Assembly: GCA_030744875.1 (NCBI GenBank)
Contig: JASLPR010000047.1
Span: forward strand, 914 to 64,913
DNA from: Chloroflexota bacterium
GTDB taxonomy: Bacteria > Chloroflexota > UBA11872 > VXNJ01
Direction of reading: 5' to 3'
DNA: 64,000 bases
Under the pieces are notes generated by a model. It was not told the origin of the DNA. It saw only the letters and a program-made list of their open reading frames with translations, and did not search any database. Shown here in pieces: positions 1-64,000 of this stretch. Within the stretch, counting starts at the first letter, position 1; each line of letters opens with the position of its first letter. A program made the position numbers and the translations under genes.

Positions 1-1
1 C

Positions 2-295
2 GGGCTACGCGAAGTCTTCGCCCGCCACGGCATCCCCTGCAGCGTCAACGGATTCGGCACCCGCTTCGCCCTCTACTTCGGCCAGGAACCCGACTTCACG
101 CCCCGCGCCTACCAGGACATCACCGGCTGCGACACCGCCCTGCTACGCCGTTTCGCCCGCGCTTGTTTCGAGCAGCAAGTCATCTTCCACGCCTACGACG
201 TCGTTATCGGCCATCACGGTTTCGGCCAGGCCCACGACCCCGCCGTCATCGACGAAGCCCTCGACCGCATAGATCGCGCCTGCGCCGCCCTCTAG
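2..295 (+). CDS. class-III PLP aminotransferase (glutamate-1-semialdehyde aminomutase-like), C-terminal fragment cut by the window edge
   Basis: Frame 2 reads GLREVFARHGIPCSVNGFGTRFALYFG...VIFHAYDVVIGHHGFGQAHD...LDRIDRACAAL, then TAG at 293-295. This resembles the C-terminus of class-III aminotransferases. Confidence 0.55.
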   Translation, partial: GLREVFARHGIPCSVNGFGTRFALYFGQEPDFTPRAYQDITGCDTALLRRFARACFEQQVIFHAYDVVIGHHGFGQAHDPAVIDEALDRIDRACAAL

Positions 296-313
296 ATTTC
301 TGCCCCGGCCCGC

Positions 314-1018
314 CTAACCCGGCAGATCGAACAGCACGACTTCCACCATCGCCCTTCCCCGAACTGCAACCTCCGGCTCTCCCGTGTACTCCAGCGCGTT
401 CCCGGCCACCAGCGTCTTTCCCGCCGCCTCGATCTCGCGCGAAGCCACGAACAGGTAGGCCGACCGGCCGGCCGCCAGCGCGTGACTCACCCCCACTTCC
501 GGCTCAATCCGGCCAAGCAGGAAAGTCACGTCCTGGTGAATCGCCAGCCTCCCCTCATCCCCACCCGCCACCACCACCGGCAGTAACCGGTTCAACCGCT
601 GCTCCCGCGTCGTCTCCAGTTACTCGTAGCCTGGCGCAATGCCCTCCCGTTCCGGGATCAGCCAGATCTGCAGGAAGTGGCACGGCTCGGTTTGCGAGGC
701 GTTGATCTCCGAGTGAAACACCCCGGTCCCGGCCGACATCCGCTGCACCCTACCGGCCGGCAGGATCTCCGCGTTGCAGGCGCTGTCTTCGTGCCGCAGA
801 CCGCCCTCCAGCACGTAGGTGATGATTTCCATATTCGCGTGCGGATGGCGGCCCAACCCGGTCCCCGGCTCGATCCGATCGTCATTCAGCACCCGCAGTA
901 CGCTGAAGTTCATCCGCTCCGGATCTAGGTAGTGCGAGAACGAAAAGCTGTGCCGCGAGTCCAGCCAGTCGATGTTAGTGATGCCCCGCGTGTCCGCCGG
1001 GCGAAGTGTTGTTGGCAT
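314..1018 (-). pseudogene. pirin (YhhW-like bicupin) interrupted by an in-frame TAA
   Basis: N-terminal cupin (MPTTLRPADTRGITNIDWLDSRHSFSFSHY...HPHANMEIITYVLEG...QIWLIPEREGIAPGYE) and C-terminal cupin (ORF 314-595) are in the same frame. They are separated only by TAA at 620-622. Confidence 0.8.
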
Positions 1019-1220
1019 CCGAGCGCCCCGTCGCTTTCCCGTATTTCCACGCTGGCGATCCCCGACCTGCCTGATCTCCAAACATAGCCCGCCGCGCCCA
1101 AACCTCCGCCACCGTCCCGACCAATTGCTCCGTCGTGCACGGCTTCGGCAACAGTGCCGCCACTCCCGGTCGGTGCATCGCCCGGTCCATCCTCCGTCCC
1201 GATATGGGACACTGGGGCCC

Positions 1221-2162
1221 ATGAACGTCCTCGTCACCGGCGGCATGGGCAACCTCGGCTCCCGCCTCGCCGCCTGCCTCGCCGAACGCGGCGACCGCGT
1301 CACCGTCCTCGATCTCCGCCCCGAGCCTCTCGAAGATTCCCCCGCCTTCCGCCTTTGCCACCTCCTCACTGGCGACATCGCCGACCCGGCCGCCCTGCAG
1401 CCCATCTTCGCGGACGGTTCCTTCGACTCCGTCTTCCACCTCGCCGCCCTGCTTTCCGCCGACTCCGAGCGGGACGCAAAGCGCGCCTGGCGGGTCAACC
1501 TAGAAGGCGCCCGCCACATCCTCCAGGACGCGGCCGCGCACGGTGTCGCCCGGGTTATCTTCGCCAGCTCCACCGCCTCCTTCGGTCCCGGCCTCCCCCC
1601 GCCAGTCCAGCTCGATTCTCCCCAGTGGCCAGCCAGCCTCTACGGGGCCACCAAGGTCGCCGGCGAGCGCCTCGGCGTCTACTTCCACCATCGCTGTGGG
1701 CTCGATTTTCGCGGGCTCCGCATCCCGGCGGTGGTCGCCCCGCGCGGCGCCGGCGGTGGCGCCACCGCCTTCTGCTCCGAGGTCTTTGAGCAGGCGGTAC
1801 GGAACGGCCGCTATGAGTTCTATGTCGAGCCCGCCGCCGGCCGCCCGCTCATCTACATCGACGACGCCGTTCGTGCTTTGCTCGCCCTCCACGACGCCCC
1901 GGCGGAAGACCTCACCCGCCGCGTCTACCAGGTCGCCGGCATCCCCGCCACCGCCCGCGAAATGGCCGCCGCCGTCCTCGCCAGGCTTCCCGAAGTTGAC
2001 TTCAGCTACCGACCTGATCCCCTCCGGAACGCCATCGCGAGAAGCCTCCCCATCCACATCGACGACTCCCACGCCGTCCGCGACTGGAACTGGTCCCCGC
2101 GCTACGATCTCCCCGCCATGACCCTGCGCATGATCGAAGAGCTGCAAAAGGAGTCTCCGTGA
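1221..2162 (+). CDS. NAD-dependent epimerase/dehydratase (extended SDR)
   Basis: ATG at 1221 gives MNVLVTGGMGNLGSRLAACLAERGDRVTVLD (Rossmann GxxGxxG) and a YGATK catalytic motif. The upstream part of the 396-aa ORF is Pro/Arg-rich off-frame-like text. Confidence 0.8.
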   Translation: MNVLVTGGMGNLGSRLAACLAERGDRVTVLDLRPEPLEDSPAFRLCHLLTGDIADPAALQPIFADGSFDSVFHLAALLSADSERDAKRAWRVNLEGARHILQDAAAHGVARVIFASSTASFGPGLPPPVQLDSPQWPASLYGATKVAGERLGVYFHHRCGLDFRGLRIPAVVAPRGAGGGATAFCSEVFEQAVRNGRYEFYVEPAAGRPLIYIDDAVRALLALHDAPAEDLTRRVYQVAGIPATAREMAAAVLARLPEVDFSYRPDPLRNAIARSLPIHIDDSHAVRDWNWSPRYDLPAMTLRMIEELQKESP

Positions 2163-3001
2163 GCGCCGGCAAACCCTGCATCATCTGCGTCGCCATCACC
2201 GGCTCCGTTCCCACCAAAGCCAACAACCCCGCCCTCCCCATCACCATCGCTGAGCAGATCGAAAGCGCCCACGCTGCCTTTGAAGCCGGCGCCGCCATCG
2301 CCCACTGCCACGTCCGCAACGACGACGGCACCACCACCTCCGACCCGGCCCGCTTCGCCCTGCTGCTGGACGGTCTCCGCAAGCACTGCCCCGGCATGAT
2401 CATCCAGTTCTCCACCGGCGGGCGTTCCGGCGCCGGCAAAGCCCGCGGCGGCATGCTCTCCCTCTCCCCCGACATGGCCTCTCTCACAACTGGCTCCAAC
2501 AACTTCCCGACCACGGTCTACGAGAACCCGCCGGACCTGGTCGACTGGCTCGCCGCCGAGATGCGTACCCACAACGTCCGCCCCGAAATCGAAGCCTTCG
2601 ATCTCTCCCACATCCACCAGGCCGCCAAAATGTACGCCGACGGCCGTCTCCCGCAGCTACCGTATATCCAGTTCGTCATGGGCGTCACCAACGCCATGCC
2701 CGCCGACCGCGACGTCTTCGACTACTACCTCAAGACTGTCAACCGCCTCCTGCCCGGCGCCCTCTGGTGCGCCGCCGGCATCGGCCGCGCCCAGCGCATC
2801 GTCAACGAATGGTGCATCGAGATGGGCGGGCACACCCGCACCGGCATGGAAGACAACATCCGCCTTGACCGCGATACCTTTGCACCTTCCAACGCCGCGC
2901 TGGTCGAGATCACGGCCGAGCTCTGCCGCAAGCACGACCGCCCCGTCGCCACCTGGCAACAGGCCCGCAAGATTCTCAATCTGCCGCTCGCCGCCGGCTA
3001 G
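2159..3001 (+). CDS. beta-keto acid cleavage enzyme (BKACE / 3-keto-5-aminohexanoate cleavage, DUF849)
   Basis: CIICVAITGSVPTK...HCHVRNDDG...IIQFSTGGR...EIEAFD...GHTRTGMEDN is the family signature as I recall it. The GTG start overlaps the upstream stop (GTGA). Confidence 0.8.
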   Translation: MSAGKPCIICVAITGSVPTKANNPALPITIAEQIESAHAAFEAGAAIAHCHVRNDDGTTTSDPARFALLLDGLRKHCPGMIIQFSTGGRSGAGKARGGMLSLSPDMASLTTGSNNFPTTVYENPPDLVDWLAAEMRTHNVRPEIEAFDLSHIHQAAKMYADGRLPQLPYIQFVMGVTNAMPADRDVFDYYLKTVNRLLPGALWCAAGIGRAQRIVNEWCIEMGGHTRTGMEDNIRLDRDTFAPSNAALVEITAELCRKHDRPVATWQQARKILNLPLAAG

Positions 3002-3013
3002 CGGCGGAGGCCC

Positions 3014-4762
3014 CTACCCCAGTTCCACCGAAACGACCGCCAGCCCGCCCCGCGACTCCGCGTCGATCGTCAGCGCCTCCAGCCGCAACTCGTGCACCCC
3101 CGCCGCATCGATCTCCACCTCGCCCAGGCGCGTCGCGAACTGCGGGAAATATTCGGCGTGGGCGCTTCTGATCGCCTCATCGGCCGTCAAATCCCCGGCC
3201 AGCGAATCCCCCCCGACTCCCACCATCACCCGGTGCCCGCCCTCCCACACATGCAGGCCGCGCTGACTGCCGGTCACCACCTTCACCGCGAACCTTCCCG
3301 GCCGGCTCACCTTGAACTGCCAGCTCAACGAATGCTCCGTGTTGTACCAATTCTGAGTCATCCCGCTCTGGCCGATCTCAATCGCGTCGTCGGTCGGTCC
3401 GTGCCGCTCGGCCATACTTGGAATCAGGCGGATCGTCCCGTCCGGCTGCTGCATCGCCAGCGGCTCAACCTGGGGCGCGCCGTCCAGGTCCAGCACCACC
3501 ACGCTCACGTTCTCGTCTGGCGCCTTCGCCGGCAGCGAAAGCCGCAGCATGTCGTGCTCCCCGCCCGCGTTCGCCTCCTGCGCAGCCTCCGCCGCCGTCC
3601 CCGGCTCGGCCAGCAGATACACCTTCTGTACCGTGCTGCGCAGCCCGTGCAACCTGAACTCCGCCCCCGGCCAATCCTTGAACATCAAAAACAACTTCTT
3701 CCCCTTCACCGTCACCGCCCCCCAGTCGAACGAGTACGGAAACGGACTCGGCTCCGTCCCATAAATCGCCTCCCCGTTCACCTCCAGCCAATCCCCGATC
3801 GCCCGCATCCGTTCCGCGCTCACCGCCGGGATCTCACCCTCCGCCGTCGGCCCCACGTTCAGCAGGTAATTCACACCCTTGCCGGCCAGGTCCACCAGCA
3901 GATGCAGCAGCGTCCCCACTGATTTCCAATTGTGATCGCTCGTCTTGAACGCCCACGTATCGTTCATCGTCGCCGGCGTCTCCCAGACCCCGTCCACCAC
4001 CCCGCTCGGAATCTCGTTATCGCCCATATTCCCGTAGTCCGCCACCCCGTTTCCGACCCGCCCGCTCACCAGGCAGTCCGGCTGCAGCTCGTGCACGAAC
4101 CCCACCAGGTCCACACTCTGCTCGCGGGTAATAAGGATCGGCGTGTCAAACCAGATCAATCCGATCGGCCCGTACTGAGTCAGGATTTCCCTGACCTGCG
4201 GCTTCACCTTCTCCTCCAGGTAACCTGCGAAATCCCGCTCTTCATAGGGTTGCGTGAAATCCCAGGTATTCCCCGACGCGTCCGCCCGGTGCCAGTCCTG
4301 GTCCTGCGAGTAGTAGAAACACAGCGGCATCCCCGCCTCCCGGCAGGCCTCCGCCAGGTCTTTCGCCGGATCCCGTGCATACGGCGTCGCGTCCACGATG
4401 TCGTAGTCACTCACCGCCGAGTCGTACAGCGCGAACCCATCATGATGCTTCGACGTGAACACCAGGTACTTCGCCCCCGCGTCCTTCGCCACCGCCACCC
4501 ACTCCCGCGCGTCGAACTTCACCGGATTGAACTCCGGCGCCAGCTTCTCGTAGTCCGCCACCGGAATCTGCGCGTTGAACATGATCCATTCCGCCAGGCC
4601 GTCCACGTCCTTGCCGTCCCACCTGCCCGCCAGGCTCGAGTACAGCCCCCAGTGGATGAACATCCCGAACCGGGCTTCCGACCACCAGGCCAGGCGATCG
4701 CGATCCTCCTGCGACTCGATCTTCCGGCCCCGCGTATCCCGATCGCGATATCTCGTCGCCAT
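3014..4762 (-). CDS. alpha-L-fucosidase (GH29) with C-terminal beta-sandwich domain
   Basis: WWSEARFGMFIHWGLYS...FTSKHHDGFALYDS...IWFD motifs in an intact 582-aa ORF. Confidence 0.85.
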   Translation of the reverse strand: MATRYRDRDTRGRKIESQEDRDRLAWWSEARFGMFIHWGLYSSLAGRWDGKDVDGLAEWIMFNAQIPVADYEKLAPEFNPVKFDAREWVAVAKDAGAKYLVFTSKHHDGFALYDSAVSDYDIVDATPYARDPAKDLAEACREAGMPLCFYYSQDQDWHRADASGNTWDFTQPYEERDFAGYLEEKVKPQVREILTQYGPIGLIWFDTPILITREQSVDLVGFVHELQPDCLVSGRVGNGVADYGNMGDNEIPSGVVDGVWETPATMNDTWAFKTSDHNWKSVGTLLHLLVDLAGKGVNYLLNVGPTAEGEIPAVSAERMRAIGDWLEVNGEAIYGTEPSPFPYSFDWGAVTVKGKKLFLMFKDWPGAEFRLHGLRSTVQKVYLLAEPGTAAEAAQEANAGGEHDMLRLSLPAKAPDENVSVVVLDLDGAPQVEPLAMQQPDGTIRLIPSMAERHGPTDDAIEIGQSGMTQNWYNTEHSLSWQFKVSRPGRFAVKVVTGSQRGLHVWEGGHRVMVGVGGDSLAGDLTADEAIRSAHAEYFPQFATRLGEVEIDAAGVHELRLEALTIDAESRGGLAVVSVELG

Positions 4763-4907
4763 GTCCGTCCACTCCCTGCCTGCGCTGTTTGTCCGCCGAT
4801 TCTAAGCGCCCGGTAGACCTAAAGGTAGTCACGTCCTCTGGTGCCCGCCCTACGATCCGGGCAGAATGACCGGGGGGCCGACCGCGCGCCTACCGAGGGG
4901 GGAAGAA

Positions 4908-6071
4908 ATGCGCCGAGTCCACATCTACACCGCGATCCTCACCCTCCTCCTGGCAATCGCGCTGGTCGCCTGTGGCGGCAGCGACGCCGAAGCTCCCGTC
5001 GCGGCCGAGACCGCCGCCGCCGTCGCAGCGCCCGCCGCCAGGGCCGCCCCCGCAGCGCCGACCCCCGCCCCGACCAGGCCGGCGACGGAGACGGCAGAGA
5101 AGAGCGTGCCAGCGCCGCCGCCCGAGTCGATTGAAGATGGCGCCGGAATGCCCGTCCAAGAGGTCGATCCTTTCGCCCTCGAGATTTCCTCCGACCAGCG
5201 CTCCGGCGACCTCTTCGCCTTCGCCTCCGACCGCGACGGCAACCTCGAGATTTACACCGCCAAAATCGACGGATCCGACGTCGCCCGCCTGACCAACGAC
5301 GCCGCCGCCGACCGCTGGCCGGCGTTCTCCCCCGACGGCGCGTACCTGGCCTTTTCTTCGCTGCGCACCGGCCTATGGGCCACCTTCTTGATGCGCATCG
5401 ACGGCTCCGGCCTGCAACAAATCTCCGGCGTCGCCGGCTCCAACGACCTCTACCCCGCGTTCAGTCCCGACGGGATCCGGCTAGCCGTCGTCCGCGACGA
5501 ATCCGAGCTGGTCATCATCGAATTCGCCGCGCCATTCAACGAAGAAGTCATCCACAGCGGCGCCCTCGGCCGCGCCTTCTGGTCGCCCGACGGCGAGTAC
5601 GTCCTGGTGGTCGACAACGAAGGCCGCGAAGCCGTCGCCGTCGAGCCCGACGGCACCGTCCGCGAAGAGGGCATCCTGTTTCCCTGCGTCGCCAACAAAG
5701 ACGACAATCACGCCTGGACCGCCTACGTCATCGACGCCGGCGCCGCCGGCGCCTCGGCCTTCGGCGATGTCCTCGCCGAGCCCTGCACCCGCAAGGGTCT
5801 CGTCAACGACCTCGGCGGCGGCTCCTTCATGTTCGTCACCCGCTTCGACGGCTCCGAAGTCCAGACCATCATCTACCTGCAGAGCTTCATCGCCGTAGGC
5901 TTCCCGGCGCCCTCGCCCGACGGCACCGGCCTGATCTACACCCGCCAGGCCGGCGACATGGTCAACACCCGCGACATCCTGATCCTCGACCTGGAGAACC
6001 CGCCCGAGCGCGGCCAGTTCGGCGACCTCCTCACCAAGAACGACTTCAACGACACCGACCCCGCCTGGTGA
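4908..6071 (+). CDS. TolB-like beta-propeller (PD40 repeat) lipoprotein
   Basis: ATG at 4908 follows GAGGGGGGAAG. Signal/lipobox is MRRVHIYTAILTLLLAIALVACGG. Repeated FSPDG...LAF/LAV motifs are present. Confidence 0.7.
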   Translation: MRRVHIYTAILTLLLAIALVACGGSDAEAPVAAETAAAVAAPAARAAPAAPTPAPTRPATETAEKSVPAPPPESIEDGAGMPVQEVDPFALEISSDQRSGDLFAFASDRDGNLEIYTAKIDGSDVARLTNDAAADRWPAFSPDGAYLAFSSLRTGLWATFLMRIDGSGLQQISGVAGSNDLYPAFSPDGIRLAVVRDESELVIIEFAAPFNEEVIHSGALGRAFWSPDGEYVLVVDNEGREAVAVEPDGTVREEGILFPCVANKDDNHAWTAYVIDAGAAGASAFGDVLAEPCTRKGLVNDLGGGSFMFVTRFDGSEVQTIIYLQSFIAVGFPAPSPDGTGLIYTRQAGDMVNTRDILILDLENPPERGQFGDLLTKNDFNDTDPAW

Positions 6072-7097
6072 TGGGCGTCTTCCCTGGAAGCGACTGGCAG
6101 ACCGCCGACCCCGCCGAACTAGGCTTTGATTCGGACAAGCTCGCCGCTGTCGGCCGGTGGCAGACCGGGATCGCCGGCGACAACCCCTACCGCCTCCTCG
6201 TCGTCCGCCACGGCCGAATCGCCGCCGAATGGAACCAGGGCGTCCCGGTCGATGAGCGTCAGTACCAGGCCTCCGCCTGGAAATCCACGCTCTCCTCCAC
6301 CCTCGCCATAACCATCGCCGACGGCCGCATCGGCTCTGCCGACGACCCGGTCGTCGACTATTACCCCGAGTTGATGGACGTCCCCGAAGGCTTCGGACCC
6401 AAGCCTGGCCGCCACGCCTTCCCCGAAAACGCCGCCATCACCTTCCGCCAGCTCATCGGCAACACCTCCGGCTACATGAAGCCCGGCGAAGCCCCCGGCC
6501 AGAAGTTCCACTACCAGACCTTCGGCATGAACATCCTCTCCCACGCCATCGCCGCCACCTACAACGCCTACAAGACCTCCGACCCCGAGGCCGGACCCGG
6601 CATCGGCAGCCTTTTCGACCGTTGGATTCGCGACCCCATTGGCGGATCCTGGACCTGGCGTTACCAGAACTTCGCCATGTCCGATGTCGCTCGCAAGGGC
6701 GTCTTCGGCTACGCCACGATCTTGGAGTGCACCGCCCGCGATATGGCCCGGCTCGGCTTTCTCTGGCTCAACGACGGCGTCTGGGACGGCCAACAAATCG
6801 TCCCCGCCGCCTGGCTCCGCGAAGCCACCGTCGTCTCCGACATGGTCAAAGCCGCCGAGCCCGAAGCAGGGTGGCGCTACGGCCTCGGCTTCTGGTGCAA
6901 CGACCAGGGCCGCACCTGGACCGAGCTGCCCCGCAATTGCTTCGCCGCCATCGGCGCCGGCTACCAGGTCATCATGGTCTGCCGCGATTCCGACCTGGTC
7001 GTCGTGCAGAGCCCCGGCGCCCCGACCCACCCCTACATTCTCGGCGATCGACTACGGCCAGGCCGCCGCCAGAGTCCTCGCCGCCCTCGACGACTAA
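6071..7097 (+). pseudogene. serine hydrolase (beta-lactamase/transpeptidase-like fold), apparent frameshift near the 3' end
   Basis: ATG at 6071 overlaps the upstream TGA. An SxxK-like ASAWKS motif is present. Protein-like text runs to ...VVVQSPGAPTHPYILG in one frame and continues as ...IDYGQAAARVLAALDD-TAA (7095-7097) in another. The original frame instead runs 380 nt further as Pro/Arg-rich text across the next gene. Confidence 0.55.
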
Positions 7098-7191
7098 TCC
7101 GCGGGGCTTGGGCTTTCGCCCGCCATCCAGTATTTTCCACTTGTCACCTGCGAGCCGGCCGGGGCGTCGGCGGAACGAACGTAGCAGACCC

Positions 7192-7650
7192 ATGGCCGAC
7201 TCCACCGACCTTGATCCGTATGAGGCCACTGTCGCCGATCTCCTCCGGCGCGACATGTGCCCGCCGCCGCTCACCGTCACCGAAGACGAGCCTCTCCTCC
7301 AGATGGCCCAGGAGATGTTGGCGCAACCCGCGGTCGGCATCATCGTCTCCCGCACCCTGGCCGAGCACTTCTTCGTCGAGGAGTTCCCCGAAGTCGTCTT
7401 CGGTGAAGTTGCCGATCTGCGCTCCTCGCTCGACGCCGTCCGCGTCGGCCAGCGCTACCACTCCGCGTCCGAGATGATGAGCGACCCGGTTGCCGTCCGC
7501 CCTGACGACAGCCTCCACGACGCCTTCGTACTCATCCACGCCACCCGCGCCACCGGACTCCCGGTCGTCGACGAAAGCGGCCGTCCGGTCGCCTACCTTG
7601 ACCTCATGACCGTCGCCCTGCTCCATGGTGAAGACGCCCGCACCGACTAG
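7192..7650 (+). CDS. CBS-domain pair protein
   Basis: MADSTDLDPYEATVADLLRRDM...VSRTL... and ...SEMMSDPVAVRPDDSLHDAFVLIHATRATGLPVVDESGRPVAYLDLMTV look like typical CBS repeats. Confidence 0.7.
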   Translation: MADSTDLDPYEATVADLLRRDMCPPPLTVTEDEPLLQMAQEMLAQPAVGIIVSRTLAEHFFVEEFPEVVFGEVADLRSSLDAVRVGQRYHSASEMMSDPVAVRPDDSLHDAFVLIHATRATGLPVVDESGRPVAYLDLMTVALLHGEDARTD

Positions 7651-7764
7651 CCCGCCCCGCCCGCCCCCAAATCCGCCGCTTCCACCCCGGCTCAGATGGC
7701 GCCACCCTGCCCGTAGTTGCTATCTTAGGGGGCCAAAACAGAACTCCAGCCCTAGGGGGCCGCT

Positions 7765-8055
7765 TTGCCCGATTCGCCCGTCATCGGCCTAACCGCTGCC
7801 GAAATCCAGGCCGCCATGGCCGAGCTCGTCGTCGAGCTGTTCAATTCGCCCCGTTTCGCCGAAGTCCCTACCGCGGTCCCCATCGAAGATCGCGGCATAG
7901 TCGTCGGCAACGCCGACACCGGCTGGTACCTGGTCAAGCCCCGCGAGCTCGCCTCCTACCTCGCCGCCGTCGTCCCTCGACTGCTCGAGCGCAACAACCA
8001 GCGCGTCGCCGAGCAGCTCCTCGCCGCCGGCATCAACCTCCCGCTTGCGACGTAG
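7765..8055 (+). CDS. hypothetical small protein (96 aa)
   Basis: The TTG start is preceded by AGGGGG 7 nt upstream. Composition is protein-like and I recognise no family. The 3' end overlaps the convergent gene by 23 nt. Confidence 0.4.
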   Translation: MPDSPVIGLTAAEIQAAMAELVVELFNSPRFAEVPTAVPIEDRGIVVGNADTGWYLVKPRELASYLAAVVPRLLERNNQRVAEQLLAAGINLPLAT

Positions 8056-9685
8056 TCCGCGACGTAATCAACGGTGCCAGCAGGTTGTCCACCGGCACGT
8101 AGTCGTCGGTCAGCAGGAAGTCGTCCCGCCCCACCAACTCCGCCACCCGGTCATCGGCCAGCACGTGGAATTCCACCGACCGCCCCAGCTCCAGCGCGAT
8201 CGGTGTGTACAGCGCCTCGAAATTCACCGGCTCATCTGACGACAGCACCACAAACGTCGTCCGTAGCGACGTATCCGACATGAAGTTGTCGGTCAGCACA
8301 TACACGTGGGCAAAGGCCTCCCGCGCCGTGCGCACATACGCCGCCAGGAAGTTGGCGTCCGGGAAGCGGTCGATCAGGTTCATCACGTAGATGCCGCCCG
8401 GCCGCAGCGCCCGCACCACCAGGCGGTTGAACTCCAGCGTCGTCAGGTGGTACGGCACCGAAAAGTTATGGAAAGCGTCCCCGAAAACGATGTCGTACTC
8501 GCCCTCCGGCACATTCCGGTCGAAGAACAGCCGCGCGTCCACCGTGTAGGTATGAATATTCAGCGCCGGGTCGATCCCCAGATCCTGGTAGGCCACCCGA
8601 AACACCTCCGGGTCGATTTCCAGCACATCCGACCGTCCATCCGGGTACATCACCTGCATCCAGCGCGGGAACGTATACCCGCCCCCGCCGATAAACAGGC
8701 TCTTCGGCGCCCGTTCCAGTCGCGTAATCTGCTGCACCACGTCGGCATACACCCGCTCGTAGCCGTAGCCCAATTTGAGCGGATCATCGCTGTTGTAGGA
8801 ATGCACCATCCCGTCCAGGATCAGCCGTCGCACCGTCGGGTCCGGCACCCGGCCCGGCCCGCGGTTGTCCCAGGAAATGCAGTAGTACTGGCTCTCGTAG
8901 TCACAGGGCGGCTTGAAGGCGCCGGTATTCAACAACAGCACCGAGCCGCCTATCACCACGGCAATCAGTCCCACCATCCGCCACAGGTATCGGTGCACCC
9001 GGCCGACGTAGGCCCCGATCACGAACAGGGTGATTGCCACCCCGAACACGATCGCCCGCGTCCCGAAGGTCGCCACCAGCACGAACCCGGTCAGGAAGGT
9101 CCCCAGGATGCTCCCGGCGGTTGACCAGGCATAGATCTTGCCGACTACGCCCCCCACCCCGCCTAGGTCGCGCACCGTCAGTCGGATGGTGATCGGTGTC
9201 ACCATCCCCAGGATCAGCGACGGCAGGAAGAAGGTGAATAGCGTAGCCAGCAGGTTCTGCGCCGCCGCCGGCAGATTCCAGCCCAGCACCAGGTGCACTG
9301 CCGGGTCCACTATCCCCAGCACCAGCAGCGCAGCCAGCGCCCCGGCCACGAATATCGTCCCCAGCAGCGTCTCCGAAGCCCGTGTATCCGCCAGCCGCCC
9401 ACCGGCGTAGTTGCCCAGCGCAATCCCCAGCAGCACCACGCCGATGATGCTCGTCCAGCTATAAAGGTTCACCCCGATGCTCGGGGCCATCAATCGCCCG
9501 GCCACCAGTTCCAGCACCAGGGTGGCGGCGCTGGCGATAAACACGACCGCGCTCGCTTTGACCAGCCCCCAGCGCGCCGCCTCGATCGAATCCGGCTCCG
9601 CATCCGCCGCCGCGGCCCGCCCCAAATCCGGCTCCGGGGTCTCTCCCGGGGCCGCCGCCGTTTCGCTCACCTCGTGCTCGGACAC
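8033..9685 (-). CDS. fused polytopic membrane domain / spermidine-synthase-like (PABS) protein
   Basis: Multiple N-terminal TM helices are followed by FIGGGGYTFPRW...IVFGDAFHNFSVPYHLTTLEF (class-I MTase/PABS fold). Start is uncertain: GTG at 9685 is chosen because the longer ORF would run into the divergent gene. Confidence 0.7.
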   Translation of the reverse strand: MSEHEVSETAAAPGETPEPDLGRAAAADAEPDSIEAARWGLVKASAVVFIASAATLVLELVAGRLMAPSIGVNLYSWTSIIGVVLLGIALGNYAGGRLADTRASETLLGTIFVAGALAALLVLGIVDPAVHLVLGWNLPAAAQNLLATLFTFFLPSLILGMVTPITIRLTVRDLGGVGGVVGKIYAWSTAGSILGTFLTGFVLVATFGTRAIVFGVAITLFVIGAYVGRVHRYLWRMVGLIAVVIGGSVLLLNTGAFKPPCDYESQYYCISWDNRGPGRVPDPTVRRLILDGMVHSYNSDDPLKLGYGYERVYADVVQQITRLERAPKSLFIGGGGYTFPRWMQVMYPDGRSDVLEIDPEVFRVAYQDLGIDPALNIHTYTVDARLFFDRNVPEGEYDIVFGDAFHNFSVPYHLTTLEFNRLVVRALRPGGIYVMNLIDRFPDANFLAAYVRTAREAFAHVYVLTDNFMSDTSLRTTFVVLSSDEPVNFEALYTPIALELGRSVEFHVLADDRVAELVGRDDFLLTDDYVPVDNLLAPLITSRTTSQAGG

Positions 9686-9803
9686 CCCGTGAGTCTGCCA
9701 CAATCCCCGACAGGGGATCGAACGGCGCCGGGCAATATACTCAGCCCACAGCCGCCCGCCGTTCCCGGGAGCCACCGTTGCCTTTGCCGAAACCGACCCA
9801 CTC

Positions 9804-10523
9804 GTGGACGCCGTAGCCCTCACCGACATCGTCAAGACGTTCGGCCGGCTGCGCGCGCTGGACGGCCTGTCGCTCAACATCCGCGCCGGCACCATCTACG
9901 GCATTCTCGGCTCCAACGGCGCCGGCAAGACCACCATGATCCGCCTCATCGCCGGGCTGCTGGCGGCCGACTCCGGCGAAGCCCGCGTCCTCGACGATCC
10001 CCCCGGCCGGCCGGCGGTCCTGGCTCGAACCGGCTACATGCCGCAGACCCCGGCGCTCTACGAGGAACTCACGGTCCATGAGAACGTCGCCTTCTTCGCC
10101 GCCTGCTACGGCCGCCGCGATCCGGCCGCCGCCGATTCTGCCGTCGAATTCGTCGGCCTCAGCGACCGTTCCGACAGCCAGGTCCGCACCCTCAGCGGCG
10201 GTATGCGCCAGCGCGTCTCGCTGGCCTGCGCCATCGCCCACGACCCGGCCATTCTGCTGCTCGACGAACCAACCGTCGGGGTCGACCCGGCGCTGCGAGT
10301 GCAACTCTGGGGCCGTTTCCGCGACATGGCCGCCCGCGGCGCGACCATCCTCGTTTCCAGCCACATCATGGACGAGGCCGAACGCTGCGACACCCTCGGC
10401 CTGATCCTCAACGGCCGCCTCCTCGCCGAAGGCTCCGTAGCCGAAATCCGCGCCCGCACCGGCGCGGCCGACCTTGAAGGCGCCTTCCTCGCGCTGGCCG
10501 GGAGCGTCGATGAGCCCGCGTAG
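9804..10523 (+). CDS. ABC transporter ATP-binding protein (ABC-2/DrrA-like)
   Basis: Walker A GSNGAGKTT, signature LSGGMRQR, Walker B ILLLDEP. Confidence 0.85.
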   Translation: MDAVALTDIVKTFGRLRALDGLSLNIRAGTIYGILGSNGAGKTTMIRLIAGLLAADSGEARVLDDPPGRPAVLARTGYMPQTPALYEELTVHENVAFFAACYGRRDPAAADSAVEFVGLSDRSDSQVRTLSGGMRQRVSLACAIAHDPAILLLDEPTVGVDPALRVQLWGRFRDMAARGATILVSSHIMDEAERCDTLGLILNGRLLAEGSVAEIRARTGAADLEGAFLALAGSVDEPA

Positions 10524-11604
10524 CGTCCGCCTCATCGCGCTGCGGGTCATCCGCCAGCTGCGCCGCGACCGCCGCACCGTCGCCATGATCTTCGTCGTCC
10601 CCATTGTCATGGTGGTCCTGCTCGGTTTCATGCTGCGGGCCGGCGAAGACAAACTTACCCTCCTCATCGCCGCCGACGACCCGGCCGCGCAGCCAATCGC
10701 CACCCTCGCCGCCGCCACCCTCCAGTCCGCCGATCTCCCGTCCGCCATCCAGATCGAACCGACCGAAAGCGACGCCGGCTATCAACGGCTCCGCGACGGC
10801 GACGCCGAAGGCATGCTCCTGCTCCGTCCCGGCGCCGACCCGCGCCTGGTTCTTGAGGGCACCCGCGCTCCGGCCACCGAGGCCCTCACCCGTTTCGCCG
10901 GGCAGGCCGCCTTGCTCCTGCGCGCCACCACCGCCGGCCCGCTGCCGGCCGGCGGCCCATCGCCGGAGATCGAGCGTGAGTTCATCCGCGCCGGACCCGA
11001 ACTCGACCTTGTCGACGGGATCGCCCCCGCGTTCATCACCTTCTTCGCGTACTTCTTCGTCTTCCTGCTCACCTCGGTCGCCTTTCTCCGCGAGCGCCAG
11101 CAGGGCACCCTCGAGCGGCTCATGATCACCCCGATCCGGCGACTCGAAATCATCTCCGGCTACATGCTCGGCTTTGGCTTCTTCGCATTACTCCAGGCGT
11201 TCGTCGTCGTTACCGTCACCATCCTCGCCCTCCAGATCCACATCTTCGGTAACCTCCTCTGGGTCTTCCTCGCCGTCGTCCTCGTCACCCTCGGCGCCGT
11301 CAACCTCGGCATCCTCTGTTCCACCTTTGCCCGCAACGAACTCCAGGTCGTCCAGTTCATCCCGCTCGTTATCGTCCCCCAGGCCCTCCTCAGCGGCACC
11401 TTCCTGCCGCTCGGCGGCATGCCCGACTGGATCATCTGGCTCTCCCGCGCCATGCCGATGACCTACGCCGTCGAGGCCGTCAAGGCGGTCATGGTCGGCG
11501 GCAGCGGCATCAGCGACCTGGTCGTCTGGCGCGGCATGCTTGCGCTCGTCCTATTCGCCATCTTTTTCATCCTCGTCAGCGCCCGCACCCTCCGGCGCGC
11601 CTAG
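10510..11604 (+). CDS. ABC-2 type transporter permease
   Basis: ATG at 10510 overlaps the ATPase gene by 14 nt. An N-terminal TM, a large loop, and C-terminal TM helices fit ABC-2 architecture. Confidence 0.8.
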   Translation: MSPRSVRLIALRVIRQLRRDRRTVAMIFVVPIVMVVLLGFMLRAGEDKLTLLIAADDPAAQPIATLAAATLQSADLPSAIQIEPTESDAGYQRLRDGDAEGMLLLRPGADPRLVLEGTRAPATEALTRFAGQAALLLRATTAGPLPAGGPSPEIEREFIRAGPELDLVDGIAPAFITFFAYFFVFLLTSVAFLRERQQGTLERLMITPIRRLEIISGYMLGFGFFALLQAFVVVTVTILALQIHIFGNLLWVFLAVVLVTLGAVNLGILCSTFARNELQVVQFIPLVIVPQALLSGTFLPLGGMPDWIIWLSRAMPMTYAVEAVKAVMVGGSGISDLVVWRGMLALVLFAIFFILVSARTLRRA

Positions 11605-11608
11605 CCCC

Positions 11609-12964
11609 GTGATCGCCACCCTTGCCCGGATCGTCGGCCCCGACAACGTCGACGCCTCCCCCGCCGCCCGGGTCACCTACTCCGTCGACGGCACCGTCGG
11701 CTATCGCGGCGCGCCGGCGGCGATCGTCTTCCCCGGTTCCGGTCAGGAGGTCGCCCGCGTCCTCAAAGCCGCCGCCGAGCACGGCTGGCCGGTCGTCGCC
11801 CGCGGCGGCGGCACCAGCCTCGCGGCCGGCGCCGTCCCGCCCGAAGGCGCCATCGTTCTCAGCGCCGCCCGCCTCACCCACGGCCCCGACATCAACCCCG
11901 CCGAACTCGAAGCCGCTTGCGGCGCCGGGGTCACCACCGGCGAACTCCAGTCCCGCGCCGCCGCTCTCGACCTGTTCTACCCGCCGGACCCCTCCTCGCA
12001 ATCCGTCACCATGCTGGGCGGCAACGCCGCCACCAACGCCGGCGGCGCCCACGCCCTCAAGTACGGCGTCACCCGCGACTACGTCAGCGCCCTCGAAGTC
12101 GCCCTCGCCTCGGGCGAGATCATCCGGGTCGAGCGCGGCACCGGCACCGAGCCACTACTCGACCTCTTCATCGGCTCCGAAGGCACCCTCGGCATCGTTA
12201 CCGAACTCCGCCTCCGTCTGCTCCCCGCCCCGCCGGATGCCCGCACGGTCGCCGCTCATTTCGAGACCGTCCACGCCGCCGCCGGGGCCACGCTCACCAT
12301 CCTCAACGCCGGCCTTGTCCCGGCCCGGCTCGAATTCATGGACGCGGTCGCCATCTGCGCGGTCCAGGCCGCCCGCGACCGCGGCTTGGCCGGGGTCCGC
12401 GCCGTGTTGCTCGTCGAGTTCGACGGCCGTCCCGAGATCGTCGACGCCGACATCGACCGTGCCGCCGGCCTGCTCGGCCCGGTGGCCATCCGTCTGATCG
12501 TGCCCCGGACCCCCGCCGAAGAAGCCGCCGCTTGGGAACCGCGCCGAGCCATCACCGCCTCGCTCGCCCGGTTAAAACCCGGCAAGCTCGGCGAAGACAT
12601 CTGCGTCCCGCGCACGGCCTTTCCCGACGCAATCGCGGCCATCGAGCGGCTCGCCGCCGAAATGGACCTCGAAATCGCCCTCTTCGGCCACGCCGGCGAC
12701 GGCACCATCCATCCCAACATCGTCTTCGATCCCGATGATCCGGCCGAAGTTCGCCGCGTCCACGAGGCCATGGCCGGCATCGCCCGCATCGGCATCGAGC
12801 TCGGCGGCGTCCTTTCCGGCGAGCACGGCCTCGGGCTGGTCAAGAAAGACTTCGTCCCGCTCATGTACGACCAGGCTACGATCGCCCGCATGCGCGAACT
12901 CAAGCGCCAATTCGACCCGGTCGGCGTGCTCAACCCCGACGCCATGTGGCCCGCGCCCGCCTAG
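11609..12964 (+). CDS. FAD-linked oxidase (GlcD/D-lactate dehydrogenase-like)
   Basis: A GTG at 11609 gives IATLARIVGPDNVDASPAARVTYSVDG.... RGGGTSLAGGAVP-like FAD-binding motif and ...GEHGLGLVKKDF...FDPVGVLNP C-terminus. Confidence 0.8.
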   Translation: MIATLARIVGPDNVDASPAARVTYSVDGTVGYRGAPAAIVFPGSGQEVARVLKAAAEHGWPVVARGGGTSLAAGAVPPEGAIVLSAARLTHGPDINPAELEAACGAGVTTGELQSRAAALDLFYPPDPSSQSVTMLGGNAATNAGGAHALKYGVTRDYVSALEVALASGEIIRVERGTGTEPLLDLFIGSEGTLGIVTELRLRLLPAPPDARTVAAHFETVHAAAGATLTILNAGLVPARLEFMDAVAICAVQAARDRGLAGVRAVLLVEFDGRPEIVDADIDRAAGLLGPVAIRLIVPRTPAEEAAAWEPRRAITASLARLKPGKLGEDICVPRTAFPDAIAAIERLAAEMDLEIALFGHAGDGTIHPNIVFDPDDPAEVRRVHEAMAGIARIGIELGGVLSGEHGLGLVKKDFVPLMYDQATIARMRELKRQFDPVGVLNPDAMWPAPA

Positions 12965-13575
12965 AGCCGCTCCATCCAGTCGCGCTCGGCGCCGATCGTT
13001 GTCTCCGGCCCGTGCCCCGGGTACACCCTGGTCGCATCCGGCAATTCCGTCAGCCGGCGCAGCGATTCCACCATCCGCGCCGGGTCGCTCCCCGGCAGGT
13101 CCACCCGGCCGTAGGTCCCGGCAAACAGCGTATCGCCGGCGATCAGCACCTCCCCTTCCTCCCACCACAGGCACACGCCCCCCGGCGTATGACCCGGCGT
13201 ATGCAGCACCACAAAGCGCTCCTCCCCGACCCGCACCTCGGCGCCATCCTCCAGCAACCCGGTCGGCGTCGATGGCTCCCACGGCAAATCCATCCCGAAC
13301 GTCAGCGGCGTCTCCGTCGTAATCATCTCCGCGTCGTCGCCGTGAATCAGCAACCCCGCCTCAACCTTGCGTAGCAGCGCCGCGTTATCGGCCACGTGAT
13401 CCCAATGCCCGTGGGTGTTCAGGACGGTCTCGATCGTCACCCCGAGCTGCTCCGCCGCCTCCGTCAAGACTTCCGCCGCTCCCTGCCCCGGGTCGATCGC
13501 CAGCGCGACCTCGCCCACCCTCACTAGGTATGTATTCGTTGCCAGCGGTCCGACCGAGAAGCCCCGCACCTCCAC
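12961..13575 (-). CDS. MBL-fold hydrolase (hydroxyacylglutathione hydrolase-like)
   Basis: A GTG at 13575 gives (M)EVRGFSVGPLATNTYLV.... The HxHxDH motif is NTHGHWDHV. The longer 249-aa ORF would overlap moaA by more than 100 nt. Confidence 0.7.
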   Translation of the reverse strand: MEVRGFSVGPLATNTYLVRVGEVALAIDPGQGAAEVLTEAAEQLGVTIETVLNTHGHWDHVADNAALLRKVEAGLLIHGDDAEMITTETPLTFGMDLPWEPSTPTGLLEDGAEVRVGEERFVVLHTPGHTPGGVCLWWEEGEVLIAGDTLFAGTYGRVDLPGSDPARMVESLRRLTELPDATRVYPGHGPETTIGAERDWMERL

Positions 13576-13601
13576 CCGTACGCTAGTCCAGTCCCCGGCC
13601 G

Positions 13602-14636
13602 CTAGCCGCCAATCTGGTACATCTCGATCTTGCGCTCCACCGGTTCCTGGCCGTTGCTCTCCGGTCGCGTCGCCCGCTCCTCCGAATAGCGATCCCGTCG
13701 CGCCCCCCACGCGCCGGCGATCAACTCCCGCACCTTCTCATCCTCTGCCCCGGCCCGCATCGGATCCCGCAGCGAGATGCCGTCCGCCGCGAACAGGCAG
13801 CCGATGAACCGCCCGTCGGTGGACAGCCGCAGCCGCCCGCAGTCGCCGCAGAACGGCTGCGTCACCGACGCGATAACCCCGATTTCCCCGGTCCCGTCCC
13901 GGTACGCATACCGACTGGCTACTTCACCACGATAGTTCGGCGACACCGCCTCCAGCGGCATCTCGGCATCGATCCGTTCCCGGATCTCCTTCGCCGCCAC
14001 CACCTGCTCGAACTCCCACTCATTCCGCGTCCCGACGTCCATGAACTCGATAAAGCGCACGATGTGGCCGCTGCCCTTGAAATGCCGCGCCAGCTCCACA
14101 AACGTGTGATCGTTCGCGCCGCATTGCACCACACAGTTGATCTTCAGTGATTCAAACCCCGCCGCCGTCGCCGCCGCGATTCCGCCCAACACCTTGTCTA
14201 ACGAGTAGTCCCGCCCGTTCATCGCCTGAAACACCCCATCGTCCATGCTGTCCAGGCTAATCGTCAGCCGGTGCAAGCCTGCCGCCCGCAACTCTCGCGC
14301 GTGCCGATCCAGCAGGTAGCCGTTCGTCGTCAGCGCAATGTCCTCCACCCCCTCGATCCCGGCCAGTCGTTCCACCAACTCCGCCACCCCCCGCCGCAGC
14401 AGGGGCTCTCCGCCGGTCAGTCGGATCTTCTTCACCCCGGTCTCCACCAGCAGCCGCGCCAGCCGCTCGATCTCCTCGAACGTCAGCAGTTCTTCCCTTG
14501 GCAGGAACTCGTAGTGTTCGCCGAAGACCTCAGCCGGCATGCAGTAGTGGCAGCGGAAATTGCAGCGATCGGTCAACGAGATGCGCAGATCGCGCAGCGG
14601 CCGTCCCAGGGCATCGGCCAGGAGGGTCGAGCTCAT
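13602..14636 (-). CDS. moaA: GTP 3',8-cyclase MoaA (radical SAM, molybdenum cofactor biosynthesis)
   Basis: LRISLTDRCNFRCHYCMP (CxxxCxxC) and a C-terminal CGDCGRLRLSTDG cluster. ATG 14636 is preferred; 14666 is possible. Confidence 0.9.
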   Translation of the reverse strand: MSSTLLADALGRPLRDLRISLTDRCNFRCHYCMPAEVFGEHYEFLPREELLTFEEIERLARLLVETGVKKIRLTGGEPLLRRGVAELVERLAGIEGVEDIALTTNGYLLDRHARELRAAGLHRLTISLDSMDDGVFQAMNGRDYSLDKVLGGIAAATAAGFESLKINCVVQCGANDHTFVELARHFKGSGHIVRFIEFMDVGTRNEWEFEQVVAAKEIRERIDAEMPLEAVSPNYRGEVASRYAYRDGTGEIGVIASVTQPFCGDCGRLRLSTDGRFIGCLFAADGISLRDPMRAGAEDEKVRELIAGAWGARRDRYSEERATRPESNGQEPVERKIEMYQIGG

Positions 14637-14696
14637 CGCCCCGCGCCCATGCCGCGCCGCGCCCAACTCCCGCGATCCATCGTCAGATTCCGGGCG

Positions 14697-15077
14697 CTAC
14701 TCGGACGGCGCCGCCGGCGCCGGCCGCATGTTCTTTAGCGGCGAGCGCCGCGGCTTCACATTAAATGACGTCCCACAGCCGCAGGTCACCACCGCGTTCG
14801 GATTCTCCAGCGTGAACCCGCGCCCGATCAGGCCGTCATTGAAATCCAGCTGCGAACCGTCGATCAGCACCCGCGTGAACTCGTCATAGACCACCCGGTA
14901 GCCGTCCCCCTCCACCGTCTCGTCTTCCGCAGCGGTCGCGTTATCCAGCACCACATCGTAGTTGTAGCCCGCGCAGCCGCCGTTGGTCACCCGGATGCGG
15001 ATGAATTTCTCCGCGTTCTCGGGCCCCGCCAAAACCTGCCGAATCTCGCGTTCGGCCAACTCCGACACCGTTACCAC
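14697..15077 (-). CDS. HesB/IscA-family iron-sulfur cluster insertion protein
   Basis: IRIRVTNGGCAGYNY...NPNAVVTCGCGTSF conserved Cys triad, with a short Pro/Arg-rich C-terminal extension. Confidence 0.8.
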   Translation of the reverse strand: MVTVSELAEREIRQVLAGPENAEKFIRIRVTNGGCAGYNYDVVLDNATAAEDETVEGDGYRVVYDEFTRVLIDGSQLDFNDGLIGRGFTLENPNAVVTCGCGTSFNVKPRRSPLKNMRPAPAAPSE

Positions 15078-15187
15078 ACGCCTGCTCCTGTCGTTTCACG
15101 CTTGTTGCGCCGGGGGCGTCGCGCCGCCCGGCCATGGAGAACAAGTTTATATCGCCCGACCGGGGTGGTGAAGAGAAACTACCCTCG

Positions 15188-16342
15188 CTACGAGCCGGCC
15201 CGCAGCCGCGGAACGATCTCGCCCAGGACTTCGAGCAGCCGGTCCATGTCCTCGGACCGATTGTCCGGCCCGGTGGTGATCCGCAGGCTCCCCCCGGCGA
15301 GTTCCGGTGCGATGCCCATCGCCAGCAGCACATGGGAGGGCTCCAGCGACGCCGACGTACAGGCCGACCCACTGGAGACCGCCAGCCCGGCGCGATCCAG
15401 TTGCAGCAGCAGCCCTTCGGTCTTCACGTCGGCTATGCAGACGCTGGTGTTGTTCGCCAGCCGCCGTTCCGGGTCGCCGTTGAACCGCACCCCATCGATT
15501 TCCGCCAGTCCCGCCCGCAGCCGCCGCCCCAGCGCCCGGTTGTGAGCCACGTTCGCATCTCGGTTCCGCTCTGCCAGATCCAGCGCGGCCGCCAGTCCCA
15601 CGATCCCGGCCACGTTCTCGGTTCCGGCCCGCCGTCCCTTCTCCTGGGTCCCGCCCTGCACCTGCGGCACCACCCGCGCGCCGCGCCGGACATACAGTGC
15701 CCCCACTCCTTTGGGCCCGTAGAACTTGTGCGCCGCGATGGACAGCAGATCCACTCCCAGGGCGTCCACGTCAAGGGGCAGCGCCCCCGGGGCCTGCACC
15801 GCGTCGGTATGCAGCAGCGCCCCGCTTGCCCGTACGCCATCGGCCAGATCCGACAGCGGCTGCACGGTCCCGACCTCGTTGTTGGCGTAGCCCACGCTGA
15901 CGACCGCCACGTCGGCGCCCAGCAGCCGCTCGAACGCCTCCCGGTCCACCGCCCCATTGGCGTCCACGCTGGCGTGATCCACCTTGAAATCTCGATAGCG
16001 CCGCAGGTATTCGGCGGCCCCGAGCACCGCATGATGTTCGATCGGCGTCACCACCACCCGGTTTCGCGCCGCGCGCCGCGCCCCGTCGGCCGCTCCTTTG
16101 ATGGCCAGGTTCGCGCCCTCGCTGCCGCTCCCCGTAAAGACCAGCTCGCCCGGCTCGCAACCCAACACTGCCGCCACCCGCCGGCGCGCCTCCTCCAGCG
16201 CATCCCGCGCCGCCCGCGACTCTGCGTGCAGGCCCGAAGGGTTATAGCCGCGCTCCGCAAAGAACGGCCGCATGGCCTCCAGCACCGCCGGCGCCAGCGG
16301 CGTGGTCGCCGCATGATCCAGGTAGACGCGCTCGTCGCTCAA
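15188..16342 (-). CDS. cysteine desulfurase (NifS/IscS class I)
   Basis: MSDERVYLDHAATTPL..., a PLP-Lys context SIAAHKFYGPKG, and active-site loop SSGSACTS. Confidence 0.9.
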   Translation of the reverse strand: MSDERVYLDHAATTPLAPAVLEAMRPFFAERGYNPSGLHAESRAARDALEEARRRVAAVLGCEPGELVFTGSGSEGANLAIKGAADGARRAARNRVVVTPIEHHAVLGAAEYLRRYRDFKVDHASVDANGAVDREAFERLLGADVAVVSVGYANNEVGTVQPLSDLADGVRASGALLHTDAVQAPGALPLDVDALGVDLLSIAAHKFYGPKGVGALYVRRGARVVPQVQGGTQEKGRRAGTENVAGIVGLAAALDLAERNRDANVAHNRALGRRLRAGLAEIDGVRFNGDPERRLANNTSVCIADVKTEGLLLQLDRAGLAVSSGSACTSASLEPSHVLLAMGIAPELAGGSLRITTGPDNRSEDMDRLLEVLGEIVPRLRAGS

Positions 16343-16439
16343 AGCCGGCCCGTTTTGAAAGGTGGAGAGACTCCCGCGATTATGGCGTAGTCAGTGCTGC
16401 CCGCCACGCCACCCGGCCACCCCACAACTCCCCCGGGAG

Positions 16440-17075
16440 CTAGACCGCCTGCCGCCGCGGAATCTGGTACACGCAGGCCGGCTCGCCCTGGGCCATCGAC
16501 CCGGTCCGGGTGACGCGTACGCCCAGCAGACTCTCAAAGACCTGTAATTCGAAGCGGCACGGCACGCTCGTAAACTTCGTCACCGCCGAGATCGGGCAAT
16601 TGCGCGCCGATAATTCATAGCCATCCTCCCGCACCCGCACATCGGTCATGTAGCCGCGCTCGCTCATCAACTCAGCGATCCGCTTCACCTTCTCTTCGAA
16701 GCTCAGACCCTTGAGTTGCGGCCGGATCGCCGCCACCAATTCTATTTCGCGACTCTCGAAAACGTTGTTCATCACTTCGCTCTCGCCTCGCTCCACCAGG
16801 TCCGTAATCAGCGCCGTCGCCAGCGCCTCATAGTCCTTCGGGAACTCCGCGTCGGCCGCCGCCGTCAGTCCAAAGCGGTGACTCGGCCGGCCCACGCCGT
16901 TGCGCAACACCTCCGCCTCCACCAGCCCATCGCTGCGCAGCAGCCCCAGGTGCTGCCGCGCGGCCGAGACGACGGTGCCCGTCTCCTTGGCCACCTCGGC
17001 GGCCGTCATCGGGCCCTTGCCCCGTAGCAGCCGCAATATTTCTTCTTTTGGTGTAGCCCGCGTGTTCATCATCAC
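16440..17075 (-). CDS. winged-helix transcriptional regulator, SufR-like
   Basis: N-terminal wHTH (ILRLLRGKGPMTAAEVAKETGTVVSAARQHLGLLRSDGLV) with three Cys in the C-terminal domain. It sits directly upstream of the cysteine desulfurase and IscA genes. Confidence 0.55.
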   Translation of the reverse strand: MMMNTRATPKEEILRLLRGKGPMTAAEVAKETGTVVSAARQHLGLLRSDGLVEAEVLRNGVGRPSHRFGLTAAADAEFPKDYEALATALITDLVERGESEVMNNVFESREIELVAAIRPQLKGLSFEEKVKRIAELMSERGYMTDVRVREDGYELSARNCPISAVTKFTSVPCRFELQVFESLLGVRVTRTGSMAQGEPACVYQIPRRQAV

Positions 17076-17229
17076 TACTTATCAGTTCCGGCAAGTGAAT
17101 CTAACAATTTCCCCCGGCACCGCCAAGCATTCTTGCTTTTGCCACTCCATTAACACAGGTCTGGCCGGCGTCCCCAAACCTGCGATTGCGACATTTACAC
17201 ATATAAAACCAGCGCAACTGTGTTTATTG

Positions 17230-17238
17230 TGCTATATT
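17230..17238 (+). promoter_or_regulatory. possible extended -10 element (TGcTATATT) for the sigma-factor gene
   Basis: It lies in the only AT-rich stretch of the 17076-17293 intergenic region, ~56 nt upstream of GTG 17294. No convincing -35 box. Confidence 0.25.
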
Positions 17239-17293
17239 GCCGCCACTGGCGACCCGATCCACCGCCGTCTTCACCGATCCGGAGGCATCATCC

Positions 17294-18250
17294 GTGGCTA
17301 TTGACACCAACGACCACCGCACCTTGCCCGGCTCGACCGGCCTACCCACCGCCGACGCCGACGGGAGCCACTGGCCTTCCACCGAAAGCATCGCCGCCCG
17401 CGGCACCAACTCCGACGCCGCCATCGGCGACTCCCTCCGCCTCTACCTCAACGCCATCAACCAGGTCCCGCTGCTCAACGCCCGTGAAGAGGTCGAACTC
17501 GCCAAAGGCATCGAGTGCGGCGACTACGCCGCCTGGCGCAAGCTGGTCAACGCCAATCTCCGCCTAGTGGTCAACATTGCCAAGCGCTACTCCGGCGGCG
17601 GCCTGCCACTCACCGACCTGTTGCAGGAGGGCAACATCGGCCTCATTCAGGCGGTGAAGCGCTTCGACTACCGCCGCGGGTTCAAGTTCAGCACCTACGC
17701 CACTTGGTGGATTCGCCAGGCCATCACTCGTTCGCTGTCCAACGACTCCCGCACCATCCGTCTCCCGGTGCACGTCGTCGAGGCCCTGCGCAAAATCCGC
17801 AACCTGGTCCCCGAAATGGCCAACGACCTCGGCCGTGACCCGACTCCCGAAGAAATCGGCTCGGTCGTCGATCTCTCACCCGAGCGAGTCACCGAGATCG
17901 TGCGCGCCGGCCGTTCGCCGGTTTCGCTGGAGATGCCCACCGGCCGCGACGGTGACGACTTGCTCCTGCACTACGTCGAAGATGCCGAGGCTCCGGCACC
18001 CGAAGAGGGCGCGCTCAGTTCCGTCCTGCGCGAAGATGTCGCCCAGGCGCTGACCGTGCTGATGGACCGCGAGCGCCAGATCCTGGAAATGCGCTTCGGC
18101 CTCAACCGCCGCCAGCCGCTCACGCTCGACGAGATCGGCGAGCACTTCGGCCTCACCCGCGAGCGCATCCGCCAGATCCAGGTTGAGGCCCTGCGCAAGC
18201 TGCGCATCTCCACCCGCGCCGAGCCTCTCCGCGAATACCTCGTCGCCTAG
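17294..18250 (+). CDS. rpoD: RNA polymerase sigma-70 family factor (group 1/2, RpoD/SigA-like)
   Basis: The GTG at 17294 is preceded by GGAGG at 8-nt spacing. Region 2 is LRLVVNIAKRYSGGGLPLTDLLQEGNIGLIQAVKRFDYRRGFKFSTYATWWIRQAITR; region 4 is LDEIGEHFGLTRERIRQIQVEALRKL. Confidence 0.85.
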   Translation: MAIDTNDHRTLPGSTGLPTADADGSHWPSTESIAARGTNSDAAIGDSLRLYLNAINQVPLLNAREEVELAKGIECGDYAAWRKLVNANLRLVVNIAKRYSGGGLPLTDLLQEGNIGLIQAVKRFDYRRGFKFSTYATWWIRQAITRSLSNDSRTIRLPVHVVEALRKIRNLVPEMANDLGRDPTPEEIGSVVDLSPERVTEIVRAGRSPVSLEMPTGRDGDDLLLHYVEDAEAPAPEEGALSSVLREDVAQALTVLMDRERQILEMRFGLNRRQPLTLDEIGEHFGLTRERIRQIQVEALRKLRISTRAEPLREYLVA

Positions 18251-18271
18251 GCCGGTCCCCGGCTTTCTTCT
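18251..18271 (+). terminator. putative intrinsic terminator after the sigma-factor gene
   Basis: GCCGG-tcc-CCGGC followed by TTTCTTCT, immediately after the TAG. Confidence 0.4.
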
Positions 18272-18394
18272 GGAATCCGGAGCGCATACCAACCTGTAGC
18301 CGGTAGTCGAATGTGGGCTATCCGGCATACGGGTTGTCACCGCCGACCCAATCCCCTAGAACTCGCCTGACCGACCAGCTGCCCAACCGGCCAA

Positions 18395-18416
18395 CAGAAG
18401 AAACAGCCTGTGGCTG
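18395..18416 (-). terminator. putative intrinsic terminator after nadA
   Basis: On the minus strand, CAGCC-aca-GGCTG followed by TTTCTTCT, directly after the stop codon. Confidence 0.4.
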
Positions 18417-19472
18417 CTAGCGGATTTCGAGCATCCGATCGATTGATCCGCGCGCCCGCGCGCGAATCTCCTCCGGGACCTCGATCACGTAGCGCGTCTC
18501 CTGGAGGGAGGCCAGCGCCAGGTCCAGGGTGATCTCGTTCATGTGCGGGCAGCGCACCGAGCACAGCCCCAGCATTTCCTTCTCGGGGGCCTCAGCCGCG
18601 ATGTTGGCGCCCATGCTGCACTCGGTCAGCAGCAGGTAGCGCGGCGCGTCGACCTCGCGGACGTGGCGACTCATCGCGGCGGTCGAACCGGAGAAGTCCG
18701 AGGCCTCCACCACCGCCGGACTGCATTCCGGGTGGGTCAGGATCACGACATCGGGGAACTGCCGGCGCACGTCGGCGATATCTTCCACGGTGAACTTCTC
18801 GTGGACTTCGCAGCGTCCGCCCCAGCCGATCATTTCGTGTTTCAGGCTGTTGGCCGGTTCGCCGGCCGGCTTCGGGCCCAGCGTCGGGAAGATGATCTCT
18901 TTGCCGGTCTCGCGGGCCACATTCGCGGCTAGGTATTCGTCCGGCAGGAAAATCACGGTCTGGTCGCCGAAGGACTCCACCACCTGCCGGGCGTTTCCGG
19001 AGGTGCAGCAAACGTCCACCTCGGCCTTCACATCCGCGTAGGTGTTGATATAGGCGATCACCGGCACGCCCGGGTAGCGTCGTTTCAGTTCCCGCACGTC
19101 CTCGGCAGTAATTGATTCGGCCAGCGAGCACCCGGCCACCTTCGCGGGCAGCAGCACGGTGCGTTCCGGGCTCAGGATCTTGGCGGTCTCGGCCATAAAG
19201 CGGACGCCGCAAAAGATCAGGATTTCGGCCTCGGTCGTCGCGGCCACCCGGCTCAGTTCCAGCGAATCGCCCACGTGGTCGCAGACGGAGTGAAAAAGGG
19301 CCGGCTCCATGTAGTTGTGGCCCAGGATCACGGCGCCGCGCTCGCGTTTCAGGCGGTTGATTTCGAAGGCCAGCTCGGCCTTGATGGTCAGTTCGAATTC
19401 CGGCACCACACCGTGCAGGCGATCGCGCAGGGCCGCCAGGGTTGTCTCCACCGAGGCCGTCTCAATCGCCAC
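18417..19472 (-). CDS. nadA: quinolinate synthase NadA
   Basis: ILGHNYMEPALFH...DHVGDSLELSR...ILIFCGVRFMAETAKIL...CCTSGNA...ILTHPEC are the NadA signature blocks as I recall them. Confidence 0.9.
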   Translation of the reverse strand: MAIETASVETTLAALRDRLHGVVPEFELTIKAELAFEINRLKRERGAVILGHNYMEPALFHSVCDHVGDSLELSRVAATTEAEILIFCGVRFMAETAKILSPERTVLLPAKVAGCSLAESITAEDVRELKRRYPGVPVIAYINTYADVKAEVDVCCTSGNARQVVESFGDQTVIFLPDEYLAANVARETGKEIIFPTLGPKPAGEPANSLKHEMIGWGGRCEVHEKFTVEDIADVRRQFPDVVILTHPECSPAVVEASDFSGSTAAMSRHVREVDAPRYLLLTECSMGANIAAEAPEKEMLGLCSVRCPHMNEITLDLALASLQETRYVIEVPEEIRARARGSIDRMLEIR

Positions 19473-19537
19473 CGAATCGCTCCCGGGATGGTTGGCCGCT
19501 CAATCCGCCGCGGCTCGTCACAGGTCTCGGCAACCAC

Positions 19538-19558
19538 TTAAAGTCACTCGAACTTTAA
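19538..19558. promoter_or_regulatory. 21-bp palindrome TTAAAGT-cactcga-ACTTTAA, candidate NrtR operator upstream of nadA
   Basis: Perfect 7+7 inverted repeat with a GT-N7-AC core. It lies 66-86 nt upstream of the nadA start and 69 nt downstream of the nrtR-like stop. Confidence 0.5.
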
Positions 19559-19626
19559 CCACTACCCGACAAGATTAGCACAATTCTGGTCCGGCTCGTG
19601 AGGAAATCGCCCCTCGCTCGACCCGT

Positions 19627-20358
19627 CTACGCTGGCGGGGCGTCCAGCAGTTCATCAATCGAGATCGCGCAGCGGTACAGACTCGCCGGGCGGTGCGGCA
19701 TGCCCTGTTGCCGTTCGCCGGTCCGCACCACCGTCCCGGCGGCTTCCACCTTGCGGCGGAAGTTCGGCGGGTCCACCTTCTGGCCGAGGACGGCCTCGTA
19801 GACCGTGCGCAATTCCGCCAGCGTGAACTCCGGCTGCAGGAATTGAAAGGCCAGGTGGGCGTAATCGACCTTGTTGCGCAGCCGGCGCAGCCCGTAGGCG
19901 ATTATCTCGTCGTTGTCGAAGGCCAGCGGCGAAGGCGTCTCGCCCACCCGAAACCAGTCCACCGTGCTGGTCCCCGGCCCGGCGCGCAGCTGGTGTTCGC
20001 CCCAGCGCACCAGCGCGAAATAGGTAACCGCAATCCGATGCTCGCGGGGGTCGCGATCCGGCCGCCCGAAGGTATAGAGCTGCTCCAGGTAGTCCGGTTC
20101 GATGCCGGTTTTGTCCACCAGTTGCCAGCGGGCCGACTCGGTCAGTGAATATCCCTCATGCACCCAGCCGCCCGGCAGCGCCCACCTTCCCTGGTAGGCC
20201 GCCCGGTCGCGCCGCACCAGCAGCACCGCCAGTTCCGGATGAGCGGCGCGGGTCGGACGCAGCGTAAAGACGACCACGCTGGTCCCCACCTGGGGCTGCG
20301 CTACATCCCGTCGCGCCGCGGTCGGCGGCCCGGATTCAATTGGCGAGCGGCTGGACAT
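19627..20358 (-). CDS. nrtR: Nudix-related transcriptional regulator (NrtR-like: degenerate Nudix domain + C-terminal wHTH)
   Basis: The Nudix fold has a degenerate box (GGWVHEGYSLTESARWQLVDKTGI lacks the REx2EE glutamates). C-terminal LRNKVDYAHLAFQFLQPEFTLAELRTVYEAVLG...NFRRKV is typical of NrtR. Adjacent to nadA. Confidence 0.7.
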   Translation of the reverse strand: MSSRSPIESGPPTAARRDVAQPQVGTSVVVFTLRPTRAAHPELAVLLVRRDRAAYQGRWALPGGWVHEGYSLTESARWQLVDKTGIEPDYLEQLYTFGRPDRDPREHRIAVTYFALVRWGEHQLRAGPGTSTVDWFRVGETPSPLAFDNDEIIAYGLRRLRNKVDYAHLAFQFLQPEFTLAELRTVYEAVLGQKVDPPNFRRKVEAAGTVVRTGERQQGMPHRPASLYRCAISIDELLDAPPA

Positions 20359-20393
20359 CAGCGGCCATCCCCGGCGGGTCGTAAAGTATCTTC

Positions 20394-21827
20394 ATGCTCG
20401 CCCCCCGGTCCGTCTGCGTCAACCGATCCCGAGGATCCCCGGCCATCTCTAGCGCTTCCCGCCCCACACCGCCCCGCCCCGCCCGGCCGCTCGCCCGGCG
20501 GCGGCTACTCGGGCTGTTCGGCGCGGGCGCCGGCCTGGCGCTGGCCGGTTGCGCTCCGGGACCCGCCGACGACGCCACCCGCCCGCGCACCGGCGAGATC
20601 GTCGTCTGGCTCCGCGACCAGAACGCCGACGCGCGCCGCGTCTTCGCCGAACGCATCGTGCCCGCGATCCACGAGTTGGTCCCCGGGCTCAGCCTGACGA
20701 TCCTCTGGAAGCACTGGGATCTGGCCCTGCCGGACGCCGCCGGCCAGACGGACGCTATGCCCGACATCTTCCAGTTCGGCCACACCGACGCGGTCACCCT
20801 GCTCCCCGACGGCCTGGCCGCCGATTTGACGAGTCACTGGGCGGCCTGGGGCGCCGGGGCCGATTTCTTTCCGGCTTCGCGGGCGGCGAGTTGGTGGCAG
20901 GGCGGGTCGGCCGGCATCCCCACGTCGTCCGCCCCCACCACCGTCTTCTGGCGTCGCGATCTCCTGGAAGAAATCGGGCTCGACACCGTCCCGACCACCT
21001 TTGAAGAGACCATCGAAGTCACCCGCCGCGCGAAATCCATCGACAACGGCATTCTCCAGCGGGAAGGGCTCAACCCGCCCACCGTCCCGGAAATTCTCGC
21101 CCTCTTCATGAGCGTCTCCGGCCGCCCGGTCGTCACCGCCGGCCGTTCCGGACTCAACTCCGCCGCCGGCCGCCTGGTTTTTCGCTACGTCATCGACCGC
21201 TGGCAGGCGTCTCAGGACGATACCCTTCGCCTCAGCCTCCCCGACACGGCTCTCCCGCCGCTGCTGCTTGGGTCCCGGTTCGGCCAGTACGGCAACGCCG
21301 TCAGCACCCTGCGCCACTTCGTCACCGATGCCCCGGAGCTGCTCCCCCACCTAGAAGTCGGCCGGCCGCTAGTCCCCGGCGGCTTCGACTACAAGCCCGC
21401 CACCCCCGGCGTCACGGCGCCGCTGGCGCAGACCTACACCGACAGCATTGCCCTCGCCGCCGGCACTCGTGCCCCCGACCTGGCCTGGGAGACGATGCGC
21501 CAGCTCGCCTCGCCCGCCACCCTTGCCGCCTACAACGAAGCGCTCTTTCTCACCCCGCCGCGCCGCTCCGCCACCGGCCGTGGATTCACCCTCCAGCCCG
21601 GCCAGGCCGAGCTGGTCCGCCAGCTGGAAACCTGGGGCGTCGCCGCCCCGCGATTCCCGGCGCTGCCCGCCTTCCACGCCGCCATCGAATCGCGCCTAGC
21701 GCCTTTGCTGGTCGGCTTCCTTGACATCGACGAAGCGCTCACGGCCATCGAAGAAGAGCAAAACGCCGCCCTCCTCGCCGCCGGCTTCGAGGGCGATATC
21801 GTCCCCGCGGCCGGCATCCGTGGCTAA
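20394..21827 (+). CDS. extracellular solute-binding protein (family 1) with Tat/lipoprotein signal; orphan (no adjacent permeases)
   Basis: ARRRLLGLFGAGAGLALAGC signal, and SBP-like length and composition ending ...EALTAIEEEQNAAL. Confidence 0.6.
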   Translation: MLAPRSVCVNRSRGSPAISSASRPTPPRPARPLARRRLLGLFGAGAGLALAGCAPGPADDATRPRTGEIVVWLRDQNADARRVFAERIVPAIHELVPGLSLTILWKHWDLALPDAAGQTDAMPDIFQFGHTDAVTLLPDGLAADLTSHWAAWGAGADFFPASRAASWWQGGSAGIPTSSAPTTVFWRRDLLEEIGLDTVPTTFEETIEVTRRAKSIDNGILQREGLNPPTVPEILALFMSVSGRPVVTAGRSGLNSAAGRLVFRYVIDRWQASQDDTLRLSLPDTALPPLLLGSRFGQYGNAVSTLRHFVTDAPELLPHLEVGRPLVPGGFDYKPATPGVTAPLAQTYTDSIALAAGTRAPDLAWETMRQLASPATLAAYNEALFLTPPRRSATGRGFTLQPGQAELVRQLETWGVAAPRFPALPAFHAAIESRLAPLLVGFLDIDEALTAIEEEQNAALLAAGFEGDIVPAAGIRG

Positions 21828-21874
21828 AGCGACACTCGAAACCACTCTTCCAGTCCATTCGCAAAGGACCTCCC

Positions 21875-22075
21875 GTGACCGCCGAATTGTGGGCCGTCGT
21901 CATCCCGCTTATCGCCATCGACCTCGGGCTGCTGGCCTACGCGTTGCTCGATCTCCGCCGCCGCACGGCGGACGAAGTCGTCGGCGGGCACCGCGGCATC
22001 TGGCTGGCCATCATCCTCGTCCTCACTACGGTCGGCCCGCTGGCCTACCTCTTCGCCGGCCGCCGCCGGCAGTGA
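21875..22075 (+). CDS. small two-TM membrane protein (PLD-nuclease N-terminal domain-like)
   Basis: 66 aa with two hydrophobic helices and Arg-rich loops. The GTG start and the stop overlap the downstream ABC ATPase start (GTGA). Confidence 0.5.
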   Translation: MTAELWAVVIPLIAIDLGLLAYALLDLRRRTADEVVGGHRGIWLAIILVLTTVGPLAYLFAGRRRQ

Positions 22076-22998
22076 CGGCGGCGATCGCCTGCGAGGGTCT
22101 TACCAGGCGCTACGGCGGCGTCCTCGCGGTTGATTCGCTCGATCTGGAGATAGCGGCCGGCGAAGTCTTCGGCTTCCTCGGACCCAACGGCGCCGGCAAG
22201 ACCACCACCATCGGCATGCTCGTCGGTGTCGTCATCCCCACCGCCGGTTCCGCCCGGGTCGCCGGCCTGCCTATCGAAGACGGCGCCTACCGCCGGCGCA
22301 TTGGTTTCCTGCAGCAGGAGCCCGCCATCTACGGCTGGATGCGCGGACGCGAGTTCCTCGACTTCATCGGCCGCGCCCACGGGTTGGACGCCGCGCTCCG
22401 CGCTTCCCGGGCTGGCGAGTTGCTCGAGCGCTTCGCCCTCACCGACGCGGCCGGCCGCAAAGTCGCCGGCTACTCCGACGGAATGAAGAAGCGCCTCGCG
22501 CTGGCCGCCGCGCTCATGAGCGACCCCGAAATCCTCATTCTCGACGAACCCGTCAACGACCTCGACCCCATGGGACGCCGCGAGATACTGGAGATCATCG
22601 GATCGCTGTGCGGCGACAAAACGGTCCTCATGTCCACCCACGTCCTCAGCGATGTCGACCGCGTCTGCACTTCCGTCGGCATCATCAACCAGGGCAAGCT
22701 GCTGGTGAACTCCACCATCGAGGCGCTCCGCGACCGTCACGCCCGCCCGGTGTTCAGCATCGACGTCGAGGGCGACCCGGCCGGACTCATTCCCCAACTC
22801 GATGCGGCGGATTACGTCGCCTCGGTCCGTTCGCTGCCCGACGGGCTCCGCGTCATCGCCCGCGACGAAGACCGCGCCCGCCGCGAACTCCCCGCCCTGG
22901 TTGTCGCCAGCGGCCTCTTTCTCAGCTCCTACCGCCTCGAACGACCCCGCCTCGAAGACATCTTCGTCGAGCTGGTCGAAGGCGACGGCGCCTCGTGA
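22072..22998 (+). CDS. ABC transporter ATP-binding protein
   Basis: Walker A GPNGAGKTT, signature YSDGMKKR, Walker B ILILDEP. The real start is GTG 22072, not the 425-aa ORF. Confidence 0.85.
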   Translation: MTAAIACEGLTRRYGGVLAVDSLDLEIAAGEVFGFLGPNGAGKTTTIGMLVGVVIPTAGSARVAGLPIEDGAYRRRIGFLQQEPAIYGWMRGREFLDFIGRAHGLDAALRASRAGELLERFALTDAAGRKVAGYSDGMKKRLALAAALMSDPEILILDEPVNDLDPMGRREILEIIGSLCGDKTVLMSTHVLSDVDRVCTSVGIINQGKLLVNSTIEALRDRHARPVFSIDVEGDPAGLIPQLDAADYVASVRSLPDGLRVIARDEDRARRELPALVVASGLFLSSYRLERPRLEDIFVELVEGDGAS

Positions 22999-23754
22999 GC
23001 GTCATGCTCCGCAAAGAACTCCTCGAACTCCTCAAGACCGGCCGCCTGCTCATCGTCACCGGCAGCATGGTTTCCTTTGGCATCCTCGGACCGGCGGCCG
23101 CCCGCTACCTGCCGCAGTTGATGGAAGGGTAGCTCCCCGAAGGCATGCAAATCATCATGCCCGATCCGGTCCCTGCCGACGGCGTCCAGCAATTCCTCGA
23201 AAACGTCGGTCAGCTTGGCTGGATCGCGCTGATCCTGGTCACGATGGGCGCGCTCGCCGGCGAGCGCGCCGCCGGCACCGTCGCCATCGTCCTCGCCACC
23301 CCCATCTCCCGCAACTTCTTCGTCCTCGCCAAACTAGTCTCCCGGCTGGCGCTGCTGCTGGTCAGCGTCCTCGCCGGCGCCGCCGTTTGCCTGCTCTACA
23401 CCGAGCTCCTGCTCGGCGCCTACCCGCTCCCCGAGTTCCTCGCCGCCACCGGCCTCTATCTTCTCTACGGCGCGTTGGTCGTCGCCTGGACCATCCTGAT
23501 GAGTTCGCTCGTCAAGTCCGGTATCGGCGCCGGCGGGCTCGCCCTGGTGCCGCTCTTTCTCATCCCCATCCTGAGCCTCCTCAGCGGCCGCCTCGGCGAC
23601 TTCCTCCCCTTCGGGCTCATCATCGCCGCCGGCGATATCGTGCGCCTGCGCGCGCCCCTCCGACGGACTCTGGATCGCCGCCGTAGTCACCCTCGCGCTG
23701 ATCGTCGTCTGCGCCCTCGCCGCCCATGCCCGCATCCGCACCATTTCCTTCTAG
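22995..23754 (+). pseudogene. ABC-2 family permease disrupted by an in-frame TAG and a frameshift
   Basis: (V)SVMLRKELLELLKTGRLLIV...YLPQLMEG-TAG(23130-23132)-LPEGMQIIMPDPVP... is continuous in one frame. The C-terminal TM helix GLWIAAVVTLALIVVCALAAHARIRTISF-TAG (23752-23754) is in the +1 frame after a CCCC run at 23655-23658. Confidence 0.7.
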
Positions 23755-23913
23755 CCCCGCCCCCCGATTTGTTGACCCTTTACCCCGGTAGCTGATAGAT
23801 TCCACTGCTTGGGCGCTCTTGGCCCGAGCTTGTTTATGTTTACCCTGTAACACCCCTGACACCCGGGCCCTCCACGCCCGGGCACGTTCGTCCAAAGAGC
23901 GGAGCAACCACCC

Positions 23914-24633
23914 TTGTACGCCCTGGTGCGGTCCGACGGTCGGCAACACCGAGTCGAGCCCGGCAAGACCTTCAAAGTAGACAAGCTCGCCGCCGAGCCC
24001 GATTCCTCCCTCGTCCTGGATGAGGTCCTGCTGGTCAGCGACGACGACGTCACCCTCGGTGCGCCACTTATCGACGGCGCCCGCATCGCCTGCACCGTCG
24101 TCCGCCACGAGCGCGGACCCAAGGTCCGCGTCTTCCGCTTCAAAGCCAAGAAGGGCTACCGCAAGCGCAGCGGCCAGCGCCGCGACCTGACGGTCCTGCA
24201 CGTCGACGAGGTTTCCGTTGGCGGCAAGACCGTCGCCAAGGCCGGTGCCGAAGCCGCCGCCAAACCGAAGGCCAAAGCCAAGAGCAAGGCCGCCGCGAAG
24301 CCCAAAACCAAAGCCGCCGCCAAGCCGAAGGCCAGGGCCAAGTCCAAGGCCGCCGCCAAGCCTAAAGCCAAGAGCAAGGTCGCCGCCAAACCCAAGGCCA
24401 AAGCCAAGTCGAAGGCCGCCGCCAAACCGAAGGCCAAAGCCAAGAGCAAGGCCGCCGTGAAGTCCAAAGCCAAAGCCGCCGCCAAGCCGAAGGCCAGGGC
24501 CAAGTCCAAGGCCGCCGCCAAGCCCAAAGCCGAGAGCAAGGCAAAAGCCTCCGCAAAGGCCAAAAGTAAGGCAAAATCAAAGTCCAAAGCCGCCGCCAAA
24601 GCCAAGTCTAAGTCGTCGAGGAAGCAGGGGTAA
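23914..24633 (+). CDS. rplU: 50S ribosomal protein L21 with long Ala/Lys/Pro-rich C-terminal extension
   Basis: The TTG start gives [25 protein letters not shown]...[29 protein letters not shown] (canonical L21, ~100 aa). About 135 aa of [11 protein letters not shown]-type repeats follow. Confidence 0.85.
24240..24620 (+). repeat. coding tandem repeats (AKP/KAKSK units; ~75-bp block repeated at 162-bp spacing)
   Basis: aaagccgccgccaagccgaaggccagggccaagtccaaggccgccgccaagcc... occurs at ~24309 and again at ~24471, embedded in shorter gccaaagccaagagcaag-type units. Confidence 0.75.
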
Positions 24634-24639
24634 CCCGCC

Positions 24640-24888
<249 letters not shown>

Positions 24889-24912
24889 GGCGTCCGTAGG
24901 CCGATTGATTCC

Positions 24913-24988
24913 GGGGCGATAGCTCAGCTGGAAGAGCGCTACATTCGCATTGTAGAGGTCGAGGGTTCGAGTCCCTTTCGCTCCACCA
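24913..24988 (+). tRNA. tRNA-Ala (anticodon CGC), CCA encoded
   Basis: Manual cloverleaf: acceptor GGGGCGA/TCGCTCC with the G3:U70 Ala identity pair, D-arm GCTC/GAGC, anticodon stem CTACA/TGTAG with loop TTCGCAT, and T-arm GAGGG-TTCGAGT-CCCTT. Confidence 0.9.
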
Positions 24989-25137
24989 GGCCCCCGTTCG
25001 GGCTGCGCTCGCGGCGGCGCGCGCTGAGCGACTTTTCTATCCGGGCCTTCCCCATCCTCCCGTCAGCGACTTAGAATCCGGGCGAGTTCCGGCGCTTGGC
25101 CGGGACCCGGGGCAGTACCCAACCGATTAGAGAGTTC

Positions 25138-27822
25138 ATGGCGACCCAGGCATCTCCCGAGCGCCGCGCAGCCACCAGCCACTACGACGTCAAGGCCATC
25201 GAAGCCAAGTGGAAGGCTCGCTGGGAGGCCGCCGACCTCTACCGCACCGAGACCTTCTCCGACAAACCCACCTACTACTGCCTCGAGATGTTCCCCTACC
25301 CCTCCGGCAGCGGACTAAGCGTCGGCCATTTCCGCAACTACATCCCCGTCGACGTCATGGGGCGCTTCAAGCGCATGCAGGGCCACGAAGTACTCCACCC
25401 CATGGGTTGGGACGCCTTCGGCCTGCCCGCCGAGCAGGACGCCATCGACAAGGGCCGCCACCCCGCCGAGACCACCCGCGAATATGCCGCCAACTACCGC
25501 CGCCAGCTACAACTCGTCGGCTGCGCCTACGACTGGTCCCGCGAGATCGACTCCTCGAATCCCGACTACTACCGCTGGACCCAATGGTTCTTTCTGCTGT
25601 TGCATCAGCGCGGACTCGCCTACCGCGCCGAAAAGGATCAATGGTGGTGCGACGTCTGCGGCGCGCTCGCCGACGAAGAGGTCCTCGCCGACGGCACCGA
25701 CTGGCGCGGCCACTCCGGCATTCACAAGCGCCCCCTCAAGCAGTGGTTCTTCAAGATCACCGACTACGCCGACCGTCTCATCGAGGACCTTTCCCTCGTC
25801 GACTACCCGCCCCAGACCAGCCGCGCCCAGATCAACTGGGTCGGCCGCAGCGAAGGTGCCGACATCGTCTTCAAGACCGAAGCGGGCCACGATCTGTCAG
25901 TCTTCACTACCCGCCCCGACACCCTCTTCGGGGCTACCTTCATGGTCCTCGCCCCCGAGCACCCGCTCATCCCGGAGTTCACCACCCCCAACCACCAGGA
26001 CGCCGTCGAGTTCTACAGCCGCGCCGCCTCGCTGATCTCCGAAATCGACCGCGCGTCCACCGAGCGCACCAAGACCGGCGTCTTCACCGGGGCCTACGCG
26101 ATCAATCCGGTCAACAACGCCCGGGTCCCCATCTGGATCGCCGACTACGTACTGATGTCCTACGGCTCCGGGGCCATCATGGCGGTCCCCGCCCACGACG
26201 GCCGCGACTTCGAGTTCGCCACCAAGTACGAGCTTCCCATCCCGGTGGTCATCGCCCCGCCCGACTGGGACGGCAAAGACCTCGACGAGGCCTATCTCGG
26301 CTCCGGCAAACTGGTCAACTCCGGCCCTTACGACGGGCTTGAATGGGAAGAGGGCTTCCGGCGCATCACCGCCGATCTCGAAGCGCGCGGTCTCGGCAAG
26401 CCCGCCATCAACTACCGCCTGCGCGACTGGCTCATCTCCCGGCAGCGCTACTGGGGATGCCCGATACCGATTGTCCACTGCGAAGAGTGCGGCGAAGTCC
26501 CGGTCCCCGAATCCGATCTGCCGGTCCTGCTACCCGAGATCACCAACTTCCGTCCCGACCCCGAGCGCGGCTCCCCGCTCGAATCCGTCGACGAATGGGT
26601 CAACACCACCTGCCCCGACTGCGGCCGCCCGGCCCGGCGCGAAACCGACACCCTCGGCGGCTTCGCCTGTTCCTCCTGGTACTTCCTGCGCTTCATCAGC
26701 CCCGATTGCGCCGACGCTCCCTTCGACCGCGCGGCGGTCGATCGCTGGATGCCCGTCGATCTCTACGTCGGCGGCGCCGAGCACACCGTCATGCACCTGC
26801 TCTACTCGCGGTTCTGGTACAAGGTCATGTTCGACGCCGGACTCGTCAGCACTCCCGAGCCCTACCGCAAGCTCCGTCACCAAGGCATGATCCTCGCCGA
26901 GGACGGCTGGGTGCCCGCCGAGCAGGTCAACGTCACGGCCGGCCGCGTCTCGTCGCGCGACGCCGGTGGCATCGACATCCACGCCGAGCCCACCACCGTC
27001 TCGCGCCTCCTCTATCACGCCCCGCCCAAGGCCGAATTCGAGACCCGCCCCGAACCCGAACCCGAAACCGGCGACGGCAAAGAGTGGATCGGCATCCGCA
27101 GCGGTAAAATGTCCAAATCCCTCGGCAACGTCGTAACTCCCGACGAGATGGTCGACATCTACGGAACCGACTGCCTCCGCGGCTACCAACTCTTCATGGC
27201 GCCCATGGACGGCACGCTCGTCTGGAACGAAGACGGCCTCAACGGCATCCTGCGTTTCTACAACCGCGTCTGGGATCTCGTCACCGCCCCGCCGTCCGGC
27301 GACCGCCGGCCGCCGCCGCTGGAAGAGGCCCGCCGCGAAGCCCGCCGCCTCATCCACAAAGCGGTCAAGAAATGCACCACCGACCTAGAGGAGCTGCGCT
27401 TTAACACCATGGTTGCCAACGGCCTCATGGAGACCGTCAACGGCCTGCTCGCGCTCTGGTCTGAGGAGCTGGCCGCTGCCGACGAAGGCCGTGAAGTCAT
27501 CGAAAAGCTGACCCTGCTGCTGGCCCCCACCGCCCCGCTCCTGGCCGAAGAGCTCTGGGAGCGCACCGGCCATGAGGGCAGCGTCGTGCTGGCCGAGTGG
27601 CCCGACTACGACGAAGCCCTCACCATCGACGAAACCATCACCCTGGTCGTGCAGGTCAACGGCAAAGTCCGTGACCGCCTCGAAGTTCCTCTCGACATCG
27701 ACGAAGCCGCCGCGCTCGAACTCGCCTCCGCCCAGCCCAACGTCCAGACTCATCTCGAAGGTAAAACCATCCGCCGCGTCATCTTCGTCCCCGGCCGTCT
27801 CCTCAACCTCGTTGTCGGCTAA
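25138..27822 (+). CDS. leuS: leucyl-tRNA synthetase
   Basis: MFPYPSGSGLSVGHFRNY (HIGH-type region), a CP1 editing domain, and KMSKSLGNV. ATG 25138 is preferred over TTG 25096. Confidence 0.95.
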   Translation: MATQASPERRAATSHYDVKAIEAKWKARWEAADLYRTETFSDKPTYYCLEMFPYPSGSGLSVGHFRNYIPVDVMGRFKRMQGHEVLHPMGWDAFGLPAEQDAIDKGRHPAETTREYAANYRRQLQLVGCAYDWSREIDSSNPDYYRWTQWFFLLLHQRGLAYRAEKDQWWCDVCGALADEEVLADGTDWRGHSGIHKRPLKQWFFKITDYADRLIEDLSLVDYPPQTSRAQINWVGRSEGADIVFKTEAGHDLSVFTTRPDTLFGATFMVLAPEHPLIPEFTTPNHQDAVEFYSRAASLISEIDRASTERTKTGVFTGAYAINPVNNARVPIWIADYVLMSYGSGAIMAVPAHDGRDFEFATKYELPIPVVIAPPDWDGKDLDEAYLGSGKLVNSGPYDGLEWEEGFRRITADLEARGLGKPAINYRLRDWLISRQRYWGCPIPIVHCEECGEVPVPESDLPVLLPEITNFRPDPERGSPLESVDEWVNTTCPDCGRPARRETDTLGGFACSSWYFLRFISPDCADAPFDRAAVDRWMPVDLYVGGAEHTVMHLLYSRFWYKVMFDAGLVSTPEPYRKLRHQGMILAEDGWVPAEQVNVTAGRVSSRDAGGIDIHAEPTTVSRLLYHAPPKAEFETRPEPEPETGDGKEWIGIRSGKMSKSLGNVVTPDEMVDIYGTDCLRGYQLFMAPMDGTLVWNEDGLNGILRFYNRVWDLVTAPPSGDRRPPPLEEARREARRLIHKAVKKCTTDLEELRFNTMVANGLMETVNGLLALWSEELAAADEGREVIEKLTLLLAPTAPLLAEELWERTGHEGSVVLAEWPDYDEALTIDETITLVVQVNGKVRDRLEVPLDIDEAAALELASAQPNVQTHLEGKTIRRVIFVPGRLLNLVVG

Positions 27823-27843
27823 TCATCCCCGGGGCCCCTCCCC

Positions 27844-28479
27844 ATGCAACTCGATCTCCTCCCGCTGAACACCGTCCTCTTCCCCGGCGCCACCATGCCG
27901 CTGCGCATCTTCGAGCCCCGCTACCTGGACATGATTCAGCGCTGCGTTGCCGAAGAGCTCCCGATCGGCATCGTCTTGTTGCGCAAGGGCCGCGCCGAAG
28001 GCCCCGGCGAAGTCGAGATCCACGAAGTCGGCACCATCGCCGAGATCATCAGCGTCGAGCCGGCCGACGACGCAACGCTCAACATTCTGATCGCCGGCCG
28101 CCGTCGCTTTCACGTCCAGCGGCTCATTCAGCGGCGGCCCCGCCTCATCGCCGACGTCGTCGAACCGCCCCGCACCGAGCCTCCCGACTACGCGCCCCCG
28201 GCGCCGTTTGAGCAGCTCCGCGAACGTTTCGCCGGCTACCACCCCCTGCTGCTCGCCGCCACCGGCCAGTGGACCCGCCACCTCGCTCTTCCGAAGGATC
28301 CCGAGGCGCTGACCGAGTTGATCGGCGCCGCCCTGCAAATCGACAACCGCGAGCGCCAGATCCTGCTCGAGCAGTCGTCCCCGGCCAGCCTCGCCCGCCT
28401 TGAGCTGACCATCATCCGTCGCGAGCTACCCGCCCTGCGCCGCGCCCGCGCCGACCGCGAAGAGCGCCACTCCAACTAG
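27844..28479 (+). CDS. Lon N-terminal (LON substrate-binding) domain protein
   Basis: MQLDLLPLNTVLFPGATMPLRIFEPRYLDMIQRCV is typical of stand-alone Lon-N domain proteins. Confidence 0.7.
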   Translation: MQLDLLPLNTVLFPGATMPLRIFEPRYLDMIQRCVAEELPIGIVLLRKGRAEGPGEVEIHEVGTIAEIISVEPADDATLNILIAGRRRFHVQRLIQRRPRLIADVVEPPRTEPPDYAPPAPFEQLRERFAGYHPLLLAATGQWTRHLALPKDPEALTELIGAALQIDNRERQILLEQSSPASLARLELTIIRRELPALRRARADREERHSN

Positions 28480-28548
28480 CAGGGCGTCGATCCCGCCCCC
28501 CGGCGCTACAATCGAACCGACCGCCCAATCCCCAGGAAACACCCCGGT

Positions 28549-30012
28549 ATGAGCAGCAGCACAAACGGCCTCAGCCCCCGGCGATTCGACCAGCTCCTCG
28601 ACGCCCTGCGCGACGCCGCCGGCCGCGAGCACGTCCTCCACCACCCCCAGGATCTGCTGCTCTACGAATACGACGGCTCGGTCTCGCGGCGCATGCCCGA
28701 CGTCGTCGTGCTGCCCGAAACCGCCGAGCAGATCGCGGTGGTGGTCCGCATCGCTGGCCGGTACGACCTGCCTATCGTCGCCCGCGGCTCCGGCACCTCG
28801 CTCAGCGGCGCCGCCGTCCCCCGCGAAGGCGGCATCGTCGTCTCCACCTCGCGCATGAACCGCATCCTCGAAATGGACTTCCGCGACGCCCGCGCTATCG
28901 TCGAGCCCGGCGTGGTCAACCTCAATCTCACCCGCGCGGCGATGGCCGGCGGTTTCAACTACCTCCCCGACCCGTCCAGCGAGAAGGCCTGCTCCATCGG
29001 CGGCAACGTCGCCCTCAACGCCGGCGGCCCCCACACCATCGCTTGGGGCGTCACCACCAACCACGTCACCGGGCTTGAGTTCGTCACCGCCGACGGCCGC
29101 ATCGTCCGCACCGGCACCCTGGCTCCCGAGACCTCCGGCTACGACCTCACCGGCCTCCTCGTCGGTTCCGAAGGAACGCTGGGCATCGTCACCCGTATCG
29201 CGGTCCGCCTGGTTCATTTGCTGGAATCAGTCCGTACCATGCTGGTCGCCTTCGACACCGTCGATACGGCGTCCGCGGCCGTGTCCGAGATCATCGCCCG
29301 CGGCATCGTCCCCACTTCCCTCGAACTCATGGATCAGATCTGCGTCCGCGCCATCTCCAAGTGGATGCCCTCGGCCAATCTTCCTCAGGACGCCGACGCG
29401 ATCCTCATCATCGAAGTCGAAGGCGTCGAAGACGGCCTCGAGCAGACCGCCGCCGAAATCGCCGCCATCTGCACCGACTCCGGCCCCCTCGAAGTCCGCC
29501 GCGCCGCCACCGCTGCCGAGCGCGACAGCCTCTGGGCCGCCCGCAAAGGCACCTTTGGCGCCATCGGCGTCCTCGCCCCCAACTACTACGTCCAAGACGG
29601 CGTCGTGCCCCGCTCGCGCCTTCCCGAAGTCCTCCGCCAGGTCTACGAGATCGGTACGAAATACGGACTCGAAATCGCTAACGTCTTCCATGCCGGAGAC
29701 GGCAACATCCACCCCTTGATCCTCTTTGACGACGCCGAGCCCGGCGCCCTCGAGCGCGTCCACGCCGCAGGCACCGAGATCCTCCGGGTCTGCATCGCCG
29801 CCGGCGGCACCCTCACCGGCGAGCACGGGCTCGGCATGGAGAAGAACGAGCAATTGCCGGAGCTACTCGACCCCGCCGACATCGCCGCGATGATCGCGGT
29901 TCGCGACGTCTTCAGCCCCGCGCGCCTCTTCAACCCGTCCAAGATCTTCCCGCTCCCGCTCTCAGCCCGCCGGCCGGTCGCGGAGACCGCCGTGGCCGGC
30001 CCCACCGCTTGA
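28549..30012 (+). CDS. FAD-linked oxidase (glycolate oxidase GlcD-like); paralogue of 11609-12964
   Basis: VVLPETAEQIAVVVRIAGRYDLPIVARGSGTSLSGAAVP...GEHGLGMEKNE...FNPSKIFP. Confidence 0.8.
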   Translation: MSSSTNGLSPRRFDQLLDALRDAAGREHVLHHPQDLLLYEYDGSVSRRMPDVVVLPETAEQIAVVVRIAGRYDLPIVARGSGTSLSGAAVPREGGIVVSTSRMNRILEMDFRDARAIVEPGVVNLNLTRAAMAGGFNYLPDPSSEKACSIGGNVALNAGGPHTIAWGVTTNHVTGLEFVTADGRIVRTGTLAPETSGYDLTGLLVGSEGTLGIVTRIAVRLVHLLESVRTMLVAFDTVDTASAAVSEIIARGIVPTSLELMDQICVRAISKWMPSANLPQDADAILIIEVEGVEDGLEQTAAEIAAICTDSGPLEVRRAATAAERDSLWAARKGTFGAIGVLAPNYYVQDGVVPRSRLPEVLRQVYEIGTKYGLEIANVFHAGDGNIHPLILFDDAEPGALERVHAAGTEILRVCIAAGGTLTGEHGLGMEKNEQLPELLDPADIAAMIAVRDVFSPARLFNPSKIFPLPLSARRPVAETAVAGPTA

Positions 30013-30743
30013 GCGCTCGCCGGCCGCTCGCCGTCTTCCTCGCCGTCAGCCTCGCTCTCCCGCTGCTCGCCATTCTCATCGCCCGGCTCGTCACCCTCCA
30101 GGTCCCCGTCGCCGAAGTCGTCACCCCCGACTTCGAATTCGGCCCCCTCGAACCCGGCAGCGTCACCGCCCAGGGACTTGGCGACCTGGGCGTCACCGCC
30201 AGCGGCATCGCCGTTCCGGTCATCGTCCGTGAGGGCGGCGAGTCTGGCGTCGGCGTCCGCTTTCGTTTGCTGGGCGGCGACGGCGCGCTGATCCACGAAC
30301 AACTTCTCGACCTTGCTCCGGCCCGGCTCGCCGAGGACCGGTCCGACAAGGCCACTATCGAGCGCACCGCGCCCGCCGCCCCCTGGCACACCATCCGCTA
30401 CCGGTTCCCACCGCTGGAGACGCCGGTCCACGGCGCGATCCTCGAGATCGAAGCCGCCGATCTCGGCGACGCTCGCGTCTTCCTCGGCGCCACCAAGGAG
30501 GACACCCTGCCTGCCGGCCGGCTTTCCTATCAGGGTGCTGAGCTATACGCGGACCAGGACCTCAGGGTCGAGCCGCTCCGCACCGTGACGGTCTGGCGTG
30601 TCCTGGCCGAGCTCCGCCACAACGGCCCCACCGGGTTCGCCGCCGCCCTCGTCCTCGCCGTGACCGCCACCCTTCTCGTCGCTACCGCTTCCACCCGCCT
30701 GATCCCCGGGCCTCTCTCCAACCGGCCCACCACTTCCATCTAG
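30009..30743 (+). CDS. hypothetical membrane-anchored protein (N- and C-terminal TM helices)
   Basis: The TTG start overlaps the upstream TGA. It has a hydrophobic N-terminus LAVFLAVSLALPLLAILIA and C-terminal FAAALVLAVTATLLVATA. No family recognised. Confidence 0.4.
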   Translation: MSARRPLAVFLAVSLALPLLAILIARLVTLQVPVAEVVTPDFEFGPLEPGSVTAQGLGDLGVTASGIAVPVIVREGGESGVGVRFRLLGGDGALIHEQLLDLAPARLAEDRSDKATIERTAPAAPWHTIRYRFPPLETPVHGAILEIEAADLGDARVFLGATKEDTLPAGRLSYQGAELYADQDLRVEPLRTVTVWRVLAELRHNGPTGFAAALVLAVTATLLVATASTRLIPGPLSNRPTTSI

Positions 30744-30815
30744 CCCGGCCCCGTCACCTCGTTTCCATCCCACCCGCCCAATTCATCACCTGCGGTTGCC
30801 GTTGCCGTCTGGAGC

Positions 30816-31259
30816 TCAGTTATGCCCTCCGGCCACGCCACCGGCAATGCGAAGGTCGCCGACCATCCTGCCGCTGCCTGTCCGTGCGACGCGGCCGACC
30901 GCTATCAGGGAATCCTCGCTTTCCGCGCCGCTCGCTGTCCTCGAAAGAGTCACATCGACTATTTCCCCCGCCGGCGGTGCGCGAAATGACGACCAATCGC
31001 TCGAATTCGTCGTCGGGCCTTCCGGGCCGGTTTCGGGCATAAAGTCATACAGACCTTTTCCGGTCCGGGTCAGATGCCCGTTTCGCCGGATGATCCCGCC
31101 GACCGGCCCGCCGAAGAGCCGCTTGATGCCCTTCCCGGCCAGTCCAGTTGTCCCGTCGCCGCCATTTCGGGACCGCCCGACGACCGCCTCCGGGCCTCGT
31201 CCGCAAAGGCTAGGAGTTCGGATCGTCTGATTGGCCGCCAAGGTGTGCCTGTATAGCAT
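30816..31259 (-). other. unassigned ORF, possibly a degraded YqeB/XdhC-like accessory gene remnant
   Basis: 147-aa ORF overlapping the 3' end of the MocA-like gene. From memory, it weakly resembles selenium-dependent Mo-hydroxylase accessory proteins (RNGGDGTTGLA..., ...FRAPPAGEIV...). The match is far too short and degenerate to call. Confidence 0.2.
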
Positions 31260-31824
31260 CAGTATATTGAGAGCGCGTATTGAGGGAGAGCAAACTATAG
31301 ATATCAGGCGTTACAATAGGAATATGGCGATCGGGGGCTCGATGCATGATCCCCTTCAACCCCTCCGATTCCTCCTCAATCCGCGATAATTCGCCAAAAA
31401 GTGACCGCCGAATCAGCACCGGGTGCCCCCGCCGGCCCTCAAACACCGGCACCAGGATCGGCGCCTCCTGGTTCTTCACCGCCCCGCCCAGCAGATCCCC
31501 CAGCAGACCCCGCGACAGCGGTTGGTCCACGTTCACGATCAATATCGAGGCCATATCGCCAAGGATTTGGGCCCCAAAACGGATCGAAGAGCTCCTTCCA
31601 GATGGGTAATGCGCGTTGTAGGCAACATGAGCGTCAGGCAGTACCGGCATGGCTGCGCTGATCTCCGCCTCATCGTGGCCCAGCATCACCAACAAATCGG
31701 CAAACGGCAGTTCCCCCAGCAGCCGCAACTGGTGCGCCAGCAGCGAACGACCGCCCCAGTCCAGCAGCGCCTTCGGGCTCCCCATCCGGGTCGACGTCCC
31801 CGCCGCCAAGACCAGCGCTCCCAT
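31210..31824 (-). CDS. MobA/MocA-like nucleotidyltransferase (molybdenum cofactor cytidylyl/guanylyl-transferase family)
   Basis: MGALVLAAGTSTRMGSPKALLDWGGRSLL...VNVDQPL...GRRGHPVLI. ATG 31824 is preferred; the ORF extends to 31971. Confidence 0.7.
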   Translation of the reverse strand: MGALVLAAGTSTRMGSPKALLDWGGRSLLAHQLRLLGELPFADLLVMLGHDEAEISAAMPVLPDAHVAYNAHYPSGRSSSIRFGAQILGDMASILIVNVDQPLSRGLLGDLLGGAVKNQEAPILVPVFEGRRGHPVLIRRSLFGELSRIEEESEGLKGIMHRAPDRHIPIVTPDIYSLLSLNTRSQYTDAIQAHLGGQSDDPNS

Positions 31825-32056
31825 CCGCTCCACATACGCCAGGTGATCCAAAATGGCCCGCGAGTACCCTGCCCGGTCACCGCCGGGGTCACCGGTCAAA
31901 GCGCGGCCGTCGGAAGTAGCGTCAGAGACCGGGAATCCCTCACCAATCGTCCTTGACAGCATCCCCGCCACAGGGTTGCGGCAGAACGACTATAGGAGTA
32001 GACAATGGAAACAGAAAAGCCAATATCGCGGCAATGCCATTCGGAAGCACCCCCCA

Positions 32057-33136
32057 TCACATCACCAACGAACCTATCCCCGCCAGCACCCGGGCCCGCC
32101 TGCCCGCATACGCCCCCAGCATCGCTCGCGTAATCGTCGTGCGGTTGTCCGGATCGCCGCTCGACCAGTGACGATAGGAGTACGAATCGCTCGCTAGGTC
32201 GATCCGCAGCGGCGGCGGCGCCGGCCTTCCCTCGCCCACCGGGAACGCCGGATCGTAGACTGCGACCTCGGCGATGCCATCCGGCGTTATTCGGTAAGTG
32301 TGTGGTACTACGGTGTGGCCCTGGCCCACCACCGCCGACAGGAAGTCCCGCCGCCACAGCACCGGCACCCCGACATGCAGCGCCAGCGGTTGCCGTCCCG
32401 GGTCCAGCGTCGCCCGCCGCAGGGCATCGAAGACCCGCCGCGGGCTGTTGCGCAGCAGATCCAGCCCCGCCCTGGTTAGCGCCGCATCGCCCAATTGGCG
32501 CCCGTGCAGCGTCTGGATCAACACTCGCGTCTCCGTATCCAACGCCCCGCGTTCCGCTGCCGGCGGCTCATCTTGCGCAAACAGTTGCAGCGCCGCCATC
32601 GCCATCCCGGTGCACAGGCCCGCCCCGAAGATCGACGCGTAGGTCCGGTGAAACAGCCGTTCCGCCAGCGGCCCCCGCCAGCCTCCTGCGAACGACCGGG
32701 TAAAAACCGGCCTTGGCGGGCGTATCGTCCCGAACACCTCCGTCGAATTCGAAAAACTGAAGCCGTCCCGGGCCGGATCAAACCCGGTCGCCCCGTGCAC
32801 CGTCGTCACCACCATCCGCCGCGTCGACGCCAGCGGGCCGGTCGGCCCCAGCAGCCGCACCCGGTAATTCAATCTTTCTGGCGCTGCCCGCGGGTCGAGC
32901 CGTACCTCCCACGAGGCCGGCGTTCCGTCCAGCGCCGCGCGGTCCGGCCGTTGCCCCTCCGCCAGGTACATTCCAGCCGGCAACTCCAGGTCCAGTTGAC
33001 TCCCCGACGGGCAATTCCGCGCCGTCGCCGTTACCACGATCGGGTCCACCAGCGGCTCCCGATCCGTCGCCACCGGCGCATCGCGCAGCCCCGCCTCCCT
33101 CTCCAGCAGGTTGTCGCCCACCTCCAGTTCCGCCAT
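32057..33136 (-). CDS. hypothetical protein with putative Cys/His catalytic pair
   Basis: ATG at 33136 (MAELEVGDNLL...). A beta-rich N-terminal ~110 aa is followed by DGFSFSNS...FGAGLCTGMAMAALQLF (Cys ~175) and GQGHTVVPHTY (His ~274). No family recognised. Confidence 0.5.
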   Translation of the reverse strand: MAELEVGDNLLEREAGLRDAPVATDREPLVDPIVVTATARNCPSGSQLDLELPAGMYLAEGQRPDRAALDGTPASWEVRLDPRAAPERLNYRVRLLGPTGPLASTRRMVVTTVHGATGFDPARDGFSFSNSTEVFGTIRPPRPVFTRSFAGGWRGPLAERLFHRTYASIFGAGLCTGMAMAALQLFAQDEPPAAERGALDTETRVLIQTLHGRQLGDAALTRAGLDLLRNSPRRVFDALRRATLDPGRQPLALHVGVPVLWRRDFLSAVVGQGHTVVPHTYRITPDGIAEVAVYDPAFPVGEGRPAPPPLRIDLASDSYSYRHWSSGDPDNRTTITRAMLGAYAGRRARVLAGIGSLVM

Positions 33137-33219
33137 GCGCCCCCGTATCCCCGGCCGCAACGATCTCGCCGGAAGTCTAGCCCACCCGCGGGGCCTCGCC
33201 ACGGCCCAATCCGGACTCC

Positions 33220-34365
33220 CTAACCGTTGATCAGCGGATCCTTCAAACCGCTCCCGGTCACCGGCACCAGCACCTTTTGCCCCTCCCCGATCGCCCCCTC
33301 CCGCCGCAGTCGGGCCGCGGCTGCAAAGGCCACCGCCGTCGTCGGCTCCACATACAGACCTTCCATTCGCGCCAGGCTCATGGCCGCCTCGCGAATCTCT
33401 GCCTCACTCACCGTCGTCGCCGTCCCGCCGCTGTCGTGCAACGCCTCCAATATTTCTGCCATCCGCGGCGGTTGCGCCACCGCCACCCCGCCCGCCAGCG
33501 TCGCGCTCCACTCCGGCGCATCCTCCATCACTCTGTGATTGTGCGCGTAGACGATCGGCGCGCAGTTCTCCGCCTGGGCCGCGTGCAGACGCGGCGACCG
33601 CGCCGGCGCCGACAATTCCGCCAGGTCCGCGAACCCGCGCGCCGCTCCGAGCAGCAGGCTGCCGTTGCCCACCGGGAACACGATGTGATCCGGCAGGTCG
33701 TCCGCCGAAAACTCATACAGCTCATAGGCAAAAGTCTTTAAACTCTCCGGAAAGTATGGAGACAGGTTGTGGGATGCGTAGACCGTATCCGCGTCCAGCG
33801 CCGCCAGCGCCGCCTCCGTCACCTCTTCCCGCGTCCCCTCCACTGGCACGATTTCCGCCCCGTAGGCTGCGATCTGGGCCAGCTTGCTGGCCGGCGCCGA
33901 CGCCGGCACAAACACCCGCGTCGCGATCCCCGCCCGCGCCGCGTAGGCTGCTACCGCCGCCCCGGCGTTCCCCGACGAGTCCTCGATCACCCGTTCCACC
34001 CCCGCCGCCCGCAGCGCCGTCAACAACAGCGTCGTGCCGCGGTCCTTGAATGAACCGGTCGGCCCCAGGTGTTCCAACTTCGCCCGCAGCTCCGGCAACC
34101 CGTGCTCCGCTCCCCAGCGGTCCAGTCGCACCACCGGCGTCCCCCCCTCCCCCAGCGTCACCGGATCCGTTTGCTCCTCCACCGGCAGCAGCCGTCGGTA
34201 CCGCCACACGCCCTGTTCATGCGGGTCAATCGAGTTCGGGAAGCTCGTATCCGCGTTCGGCATCCCGTCCACAAACCGAAACGGCGCGCCGCACCAGGGG
34301 CAGTCATACACCCGCACATCCACCGGCTCCGTGTGGTCGCAGCCCGTACATACCATCTGCAGCAT
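33220..34365 (-). CDS. thrC: threonine synthase-like PLP enzyme with N-terminal Zn-ribbon
   Basis: MLQMVCTGCDHTEPVDVRVYDCPWCGAPF (CxxC...CxxC), a PLP-Lys motif GPTGSFKDRG, and EDSSGNAG...FPVGNGS. The start lies 4 nt after the proS stop. Confidence 0.8.
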   Translation of the reverse strand: MLQMVCTGCDHTEPVDVRVYDCPWCGAPFRFVDGMPNADTSFPNSIDPHEQGVWRYRRLLPVEEQTDPVTLGEGGTPVVRLDRWGAEHGLPELRAKLEHLGPTGSFKDRGTTLLLTALRAAGVERVIEDSSGNAGAAVAAYAARAGIATRVFVPASAPASKLAQIAAYGAEIVPVEGTREEVTEAALAALDADTVYASHNLSPYFPESLKTFAYELYEFSADDLPDHIVFPVGNGSLLLGAARGFADLAELSAPARSPRLHAAQAENCAPIVYAHNHRVMEDAPEWSATLAGGVAVAQPPRMAEILEALHDSGGTATTVSEAEIREAAMSLARMEGLYVEPTTAVAFAAAARLRREGAIGEGQKVLVPVTGSGLKDPLING

Positions 34366-34369
34366 CCGC

Positions 34370-36160
34370 CTAGCCCTCTGCCTCCCCGTCGGCAGCTCCC
34401 GCGGCGACCTCACCGGCCGCGTCCCACAAAGGCCGTTCCGGGTCGATCGCCGCCAGCAGCTCCGTCCGCAGAGCCGCGATCCGTTCCGCCGCCGCCGCGA
34501 CCGGCACCGTCGTCGCCTCGCGGTCCCCGCGCAGCTTGATCTCGATCTCACCGTTTTTCAGTCCGCGGTTGCTCACTGTCGCCCGCATCGTTGTACCGAG
34601 GAGGTCCGCGTCATTGAACTTCACCCCCGCCGATTCCTTCCGGTCATCGCGCAGCACCGCCAGTCCTTGCGCCACCAGCCCCGCCTGCAGGTCCGCCGCC
34701 GCCGTTTCGATCTCTTCCTTATCGCCCAGCTGCACGATCTGCACGTCATACGGGCTTACGCTCATCGGGAAGACGATGCCGTGTTCATCGTGGTGCCGTT
34801 CCACCACGCAGGCGAACAGCCGGCCGATCCCGATCCCGTAGCTCGCCATGATCAGCGCCTGCTGCTGGCCATCCTGGTCCAGGTAGGTCGCTCCCAGCTT
34901 CTCCGCGTAGCCGGTCCCTAGCTGGAAGATATTGCCCATCTCGATCCCGCGCGCCTCGTGCAGCGGCTCGCCGCAATCCGGGCAGGCGTCGCCGGTCCGC
35001 ACCAACCCGATATCGGCCACCTCCGCCTGGAAATCCCGGCCCAGGTTCACGTTCCGCAGGTGAAACCCCTCCCGGTTCGCTCCGCCCACCAGGTTCCTCG
35101 CCGCCGCCACCGATCGATCCGCCACCACCTGCAGTCCCTCCACACCCATCGGCGACGCGTACCCCGGCACCAGCCCGGCGCCGCGCAACTCCGCCTCTGT
35201 CGACGCCATCAGTTCCGCCGTTCCCAGCACCCCCTGCAGCTTCGCCTCATTCACCTCCAGGTCGCCGCGAATCGCCACGAACACCACCTTGTCGTCCACG
35301 GTGTAGAACACGGCCTTCAACGTCTCCCGGGATTCGACTCCGAGGAACCCGGCCACCCCCTCGATCGTCGTTTGGTTGGGTGTCGCCACCTCCTCCAGAT
35401 CCGCCATCTTTGCCCCGTCCGCGTCCGGCGCCCGGCACGTTGCCACCTCCCGATTTGCCGCCTCGCCGCAACTCGCGCAGACCAGAATCGTGTCCTCGCC
35501 GGCCGGCGTCACCAGCATGAACTCGTGCGCCCCGCTCCCGCCCATCATCCCGGTACTCGACCGCACCACCAGCGCCTCCAGGCCGCAGCGGCGGTAGATA
35601 CGGACATAGGCCTCCTTCATCCGCTCGTAGAACTCCGCCAGGTCGGCCTCGCTCGTATGACAGCTATAGGCGTCCTTCATCACAAACTCGCGCACCCGAA
35701 TCAACCCGGCCCGCGAACGGGGCTCATCGCGAAACTTGGTGTGAATCTGATAGATCATGAACGGCAGGTCGCGGTACGAATGCACGTGCTGGCGGGCGAT
35801 ATCGGCCACCACTTCTTCGTGGGTCATCGCCAGGACCATGTCGTGGCCCTCGCGGTCGGTAAAGCGCGCCATCTCCGGGCCCACCGAATGCCAGCGCCCG
35901 CTTTGCTTCCACACATCCGCCGGGTGCACCACCGGCAGGGCCACCTGCTGCCCGTCCACCCGGTCCATCTCCTCGGCGACGATGGATTCGATCCGGTCCA
36001 TCGCGCGGAAGGCCAGCGGCAGGTGGCTATAGATCCCGGCCCCGAGTTGATGAATCATCCCTGCTCGCAGCATCAACCCGTGGCTGGCCGTCGTCGCCCC
36101 CGTCGGATCCTCGCGCAGGGTCCGCCCAAACAGCCGCGACATCAGCATATCGATCAACAT
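34370..36160 (-). CDS. proS: prolyl-tRNA synthetase (bacterial type with INS editing domain)
   Basis: MSRLFGRTLREDP...LMLRAGMIHQLGAGIYSHLPL...FRDEPRSRAGLIRVREF. An alternative ATG lies at 36142. Confidence 0.95.
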   Translation of the reverse strand: MLIDMLMSRLFGRTLREDPTGATTASHGLMLRAGMIHQLGAGIYSHLPLAFRAMDRIESIVAEEMDRVDGQQVALPVVHPADVWKQSGRWHSVGPEMARFTDREGHDMVLAMTHEEVVADIARQHVHSYRDLPFMIYQIHTKFRDEPRSRAGLIRVREFVMKDAYSCHTSEADLAEFYERMKEAYVRIYRRCGLEALVVRSSTGMMGGSGAHEFMLVTPAGEDTILVCASCGEAANREVATCRAPDADGAKMADLEEVATPNQTTIEGVAGFLGVESRETLKAVFYTVDDKVVFVAIRGDLEVNEAKLQGVLGTAELMASTEAELRGAGLVPGYASPMGVEGLQVVADRSVAAARNLVGGANREGFHLRNVNLGRDFQAEVADIGLVRTGDACPDCGEPLHEARGIEMGNIFQLGTGYAEKLGATYLDQDGQQQALIMASYGIGIGRLFACVVERHHDEHGIVFPMSVSPYDVQIVQLGDKEEIETAAADLQAGLVAQGLAVLRDDRKESAGVKFNDADLLGTTMRATVSNRGLKNGEIEIKLRGDREATTVPVAAAAERIAALRTELLAAIDPERPLWDAAGEVAAGAADGEAEG

Positions 36161-36290
36161 CCTTGCCAGTCTTTGGAGCCGCCGGATTATACGGTCTCTT
36201 CCCGCCGGCCCCTCGGCCGTGCACTATATTCAGACCCGGTACATGGGGAGGTATGACCGGGGTTACGCCCCGGCGCGAGGGAAACGCCGC

Positions 36291-38012
36291 ATGCGCGATC
36301 CACGCCGCTACCTGCTCATGCTCGTCGGCACGGCCGCGCTCGCGGTCCTCGGCACGGCGCTCGTCGCCATCGACCCGGCCGGTTGGGGCCGCGTCGTCGG
36401 CTCCGCAATCCTGTTTGGCGGCGCGGTCCTGCTGGCGCTCGAGTTGCTCACCGTCACCATCCAGCGCAACCGCCGCCACCGCCACGCCACCGACGTCGAC
36501 GACCTCTCGACAGTGCCTGGGGGCTCGACATGGTCCTCGAAAAGGGCGTCGTCGCCCTCGTCCAGCTGCTCGGCGCGCAGGCCGGCCTCGCCGTCATCCG
36601 CGACAACTCCGAAACCGAATTCGACTTCCAGTCCGCCTGGGGATTTGGCCGCGACATCTTCGAAGACCGTCCCGGCGACCTGATGGGCTATGACGTGCTC
36701 ACCACCATCATCGAGAGCCGTCATCCCGCCTACGTCGATCTTCGTGAAGATCGTTTCCAGTCCACCGCCCTCCGCCAGACTGGCATGCGCTGGGCCTGGA
36801 TCGCCCCCTTCCGCGCCGGCAGCTCGACGGCGCGCTCCCCGCCGCCTCCATGAGTGGCGCCCCACCCGCCACGTCTTCTCCGTCCTCGACTCCATTGGCG
36901 ACGTCGTCGGCCGCGCCGCTGAGAACGCCAACCTCATTACCCGCGAGCGCGCTCGCGCCCGCCTGCTCATGCACTTGGCCGACTTCGGCAACTTCGCCGT
37001 CTCGTCCTACGAAGAAGACCATCTCCGCAAGGCCGCCACCGTCGCCGCCGCGGCCATGTTTCCCCGCGGCTCCGGCTACATAACCGCCCTCGAACCCGGC
37101 TCCGGCGCGCTCAAGGTCGCCGACATCTTCGGCGCCAGCACCCGCCGGGACCGGCTCACCCCGCTCCTCGGACAGGTCGAATGCGACACCGCCGCCGCTT
37201 GCCGCGCCATCAGTCGCGGCGGCGCCTACGAAGGCGTCGGCGACGGCGGCCTTTTCGACTGCCCCCATCGCGGCACCCGCGAAGCCGCCGAGGCCTTCAT
37301 CTGCGCTCCGATCAACAGCAGCGACGGCCCGCTCGGCGCGATCCACGTCACCCGTTCCACCGGCGCCGACTTCGAAGCCGAGGAAAAGGAGATCGTCGAA
37401 GCCCTCGGCATCCAACTCGGCCTCGCCATCGCCAACGGCAACCTGCTGGCCATGACTCGAGACCAGGCCCTCCGCGACTCCATGACCGGGCTGCACAACT
37501 ACCGCTTCCTCATCGAGTACCTCAACAACCAGGCCGCCCTGATCCAGCGCACCAACGGCCGCATGTCGGTGCTGATGATCGACATCGACCACTTCCGCGA
37601 CTTCAACAACAAGTTCGGCCACGCCGCCGGCGACCACGTCCTCCGCGCCGTCGCCCGCATCTTCCGCAAGTGCATCCGCCGCAGCGACCTTGCCGCCCGC
37701 GACGGCGGCGAAGAGTTCACCGTGGTCCTCCCCGGTACCGACCTCGAGGGCGCCCGCCACGTCGCCGAGGGCATCCGCCGCGACGTCGAGCGTGACCAGC
37801 TTGAGTTTGACGGCCGCGACCTCGGCGAGATCAACGTTTCGGTCGGCGTCGTCGCGATGCCCGATCATGCCGCCGCCATCGAATCGCTGCTCTAGGCCGC
37901 CGACGAGGCCCTCTGCGCCGCCAAATCGGCCGGCCGCAACCGGGTCATCGCCGCCGATTCAGTCCCGCCGCCGCCCGCCGGCGGCGCCACGAGTCAGGAC
38001 CAGCCCGCCTAA
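36291..38012 (+). pseudogene. membrane-anchored GAF-GAF-GGDEF diguanylate cyclase, multiply disrupted
   Basis: The TM N-terminus (frame 0 from ATG 36291) switches to the GAF text LDMVLEKGVVALVQLLGAQAGLAVIRD (frame 2) at a GGGGG run (36519-36523). It returns to frame 0 between ~36815 and 36850. The GGDEF domain (RDGGEEFTVVLPG) ends ...IESLL-TAG(37893-37895)-AADEALCAAKSAGRNRVIA and finishes at TAA 38010-38012. Confidence 0.75.
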
Positions 38013-38169
38013 CGGCCCACGGCCGCCTTTCCGCGGCTCCGCCGGGGGCTACTGCTGCTGGCGTACCGCGCCGTGAAGGGCGCCTGCGTCGCAGGGCGTG
38101 ATTAACGGCCCGCGGCAGCAACGACCCCCGCCACCCAACGACCCAGACAACATCGGCCCGAGGCCGTGC

Positions 38170-38892
38170 TTAGATCTGGTAGTCCCCCGGGTTCTCCATC
38201 GACTCCAGCGGCATGTCGTACACCCGCACCCCTTTCCGCACCACGTACCGCGCCGGCCGGCCCACCACCACCGACTGCGGTGGCACATCCTCGATCACCA
38301 GCGCCTGCGCCCCGATCTTCGAATCCGCCCCGATCGTCACCGGACCCAGTATTGTCGCGCCGGTTCCGATCGTCACGCAATTCTCCAGCCGCGGGTGCCG
38401 GCGTTTGCCCGGGTTATTGATATCTTTCCACCAGCCCGTCGCTCCGAGGGTCACCTGGTGATAGAGCATCACGTCATCGCCGACTTCAGCCGTTTCCCCG
38501 ATCACGATTCCCGAGCCGTGATCGATAAAGAACCGCCGCCCGATCGTCGCTCCCGGGTGGATCTCGATGCCGCCCGTGATCACCCGGCCAAACTGCGAAA
38601 TCAGCCTAGGCAGAAACGGGACCTCGCGCATGTAGAGCCAGTGCGCCAGGCGGTGCAGGAGAACGGCGTGCAGCCCCTGGTACAGCAGCACCTCGAACAC
38701 GGTGTGCGCCGCCGGGTCCTTGTCGAAGACCACCTGGATGTCATCCGGCCAGGCGGTCCCCCAGGGCGTCCGCCGGCGCGGCGGCGCCTCAGGCGCCTTT
38801 GTCGCTTCCGGCGCGTCCGGCGGCCGCGCGCTCCCGTTGCCGCCGTTCACGGCCGCCTCGTCCTCGCACTTCGGTTCCGACCTCACGGCCAT
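38170..38892 (-). CDS. cysE: serine O-acetyltransferase
   Basis: [22 protein letters not shown]...[43 protein letters not shown] hexapeptide repeats. Confidence 0.9.
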
Positions 38893-38923
38893 CGCTGCAA
38901 ACCCATTTCTCTATTACATACAG

Positions 38924-38945
38924 AACCCGTCCCAAAGGACGGGTT
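38924..38945 (-). promoter_or_regulatory. perfect 9-bp hairpin (AACCCGTCC-nnnn-GGACGGGTT) 30 nt upstream of the cysE start; possible attenuator/terminator
   Basis: On the minus strand the hairpin is followed by CTGTATGTAATAG (moderately U-rich). Confidence 0.35.
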
Positions 38946-39189
38946 AACCACCGGCGCGACCACATATCGCACGGCGTCGGCAATCCAAAGCGCCAACACG
39001 CCCCGGCCCTGTCACGGGAACCCCCCGGCACGGCCTACAGGCACGAATGGCGTTCGGCCGGCGGCTCCAGAGCGCACTTCACATCCCTGCCGTCCACCGG
39101 GCTCACACTGTCCCCGGCTCGCTTCGGTCGACATTGACGGGAGCTACTCTACTCCTTCACAGCCTTTTGATATTCAGTTGTTGTAGACC

Positions 39190-39219
39190 TGTATATCGTC
39201 GCTTTCGACACAGTGTCAA
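39190..39219 (-). promoter_or_regulatory. candidate sigma-70 promoter (TTGACA-18 nt-TATACA) giving a ~300-nt cysE leader
   Basis: Minus strand reads cTTGACActgtgtcgaaagcgacgaTATACAgg. The -35 box is perfect and the -10 box matches 4 of 6. Confidence 0.35.
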
Positions 39220-39314
39220 GCAAACCTTCCGCCGCGCATCGGCCTTCCGCCCCCCCCTCTGCGACAATACCCGGGCCCGGCCGGCCGCTCCGCGTCACTA
39301 CCTAACGAGCTCGC

Positions 39315-40043
39315 ATGAAGAACCACCGCATCGTCGTCAGCCGCCGCGGGGGCCCCGAAGTCCTCTAGGTCGTCGCGGCCGAGCTCCCCGAGCCTGGTCC
39401 CGGCGAGATCCGCGTCCGCACCCTGGCCGCCGGAGTATCCGCCTACGACGCCATGCTCCGCTCCCGCTGGTTCCCCGGCTTCCCGCGCACGCCGTTCGTC
39501 CCCGGCGCGGACATCGTCGGGGTGGTCGACAAACTCGGCGACGGCGTCACCACCTTCGCCGAAGGGCAGACCGTCACCGGCGGTCCCCTGCGCGACAACG
39601 GCGGCTATGTCGAATTCGTCTGCCTGCCCGCCGCCGCCGCGGTGCTGGTCCCCGATGGGATCGACCCGGTCGCCGCCGTCTGCTTGGTGGTCAACTACCT
39701 GACGGCCCACATCGCCCTGCACCGTTCGGCCCGCGTCGTGTCCGGCGAGCGCGTCCTCATCCACGGGGCCGCCGGCGGCGTCGGGACCGCCCTGCTCGAA
39801 CTCGGCCGGCGCGCCGGCCTGGAGATGTACGCTACCGCCTCCGACGGGCTTTCCCTGCCGGAGGCGGAGGCCATCCGCAACACGCTCGAAATCGCCCGCA
39901 TCCCCGACTTCCCCGAGCCGCTGGAAGTGATCCAGATCATCAACCGCGAAATCGAAATCCCGGTCATCGCCGGCGATCTCGGCGCGGCCGAGGCCTGCCA
40001 GAACGCCGCCGCCGCCATCGACGCGCTGCTCGCCCCCGTTTAG
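39315..40043 (+). pseudogene. chimeric remnant: N-terminal half of an MDR/quinone oxidoreductase (with in-frame TAG) fused in frame to the C-terminal tail of a solute-binding protein
   Basis: MKNHRIVVSRRGGPEVL-TAG(39366-39368)-VVAAELPEPGPGEIRVRTLAAGV...LIHGAAGGVGTALLELGRRAGLEMYATAS changes near 39845 to ...ARIPDFPEPLEVIQIINREIEIPVIAGDLGAAEACQNAAAAIDALL. That tail is SBP-like (compare the C-terminus of the SBP at 53582-54976). Confidence 0.6.
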
Positions 40044-40066
40044 CCACCGGCTCCGACGTTCCGCCT

Positions 40067-41692
40067 CTACTTATCCTTGAGCCAGAGCTGAAACGGCGTC
40101 GCCTGGGGTCGTGCGATCACTTCATCCCACGGCTCCACTCGCGAGCGTGCCGCCCACTCGGCGTACAGCGCGGCCATCGCCGCCACCCGGTCCAGCGTCT
40201 GCTCCGCCAGGTCGTTCAGCTCCGTCCGATCCTCGCCCAGGTTGTACAACTCCCAGTCGCCCGGCCACTTGCGCACCAGCTTCCAGTCGCCCTGCCGCAC
40301 CGCCGCGTTGCCCTCGTGCTCCCAGAAGATCGGCCGCTCGCGATGCCACTCGCGCCCGTCCAGCGCCGGTAAGAAGCTCTCCCCGTCCACCGCCTGGATC
40401 TCGTTCCCGTCGTACTCCGTCGGGTACTCCACCCCGGCCATGTCCAGGAACGTCGGCAGCAGGTCCATCACCCCCGCCGGCGCGTGCTCGATCCGTCCGG
40501 CCGCGATCCGGTCCGGCCAGCGCGCCACCAGCGGCGTCGAGATCCCGCCCTCGTGGACATAGTGCTTGTAGTAGCGGAAAGGCGTATCGCTGGCGTTTGC
40601 CCAGGGCAGGTCATAGCTCATGAAAGTCGTCGCCGGGCCCGGTTCCAGCCCGGGCCGGTTGCCGGCCACAATCGGTTGCCCGTCGCGGGTTTCCCATGGC
40701 CCGGTGCTGCTCGTGCCGTCCTCGGCCAGCAGTTCGGCGCAGCCGCCGTTGTCCGACAGGAATATCACCAGCGTGTTCCCGGCGATCGCCATTCGGTCCA
40801 GTTCCGCCAGGATTTGCCCGATCCCCTGGTCCATGCGGTCCACCTGCGCCGCGTACACCGCCATCCGCGCCTCCTCCCACTCCGGATCGGCCACGTCCTC
40901 CCAGGCCGGCGCCTCGGCGTCGCGCGGCGATATCGGCCACCTGCCGTCCAGGATTCCCGACCCGACCAGCTCCTCGTGGCGATTCGTCCGCAGCCGGTCC
41001 CAGCCCTTCCCGTAGGTCCCGCGATACTTCGCGATGTCTTCCGGGCGGGCGTGCAACGGCCAGTGCGGCGCGGTGTAGCAGACGTGCATGAAAAACGGTT
41101 CCGAGCCGTTGCCGTACTCGCCCAGGAACTCCACCGCCGCCTCCGAAATCGCATCCGTGTAGTAAAAGTTCCCCTCCGGCGCGATCGGCTCGTTGTCGCG
41201 GTAGAGGGCGTGGGTGTCGAAGAAGCTCCCGCCGCCGGCCAGGGTGCCGTAAAAGCGGTCGTAGCCACGGTCGAGGGGGCGCGGGAACTTCTCCTCGCCC
41301 GGTCGCACGTCGTCCATCTCGCTGTATCGATAGCTCCCCCCCACGTGCCACTTGCCGACCATCAGGTTCTTGTAGCCGCCCCGGCCCAGCGCCTCCGCGA
41401 TCGTCACGCAGTTCCGGTTCAGGAAGCCCCGGTAGCCCGGCAACTCGTAATCGCCCACCATGTGCCCGATCCCCGCCCGGTGCGGGTATAGCCCGGTTTG
41501 CAGCGACGCCCGGGTGGGGCAGCAGCGCGCGTAGTTGTAGAACTGCGAAAAGCGCACCCCGTCGCCGGCCAGCCGGTCCAGATTGGGGGTGGCGATTTCC
41601 GAGCCGTAGCAGCCGATGTCCGAGAAGCCCATGTCATCGGCCATGATCAGGACGATGTTCGGTCGTTGCGTGCTGGCGTCCGGCATGGTCAT
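40067..41692 (-). CDS. arylsulfatase (formylglycine-dependent sulfatase family)
   Basis: NIVLIMADDMGFSDIGCYG and the CxPxR motif ARCCPTRASLQTGLYPH. Intact 541 aa. Confidence 0.9.
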   Translation of the reverse strand: MTMPDASTQRPNIVLIMADDMGFSDIGCYGSEIATPNLDRLAGDGVRFSQFYNYARCCPTRASLQTGLYPHRAGIGHMVGDYELPGYRGFLNRNCVTIAEALGRGGYKNLMVGKWHVGGSYRYSEMDDVRPGEEKFPRPLDRGYDRFYGTLAGGGSFFDTHALYRDNEPIAPEGNFYYTDAISEAAVEFLGEYGNGSEPFFMHVCYTAPHWPLHARPEDIAKYRGTYGKGWDRLRTNRHEELVGSGILDGRWPISPRDAEAPAWEDVADPEWEEARMAVYAAQVDRMDQGIGQILAELDRMAIAGNTLVIFLSDNGGCAELLAEDGTSSTGPWETRDGQPIVAGNRPGLEPGPATTFMSYDLPWANASDTPFRYYKHYVHEGGISTPLVARWPDRIAAGRIEHAPAGVMDLLPTFLDMAGVEYPTEYDGNEIQAVDGESFLPALDGREWHRERPIFWEHEGNAAVRQGDWKLVRKWPGDWELYNLGEDRTELNDLAEQTLDRVAAMAALYAEWAARSRVEPWDEVIARPQATPFQLWLKDK

Positions 41693-41832
41693 CCCCTCGC
41701 GCTACAGGGCCCGCCGCTCGTTTGGCGGCCGCGAGCGATCATAGCCCGACGCGCTCCCGGCCCAATGTCACGCGCTCAGCCCGCCCTACCTTCAGCCCCC
41801 TCCCCGACGCGCCCCTGCGGGCGTGGGTCGGC

Positions 41833-42298
41833 CTACTGGGGGACGGTCTCCAGCATCGACTCAACCGCCTCGCGCTCGTTGGCGCCCAGCACCTTCTCGT
41901 AGTCCAGCAGGATCACCAGGCGGTCTCCCATCTTCGCCACGCCGGTGATGTACTCGGCCGAGATCGACACCGACAGCCGTTCCATCGGTTCGATCTGGTC
42001 GTCGGTGAACATCATCACCTCGCTCACGCTGTCTACGATCCCACCCACCAGCGAGCCGCCCACGCTCAGCACCATCACCCGGGTTTCGTTGGTCGACTCG
42101 CGCTCATCCAGCCCAAACCGCTTGTGCAGGGAAATTACCGGGATCACCGTGCCCCGGGGGTTGATCACGCCCTCCACGAATGCCGGCGAATGCGGCACCT
42201 CCGTAATCTCCGGCAGGCGCAGGATCTCCCGCACCCCCGAGATATCCACCGCATAGTTCTCTCCACTAAACCTGGAACATAACCACCTGTAGCTCCAT
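41833..42298 (-). pseudogene. cheW: CheW-like coupling protein with 5' frameshift; orphan (no other che genes in the window)
   Basis: ATG at 42298 gives MELQVVMF, then TAG after 3 more codons. The CheW text RFSGENYAVDISGVREILRLPEITEVPHSPAFVEGVINPRG continues in the +1 frame from ~42274. Confidence 0.6.
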
Positions 42299-42466
42299 GA
42301 CGGAGACTCTTCGTTCGATTACGCCGGAACAGCCGCTGGCCTCCGGTCACCTTTTACGTTTGGAAGGTGATGGTAGCCCTCGCTCTCGTCCTCGCTCCGT
42401 GCCGCCACTTACCTTCGTTGCCGCCGCCTTCCGTAGGGGCGCCGGCCACTCAACCCGAACAGAAAG

Positions 42467-43342
42467 TCACGGAGTGACCCACTCGATTTCGGTGAAGTCC
42501 TGCGCCCAGAACAGCTCCCCGGCGAACTCCGCCTTTACCTCGGCGATCGCCCGGGCTTCGTTGTCCAGTTCCTCAAACTGACCCGGCGCCTGGTGATTCG
42601 CCAGCAGCCGTTTCGCGCCGGCCGCGGCGGCGATCTTGCCGGCCCCGGTGTTGCCGGTCATGGTCTCGCCCTCCGGGACGGTGCGGATCACCGACTCCAG
42701 TTCCATCACGTTCTGCACCAGCAGGTCGGCGTCCCGGGCCAGTTCCACCACCGAATCCACCGGCGCCGTGTCGCCGCTGAACGCGATCACACCCTCGTCG
42801 GTCTCGAAGCGGAAGCCGAAGCAATTCAGGTACGGCTGGGCATGCTGGACCTCCCGGGCAAAGCACTCCCAATGCTTCCCGCTCGCAACCTTGCCTTCGC
42901 TGTACTCGTGAATGCCGACCACCGGCGCGGGCCGCTCGCCGACCCCGCCGCGGCTGTGAAAGGCGTGCACGCTCATCGGGTGATTCACCCGGGCCACCAC
43001 GTCGTACCAGAACACCCCGCGCTCCTCGCTCCACACCCGCTCGGCCACGTCCTGAAAGGGCGGCGGGCCGTACATCTGCAGGTCCGGCTCGGTCCCGACC
43101 GACTGATCGAAGTGCGTCATCAGAAGGCAGGGCAGGTCCGAGATGTGGTCCGAGTGCAGATGGGTGAAAAAGAGGTGATTGATCTCAGTCGGGCTCACCC
43201 CCATCTGGTACATCTTGTAGCTGCTTCCCGGGCCGCAATCGATCATCAGTCACTCCCCGCCGATCTTCAGCAAGAAGCAGGTCCCCCAGCGTTTCCCGGT
43301 CCGGGTCGGAGACCCCGCTCCAACAACCTTCAGCCGTGGCAT
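42467..43342 (-). pseudogene. MBL-fold metallo-hydrolase (RNase Z/arylsulfatase-like) with in-frame TGA
   Basis: MPRLKVVGAGSPTRTGKRWGTCFLLKIGGE-TGA(43250-43252)-LMIDCGPGS...FFTHLHSDHISDL is all one frame. A good SD (GGGAAAGGGA) precedes ATG 43342. Confidence 0.7.
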
Positions 43343-43394
43343 CTCGCGTCCCTTTCCCGGGTTTCTGCGCTCCCGGATACTACGCGAGTCCCTC

Positions 43395-44645
43395 CTAGCC
43401 GAACCGCTCCGGGCGCAGCCCCGCCAGGTCAAACCCGGTCTCCTCGTCATCGGCCAATCGGGCCACGATCTCGCCAGTCACCGGCGCCAGCGAAAGGCCC
43501 AGCATCGCGTGGCCGGTCGCCACGATCAGGTTCTCCCATTTGGCGCTGCGTCCCAGCAGCGGCAGCCCGTCCGGGGTGCAGGGCCGCAGTCCCCGCCAGG
43601 TTTCGACCAGTTCCATATCCTCCAGCCCGGCCAGGTAGCGATTCGCCGCCCGGTGAATCGCGCCCACTCGCTGCCGGTTGATCGATTCATCCATCCCCAC
43701 CATCTCCAGCGTGCCGGCCAGCCGCAGGTGCCCGCCCAGCGGCGTCGCCACCACCCGCGCCTCACCACACACCACCGGCAGCGGCGGGCAACTCGCCGGG
43801 CGAGCGAAGGTCAGGCTGTAGCCCTTGCCGGGCTGCACCGGCAGCCGCAGGCCCAGTTCTCGCGCCACCGACGGCGACCACGATCCGGCCGCCAGCACCA
43901 CCATCTGGGGGTCGAAGTCGCCCTTCGTCGTCAGCACCCGCCCGATCCTTCCCCCCGCCACGTCGAACCCCAGGCACCCGGTCTTCTCGGCGAACTCCAC
44001 CCCCAGCGATTCCGCCCGTTCGCGCAGTCGCTCCACGAACAGAAACGGGTCCATGTGCCCGTCCTGGGAGAACCAGATTCCCCCGGCCACCCCCGGTCGC
44101 ACGGACTCCGCCATCGTGCGCACGCCGGCCTCATCCAGCCGTTCCACGCGCAGGCCCGCCTCCTCCAGCAGTTCCGCCTCTTCCTCGGCCTCGGCCAGTC
44201 CGGCGCGGGTGCGATACACCCATAGCGTCCCGTCCTGGGCGTAGCCGCACTGCATCTCCGGCAGGGCGGTCAGCGTGTCAAAAAGCTCCCGTCCGGCCAG
44301 CAGCAGATCGCGCAGCACCGGCAGTCCGCGGGCCACCTGCGGCTCGTTGCTGGCCGCCCGAAACCGCCACAGCCAGGACCACAACGCCGGGTCGAAGCGC
44401 GGCCGCACATAGAACGGGCTTTCCGGGTCCAGCAGCCATTTCAGCCCGTTGCGCAGCGCCCCGGGATTCGCCAGCGGCACCGCGTGACTCGGCACGGTCA
44501 GCCCGGCGTTGCCATAGGAGCCACCGCGCCCCACCTCGCCGGTGTCGATGACGCTCACCCGCCGGCCGCGTTCCGCCAGCGCATGGGCGGCGGCCACCCC
44601 GATCACCCCGGCGCCGATCACCAGCACCTCCGGCTCACGGTTCAT
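43395..44645 (-). CDS. FAD-dependent oxidoreductase (D-amino-acid dehydrogenase/DAO family)
   Basis: MNREPEVLVIGAGVIGVAAAHALAERGRRVSVID dinucleotide-binding motif. Intact 416 aa. Confidence 0.8.
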   Translation of the reverse strand: MNREPEVLVIGAGVIGVAAAHALAERGRRVSVIDTGEVGRGGSYGNAGLTVPSHAVPLANPGALRNGLKWLLDPESPFYVRPRFDPALWSWLWRFRAASNEPQVARGLPVLRDLLLAGRELFDTLTALPEMQCGYAQDGTLWVYRTRAGLAEAEEEAELLEEAGLRVERLDEAGVRTMAESVRPGVAGGIWFSQDGHMDPFLFVERLRERAESLGVEFAEKTGCLGFDVAGGRIGRVLTTKGDFDPQMVVLAAGSWSPSVARELGLRLPVQPGKGYSLTFARPASCPPLPVVCGEARVVATPLGGHLRLAGTLEMVGMDESINRQRVGAIHRAANRYLAGLEDMELVETWRGLRPCTPDGLPLLGRSAKWENLIVATGHAMLGLSLAPVTGEIVARLADDEETGFDLAGLRPERFG

Positions 44646-44879
44646 TCCGCTCCTCCGTCTGCCATCCGGCCAGCCTGCGTTTTCGCTCCCACGGGCAGGT
44701 TAGCCCAACCGCCGCGGCCTGTCCGCCCGGGCCGGCGCGGGCAACCACCGACCCCGTGCTAGTCTCGATCCGGGCGGAGACGGTGTAGGGGGTGCCGCCC
44801 GCGGGCAATCCGCCTGCCATCCCGGCCGAGCGGAGGGCGACATGGCGGCAGCGGACCAGACCCGACCCCGACGCCGGCC

Positions 44880-45203
44880 ATGACCCCGACCCCGGTGCCC
44901 ACCGCGACGCCGGCGCCCGAGCCGACCGCCACACCGGTTCCCGAACCGACGGCCACCCCGACTCCAGTTCCGCCGACCCCGACGCCGGTCCCAACGGCGC
45001 CGCCGGTGCCGACTGCCACCCCGACCCCGATACCGGTCCCAACGGCGCCGCCGGTGCCGACTGCCACCCCGACCCCGATACCGCCGCCGCCCACTCCTGA
45101 GCCGACCGCAACTCCGGAGCCGACCGCGACGCCGGAGCCGACCGCGACACCCGAGCCCACCGCGACACCGGTCCCCGAGCCGGAGGACACCCCGACCCCG
45201 TAG
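44880..45203 (+). repeat. Pro/Thr-rich tandem-repeat ORF (107 aa) of uncertain coding status
   Basis: Perfect 2 x 48-bp tandem repeat at 44987-45082. A 4 x 18-bp repeat (gagccgaccgcgacNccg, EPTATP) lies at 45099-45170. The ORF is pure PT-linker-like sequence with no signal peptide or globular domain. Confidence 0.6.
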
Positions 45204-45420
45204 TCTCCGGTTCCCGCGGGCGTGACGCCCCGGCGGCCCGTTCCCGTGCTATCGATCTGCCTGCCGCCGTGCCGTCCGCGCCAACCAATCCGCCGGGTCC
45301 ACCGTCGGGGCAGGACCGTGGCCGAGGAAATCCCGCCGGGTCCCTTGCGCTCGATCCAAACCTGCGCCACACTCCCCGCGTAAAACTCATCGACCAGCGA
45401 ATAACCTGGGGGGAAGAACG

Positions 45421-46326
45421 ATGAAAGCCGGAGTAGTCGGACTCGGCGACATGGGCAGCGGGCTCGCCCTGAACCTCATCAGGACTGGCTTCCAGACCAC
45501 CGCATTCGACCTCAATCAAGAGCGCTTGGACGCCTTCGCCGCGATGGGTGGGCAGCCGGCCGCCGGCGTGGCCGGAGTAGGCGAGAACGCCGCGGCCGTC
45601 TTCGTCATGGTCATGACCGGCGCCCAGGCCCGCGCCGTCATCCTCGGCGACGACGGGCTTGCCGCCGCCATGGCTCCCGGCTCCGTCATCCTGCTCACCG
45701 CCACCATCTCGCCGGCCGACGTCGTTGCCATCGCCGCCGAACTCGAACCGACTGGCATCGACTTCATCGATACCCCGGTCAGCGGCGGCTTCCCCGGTGC
45801 GCAGGCCGGCACGCTGACCATGATGGCCGCCGCCCCGGCGCCGCTCCTGGCCGCCCATCGTGAAGTCATGGAAGCCGTCTCCGCCGACATTCATCACGTC
45901 GGCGACGAAGCCGGCATGGGGCAGACCGTCAAGGCCTGCCTCCAAACCATCATCGGCTCCGTCTTCGCCGCCACCAGTGAGGCCGCCGGGCTTGCCGCCC
46001 GCGCCGGCATCAGCGGCCAGATCCTCTACGACGTCGTCAGCACCTCCGGCGCCGGCAGCGGCGTCGCCAACACCGCCCTCGAGAACATCATCGACCGCCA
46101 ATTCGTCGGCACCGGCAGCCACATCAGCACCATGTACAAGGACCTCACCATCAGCCTGGACATGGCCCGCGATCTCGGCGTCCCGCTACACACCGCCGCC
46201 ACCGCCATGCAACTCTTCCAGGCCGCCAAGACCCGGCATCCCGAAGGCGACAACTGGATCATCATCCGCCTCGTCGAAGCCATCACCGGCGTCCAGCTAC
46301 ACCGCAACGGCCCGGTCGAAGCGTGA
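45421..46326 (+). CDS. NAD(P)-dependent oxidoreductase, 3-hydroxyisobutyrate dehydrogenase family
   Basis: MKAGVVGLGDMGSGLALNL...IDTPVSGG...GMGQTVKACLQ. The 495-aa antisense ORF is discounted. Confidence 0.85.
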   Translation: MKAGVVGLGDMGSGLALNLIRTGFQTTAFDLNQERLDAFAAMGGQPAAGVAGVGENAAAVFVMVMTGAQARAVILGDDGLAAAMAPGSVILLTATISPADVVAIAAELEPTGIDFIDTPVSGGFPGAQAGTLTMMAAAPAPLLAAHREVMEAVSADIHHVGDEAGMGQTVKACLQTIIGSVFAATSEAAGLAARAGISGQILYDVVSTSGAGSGVANTALENIIDRQFVGTGSHISTMYKDLTISLDMARDLGVPLHTAATAMQLFQAAKTRHPEGDNWIIIRLVEAITGVQLHRNGPVEA

Positions 46327-47192
46327 AGCTCGGCGTCATCACCGACGGTATTAGCCGCGACTTCACCCACGCCCTCGACGTCATCGTCGAATTCGGCCTC
46401 CGGCACGCCGAGCTGCAATACATCGGCGACAAGGAAATCGGCGACCTGGACGCCGCCGGGATGCAGTCCGTCAGATCCGAGCTGACCGTCCGCGAACTCC
46501 GCGTCCCCTGCATCTCGCGGCACAACTTCGTCGGGCTCGGCGTCACCGAGACCGGCCCCACCGACCCCGCGTTCATCAGCCAGTTCGACGCCTTCAAGCG
46601 CACCATCGCCGCCGCCCACGCCGTCGACTGCCCCCTCGTGCGCATAATGGGATTCCGCAAGGAAATGATCCTCTTCGGCTCCGGTGGGGCCGAGGCCTGG
46701 AACATCGCCACCGGCGCCTGGGACGCCTTTGTCGACCTGACCCGACCGGCGGTCGAAGTCGCCGCCGCCGCCGGCGTCACCCTGGTCATCGAGACCGGCA
46801 ACGGCGGCATGGTGAATTCCGCCCACCTGGCCGCGCGGCTGGTAGCCGAGATCGACTCGCCGCATCTGCAAGTGCTCTGGGACCCGGCCAACTGCCTGTA
46901 TTCCGGTGAGGCCGCCCTTCCCGACGGCTACGCGGCGCTCGCCGACAGCCTGGCCCACGTGCACATCAAGGACACCCGCGTCTGGCCGCCGCGCGCCACG
47001 ATCGAGCAGACGCAATACGGCCAGGGTCACCTGGGTCCGCACCTGGCCGGCATCGCCGCCGCGCTGCGCGGCGACGGCTACGACGGGGTTGTTAGTTTCG
47101 AATCCGTCCACCGCCCTGAGAGCGCCACGTTCGAAGACGGCTTCCGCGCCTCGATCGCGGCTTTCATCCGCGACTTCGCCGACCCCGCCTAG
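46323..47192 (+). CDS. sugar phosphate isomerase/epimerase (xylose-isomerase-like TIM barrel)
   Basis: The GTG start overlaps the upstream TGA. Text includes MKLGVITDGISRDF...LVIETGNGGMVNSA...HVHIKD. Confidence 0.75.
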   Translation: MKLGVITDGISRDFTHALDVIVEFGLRHAELQYIGDKEIGDLDAAGMQSVRSELTVRELRVPCISRHNFVGLGVTETGPTDPAFISQFDAFKRTIAAAHAVDCPLVRIMGFRKEMILFGSGGAEAWNIATGAWDAFVDLTRPAVEVAAAAGVTLVIETGNGGMVNSAHLAARLVAEIDSPHLQVLWDPANCLYSGEAALPDGYAALADSLAHVHIKDTRVWPPRATIEQTQYGQGHLGPHLAGIAAALRGDGYDGVVSFESVHRPESATFEDGFRASIAAFIRDFADPA

Positions 47193-47536
47193 CCGCAGCC
47201 GCCGGTTCGCCGCTCAGGCCATTCATTCAGAAGAACAATCTCGCAACTCGTGACCCGACCTGTAGTCAGGTTGGGATCTGGTCCGTTTACCTCAATAGCC
47301 GTGCACCGCTCATTCAGAATGGACGGCCGGTGGCTGCCTGCACCCGGGTTGGGATCCGGTAGTCGACATCTGATCGGCTTCCGCCAGTAGATTCGCGCCA
47401 GACTTCAGGAGGAGACAGCCTTCCGCCGTGCGGCCCGGTCGCCAGGATCACCACCAGCAGCCGCGCGGCAGTCGGGCCAACCGCTCGGTTCTCACTCCCG
47501 CCGGGCCTTTCTCGGGCCGCATATAGACTGCGCGGT

Positions 47537-48211
47537 CAGCATATCCATTCCGACTCCACCGTCCGCAAGCTCCGCTGGCGGCCCGGCGACTCCGATTGGG
47601 CCGACTACTACCGGGGCGACAGCTATAGCGACGCTGCCTTTCAGCAGAAGCAGGAACTCGTTGCCGCCATGCTCGATACCGCCGGACCCGGCCCTGTCTG
47701 GGATCTGGGCGCCAACACCGGCGAGTTCAGCCGCCTGGCCTTGGATCACTCGACTCCGGTCGTTTCCCTGGACTTCGATCCCGGCGCCGTCGAGATCAGC
47801 TACCGGCAGATGACCCGCGACGGCGAAACCGGGCTCTTCCCGCTGGTCGCCGATCTCACCAACCCCACCCCGCCCACCGGCTGGGCCAACCGCGAGCGCC
47901 GTTCGCTACTGGAGCGCGGCCCGGCCCACACCGTCATCGCCCTGGCCCTCACCCACCACCTGGCCATTTCTCACAACGTCCCCTTCGGCCGCCTCGCCGA
48001 CTTCTTCGCCGGGCTCACCCGCCACCTGATCGTCGAATTCGTCCCCGCCGCCGACCCGATGGCCGCCCGTCTGCTGGCCATGCGCAACCACGACTTCCCC
48101 GACTACACCGTCGCAGCCTTCGAGTCCGCCCTGGACGGGCGCTTCACCATCTGCCGCCGCGAGCCGATCGCCGGTTCCGACCGGGTTCTCTACCTGATGG
48201 AGACCCGCTAG
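47537..48211 (+). pseudogene. class-I SAM-dependent methyltransferase, 5'-truncated remnant
   Basis: The frame is open from 47363 but has no start before 47669. The homology-like text DWADYYRGDSYSDAAFQQKQELVAAMLDTAGPGPVWDLGANTGEFSRLA... starts abruptly. The ~340 bp upstream (47193-47530) is non-coding and visibly less GC-rich. Confidence 0.5.
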
Positions 48212-49551
48212 GCGTCCGGCAACTCCGGCAACTCAAGTGCCCCCGCCGCCGCAGCCAGATCTCCCGCCTCCTCGCCCAACCCTGCTCCACCTTCCGACTC
48301 CTCCATCCCCTCCATCTCCGCCTCCGGGTCCAGCGTCCACAACTGCCGCGCGAGCACCATCACCGCCACCGCCACCGCCACCCCGATCCCTCCCGAAAGC
48401 ACCATCGCGAACGGCGTCGAGGCCGCCTCGGCCAGCGCCGACATCGGCAGCAACCCCACCGGCGTCAGCCCCCAGCCCAGCATCCAGATCGACAACACCC
48501 TCCCGCGCAACCGATTCGGCACCATCAGTTGCAGAATCGTCTGGATCATCGCCAGGTAGACCGCCTGGAATATCCCCATGAACGCCAGCGCCACCCCGGC
48601 TCCCACCAGCGACTGCGAGAACCCCAGCACCATCACCATCACGCCGTCCAGCAGCGCCGCCAGCATCACCGCCGCGCCCTTGTACTTGAATCCCGAAAAC
48701 GCCACCACGCTCAACGACCCCACCACCGCCCCAACTCCGAGCAACCCCAGCAGGATCCCCAGTTCCGCCGGCCCCGCCCCCAGGTCCTGCTTCACCAGCG
48801 CCGGCAGCAGCATCACCATCGGCATACTGAACATCGCCGGCGACGTTCCGAGCAGCATCAGCGCCAGTAGCGTAGGTCGCCGCCACACATGGCCGAAGCC
48901 TTCGCGCAGCGCCGCCCAGGCCGAGCCCGCATATCCCGGCGGCGGCTCCTCCACCCGCACCCGTCGGATATTCACCACCGCCAGTACATAGGTCCCCACC
49001 TGGGTGAAATACGTCCCCGTGATCCCCACCAGCCCGATCATGAAACCGGCCACCGTCGGTCCGAGCACCCGAGAAGCGTTCATCGTTGTCGACATCAACG
49101 CCACCCCGTTGCTCACCACCTTGCGCGGCACCAGGTCGGACACCAGCGCATTCCGCGCCGGACTGCTCACCGCGAACGAGGCGCCCACCATCATTCCCGA
49201 CACCGCCAGGTGCCACCAGGCCACCAGCTCCAACAACACCAGGATTCCGATCGTCAGATCGGCGGTCCCCATCAACACCTGGGCCACGATCAACAGCCGC
49301 GTCCGGCGCACCTTGTCAGCCAGGATGCCGCCGAACGGCGAGAGGACCAGCATCGGCACTGACCGGAAGAACGCCAGCACCCCGAGCATGAACGGCGATT
49401 CGGTCAACTCCACCACCAGCCAGCCCTGGGTCACCGACAGCATCCAGAAGCCCATCATGCTGGTCATGGTTGCCGCCCAGAGCCGCCGGAAACCCGCGTA
49501 GCCGAACGCCGGCGTCACCCGGGTCGCGAAGCGCCCGATCGAGCCGCTCAA
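48208..49551 (-). CDS. MFS transporter
   Basis: 12-TM-like profile, FRRLWAATMTSMMGFWM...GGILADKVRRTRLL. The TTG start overlaps the upstream stop (TTGA). Confidence 0.8.
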   Translation of the reverse strand: MSGSIGRFATRVTPAFGYAGFRRLWAATMTSMMGFWMLSVTQGWLVVELTESPFMLGVLAFFRSVPMLVLSPFGGILADKVRRTRLLIVAQVLMGTADLTIGILVLLELVAWWHLAVSGMMVGASFAVSSPARNALVSDLVPRKVVSNGVALMSTTMNASRVLGPTVAGFMIGLVGITGTYFTQVGTYVLAVVNIRRVRVEEPPPGYAGSAWAALREGFGHVWRRPTLLALMLLGTSPAMFSMPMVMLLPALVKQDLGAGPAELGILLGLLGVGAVVGSLSVVAFSGFKYKGAAVMLAALLDGVMVMVLGFSQSLVGAGVALAFMGIFQAVYLAMIQTILQLMVPNRLRGRVLSIWMLGWGLTPVGLLPMSALAEAASTPFAMVLSGGIGVAVAVAVMVLARQLWTLDPEAEMEGMEESEGGAGLGEEAGDLAAAAGALELPELPDA

Positions 49552-51722
49552 ACGGCTACCCGCCCGCGCACCAGCGCCGCGCCCAGCGCTACCGCGCTCA
49601 ACACGCCGGTCAGCACCGCATAGCTCATCCCCACTGTCTCGCCGTGCATGTCGAAGCGGCCGTAGTGGGTGAAGAGCCGCTTGCGAAAGCCGTCAAAGGC
49701 GCCGCCCTGCGCCGCCGTGCAGTCATCACAGGGCAGCGCGATCGGATTCTTGAATATGTCCAGCGCCTGCACATAGATGTCCCCTCCGCGCAGCAGACTG
49801 CCGGAATTGTGCCCGTGATACCACTCCTCCGGCGTGCCCAGGACGTAGAGTTCGCCGCCGATCAGCGCCACCGCCAGCAGCGCCAGCAACGGCCCGCTCG
49901 CGCCGAACCGCCAGTTCCCGGCCAGGATCTCGCGGGCGCCCAGCGCGGCCATCGCGGTCACGAACGGCAACCCGTAGGCTAGGTGGCGAAACATCTCCGA
50001 CGGCTCCTCGCGGTGGAAGCCTTCCGGGGCCACCGCCATGGTCAGCGTCACCTGCGCCAGCGCCGCCAGGGGCAGCGCCACCAGCACTGACCTTTGCCGC
50101 GCCAGCTTCCATGTGCCCAGCGCGAACAGCGCCGCCAGCAACACCAGCAACACCGGCCCCCGCCAATCGTCCAGCAGCAACACCCCGGCGTAGTGGTCGT
50201 AGGCGCCGGTGCGCATGAACTCCAGGTTCTCGCCGATGTGCGCGAGCGCGAATCCCGACGAGCGCGGCGGCCACAGCGCGTCGGTGGTCAGCGCGATCGT
50301 TCCCGCGAACAGCGCCATCCCGGCCACGGCCAGCGCCCCCGGGATGGCCCAGCGTTGCGACCGGCCCAGCGCCAGCGCCGTCGCCGCGATCATCAGCGCA
50401 TACACCAGCCCCTCCGGCCGGGTCAGCGCCACCAACACCAGCACCGCCCCCAGCCCCACGGCGTCTTTTCGGCCGGTCCCCCGCGCCATCCGGGCCAGCA
50501 GGCCCATCGCCGCCGCCAGTTCCAGCACGAACACCGCGTCCGGCTCCGCAGCCCCTAATACTACGATCTGGAACGGCGGAAACAGCACCGTCAGCAGCGC
50601 CGCGGCCAGCGCGATGTCGTCGCGTCGCACGACCGCCCGCAGGGACAAGAACAGCATCCCCGGCAGGGCAACGTTGGCCAGCATGATTGGCAGTTGCGCG
50701 CTGTGATACCAGTGTCCGGAGACCCCGAACGACAGTGCCATCAGCAGCGGCAGCAGCGGTGCGTCCACCACCGTCTCGCCGGCCGTCGCCTGGGCGATTC
50801 CCATCCCCGCCGACCAGCTCGGATAGCCCTGCCCGGCCAGCACATCATCGGCGACGATCCAGTACCGCGCCAGGTCGTCCATCGTCACCGCCCGGTACGA
50901 GCCCGCCTGCAGGATGCCGATCCCCAGCAACGCCCCAGCCAGCAACCAGCCGCGGTGGCGCGCAAGTCTTGCCCACGCTCTCGCCAATGCCTCCGCCGAT
51001 TTACCCGGCCGCAACAGCCAGCCGCCGTACACCGCCAGACCCAGCAACAGCGCCGCCAGCGTCCGTGCGCCGCCGCTGGTGATTAGCAGATGGCGCAACT
51101 CGTTGTTGCCGTTGGACGCCAGCGCGAACGCCAGCGGTACGAGCAGCGGACCGAGGTATACACGCTGGCCCGTCGCCAACCGCATGCGCCCGAATAGCAA
51201 CACCAGCCCGGCCGTCGCTCCGACCGCCGCCAGCCAGATCGCCGCCGCCTCCGTCGCGCCAACCGTGATCTTCAGCAGCAGGTCGGCGAAACCGACCCCG
51301 GCGGCCGCCAGCAGCAGGTCCACCGCCGCGACGTGCCATCCGCCAACTCCAACCCGCCCGGCCGTTGCCTTCCCGTTCGCTTCGCTAACCGCGATCCCGA
51401 CCCCCAGCAGCAGTGGAATCAACGCCAACAGCCCGATCCGCAGCGACGCCGACTCCACCACCAGCGCATTGAACGAATCCGACCCGTACAGCGCGGCCAG
51501 CGGCACCGCCATTCCCAGCCCGCCGCTCATACTTCGCCACGCCGCGTTCACCGCCCCGCGCCAGGCCGCCAGCGCGATCGCGGCGAATAACCCGGCCGCC
51601 AGCGCGAACGCCAGCAGGTGCCCGACCGTCATTTCCAGCGGTTGCGCCCGTCCGGCCAGCACCGTCGCCGCCGCCGCGCCAACCGTCAGCGCCCCGGCCC
51701 CACCGGACGCCCGCCACCTCAT
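49548..51722 (-). CDS. large polytopic membrane protein, GT-C (ArnT/PMT_2)-like glycosyltransferase
   Basis: About 20 hydrophobic segments. The first-loop acidic motif TMDDLARYWIVADDVLAGQGYPSW resembles the GT-C DE/DD..RY motif. The C-terminal soluble-like part carries a conserved TRPEG. Confidence 0.5.
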   Translation of the reverse strand: MRWRASGGAGALTVGAAAATVLAGRAQPLEMTVGHLLAFALAAGLFAAIALAAWRGAVNAAWRSMSGGLGMAVPLAALYGSDSFNALVVESASLRIGLLALIPLLLGVGIAVSEANGKATAGRVGVGGWHVAAVDLLLAAAGVGFADLLLKITVGATEAAAIWLAAVGATAGLVLLFGRMRLATGQRVYLGPLLVPLAFALASNGNNELRHLLITSGGARTLAALLLGLAVYGGWLLRPGKSAEALARAWARLARHRGWLLAGALLGIGILQAGSYRAVTMDDLARYWIVADDVLAGQGYPSWSAGMGIAQATAGETVVDAPLLPLLMALSFGVSGHWYHSAQLPIMLANVALPGMLFLSLRAVVRRDDIALAAALLTVLFPPFQIVVLGAAEPDAVFVLELAAAMGLLARMARGTGRKDAVGLGAVLVLVALTRPEGLVYALMIAATALALGRSQRWAIPGALAVAGMALFAGTIALTTDALWPPRSSGFALAHIGENLEFMRTGAYDHYAGVLLLDDWRGPVLLVLLAALFALGTWKLARQRSVLVALPLAALAQVTLTMAVAPEGFHREEPSEMFRHLAYGLPFVTAMAALGAREILAGNWRFGASGPLLALLAVALIGGELYVLGTPEEWYHGHNSGSLLRGGDIYVQALDIFKNPIALPCDDCTAAQGGAFDGFRKRLFTHYGRFDMHGETVGMSYAVLTGVLSAVALGAALVRGRVAV

Positions 51723-52894
51723 ACGAGCGCCTCCGGCGACTCCCGCCGGCCTGCCAGCAGCGTTACCCCCAGCGCCACCGCGCTCAGCACCCCGGTGAGC
51801 GCCGCATAGCTGATCCCGACCGTGTCGCCGTGCATGTCAAACGGGCGGTAGTGATCGAAAAGCCGCTCGCGAAATCCCTCTAGGTCCGGGCAATCCGCAC
51901 ACGGCAGCGTGATCGGGTTCTGGAACATTTCCAGCGCCTCCACGTAGATATCGCCGCCGCGCAGCAGGCTCCCCGATTTGTTCCAGTGGTACATCTCCTC
52001 CGGCGTCGCCAGCACGTAGATCTCGCCGCCGATCAGCGCCACCACGATGACCGCCAGCACCGCGCCCGTCCAGTTGGCTCGCCAGTTCCAGCGCAATAGC
52101 TCGCGGGCCCCCAGCGCCGCCATCGCCGTCACCACCGGCAGCCCGTAGCCGAGGTGGCGAAACATCTCCGCCGGTTCCGCCGCGCGCAGCACCTCCGGAT
52201 CCACCGCCAGGGTCAGCCCTAGGTTCGCCAGCAGCGCCGCCGGCAGGGCTGCCACGAGCCACCGCCCGCGGGCCGCCGTCCAGCAGCCAACCGCGAACAG
52301 CCCACCCAGCAGCGCCAGCAGCGCCGGCGCGCGCAGGTCGTCCAGCAGGAGCACCCGCCCGTAATACCACCAGGTGTTGTGGCGCAGGTAGTCCAGGTTC
52401 TCGCCCAGGTTGGCCAGTGCAAAGCCCGAGCCGCGCGAGGGCCAGGCGGCATCGGTGGTCAGCGCCACCAACGCCGCGAAGGCCGCGCCGCCGGCCAGCG
52501 CGATCGCCCCCGGCAGCAGCCATTTGCGTGACCTGCCGAAAGCCGCCGTCGCCACGGCCAGCACTCCCGCGTACACCAGCCCCTCCGGCCGCGTCAGCGC
52601 CATCAGCAGCAGTACCACGCCCAGCGCCACCGGCCTGCCGCGTCCCGTCGCCGCCCGCGCCAGCAGCCCGATCGCAATCACCAGTTCCAGCACGAACACC
52701 GCGTCCGCCCCGGGCCGCAGCAGCCAGCCGGCATAGGCCGTCAGCGCCACCCTCGCAAACAGCCCCGCCGCCGCCCCGAAGGCCAGCAGGTGCCTGAGAG
52801 TCATCTCAGTCGGATTCGCCCGTCCGGCCAGCACCGTCGCCGCCGCCGCACCGATCACCAGCGCCCCCACCCCGCCGGACATCCGCCATTTCAT
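51719..52894 (-). CDS. internally deleted tandem paralogue of 49548-51722 (lacks the putative catalytic loop)
   Basis: aa 1-50 and the last ~330 aa align colinearly with the 724-aa neighbour. Examples: MKWRMSGGVGALVIGAAAATVLAGRA vs MRWRASGGAGALTVGAAAATVLAGRA, and ...ALTRPEGLVYA...SGSLLRGGDIYV.... The ORF is intact, and the stop overlaps the next start (ATGA). Confidence 0.55.
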   Translation of the reverse strand: MKWRMSGGVGALVIGAAAATVLAGRANPTEMTLRHLLAFGAAAGLFARVALTAYAGWLLRPGADAVFVLELVIAIGLLARAATGRGRPVALGVVLLLMALTRPEGLVYAGVLAVATAAFGRSRKWLLPGAIALAGGAAFAALVALTTDAAWPSRGSGFALANLGENLDYLRHNTWWYYGRVLLLDDLRAPALLALLGGLFAVGCWTAARGRWLVAALPAALLANLGLTLAVDPEVLRAAEPAEMFRHLGYGLPVVTAMAALGARELLRWNWRANWTGAVLAVIVVALIGGEIYVLATPEEMYHWNKSGSLLRGGDIYVEALEMFQNPITLPCADCPDLEGFRERLFDHYRPFDMHGDTVGISYAALTGVLSAVALGVTLLAGRRESPEALV

Positions 52895-52979
52895 GCGCCC
52901 GCCCTCGGCGACTCCCGCCGGCCCGCCGCCGCCCGACCGGTCAATCGGCTAAGGCTCGCGGCCAATCCGCCGCGCCGGC

Positions 52980-53357
52980 CTATTCCCGATCCGTCGCGGC
53001 CAGCATCACCCCGCTCAGCGCCTGCAGCGCCTCCGGCCCGCGAATCAAGAATTCCACCGCCCCGGCCTCCACCGTCGCCTGCGCCACTTCCTCTTCGCCC
53101 GGCGAGGCCATCACCACGATCGGCGTATCCGGCGCGGCGGCTCGCATCCGTTCGTAGGCCGGCAACCCGGGGCAATCCGGCGGCGTCAGGTCCAACAGCA
53201 CCACGTCATAGCCGGTCGACTCCAGCGAGGTCTCCGCCGCCGCCAGGGTCGCGTGGTGCACGACCTCGAAATTCGCCACGCCCGGCTCCAACATCGCCGC
53301 CCGCATCGACACCGCGCAGTGGTCGTGCTCTTCAACATGCAGTACCCGGATCGCCAT
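52980..53357 (-). CDS. stand-alone response-regulator receiver domain (atypical acidic pocket)
   Basis: MAIRVLHVEEHD...YDVVLLDLTPPD...PIVVMAS...EFLIRGP. The phospho-acceptor Asp is present, but EE replaces DD and Arg sits at the conserved Lys position. Confidence 0.65.
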   Translation of the reverse strand: MAIRVLHVEEHDHCAVSMRAAMLEPGVANFEVVHHATLAAAETSLESTGYDVVLLDLTPPDCPGLPAYERMRAAAPDTPIVVMASPGEEEVAQATVEAGAVEFLIRGPEALQALSGVMLAATDRE

Positions 53358-53509
53358 CGGACGCTTCTCCAAAAAACCAGTTGCCGACAAACCTTCCGCC
53401 CAGAATAGCCGCTTCGCGCGCCTCCCCGCTGATTTCGTTCTACCCACCCGGAAGGGGCGTCAAGAAGTCTTGCTCCCACCGTTCAAGCGAAACGCGCGGA
53501 ACGGCCGCC

Positions 53510-53545
53510 GCGACCCCGGGTGCCGATATTGGCGCCCGGGGTCGC
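53510..53545. repeat. 36-bp near-perfect palindrome
   Basis: gcgaccccgggtgccgatattggcgcccggggtcgc has an 11-bp perfect outer stem plus an inner stem. The two imperfect positions are G:U on the plus-strand RNA and A:C on the minus. Confidence 0.7.
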
Positions 53546-53581
53546 GATTCCGACGGGCCTTGCGGCCTCTGGGAAGTCCGG

Positions 53582-54976
53582 CTACATCTTGGCCAGCTCG
53601 TCGTCCAGGGCTCCCTGCGCCGTCTCCTCGGCGTCGGCCAGGGCCTCTTCGACGGTCTTGGCATCGAACACTGCGGCCTCGATGGCCTTCGCCACCGAGT
53701 TCCACAGCTGCGCCTGGGCCGGACCTGGGTACTGCACGTCCGACACTTTCTGTGAGTCCACATACGGCGTGATCAAGGGATGGTCGCTCTCATGCTGTTG
53801 CCAGCGCGGGTGGTCGCGGTACGATAGCACCGCAGGGAGATTGCCAAAGCCCATCACCCAATCCAGGTGATTCTCCACATCCAGCAACCATCTGAGGTAC
53901 GGCCAGCCCTCTTCCGGGTTGTTCGATTCCTTGAAGATGTGCGCGCCGCCGAATCCCACCGGAACCCGGAAATTGTCCTCTGTGGTCGCCGGACCGAACG
54001 GCATCCGCGCCGATCCCGACTGGTGGTTCGTCGCTTCCGCGCGCTTTGTCCACACCGGGTACAGCGTCATCGATCCCAGCGTTCCAGTCTCGAAATCGTT
54101 GCCCATAGCCAGATTATCGATCGCCTTTATTGGATAGGCATTCACATCACGCAAGTCTAGGTAGAATTGAAGTGCTGCCTGCACCTCCGGTGTCGTGAGC
54201 GTGAACTTCTTCCCGTCCGCGCTGATAACATCGCCCCCATAGCCCCATATGTACGAGATGAATATGTGGTTACCCGACCAATTTTTCGGTGCAGTGCCCA
54301 CATAGTGGCCGTAGATGTCGTCTCCCAGATTGCTGATCGTTTCTGCCGCTACCAGTAGGTCCTCATTCGTCGCTGGGAACGCGTCTGGATCTAGGCCTGC
54401 CTCCGCGTAGAGATCCTTGTTATAGAGGACGCACAGACAGCCCGAGTTTGCCGGATAGGCCATCATGCGGCCCTCGTGCGTAACCGCCTTCTGCACCCCA
54501 GGGACCCAATCGAGCTTGGCGATATCCGGGTCGAAGTCCTCAATCGAAATCGTATCCCCGCTGCGAGCCAGTTGGGCATTGGCCGGTGCCGACCCGATGT
54601 GCAATACCTCTGGCGGACTGCCCGCCGCCAGCGCGGTGGAAAGCTTTGCCATGACCTCCGTCTGCGGCACGATCGTTGTTGTCACCAAGATATCGTTCTG
54701 CGACTCGGAGAATGCGTCACCCATGGCGGTGGCGTGCTCGGCCTGCGCTCCCGACAGGTTGAACCACTGGATGATCTCAACCCGTTCCTTCGACGGTGCC
54801 GGTTCAGGCGCAGTCGCGGCAGGCTTTTCTGCCTTCGGAGCTTCTGCCTTCGGAGCCTCTGCCGCCGGGGCCGCCGCCTCCTCCTCTCCACAGCCGCTCA
54901 GCGCCGCCAGACCGACCGCCGTGGCCGAGCCGTACACGCCAAACTTCAACAACGCTCTTCTGTTTAGTGCAGTCAT
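53582..54976 (-). CDS. ABC sugar transporter substrate-binding lipoprotein (Tat signal)
   Basis: MTALNRRALLKFGVYGSATAVGLAALSGCG, with a family-1 SBP body. Confidence 0.85.
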   Translation of the reverse strand: MTALNRRALLKFGVYGSATAVGLAALSGCGEEEAAAPAAEAPKAEAPKAEKPAATAPEPAPSKERVEIIQWFNLSGAQAEHATAMGDAFSESQNDILVTTTIVPQTEVMAKLSTALAAGSPPEVLHIGSAPANAQLARSGDTISIEDFDPDIAKLDWVPGVQKAVTHEGRMMAYPANSGCLCVLYNKDLYAEAGLDPDAFPATNEDLLVAAETISNLGDDIYGHYVGTAPKNWSGNHIFISYIWGYGGDVISADGKKFTLTTPEVQAALQFYLDLRDVNAYPIKAIDNLAMGNDFETGTLGSMTLYPVWTKRAEATNHQSGSARMPFGPATTEDNFRVPVGFGGAHIFKESNNPEEGWPYLRWLLDVENHLDWVMGFGNLPAVLSYRDHPRWQQHESDHPLITPYVDSQKVSDVQYPGPAQAQLWNSVAKAIEAAVFDAKTVEEALADAEETAQGALDDELAKM

Positions 54977-55149
54977 TTTCGCTTGCCTCCACAGACCTTT
55001 GGCGATCCGCCTTCCGCTCCATCAGTTTGCGCAATCCGAAGGCGGATTCCGATGTTTCAATACCTTAACCACCACCGGTCCTGGTCTCTATTCGAGCGCA
55101 GTCCCGGATTTCGCTCGATCGTTCCTCCTTTCCCTCTGCGCCTGGACAG

Positions 55150-56007
55150 CTAACCCTTGAGTCCCGTCATCGTTATCCCCTGCGTGAAGTACCGCTGCAA
55201 CGCCAGGTACATGATCAACACCGGTAAGGCCGACAGCGCCGTCGCCGCCAGCATCGGGCCCCACCGGATCACCTCGCCCTTCATCGTCGCCAGCCCGATC
55301 TGCACCGTGTAGACCTCCGGCCGCGTCACCGCCACCAGCGGCCACAGGAAGTCGTTCCACGCTGCCGTGAACGCAAAAATCGAAAGCGCCGTCAGCGCCG
55401 GCCCGCTCAGCGGGATGAATATTTGCACCAGGATCCGTATCCTATTGCACCCGTCGATACGCGCCGCGTCTTCCAGTTCCGCCGGCAGGTTCATGAAGAA
55501 CTGCCTGATCAGGAACACGCCGAAGAATTGTACCAGCCGGATCGACGCAATTCCCATATACGTGTCTACCAGGTTCAACCGCGTGATGATCACGAAGCTC
55601 GGGATGATCGTCACCTGGATCGGAATCATCATTGCGCCCAGGTACATCAGGAACAACGTGTCCCGCCCCCAGAACCGCAGCCGCGCGAAGGCATATCCCG
55701 CCAGCACCGCCGTGAACACTACGCTGAACGTCTCGATGACCGCCACGATGATGCTGGTCTTCAGCCATGTCCCCAGCGGCCAGTCCGTCCACGCGTCCAC
55801 GTAGTTCTGCCACTCGAACGAACTCGGCAACAGTGACATATCCTTGCTGAAGATGTCCTGCTCCGGTTTCAACGACGACGACACCGTCCAGATGTACGGA
55901 ATCAGGAAGACCAGCGCCGCGGTCACCAGCAGAAAGTAGAGCGCCACCTTCTTTGTCAGTTGTTCCCGGCGGAACGAGCCCCCGGTCATCCGGCTGCTAG
56001 TCATCAA
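55150..56007 (-). CDS. carbohydrate ABC transporter permease (MalG-like)
   Basis: EAA-loop-like ELEDAARIDGCNRIRILVQIFIPLSGPAL. Confidence 0.9.
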   Translation of the reverse strand: MMTSSRMTGGSFRREQLTKKVALYFLLVTAALVFLIPYIWTVSSSLKPEQDIFSKDMSLLPSSFEWQNYVDAWTDWPLGTWLKTSIIVAVIETFSVVFTAVLAGYAFARLRFWGRDTLFLMYLGAMMIPIQVTIIPSFVIITRLNLVDTYMGIASIRLVQFFGVFLIRQFFMNLPAELEDAARIDGCNRIRILVQIFIPLSGPALTALSIFAFTAAWNDFLWPLVAVTRPEVYTVQIGLATMKGEVIRWGPMLAATALSALPVLIMYLALQRYFTQGITMTGLKG

Positions 56008-56990
56008 TAATCAACCAGCCTGCCCGCGAACTTGTACTGGATCATCGATATCGCGAACACGATCACGAACAAGACGTAGGCGATCGCGCTCGCGTACCCC
56101 ATCCGGAACAACTCGAACGCCTGTTGGTACAGGTAGAGCACCACCACATTCGTCGAGTCTACTGGCCCCCCTGCGGTCATCACGTAGATCATACCGAACG
56201 AATACTGTGTCGCCCGGATCACACCCATGATCAGCACGAAAAACGTTGTAGGCCATAACAGTGGCCAGGTCACGTGCCGAAACTGCCCCCAGGACCCCGC
56301 CCCGTCGATCGCCGCCGCCTCCCGCAGACTGACCGGAATTCCCTGCAATCCCGCCAAGTAGACCACCACGAAATACCCGATCTCTCGCCATGAGAATGTC
56401 AAGATCATTGTCGGCAACGCCCACTTGAGGCTGGATGCCCACCCTGGTCCCGTGATGCCGAACGATTTCAAGAGCTGGTTTATCGGGCCGAATTGAGGGT
56501 CAAACAACCACAGGAATACCAGCCCGGTCGCGATCAATGAGGTCACCACAGGCGAATAGAAAACCCCCCGGAACACTGCCGTTCCCCGGAGGCCCTGATT
56601 CAGAGCCATCGCTAGTGCCAACGCTCCCACCACCGTGATTGCCACCACCCCGAACGTCAGCACCAGGGTGTTTACCACCGTCTTCACGAACGTCTTGTCG
56701 CCGAGAAGCTCGACGTAGTTTTCGATCCCCACGAACTCCGGATCGCCCCGCACCGGGTGCCAGTCCAGGAAGCTCATGTACAGCGAGAAACCCAGCGGGA
56801 AGACGATGAAGATTAGGAAGAAGGCCAGCGTGGGGAGGACGAACAGGGTGCCGTAGCGCGCTTGCTCCTGCCGGAAGTACGCTCGCAGCCCCCTGAGAAT
56901 CCCGACCGGCGCCGCCCGGGGCGCCGGTAGTTCCCGCTCCGCGATCGTTTTCCGCAATCGTGTCCTCCTGTGACGATCGACAACTTTCAT
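56004..56990 (-). CDS. carbohydrate ABC transporter permease (MalF-like)
   Basis: LREAAAIDGAGSWGQFRHVTWPLLWPT EAA motif. The stop overlaps the downstream permease start. Confidence 0.9.
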   Translation of the reverse strand: MKVVDRHRRTRLRKTIAERELPAPRAAPVGILRGLRAYFRQEQARYGTLFVLPTLAFFLIFIVFPLGFSLYMSFLDWHPVRGDPEFVGIENYVELLGDKTFVKTVVNTLVLTFGVVAITVVGALALAMALNQGLRGTAVFRGVFYSPVVTSLIATGLVFLWLFDPQFGPINQLLKSFGITGPGWASSLKWALPTMILTFSWREIGYFVVVYLAGLQGIPVSLREAAAIDGAGSWGQFRHVTWPLLWPTTFFVLIMGVIRATQYSFGMIYVMTAGGPVDSTNVVVLYLYQQAFELFRMGYASAIAYVLFVIVFAISMIQYKFAGRLVDY

Positions 56991-57220
56991 CGTACCTCAC
57001 ACCCGATATCGGTAGTACCCCGCTCCGGTGGATCGCCCGCCGCCGGGCCGGAACCACTGGTATGCGATTCGCCGGGCTACCAGTGGTACCCTTCTCCGGG
57101 CTGTTTCGGCACAGCCACCATCCTGGAGAGACCTTCCATGGCAAGTTCCGCGCGCCGTCTCGACACCGGTATCGCGCCGGGCCCGGCCGCTTGAACTTCT
57201 TCATCGCCCTCGCCGACATT

Positions 57221-58519
57221 TTGCGTGGCCGCCGCCGTCTCTTCTATGGCTGGTACATGGTCGCCGGGCTCGCCACGGTCAGCCTGGTCTCGGTGAATAT
57301 GGCCGGGATCAGTCTGGGATTTTTCGTCCGGCCGATGCAGGACGAACTCGAGATCAGCGACGCCTACTTCGGCTGGGCCCAATCCGCCCGCCTCATCGGT
57401 TTCGGCGTCAGCAGTTACTTCATCGGCCGCATCCTTGACCGCTACGGCGCCCGTTGGCCCCTGGTCGTCGCCGGCATCCTGGCCGGAGTGCTGGTCGTCC
57501 TGCTTGCGACCATCCAGGCCGGCTGGCAGTTCGTCGTGCTCTTCGTCTTCATCGGGGCGATCGGTATGCAGGGCGGCGGCGGCAATCTTTACGCCAGCGT
57601 CCCGATCGCCCGCTGGTTCCGCCGCAACCGTGGCAAGGCGATGTCGACGGTCTTCCTCGGCATCCCGGCCGGCATCTTCCTCATCCCCATCGTGACCTAT
57701 CTCATCACCAACACCGGCTGGCGCGCCACCTTCGTCGCCACCGGCATCTTCGGCGGGATCGTCGTCGTCCTTGTGGCCGCCTTCGTCATCCGCCGCTCGC
57801 CCGAGGACATGGGCCTCGGTCCCGATGGTGACCCGCTCGACGGCCCGGCCGATGACCGCGCGGACGCCCCCCGCCCGGCGGCCGAGTATTCCTGGACCCG
57901 CCAGCAGGCTCTGCGCTCATCGGCCTTCTGGCGCCTCGTCCTTGTCTACGGCTTCCTCTTCCTGGCCATGAGTACCGTCTCCCTATTCCGCACCCCCTAT
58001 TTCGAGGACCAGGGTGTCAGCCGCCAGATGATCGGCTTCGCCTTCTCGGCCGAAGCCGTCGCCAGCGTCCTCGCCGCCATCCCGGCCGGCTGGGCGCTCG
58101 ATCGCTATCAGATCCGCTACGTTGCCTCGATCCCGCTGCTGGTAATGGTCCTGGCCGTCTTCGCCACCATGGCCGCCTCCAACGCTTGGCAGGTCTTCCT
58201 CGCCACCTGCCTCTTCGGGGTCGGCGCCGCCAGTTCCAGCGTGGCCAACAACGTCATCTGGCCCGACTATTTCGGCAGCCTGCACATCGGCGCCATCCGC
58301 GGCCGCGCGATGCTGGGCGTCTATCTCTTCAGCGCCGCCGGCTCGCCCTTTGCCGGATTCATTAAGGACACCACCGGCTCCTACTTCCCGGCGTGGTGGG
58401 CGGCCATCGCCGGGCTGCTGGTCGCCGTCGTCATCCTCCTCACCAACCCCCGCCCGGCCGCTCCCGAAGCTGATTCAGGAACGGAAGTCGAACCGGTCGA
58501 CGCCGCGGCGTCCGGCTAG
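57221..58519 (+). CDS. MFS transporter (oxalate/formate antiporter-like)
   Basis: RRRLFYGWYMVAGLATVSLV... N-terminus. The start is uncertain (TTG 57221 or 57191). The upstream part of the 519-aa ORF overlaps the divergent permease gene. Confidence 0.7.
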   Translation: MRGRRRLFYGWYMVAGLATVSLVSVNMAGISLGFFVRPMQDELEISDAYFGWAQSARLIGFGVSSYFIGRILDRYGARWPLVVAGILAGVLVVLLATIQAGWQFVVLFVFIGAIGMQGGGGNLYASVPIARWFRRNRGKAMSTVFLGIPAGIFLIPIVTYLITNTGWRATFVATGIFGGIVVVLVAAFVIRRSPEDMGLGPDGDPLDGPADDRADAPRPAAEYSWTRQQALRSSAFWRLVLVYGFLFLAMSTVSLFRTPYFEDQGVSRQMIGFAFSAEAVASVLAAIPAGWALDRYQIRYVASIPLLVMVLAVFATMAASNAWQVFLATCLFGVGAASSSVANNVIWPDYFGSLHIGAIRGRAMLGVYLFSAAGSPFAGFIKDTTGSYFPAWWAAIAGLLVAVVILLTNPRPAAPEADSGTEVEPVDAAASG

Positions 58520-58549
58520 CCGCGCCGGGACCGGGTCACAAGAAGAAAG

Positions 58550-58623
58550 CTGCCGGTGACAGTTAGGGGTACCCGGCTGGCCGCACCCGGACCGGGGCAG
58601 AACAAGAAAGCTGCCGGTGGCAG
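58550..58623 (-). terminator. two tandem hairpin + T-tract elements after the dienelactone hydrolase gene
   Basis: On the minus strand: CTGCCaccGGCAG-CTTTCTTGTT (58611-58623 stem) and CTGTCaccGGCAG-CTTTCTTCTT (58550-62 stem). The shared unit is aagaaagctgccggtgNcag. Confidence 0.45.
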
Positions 58624-59626
58624 CTAGAGGTGCTCGGCGAACCACGCCAGCGTGTCGGCCCAGGCCAGCCCCGCCCCCTCCTCGTTAAAGCGCGGCCCGG
58701 TGTCGTTGTGAAAGGCGTGGTCGGCGCCCTCGTAGATATTCATCCGGTGCGTCACCCCGGCCTCGATCAGCGCCTCTTCAAGGGCCAACTTCCCGGCGTT
58801 CACGCGGCTATCGAATTGGGCATAGACGCCCAGCATCGCGGCTTTGATATTCGGCACCGCGTCCAGTTCCGGAACGATCCCGTAGAACGGCGCCCCCGCC
58901 TTCAATTCCGGCTCCACCGTCGCGAAGCGCTAGGTGATCCCGCCGCCGAAGCAATAGCCGGTCATCCCGATCCGGTCCGCTGCCACGTCGTCGCGGGCCT
59001 GCAAGTAATCGAACGCCGTCGCGAAATCGCCCAGGTGCCGCTCGGCCCCCGCGCCGGTCAACATCCCGGGCACCGCGTCGCGGTCGAACGACGCCGTACC
59101 GCCCTCGCGCCACAGCAGGTCCAGCGCCAGCGTCCACGTAGCCTTCGCCGGCGAAGCGCCGGGTCACATCGCGGATGTGGTCCACCAGGCCGCGGTTCTC
59201 GTGGCAAACGAGCACCGCCGGAAACGGGCCGTCGCCGGCCGGTTTAGCGAAGTACCCGGCGACCTCTTCGTTGCTGTCGGGCAGGACCAATTCTTCGGCT
59301 TCGATGCCGGTTTCGGTCATCGCCGGCTCCGCGGGCTCCGCCCGACTCGCTTCACTTGCAGCCGTGGCAATGGGCGTCGCGGCAGCTGAAGTCTCCACAT
59401 CCGCTGTCGGTGCCACCGTCGCAGCTTCCGTCGCAGGCATCGGCGTATTCGCTTCCGGCAACTCGTCCGGCGCGCAGCCCACCGCTGTCATTGCCACCGC
59501 CGCCGCCATCGAACCTTGGATGAATGCCACTCGCCGGGTAAAGGTCCCCCGGTTGATCAGCCCGTCGCGGTAGTCGTCGTAGAACTCTTCGATCAGGTAA
59601 CGCTCGAACGCCCCCAGCTGCACCAT
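58624..59626 (-). pseudogene. dienelactone hydrolase family protein with a frameshift and an in-frame TAG
   Basis: MVQLGAFERY...VLVCHENRGLVDHIRDVTRRFAGEGYV is in one frame. LALDLLWREGG...GMTGYCFGGGIT-TAG(58930-58932)-RFATVEPELKAGAPFYG...GADHAFHND...AEHL is in another. The switch is at ~59133 (tacgtGGacg). Confidence 0.75.
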
Positions 59627-59716
59627 GCGAATTCTCCTCGGTCGACCCGGCCGGATTCTCTGGTCGCCAAGGCTACGCAATCCCGCCCACCGCCCGGCAA
59701 CCGCGATTCCGCGCCG

Positions 59717-62533
59717 CTACGCCGGCCGACTGCCTCGCAGGGCCGCCACCCCGCCCCCCGCCACCACCACCAGACCGGCCAGGGTCAGCGCCACTCCCGC
59801 CGCCAGCCCCGGCGCGTGATACTCGAAACGCACCTCGTGCTCGCCCGGCGGCAACCGCACCCCCATCACCGCCCCGTCGACCACCAGCAACCCGGCCTTT
59901 GCGCCATCAACTTCCACCTCCCACCCCGGCGCCCAGACCATCGCGAAATCCAGCACCCGGGAGTACTCCGAGGGGTTGTCCACGCTGAACGTCGCGCCCC
60001 CCGGCAACCCTGTCACTACCTGCGCTTCGACACCCTTCCCGTCCGTCCGTGGCAACGATCCGATCCACGCCGTCGCGTCTCCGGCCCCCGCCGCCGCCGT
60101 CACGTCCACCGCCCCGCCCAGCCCCGCCAGCAGCGCCTGCTGCCCGGCGTCCAGCCCATCGGGCGAAACCACCACCGCCACCACCGGTTCCAGCGCCCGC
60201 AGCTCCGCCAGCGAAGGCCGCGGCCCGTCCCCGCCCACCACCACCACCGTCATCGCCAGCGGGTCAAATCCCTGCGCCGTTACCAGCGCCCGCAACTGAC
60301 TCGCCGCCTCCCCCGCGTCCCCCGGCGTGAAAAGCACCACCGCCGCCGGCGCCAGGTATCCCCGGGGCCGCGCCGTGGTCAGTTCGTACATCGCGAACGG
60401 CAGCCCTTCAATCCGCGCGAACTCCGCCCCACCGGCGAACGCGATCTCCGGCGCAATGTGCGGGTACACGTAACGCGCGTTCAAGATCGCCGGCACCGCG
60501 CTCGCCGCCGGGTCCAGCTCCACCGTGAACAGCATGCTGGTGCCCAGGAAGTTGGTGAAATGGCGCAGGTGGCCCGGGTCCCAGCCGCCCACGATCTCCA
60601 GGCCGTCGCGCAGCGCGTCGGCCTCGTTGTAGATGTCGTAGCGCGAAACAAAGAACCGGCCCGGCCGGCCCTCCAGGTCCGCCGCGAAGGCGAACCAATC
60701 GTCCAGACCGGGTGGCAGCAGCCGGCTGCGCGGGTCCTTCGCGTCCACCCGCAACTCGCCATCGCGACTCACCCAGGCCAGCGGCAGTTCCAGCGGCGCC
60801 GGCGTCGCCCGGTCGAAGCCGCGCACTCCATGAGCCTTCATCCCCAGCATCAACATCGCCCCGCCCGGCGGCGGTGGCCCCAGCCCCCCGCCTACCCACG
60901 TCCGCGCCCGCAGATCGACCTTCGTCGCCAGCGGAATCTCCAGCATCTCCTCCGTGCCCAGGTAGCCGATTGTCGCGATTACCCCGCCCGGCTGCCCGGC
61001 GTCGGCCGGCAGCCAGATGGTGTTGCCGTAGTTGCTGATCTCCAGCTCCACCGCGATTCCCTCACCCTGCTCGGTCACGGCCAATTCCAGCACTCCGGCC
61101 ACCAGCTCGCCCGGCGCGTCGGAGGCGTAGACCCGGTATTCATCCAGCTCCACGGTCTCGGTCCAGTCGCCGGCCATCCCGCCCAGGTCAATCGCCACCA
61201 GCCCCACCAGCACCAGCCCCACGGCGGTCAGCGCCCGCCCGCGCGCCAGCGCGGTCATCCCGAAGGCCGCCAGCAGCGTCACCGCCATCCACACCCCGCC
61301 CAGCATCCGCCCCGGGATGCGCACCTGGTCGTAGCCGGGAATCAATTCATAAAGCAGCCGGTACAGGTCCACCCCGGCGTTTGCCCCGTAGCTGAACCAG
61401 GCGAACAGCGCCGCCACGCCCAGCAGAATCCACGTCCTGGGCTCCCATCGCCACAGCACTCCCATCAGCGCCAGCAGCAGCGCGATCGCCCCCACGTAGA
61501 TCGTGAACTCATGCCCCAGCGCCGCCCCATCGCCGGCCTGGTCCAGGTCCGCGCGCGAGCGCGCCAGCAGCACGGTCGCTAGGTCGCCCAATCCGCTCAG
61601 CGCCGAGCGATCGATCGCGAAGCTGTACTCCACCGTATCCCGGCTCGAATAGGGCAGATAGGCCACCATCGGGAGCAGTTTGACCGCCGCCACCGCGTTG
61701 CCCGCCAGCCCCATCGTCCCCAGCAATCCGGCCACCCGGCCCAGCCCCCGCCATCCGTACCCGCCGGTGCGCCAGCGCACCACCGCCAGCAGCAGTCCGA
61801 TCGAACCGACAAGCAGCCACAGGTTCAACGCCACCCAGCCGCCCCCGGCCAGCATCGTCCCGCCCAGCGCCGCCCCGGCTCCCAGCATCGCCGGCAACGA
61901 ATCGCGATCCAGCCCCCGGCGCACCAGCCCCAGCGCCAGCGGATAGTACGGCGCGGCCAGCAGGAAGCTCACGTGTCCGGCCCACAGCCGCCCCAACTGT
62001 GCCCCGCCGGCGGCCACCAGCAGCGCCGCCAGCAACGCGCCCACCCGGTTTGCGCCCCACACCCGGGCCATGAAGTAGCCGGCCGCCGCGCTGGCCAGCA
62101 AACTCAGCAACACTCCGAGCCGCATGGCCACAAGTTCGTTCGGCGCCAGCCAGTCCAGCAGGGCCGTCCAGTGGACCCCGGCCGTCTGCGGACTGGCCTG
62201 GAACGGCATTCCCGACAGGTAGGCGGCGTTCCAGGACGGCAGCTGTCCCCAGCGCCCGATGGCCTCGCCGGTCAGGGCGTGCTCGGCCGAGAAGTTAACT
62301 CCGTCGCGGGCCAGATTCAGCCCGCGATCCAGACTTGCCAGTTCGCGATGGATCAGCAGCGCCAGCCCCACCGCCAGCAGCACCCCGACGGCGTCGCGGG
62401 CTCCGGGGGAGAGCCGCCCGTCCCACCACTCCGCCACCCGCCTGTAAGTAGCTATCAAGCGCGTATCCCGGCTGGTCCGACCCGCGTCATGATAGTTGGC
62501 GCCCCATGCGCGCATCCCCGCGGGCCTCAGCAT
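59717..62533 (-). CDS. very large polytopic membrane protein, YfhO/GT-C-like, with C-terminal extracytoplasmic domains and a terminal TM anchor
   Basis: 938-aa intact ORF with ~14 N-terminal TM segments, a large soluble-like region, and a final hydrophobic helix. The family call is by overall architecture only. Confidence 0.45.
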   Translation of the reverse strand: MLRPAGMRAWGANYHDAGRTSRDTRLIATYRRVAEWWDGRLSPGARDAVGVLLAVGLALLIHRELASLDRGLNLARDGVNFSAEHALTGEAIGRWGQLPSWNAAYLSGMPFQASPQTAGVHWTALLDWLAPNELVAMRLGVLLSLLASAAAGYFMARVWGANRVGALLAALLVAAGGAQLGRLWAGHVSFLLAAPYYPLALGLVRRGLDRDSLPAMLGAGAALGGTMLAGGGWVALNLWLLVGSIGLLLAVVRWRTGGYGWRGLGRVAGLLGTMGLAGNAVAAVKLLPMVAYLPYSSRDTVEYSFAIDRSALSGLGDLATVLLARSRADLDQAGDGAALGHEFTIYVGAIALLLALMGVLWRWEPRTWILLGVAALFAWFSYGANAGVDLYRLLYELIPGYDQVRIPGRMLGGVWMAVTLLAAFGMTALARGRALTAVGLVLVGLVAIDLGGMAGDWTETVELDEYRVYASDAPGELVAGVLELAVTEQGEGIAVELEISNYGNTIWLPADAGQPGGVIATIGYLGTEEMLEIPLATKVDLRARTWVGGGLGPPPPGGAMLMLGMKAHGVRGFDRATPAPLELPLAWVSRDGELRVDAKDPRSRLLPPGLDDWFAFAADLEGRPGRFFVSRYDIYNEADALRDGLEIVGGWDPGHLRHFTNFLGTSMLFTVELDPAASAVPAILNARYVYPHIAPEIAFAGGAEFARIEGLPFAMYELTTARPRGYLAPAAVVLFTPGDAGEAASQLRALVTAQGFDPLAMTVVVVGGDGPRPSLAELRALEPVVAVVVSPDGLDAGQQALLAGLGGAVDVTAAAGAGDATAWIGSLPRTDGKGVEAQVVTGLPGGATFSVDNPSEYSRVLDFAMVWAPGWEVEVDGAKAGLLVVDGAVMGVRLPPGEHEVRFEYHAPGLAAGVALTLAGLVVVAGGGVAALRGSRPA

Positions 62534-62549
62534 CCCGCCCGCGTCTGCC

Positions 62550-63920
62550 TTAGGTGGAGAACTCCTCCGCTACCTCCGTTGCCACCCGCGCCCATTCCCA
62601 CAGCCGCTGCGGATCGCGCCGCACGGTGCTGATGTCCTTCAGCGGAATCTCCACCGCGCAGCCCTCCAGGATGCGCAGATTCGCGCGCAGCTCCTCGCGA
62701 AAAGCCTCCGCGTCCCAGCCCTCGCCTGCCATCCAGGACGGATTCGGCTTCATCGAATACACGTAGCGCTCGCCCATTAACTCCCGCGCCACCTCTAGGT
62801 CCGCCCAGGGGCTCATCGATATCTTGCCCAGATTCGGGATCTTCTCCAGGACCTCGATCTTGTCGTGCAGCGGCTCGCAGCAGCCGTAGTAGTTGCGGCC
62901 GAATCGCTCCAGCCAGCGAATCTCGTACTGCAGCGCGAATTCGTAGTGCATCGCCGGCGACACCGACCCGAACAGCTGCGCCGTCGAAAAGCCCCACATC
63001 TCCCGCAGCGGCACCCCGACGTTCGCCGCCTTCGGCTCCGGCAATTGCGTTGTGTGCCCGTAGGCCCCCGAGCCCACCCGGATGTTGGTGTTGTTCGACG
63101 CCAGCAGGCCCAGTTCCTCCGCCTGGTCCAGGCGGTAGAGGTAGGCGTCCAGCAACTTCTCCATCAGCGCGTGCACGTATTCCGGCCTTAGTGCCAAGTC
63201 CAGCAGCACCTCCTGGATGCCCGTCCAGCGCACCAATTCGTCCCACGGCGAAAAGCCCAGCCCCGGCAGCCCGCGCCGGATCACCGGGATCACGCCGTCG
63301 AAGATCTCGCTCATCACCGCGAAGCAGCGCTCGGTGCGCTCCTCGTCCAGCGCCAGTTCCGGCCGTTGGATCAGATGCAGGTCGTCCGGGCCGCTGATGA
63401 CGGGGTGGAAATGCCGCGACACGATCACGTTGTCACGGTCGGTGATCGCCAGGTCGGTGTCGCCGGCCAGGCCCATGCCTGAGTCGGTGAAGGAGATCGG
63501 GCAATACATCTCCGGCTCCACGATCAGGTCGCAGGGCGTGTGCTCCCACTGGTAGATGGTTTGGCGTAGTTCCATTTCCAGGTCCCGCGCGAATTCCGAC
63601 TCCGTCCGCAGCGTCAGCCCGCCGTCAGCGTTCAGTTCATGCCAGGGATGCTCGGTGATCCACACCATCGGCTTCACCGGGTCGAGGTCGTTCATCCGCC
63701 GCCACTGCTCGGAGCGTTCCGCGTGTACAGCCAGCGCCGCGATCTCCGCTTTGCGTGCTCCCAGTTGGCGCAGGATCTCACGGTCGCCCGGCGTCACCTG
63801 GTCCGGGTCGCCAAAGATGCGCCAGCGCCCATGCGAACCCAGCTTGCCGGTTCCGAGCAGCTGGCCGCCGTAGCTGCCGCCGTCGGGAATGTGATACCGC
63901 GTCGCCACGTCCCGGGCCAT
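62550..63920 (-). CDS. uroporphyrinogen-decarboxylase (URO-D)-like TIM-barrel family protein, function unknown
   Basis: C-terminal block NYYGCCEPLHDKIEVLEKIPNLGKISMSPWADLEVARELMGERYVYSMKPNP resembles URO-D/MtaA-like proteins. It lies 16 nt upstream of the YfhO-like gene. Confidence 0.4.
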   Translation of the reverse strand: MARDVATRYHIPDGGSYGGQLLGTGKLGSHGRWRIFGDPDQVTPGDREILRQLGARKAEIAALAVHAERSEQWRRMNDLDPVKPMVWITEHPWHELNADGGLTLRTESEFARDLEMELRQTIYQWEHTPCDLIVEPEMYCPISFTDSGMGLAGDTDLAITDRDNVIVSRHFHPVISGPDDLHLIQRPELALDEERTERCFAVMSEIFDGVIPVIRRGLPGLGFSPWDELVRWTGIQEVLLDLALRPEYVHALMEKLLDAYLYRLDQAEELGLLASNNTNIRVGSGAYGHTTQLPEPKAANVGVPLREMWGFSTAQLFGSVSPAMHYEFALQYEIRWLERFGRNYYGCCEPLHDKIEVLEKIPNLGKISMSPWADLEVARELMGERYVYSMKPNPSWMAGEGWDAEAFREELRANLRILEGCAVEIPLKDISTVRRDPQRLWEWARVATEVAEEFST

Positions 63921-64000
63921 CGTCCAATCCTTCCTCCCACCGCCGCTTCAGTCGCTCCGTGGCGCCCCTACCGACGGCTCCAAGCTTTCCCCGCGAATAA

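What the first reader, a model, noticed from the sequence alone, without database searches (positions are those of the whole stretch)
314..59626. Unusually high density of inactivated genes in an otherwise ordinary chromosomal region
Ten loci look non-functional:
- pirin (TAA)
- serine hydrolase (frameshift)
- ABC-2 permease (TAG + frameshift)
- GAF-GGDEF cyclase (at least 2 frameshifts + TAG)
- MDR oxidoreductase (TAG + fusion to an SBP tail)
- cheW (frameshift)
- MBL hydrolase (TGA)
- SAM methyltransferase (5' truncation)
- dienelactone hydrolase (frameshift + TAG)
- an internally deleted GT-C paralogue
Several genes carry more than one lesion. Every translation, transcription and cofactor gene (leuS, proS, rplU, rpmA, sigma factor, nadA, moaA, cysE, thrC, the desulfurase) is intact. 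That asymmetry is what relaxed selection on accessory and sensory functions produces, for example in early genome reduction after a lifestyle shift. Random consensus errors would not be expected to spare core genes.
Basis: partly seen in the sequence, partly recalled or inferred. Interest (0 to 1): 0.7.

Follow-up and report, generated by a model that had tools for sequence, protein, structure and literature searches.

The report
Real pseudogene cluster in marine Chloroflexota
About one gene in five in this stretch of an uncultured open-ocean Chloroflexota genome is genuinely broken, the breaks recur in independent assemblies, and sister species have broken some of the same genes differently, so this is ordinary but unusually dense gene decay, not sequencing error.

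Summary
All ten loci carry real lesions. I add an eleventh at the left edge and two more candidates just outside the window.

The window belongs to a marine Chloroflexota population. Contigs 99.3-100% identical occur in JGI, NCBI, ENA, TARA Oceans and Logan assemblies. Every lesion covered by another contig is identical there. The one exception is the 1-nt insertion in the dienelactone hydrolase (59135), which one TARA contig lacks.

Related species keep intact, syntenic copies of the GGDEF cyclase, the methyltransferase, the second GT-C paralogue and the dienelactone hydrolase. Other sister species have destroyed the GGDEF gene, the ABC-2 transporter and the serine hydrolase by different, larger deletions.

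Lesions cluster: 13 small lesions fall in 8 genes (P≈0.007 if random by length). Recoding is excluded. TAG is the main genuine terminator, the stops replace different residues (Gln, Lys), and relatives read the frameshift sites in one frame.

Corrections:
- GGDEF has three frameshifts, one of them a 10-nt deletion.
- The "SBP tail" of the oxidoreductase is not supported.
- The sparing of core genes is not significant on its own.

Gene decay under relaxed selection is supported. A "lifestyle shift" is not shown.

The parts
1..295 (+). 3' end of a class-III aminotransferase pseudogene. The rest lies left of the window.
   Evidence: On contig L008 the gene has lost about the first 88 profile positions and needs a frame change (~L008 15340). 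The Aminotran_3 profile matches only 89-353 of 403 across the repaired junction.
314..1018 (-). Pirin (YhhW-type) pseudogene with an in-frame TAA at 620-622.
   Evidence: Pirin N and Pirin_C_2 domains lie on either side of the stop. The stop aligns with Gln of YhhW. Identical in L008, L009 and L010.
6074..7097 (+). Beta-lactamase-family serine hydrolase with a +1 insertion (A at 7037) that puts the last ~20 codons out of frame. The shifted ORF runs on to 7477, over the CBS gene.
   Evidence: Identical in L008-L010. Sister L109 has lost codons ~30-291 of the same gene.
23004..23745 (+). ABC-2 permease pseudogene with TAG at 23130-32 and a frameshift at about 23650-23662.
   Evidence: Both lesions are identical in L001, L002 and L005. 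The frameshift is also identical in L003, L004 and L006. Sister L111 has deleted window 22116-23431.
36219..38012 (+). TM-GAF-GAF-GGDEF diguanylate cyclase pseudogene. Lesions: 10-nt deletion at 36505/6; 1-nt deletions at 36819/20 and ~36863; TAG at 37893-95 (Lys in relatives). It also has RYGGEEF>RDGGEEF and ALY>ALC at invariant columns.
   Evidence: Identical in L013. The orthologue is intact (577 aa) and syntenic in L025/L026.
39315..40043 (+). MDR/quinone-oxidoreductase remnant. TAG at 39366-68. Homology ends near 39845, followed by 66 unrelated codons.
   Evidence: Only ADH_N matches in Pfam. PDB quinone oxidoreductases align to residues 4-177 only. The tail is unassigned. Identical in L013.
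41833..42298 (-). cheW pseudogene with an extra T in the run at 42268-42270, 10 codons after the start.
   Evidence: The repaired protein matches the CheW profile 1-135 from residue 4. DNA context. Identical in L013.
42467..43342 (-). Metallo-beta-lactamase-fold hydrolase pseudogene with an in-frame TGA at 43250-52.
   Evidence: Lactamase_B and Lactamase_B_2 matches span the stop. The position is not Cys and is variable in PDB homologues. Identical in L013.
47555..48211 (+). 5'-truncated SAM-dependent methyltransferase. About 250 N-terminal codons are missing.
   Evidence: Orthologues of 462-475 aa (80-87% identity) match only from their residue ~245-255. A 469-aa copy is intact in the sister contig.
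51719..52894 (-). GT-C paralogue with an in-frame internal deletion of ~340 codons. It lies in tandem with the full-length copy at 49548-51722.
   Evidence: It matches residues 1-56 and 398-721 of the L107 728-aa protein. The sister species has two full-length copies of 727 and 721 aa. A 51-nt indel polymorphism lies at 52346-52381.
58624..59626 (-). Dienelactone hydrolase pseudogene with TAG at 58930-32 and a +1 insertion at 59135.
   Evidence: The DLH profile runs 2-216 across both lesions; PDB alignment. The TAG is identical in L014, L015, L016, L115 and L116. The insertion is absent from TARA contig L015 only. A 335-aa copy is intact in the sister contig.

Best explanation
The window comes from an uncultured marine, apparently planktonic, Chloroflexota population. 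Its accessory, sensory and transport genes are being lost by ordinary mutational decay. The lesions are point nonsense mutations, 1-nt and 10-nt indels, and deletions of 0.7-1 kb.

Shown: the lesions are real, and most are fixed across the sampled population. The inactivations are lineage-specific, because intact orthologues sit at the same positions in related species. Some of the same genes have been destroyed independently in sister species. This points to loss of selective value of those functions across this group of related species, with slow removal of the dead DNA.

Inferred: relaxed selection is the cause, possibly helped by drift in a near-clonal population (contigs 99.3-100% identical across samples). 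Also inferred: the inactivations are recent, because the pseudogenes keep a coding-type GC3 of 0.81-0.91.
For: - Same lesions in independent assemblies from JGI, NCBI MAGs, ENA, TARA and Logan.
- DLH insertion at 59135 is absent from TARA contig L015 while the TAG is shared.
- Profiles and PDB homologues align straight across the lesions.
- Intact syntenic orthologues exist: GGDEF 577 aa in L025/L026; MTase 469 aa, second GT-C 721 aa and DLH 335 aa in the sister contig.
- Independent destruction in sisters: GGDEF 1.2-kb deletion and ABC-2 1.3-kb deletion in L111-113; hydrolase in L109; MFS_3 in L107/108.
- Lesions cluster in few genes.
- Two further pseudogene candidates lie in the 7 kb left of the window.
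- Substitutions at invariant GGDEF positions.
Against: - Only about 71 kb of one genome region was examined, so the genome-wide fraction is unknown.
- The GGDEF, MDR, cheW and MBL lesions are covered by only one other contig (L013), plus a 99%-identical annotated fragment in an NCBI MAG (P0003).
- Several JGI and NCBI contigs may derive from related samples, so they are not fully independent.
- pN/pS among strains is uninformative (28 non-synonymous, 30 synonymous).
- No expression data. The hydrolase loses only its last ~20 codons, and the short GT-C copy is still an open in-frame ORF, so these two could retain some function.
Confidence: 0.85

Rival explanations
1. The stops and indels are sequencing or consensus errors of one metagenome assembly.
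For: Some indels sit in short runs: the T run in cheW and C/G runs in the ABC-2 and GGDEF genes. The source is a MAG.
Against: The lesions are identical in contigs built by different assemblers from different samples. Lesions cluster, with 4 in one gene. Kilobase deletions and truncations cannot be base-calling errors. Several indels are not in homopolymers: A at 7037 and the 10-nt deletion at 36505/6.
Confidence: 0.03
2. The genes are functional through recoding: stop-codon read-through or reassignment, selenocysteine or pyrrolysine, or programmed frameshifting.
For: There are six in-frame stops in 57 loci. TAG usage in this genome is unusual.
Against: TAG ends 36 of the 55 gene ends scored and TGA ends 13, so both act as terminators. 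No conserved core gene has an in-frame stop. The stops replace different residues: Gln for TAA, Lys for TAG in GGDEF, and a variable non-Cys position for TGA. Relatives read the frameshift sites in a single frame. Genes with stops also carry indels and deletions.
Confidence: 0.02
3. The decay is local. The window is a patchwork of horizontally acquired or rearranged accessory DNA ('failed transfers'), and the rest of the genome has a normal pseudogene load.
For: BKACE (2159-3001) is 71-77% identical to Alphaproteobacteria. The sugar ABC cassette at 53582-56957 has G+C 0.60 and is absent from the sister contig. Gene order between cysE and the MTase differs from relatives, and truncated genes (MDR, MTase) lie near these breaks in gene order.
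Against: The pseudogenes are interspersed with leuS, proS, rplU/rpmA, nadA and moaA. They have the genome's G+C and GC3. Several have syntenic orthologues in sister species, so they are ancestral rather than imports. Two more lie in the next 7 kb.
Confidence: 0.25
4. This is early reductive evolution after a shift to a host-associated or otherwise restricted lifestyle.
For: High pseudogene density. Loss of sensory and transport genes (cheW, GGDEF, ABC-2). A near-clonal population.
Against: The population is recovered from open-ocean metagenomes; one cluster member is named for a TARA 0.22-1.6 µm mesopelagic fraction. There are no IS elements in 64 kb. G+C is 67% and about 91% is coding. A relative has a 3.7-Mb contig, so the genome is not small.
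Confidence: 0.1

Closest known systems
Pseudogene-rich genomes in reductive evolution, such as Mycobacterium leprae, Sodalis glossinidius and Shigella (from general knowledge)
   Same: A high fraction of disrupted genes. Several lesions per gene. Housekeeping genes spared. Accessory and sensory genes hit.
   Different: No host association is evident. There is no IS proliferation, no AT drift, and coding density is still about 91%. Only about 71 kb was sampled, not a genome.
Ordinary bacterial pseudogene turnover, roughly 1-5% of genes with rapid deletion, and 'failed horizontal transfers' (Liu et al. 2004; Lerat & Ochman 2005; Kuo & Ochman 2010, cited from memory)
   Same: The same lesion types: nonsense mutations, small indels and truncations. 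The pseudogenes are lineage-specific, and sister lineages have already deleted them.
   Different: Density here is about 19% of loci. Many of the pseudogenes are ancestral syntenic genes rather than recent imports.
Gene loss during adaptation of pelagic bacteria, i.e. genome streamlining as in SAR11 and Prochlorococcus (from general knowledge)
   Same: Marine planktonic setting. Loss of chemotaxis, c-di-GMP signalling and transport functions. Parallel loss across relatives.
   Different: Streamlined genomes are small, AT-rich and almost free of pseudogenes. This lineage has high G+C, is not small, and retains the dead genes.

Membership tests
Unitary bacterial pseudogene | Homology to a functional family continues across the lesion | tested here: met
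   Pfam and PDB alignments span the stops or frameshifts for pirin, ABC-2 (TAG only; its frameshift rests on GC3 and the tail conserved in L111), GGDEF, cheW, MBL and DLH. The hydrolase tail was recovered in the other frame.
Unitary bacterial pseudogene | An intact orthologue exists in a related genome, ideally at the same position | tested here: met
   Met for GGDEF (L025/26) and for MTase, the second GT-C copy and DLH (sister contig). Not obtained for pirin, MDR, cheW or MBL. For the hydrolase and ABC-2 the only relatives recovered are themselves deleted.
Unitary bacterial pseudogene | The lesion is reproducible in independent sequence data | tested here: met
   GGDEF, MDR, cheW and MBL rest on one extra contig (L013) plus the NCBI fragment P0003.
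Unitary bacterial pseudogene | No functional product is made | not testable with these tools
   This needs transcript or proteome data. It is doubtful for the hydrolase (C-terminal shift only) and the short GT-C copy (in-frame deletion).
Early reductive genome evolution (host-restricted type) | Proliferation of IS elements or transposases | tested here: not met
   No transposase family appears among the Pfam annotations of all called genes across the window.
Early reductive genome evolution (host-restricted type) | Host association or a restricted niche | tested here: not met
   The contigs come from open-ocean metagenomes. One cluster member is named TARA_039_MES_0.22-1.6. Relatives come from Mediterranean water-column data.
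Early reductive genome evolution (host-restricted type) | High pseudogene fraction genome-wide | tested here: inconclusive
   11 of 57 loci in the window plus 2 of about 8 in the adjacent 7 kb.
Stop-codon reassignment or read-through | The codon no longer terminates genes and appears in conserved genes at a consistent residue | tested here: not met
   TAG ends 36 and TGA ends 13 of the 55 gene ends scored. No in-frame stops occur in the core genes. The stops replace Gln, Lys or variable residues.
Programmed ribosomal frameshift | The shift site is conserved in relatives | tested here: not met
   Relatives read the GGDEF and hydrolase sites in one frame. One strain lacks the DLH insertion.

The most novel reading that the evidence does not exclude
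A free-living, ocean-wide and near-clonal mesopelagic Chloroflexota group carries 10-20% pseudogenes across its whole genome. Sister species are independently losing the same signalling and transport genes. This would be a pseudogene-rich stage of genome reduction in a planktonic bacterium with no host restriction and no IS expansion. It might be linked to other oddities of this group of related species: very strong GC skew and TAG as the dominant stop codon.
Probability: 0.3. Interest if true: 0.6.

Novelty: new member of a known kind. Interest (0 to 1): 0.4.

Why it matters
Pseudogene-dense genomes are classically tied to host restriction or recent bottlenecks. Planktonic marine bacteria are usually described as having few pseudogenes. 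If the density seen here holds genome-wide, this lineage would let gene loss in the open ocean be watched in progress. The same genes are intact, point-mutated or deleted in neighbouring species, so the lesions can be ordered in time.

Practically, automated annotation of these MAGs reports the fragments as separate small genes, such as Pirin plus Pirin_C, a 308-333 aa 'GGDEF protein', and a 180-aa methyltransferase. That inflates gene counts and misstates function.

Tried and rejected
- A 2129-aa chimera of all the repaired pseudogenes was given to the search for homologous proteins. It returned only long PKS-like proteins and cost one of three searches.
- The single genome-contig scan used BKACE as query. 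Neither the source genome nor Chloroflexota relatives appeared.
- The first exact look-up with a wrong start codon found nothing.
- Three attempts to identify the C-terminal tail of the MDR remnant as a solute-binding-protein fragment all failed: Pfam at E≤1, BLAST against the window's two SBPs, and PDB sequences. The claim is dropped.
- Pfam could not extend the Beta-lactamase profile into the repaired hydrolase tail. The sister contig settled the question instead.
- Literature searches found nothing on pseudogenes in marine Chloroflexota or SAR202, or on TAG-rich stop usage in Chloroflexi.
- Selenocysteine at the MBL TGA was considered and rejected. Homologues have variable, non-Cys residues there.
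- Net frame restoration in GGDEF (-10 -1 -1 = -12) was considered as compensation and rejected. The segment in between hits a stop in the original frame.
Full report
**What the window is.** The window has 66-72% G+C over most of its length, falling to 0.60-0.63 at 54-58 kb. GC skew is strongly negative throughout. Exact-protein look-ups found the same DNA at 99.3-100% identity in many assemblies:
- JGI metagenomes 3300035205, 3300035206 and 3300035250;
- NCBI MAGs GCA_030746705.1, GCA_030743355.1 and GCA_035092285.1;
- ENA ERZ27286381;
- several TARA Oceans assemblies;
- a Logan assembly.

NCBI names the proteins 'Chloroflexota bacterium'. One cluster member is named TARA_039_MES_0.22-1.6, which is a mesopelagic, free-living size fraction. 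Relatives come from Mediterranean water-column data.

**Checking the ten loci.** I rebuilt each gene from three-frame translations and tested it.

Pfam profiles run straight across the lesions in pirin, ABC-2 (its TAG), GGDEF, cheW, MBL and DLH.
- The pirin TAA replaces the Gln of YhhW 'PRYEQ'.
- The cheW shift is an extra T at 42268-70. After repair the CheW profile matches from position 1.
- The MDR gene has TAG at 39366-68. It aligns to solved quinone oxidoreductases only up to residue ~177 of a protein that should be ~330 aa. Its remaining 66 residues match nothing, so 'SBP tail' is unsupported.
- The methyltransferase family is 457-475 aa long. Orthologues at 80-87% identity match the window only from their residue ~250 onward, at 47555-48205.
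- The short GT-C copy matches residues 1-56 and 398-721 of a 728-aa orthologue.

For the serine hydrolase, homologues of 343-355 aa align only to ORF residues 2-318. A sister contig, L109, reads the C-terminus in one frame. This shows that the window has one extra base, A at 7037. Codon-position G+C confirms this frame change and the one in the ABC-2 permease.

GGDEF was aligned to an intact 577-aa orthologue. It has a 10-nt deletion at 36505/6, single-base deletions at 36819/20 and ~36863, and TAG where relatives have Lys. It also has substitutions at invariant positions: RYGGEEF to RDGGEEF, and ALY to ALC.

**Are they errors?** No.
- Every lesion covered by another contig is identical there.
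- The single exception is informative. TARA contig L015 lacks the extra base at 59135 that shifts the DLH frame, but it shares the TAG at 58930-32. The stop is therefore probably older and the insertion a later, still polymorphic mutation.
- Thirteen small lesions fall in only eight genes. If lesions were placed at random by gene length, the probability of eight or fewer genes being hit is 0.007. The probability of four or more in one gene is 0.01.
- Deletions of 0.7-1 kb cannot be base-calling errors.

A caveat applies. The GGDEF, MDR, cheW and MBL lesions rest on one additional contig (L013) plus an annotated 99%-identical NCBI fragment.

**Are they recoding?** No.
- TAG ends 36 of the 55 gene ends scored, TGA ends 13 and TAA ends 6.
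- No core gene has an in-frame stop.
- The stops replace unrelated residues.
- Relatives read the shift sites in frame.

**Comparison with relatives.**
- A species with proS at 86% amino-acid identity keeps an intact GGDEF between proS and cysE.
- A 375-kb sister contig, for which only gene calls were available, has an intact 469-aa methyltransferase, two full-length GT-C paralogues (727 and 721 aa) and an intact 335-aa DLH in the same order. It lacks the sugar ABC cassette found at 53582-56957, where G+C is 0.60.
- Another sister species, L111-113, is ~86-87% identical at the nucleotide level. It has a 1.2-kb deletion inside GGDEF and a 1.3-kb deletion that removes the ABC ATPase and half of the permease. 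It still has AAG at the window's TAG site, so these are independent events.
- L109 has lost codons ~30-291 of the hydrolase.
- L107 and L108 have an internally deleted MFS_3 gene.
- L024 has its own frameshifted GGDEF, though long-read error cannot be excluded there.

**Density.** That aminotransferase has an N-terminal deletion and a frameshift. A frameshifted URO-D-like gene also lies in the 7 kb left of the window. Against a 5% background, which I assume from the literature from memory, P is about 1e-4. The genome-wide value remains unknown.

**Interpretation.** The best-supported reading is ongoing mutational decay of dispensable accessory, sensory and transport genes in this group of related species. 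The dead genes are retained long enough to collect further hits. Relaxed selection is inferred from the parallel losses.

A role for drift is plausible because the population is near-clonal across samples. It was not tested, and the strain-level SNP counts (28 non-synonymous, 30 synonymous) are uninformative.

One MAG carries a nadA nonsense variant.

Nothing supports a host-linked lifestyle shift. There are no IS elements, G+C is high and about 91% of the window is coding.

**Verdict.** This is a new example of a known phenomenon. It would be of moderate interest, and of more interest if the density proves to be genome-wide.

Noticed in passing
whole window; also L111, L107, L024: TAG is the dominant stop codon: 36 TAG, 13 TGA and 6 TAA in the window. 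Almost all the TGA stops lie in 4-nt NTGA start/stop overlaps. Relatives show the same tendency (L111 has 15 TAG and 3 TGA). This is unusual for a 67% G+C genome. No literature was found.
   Followed up: partly
window 1-64000: GC skew is very strong and uniform (mostly -0.13 to -0.29), with no matching gene-strand bias; genes are split roughly evenly between the strands. Sister L111 has a skew of -0.20.
   Followed up: no
window 19091 (nadA): In MAG GCA_030746705.1 (L002) a C>A change turns a nadA GAA codon into TAA, and nadA is not called there. It is either a strain-level knockout of a core cofactor gene or an error in that MAG.
   Followed up: partly
window 7195-7650 (CBS-pair protein), site 7331: The window lacks 13 codons present in sister L109. 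They encode '...EVHTTAVVDADGLMVGII...', the core strand of the first CBS motif. This may be another degenerative lesion.
   Followed up: partly
L008 14468-16000 and 20210-21327 (left of the window): The class-III aminotransferase has lost ~88 N-terminal profile positions and is frameshifted. A URO-D-like gene is split into 215 and 182 aa by a frameshift.
   Followed up: yes
window 2159-3001 (BKACE): The best genome matches are marine Alphaproteobacteria (Roseibium, Rhodobacteraceae) at 71-77% amino-acid identity. This suggests horizontal transfer.
   Followed up: no
window 53582-56957: A sugar ABC cassette (SBP plus two permeases, no ATPase) has G+C of about 0.60 and is absent from the syntenic sister contig. 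It is probably a recent insertion.
   Followed up: partly
window 23914-24633 (rplU): Ribosomal protein L21 carries a long Ala/Lys/Pro-rich repeat tail. It is 239 aa here and 206 aa in sister L111. All seven other population contigs covering the site differ from the window at a SNP (24380) in the repeat.
   Followed up: no
window 44950-44972 and 52346-52381: There are in-frame indel polymorphisms within the population. One of about 48 nt lies in a 102-aa ORF. One of 51 nt lies in the short GT-C paralogue.
   Followed up: partly
window 30744-31209: A 466-nt gap between convergent genes is kept at the same length in sister L111, where the blastn alignment runs straight through it. It has no Rfam or tRNA hit.
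   Followed up: no
L024 343-1424 and 10001-11452; L107 11386-11850: Relatives carry their own broken genes. L024 splits the orthologue of window 32057-33202 and has a frameshifted GGDEF; it is a long-read contig, so errors are possible. L107 and L108 have an internally deleted MFS_3.
   Followed up: partly
window 20394-21827: An SBP_bac_1 solute-binding protein stands alone, with no cognate BPD_transp permeases. It lies next to the decaying ABC-2 system and may be the last intact piece of a lost transporter.
   Followed up: no
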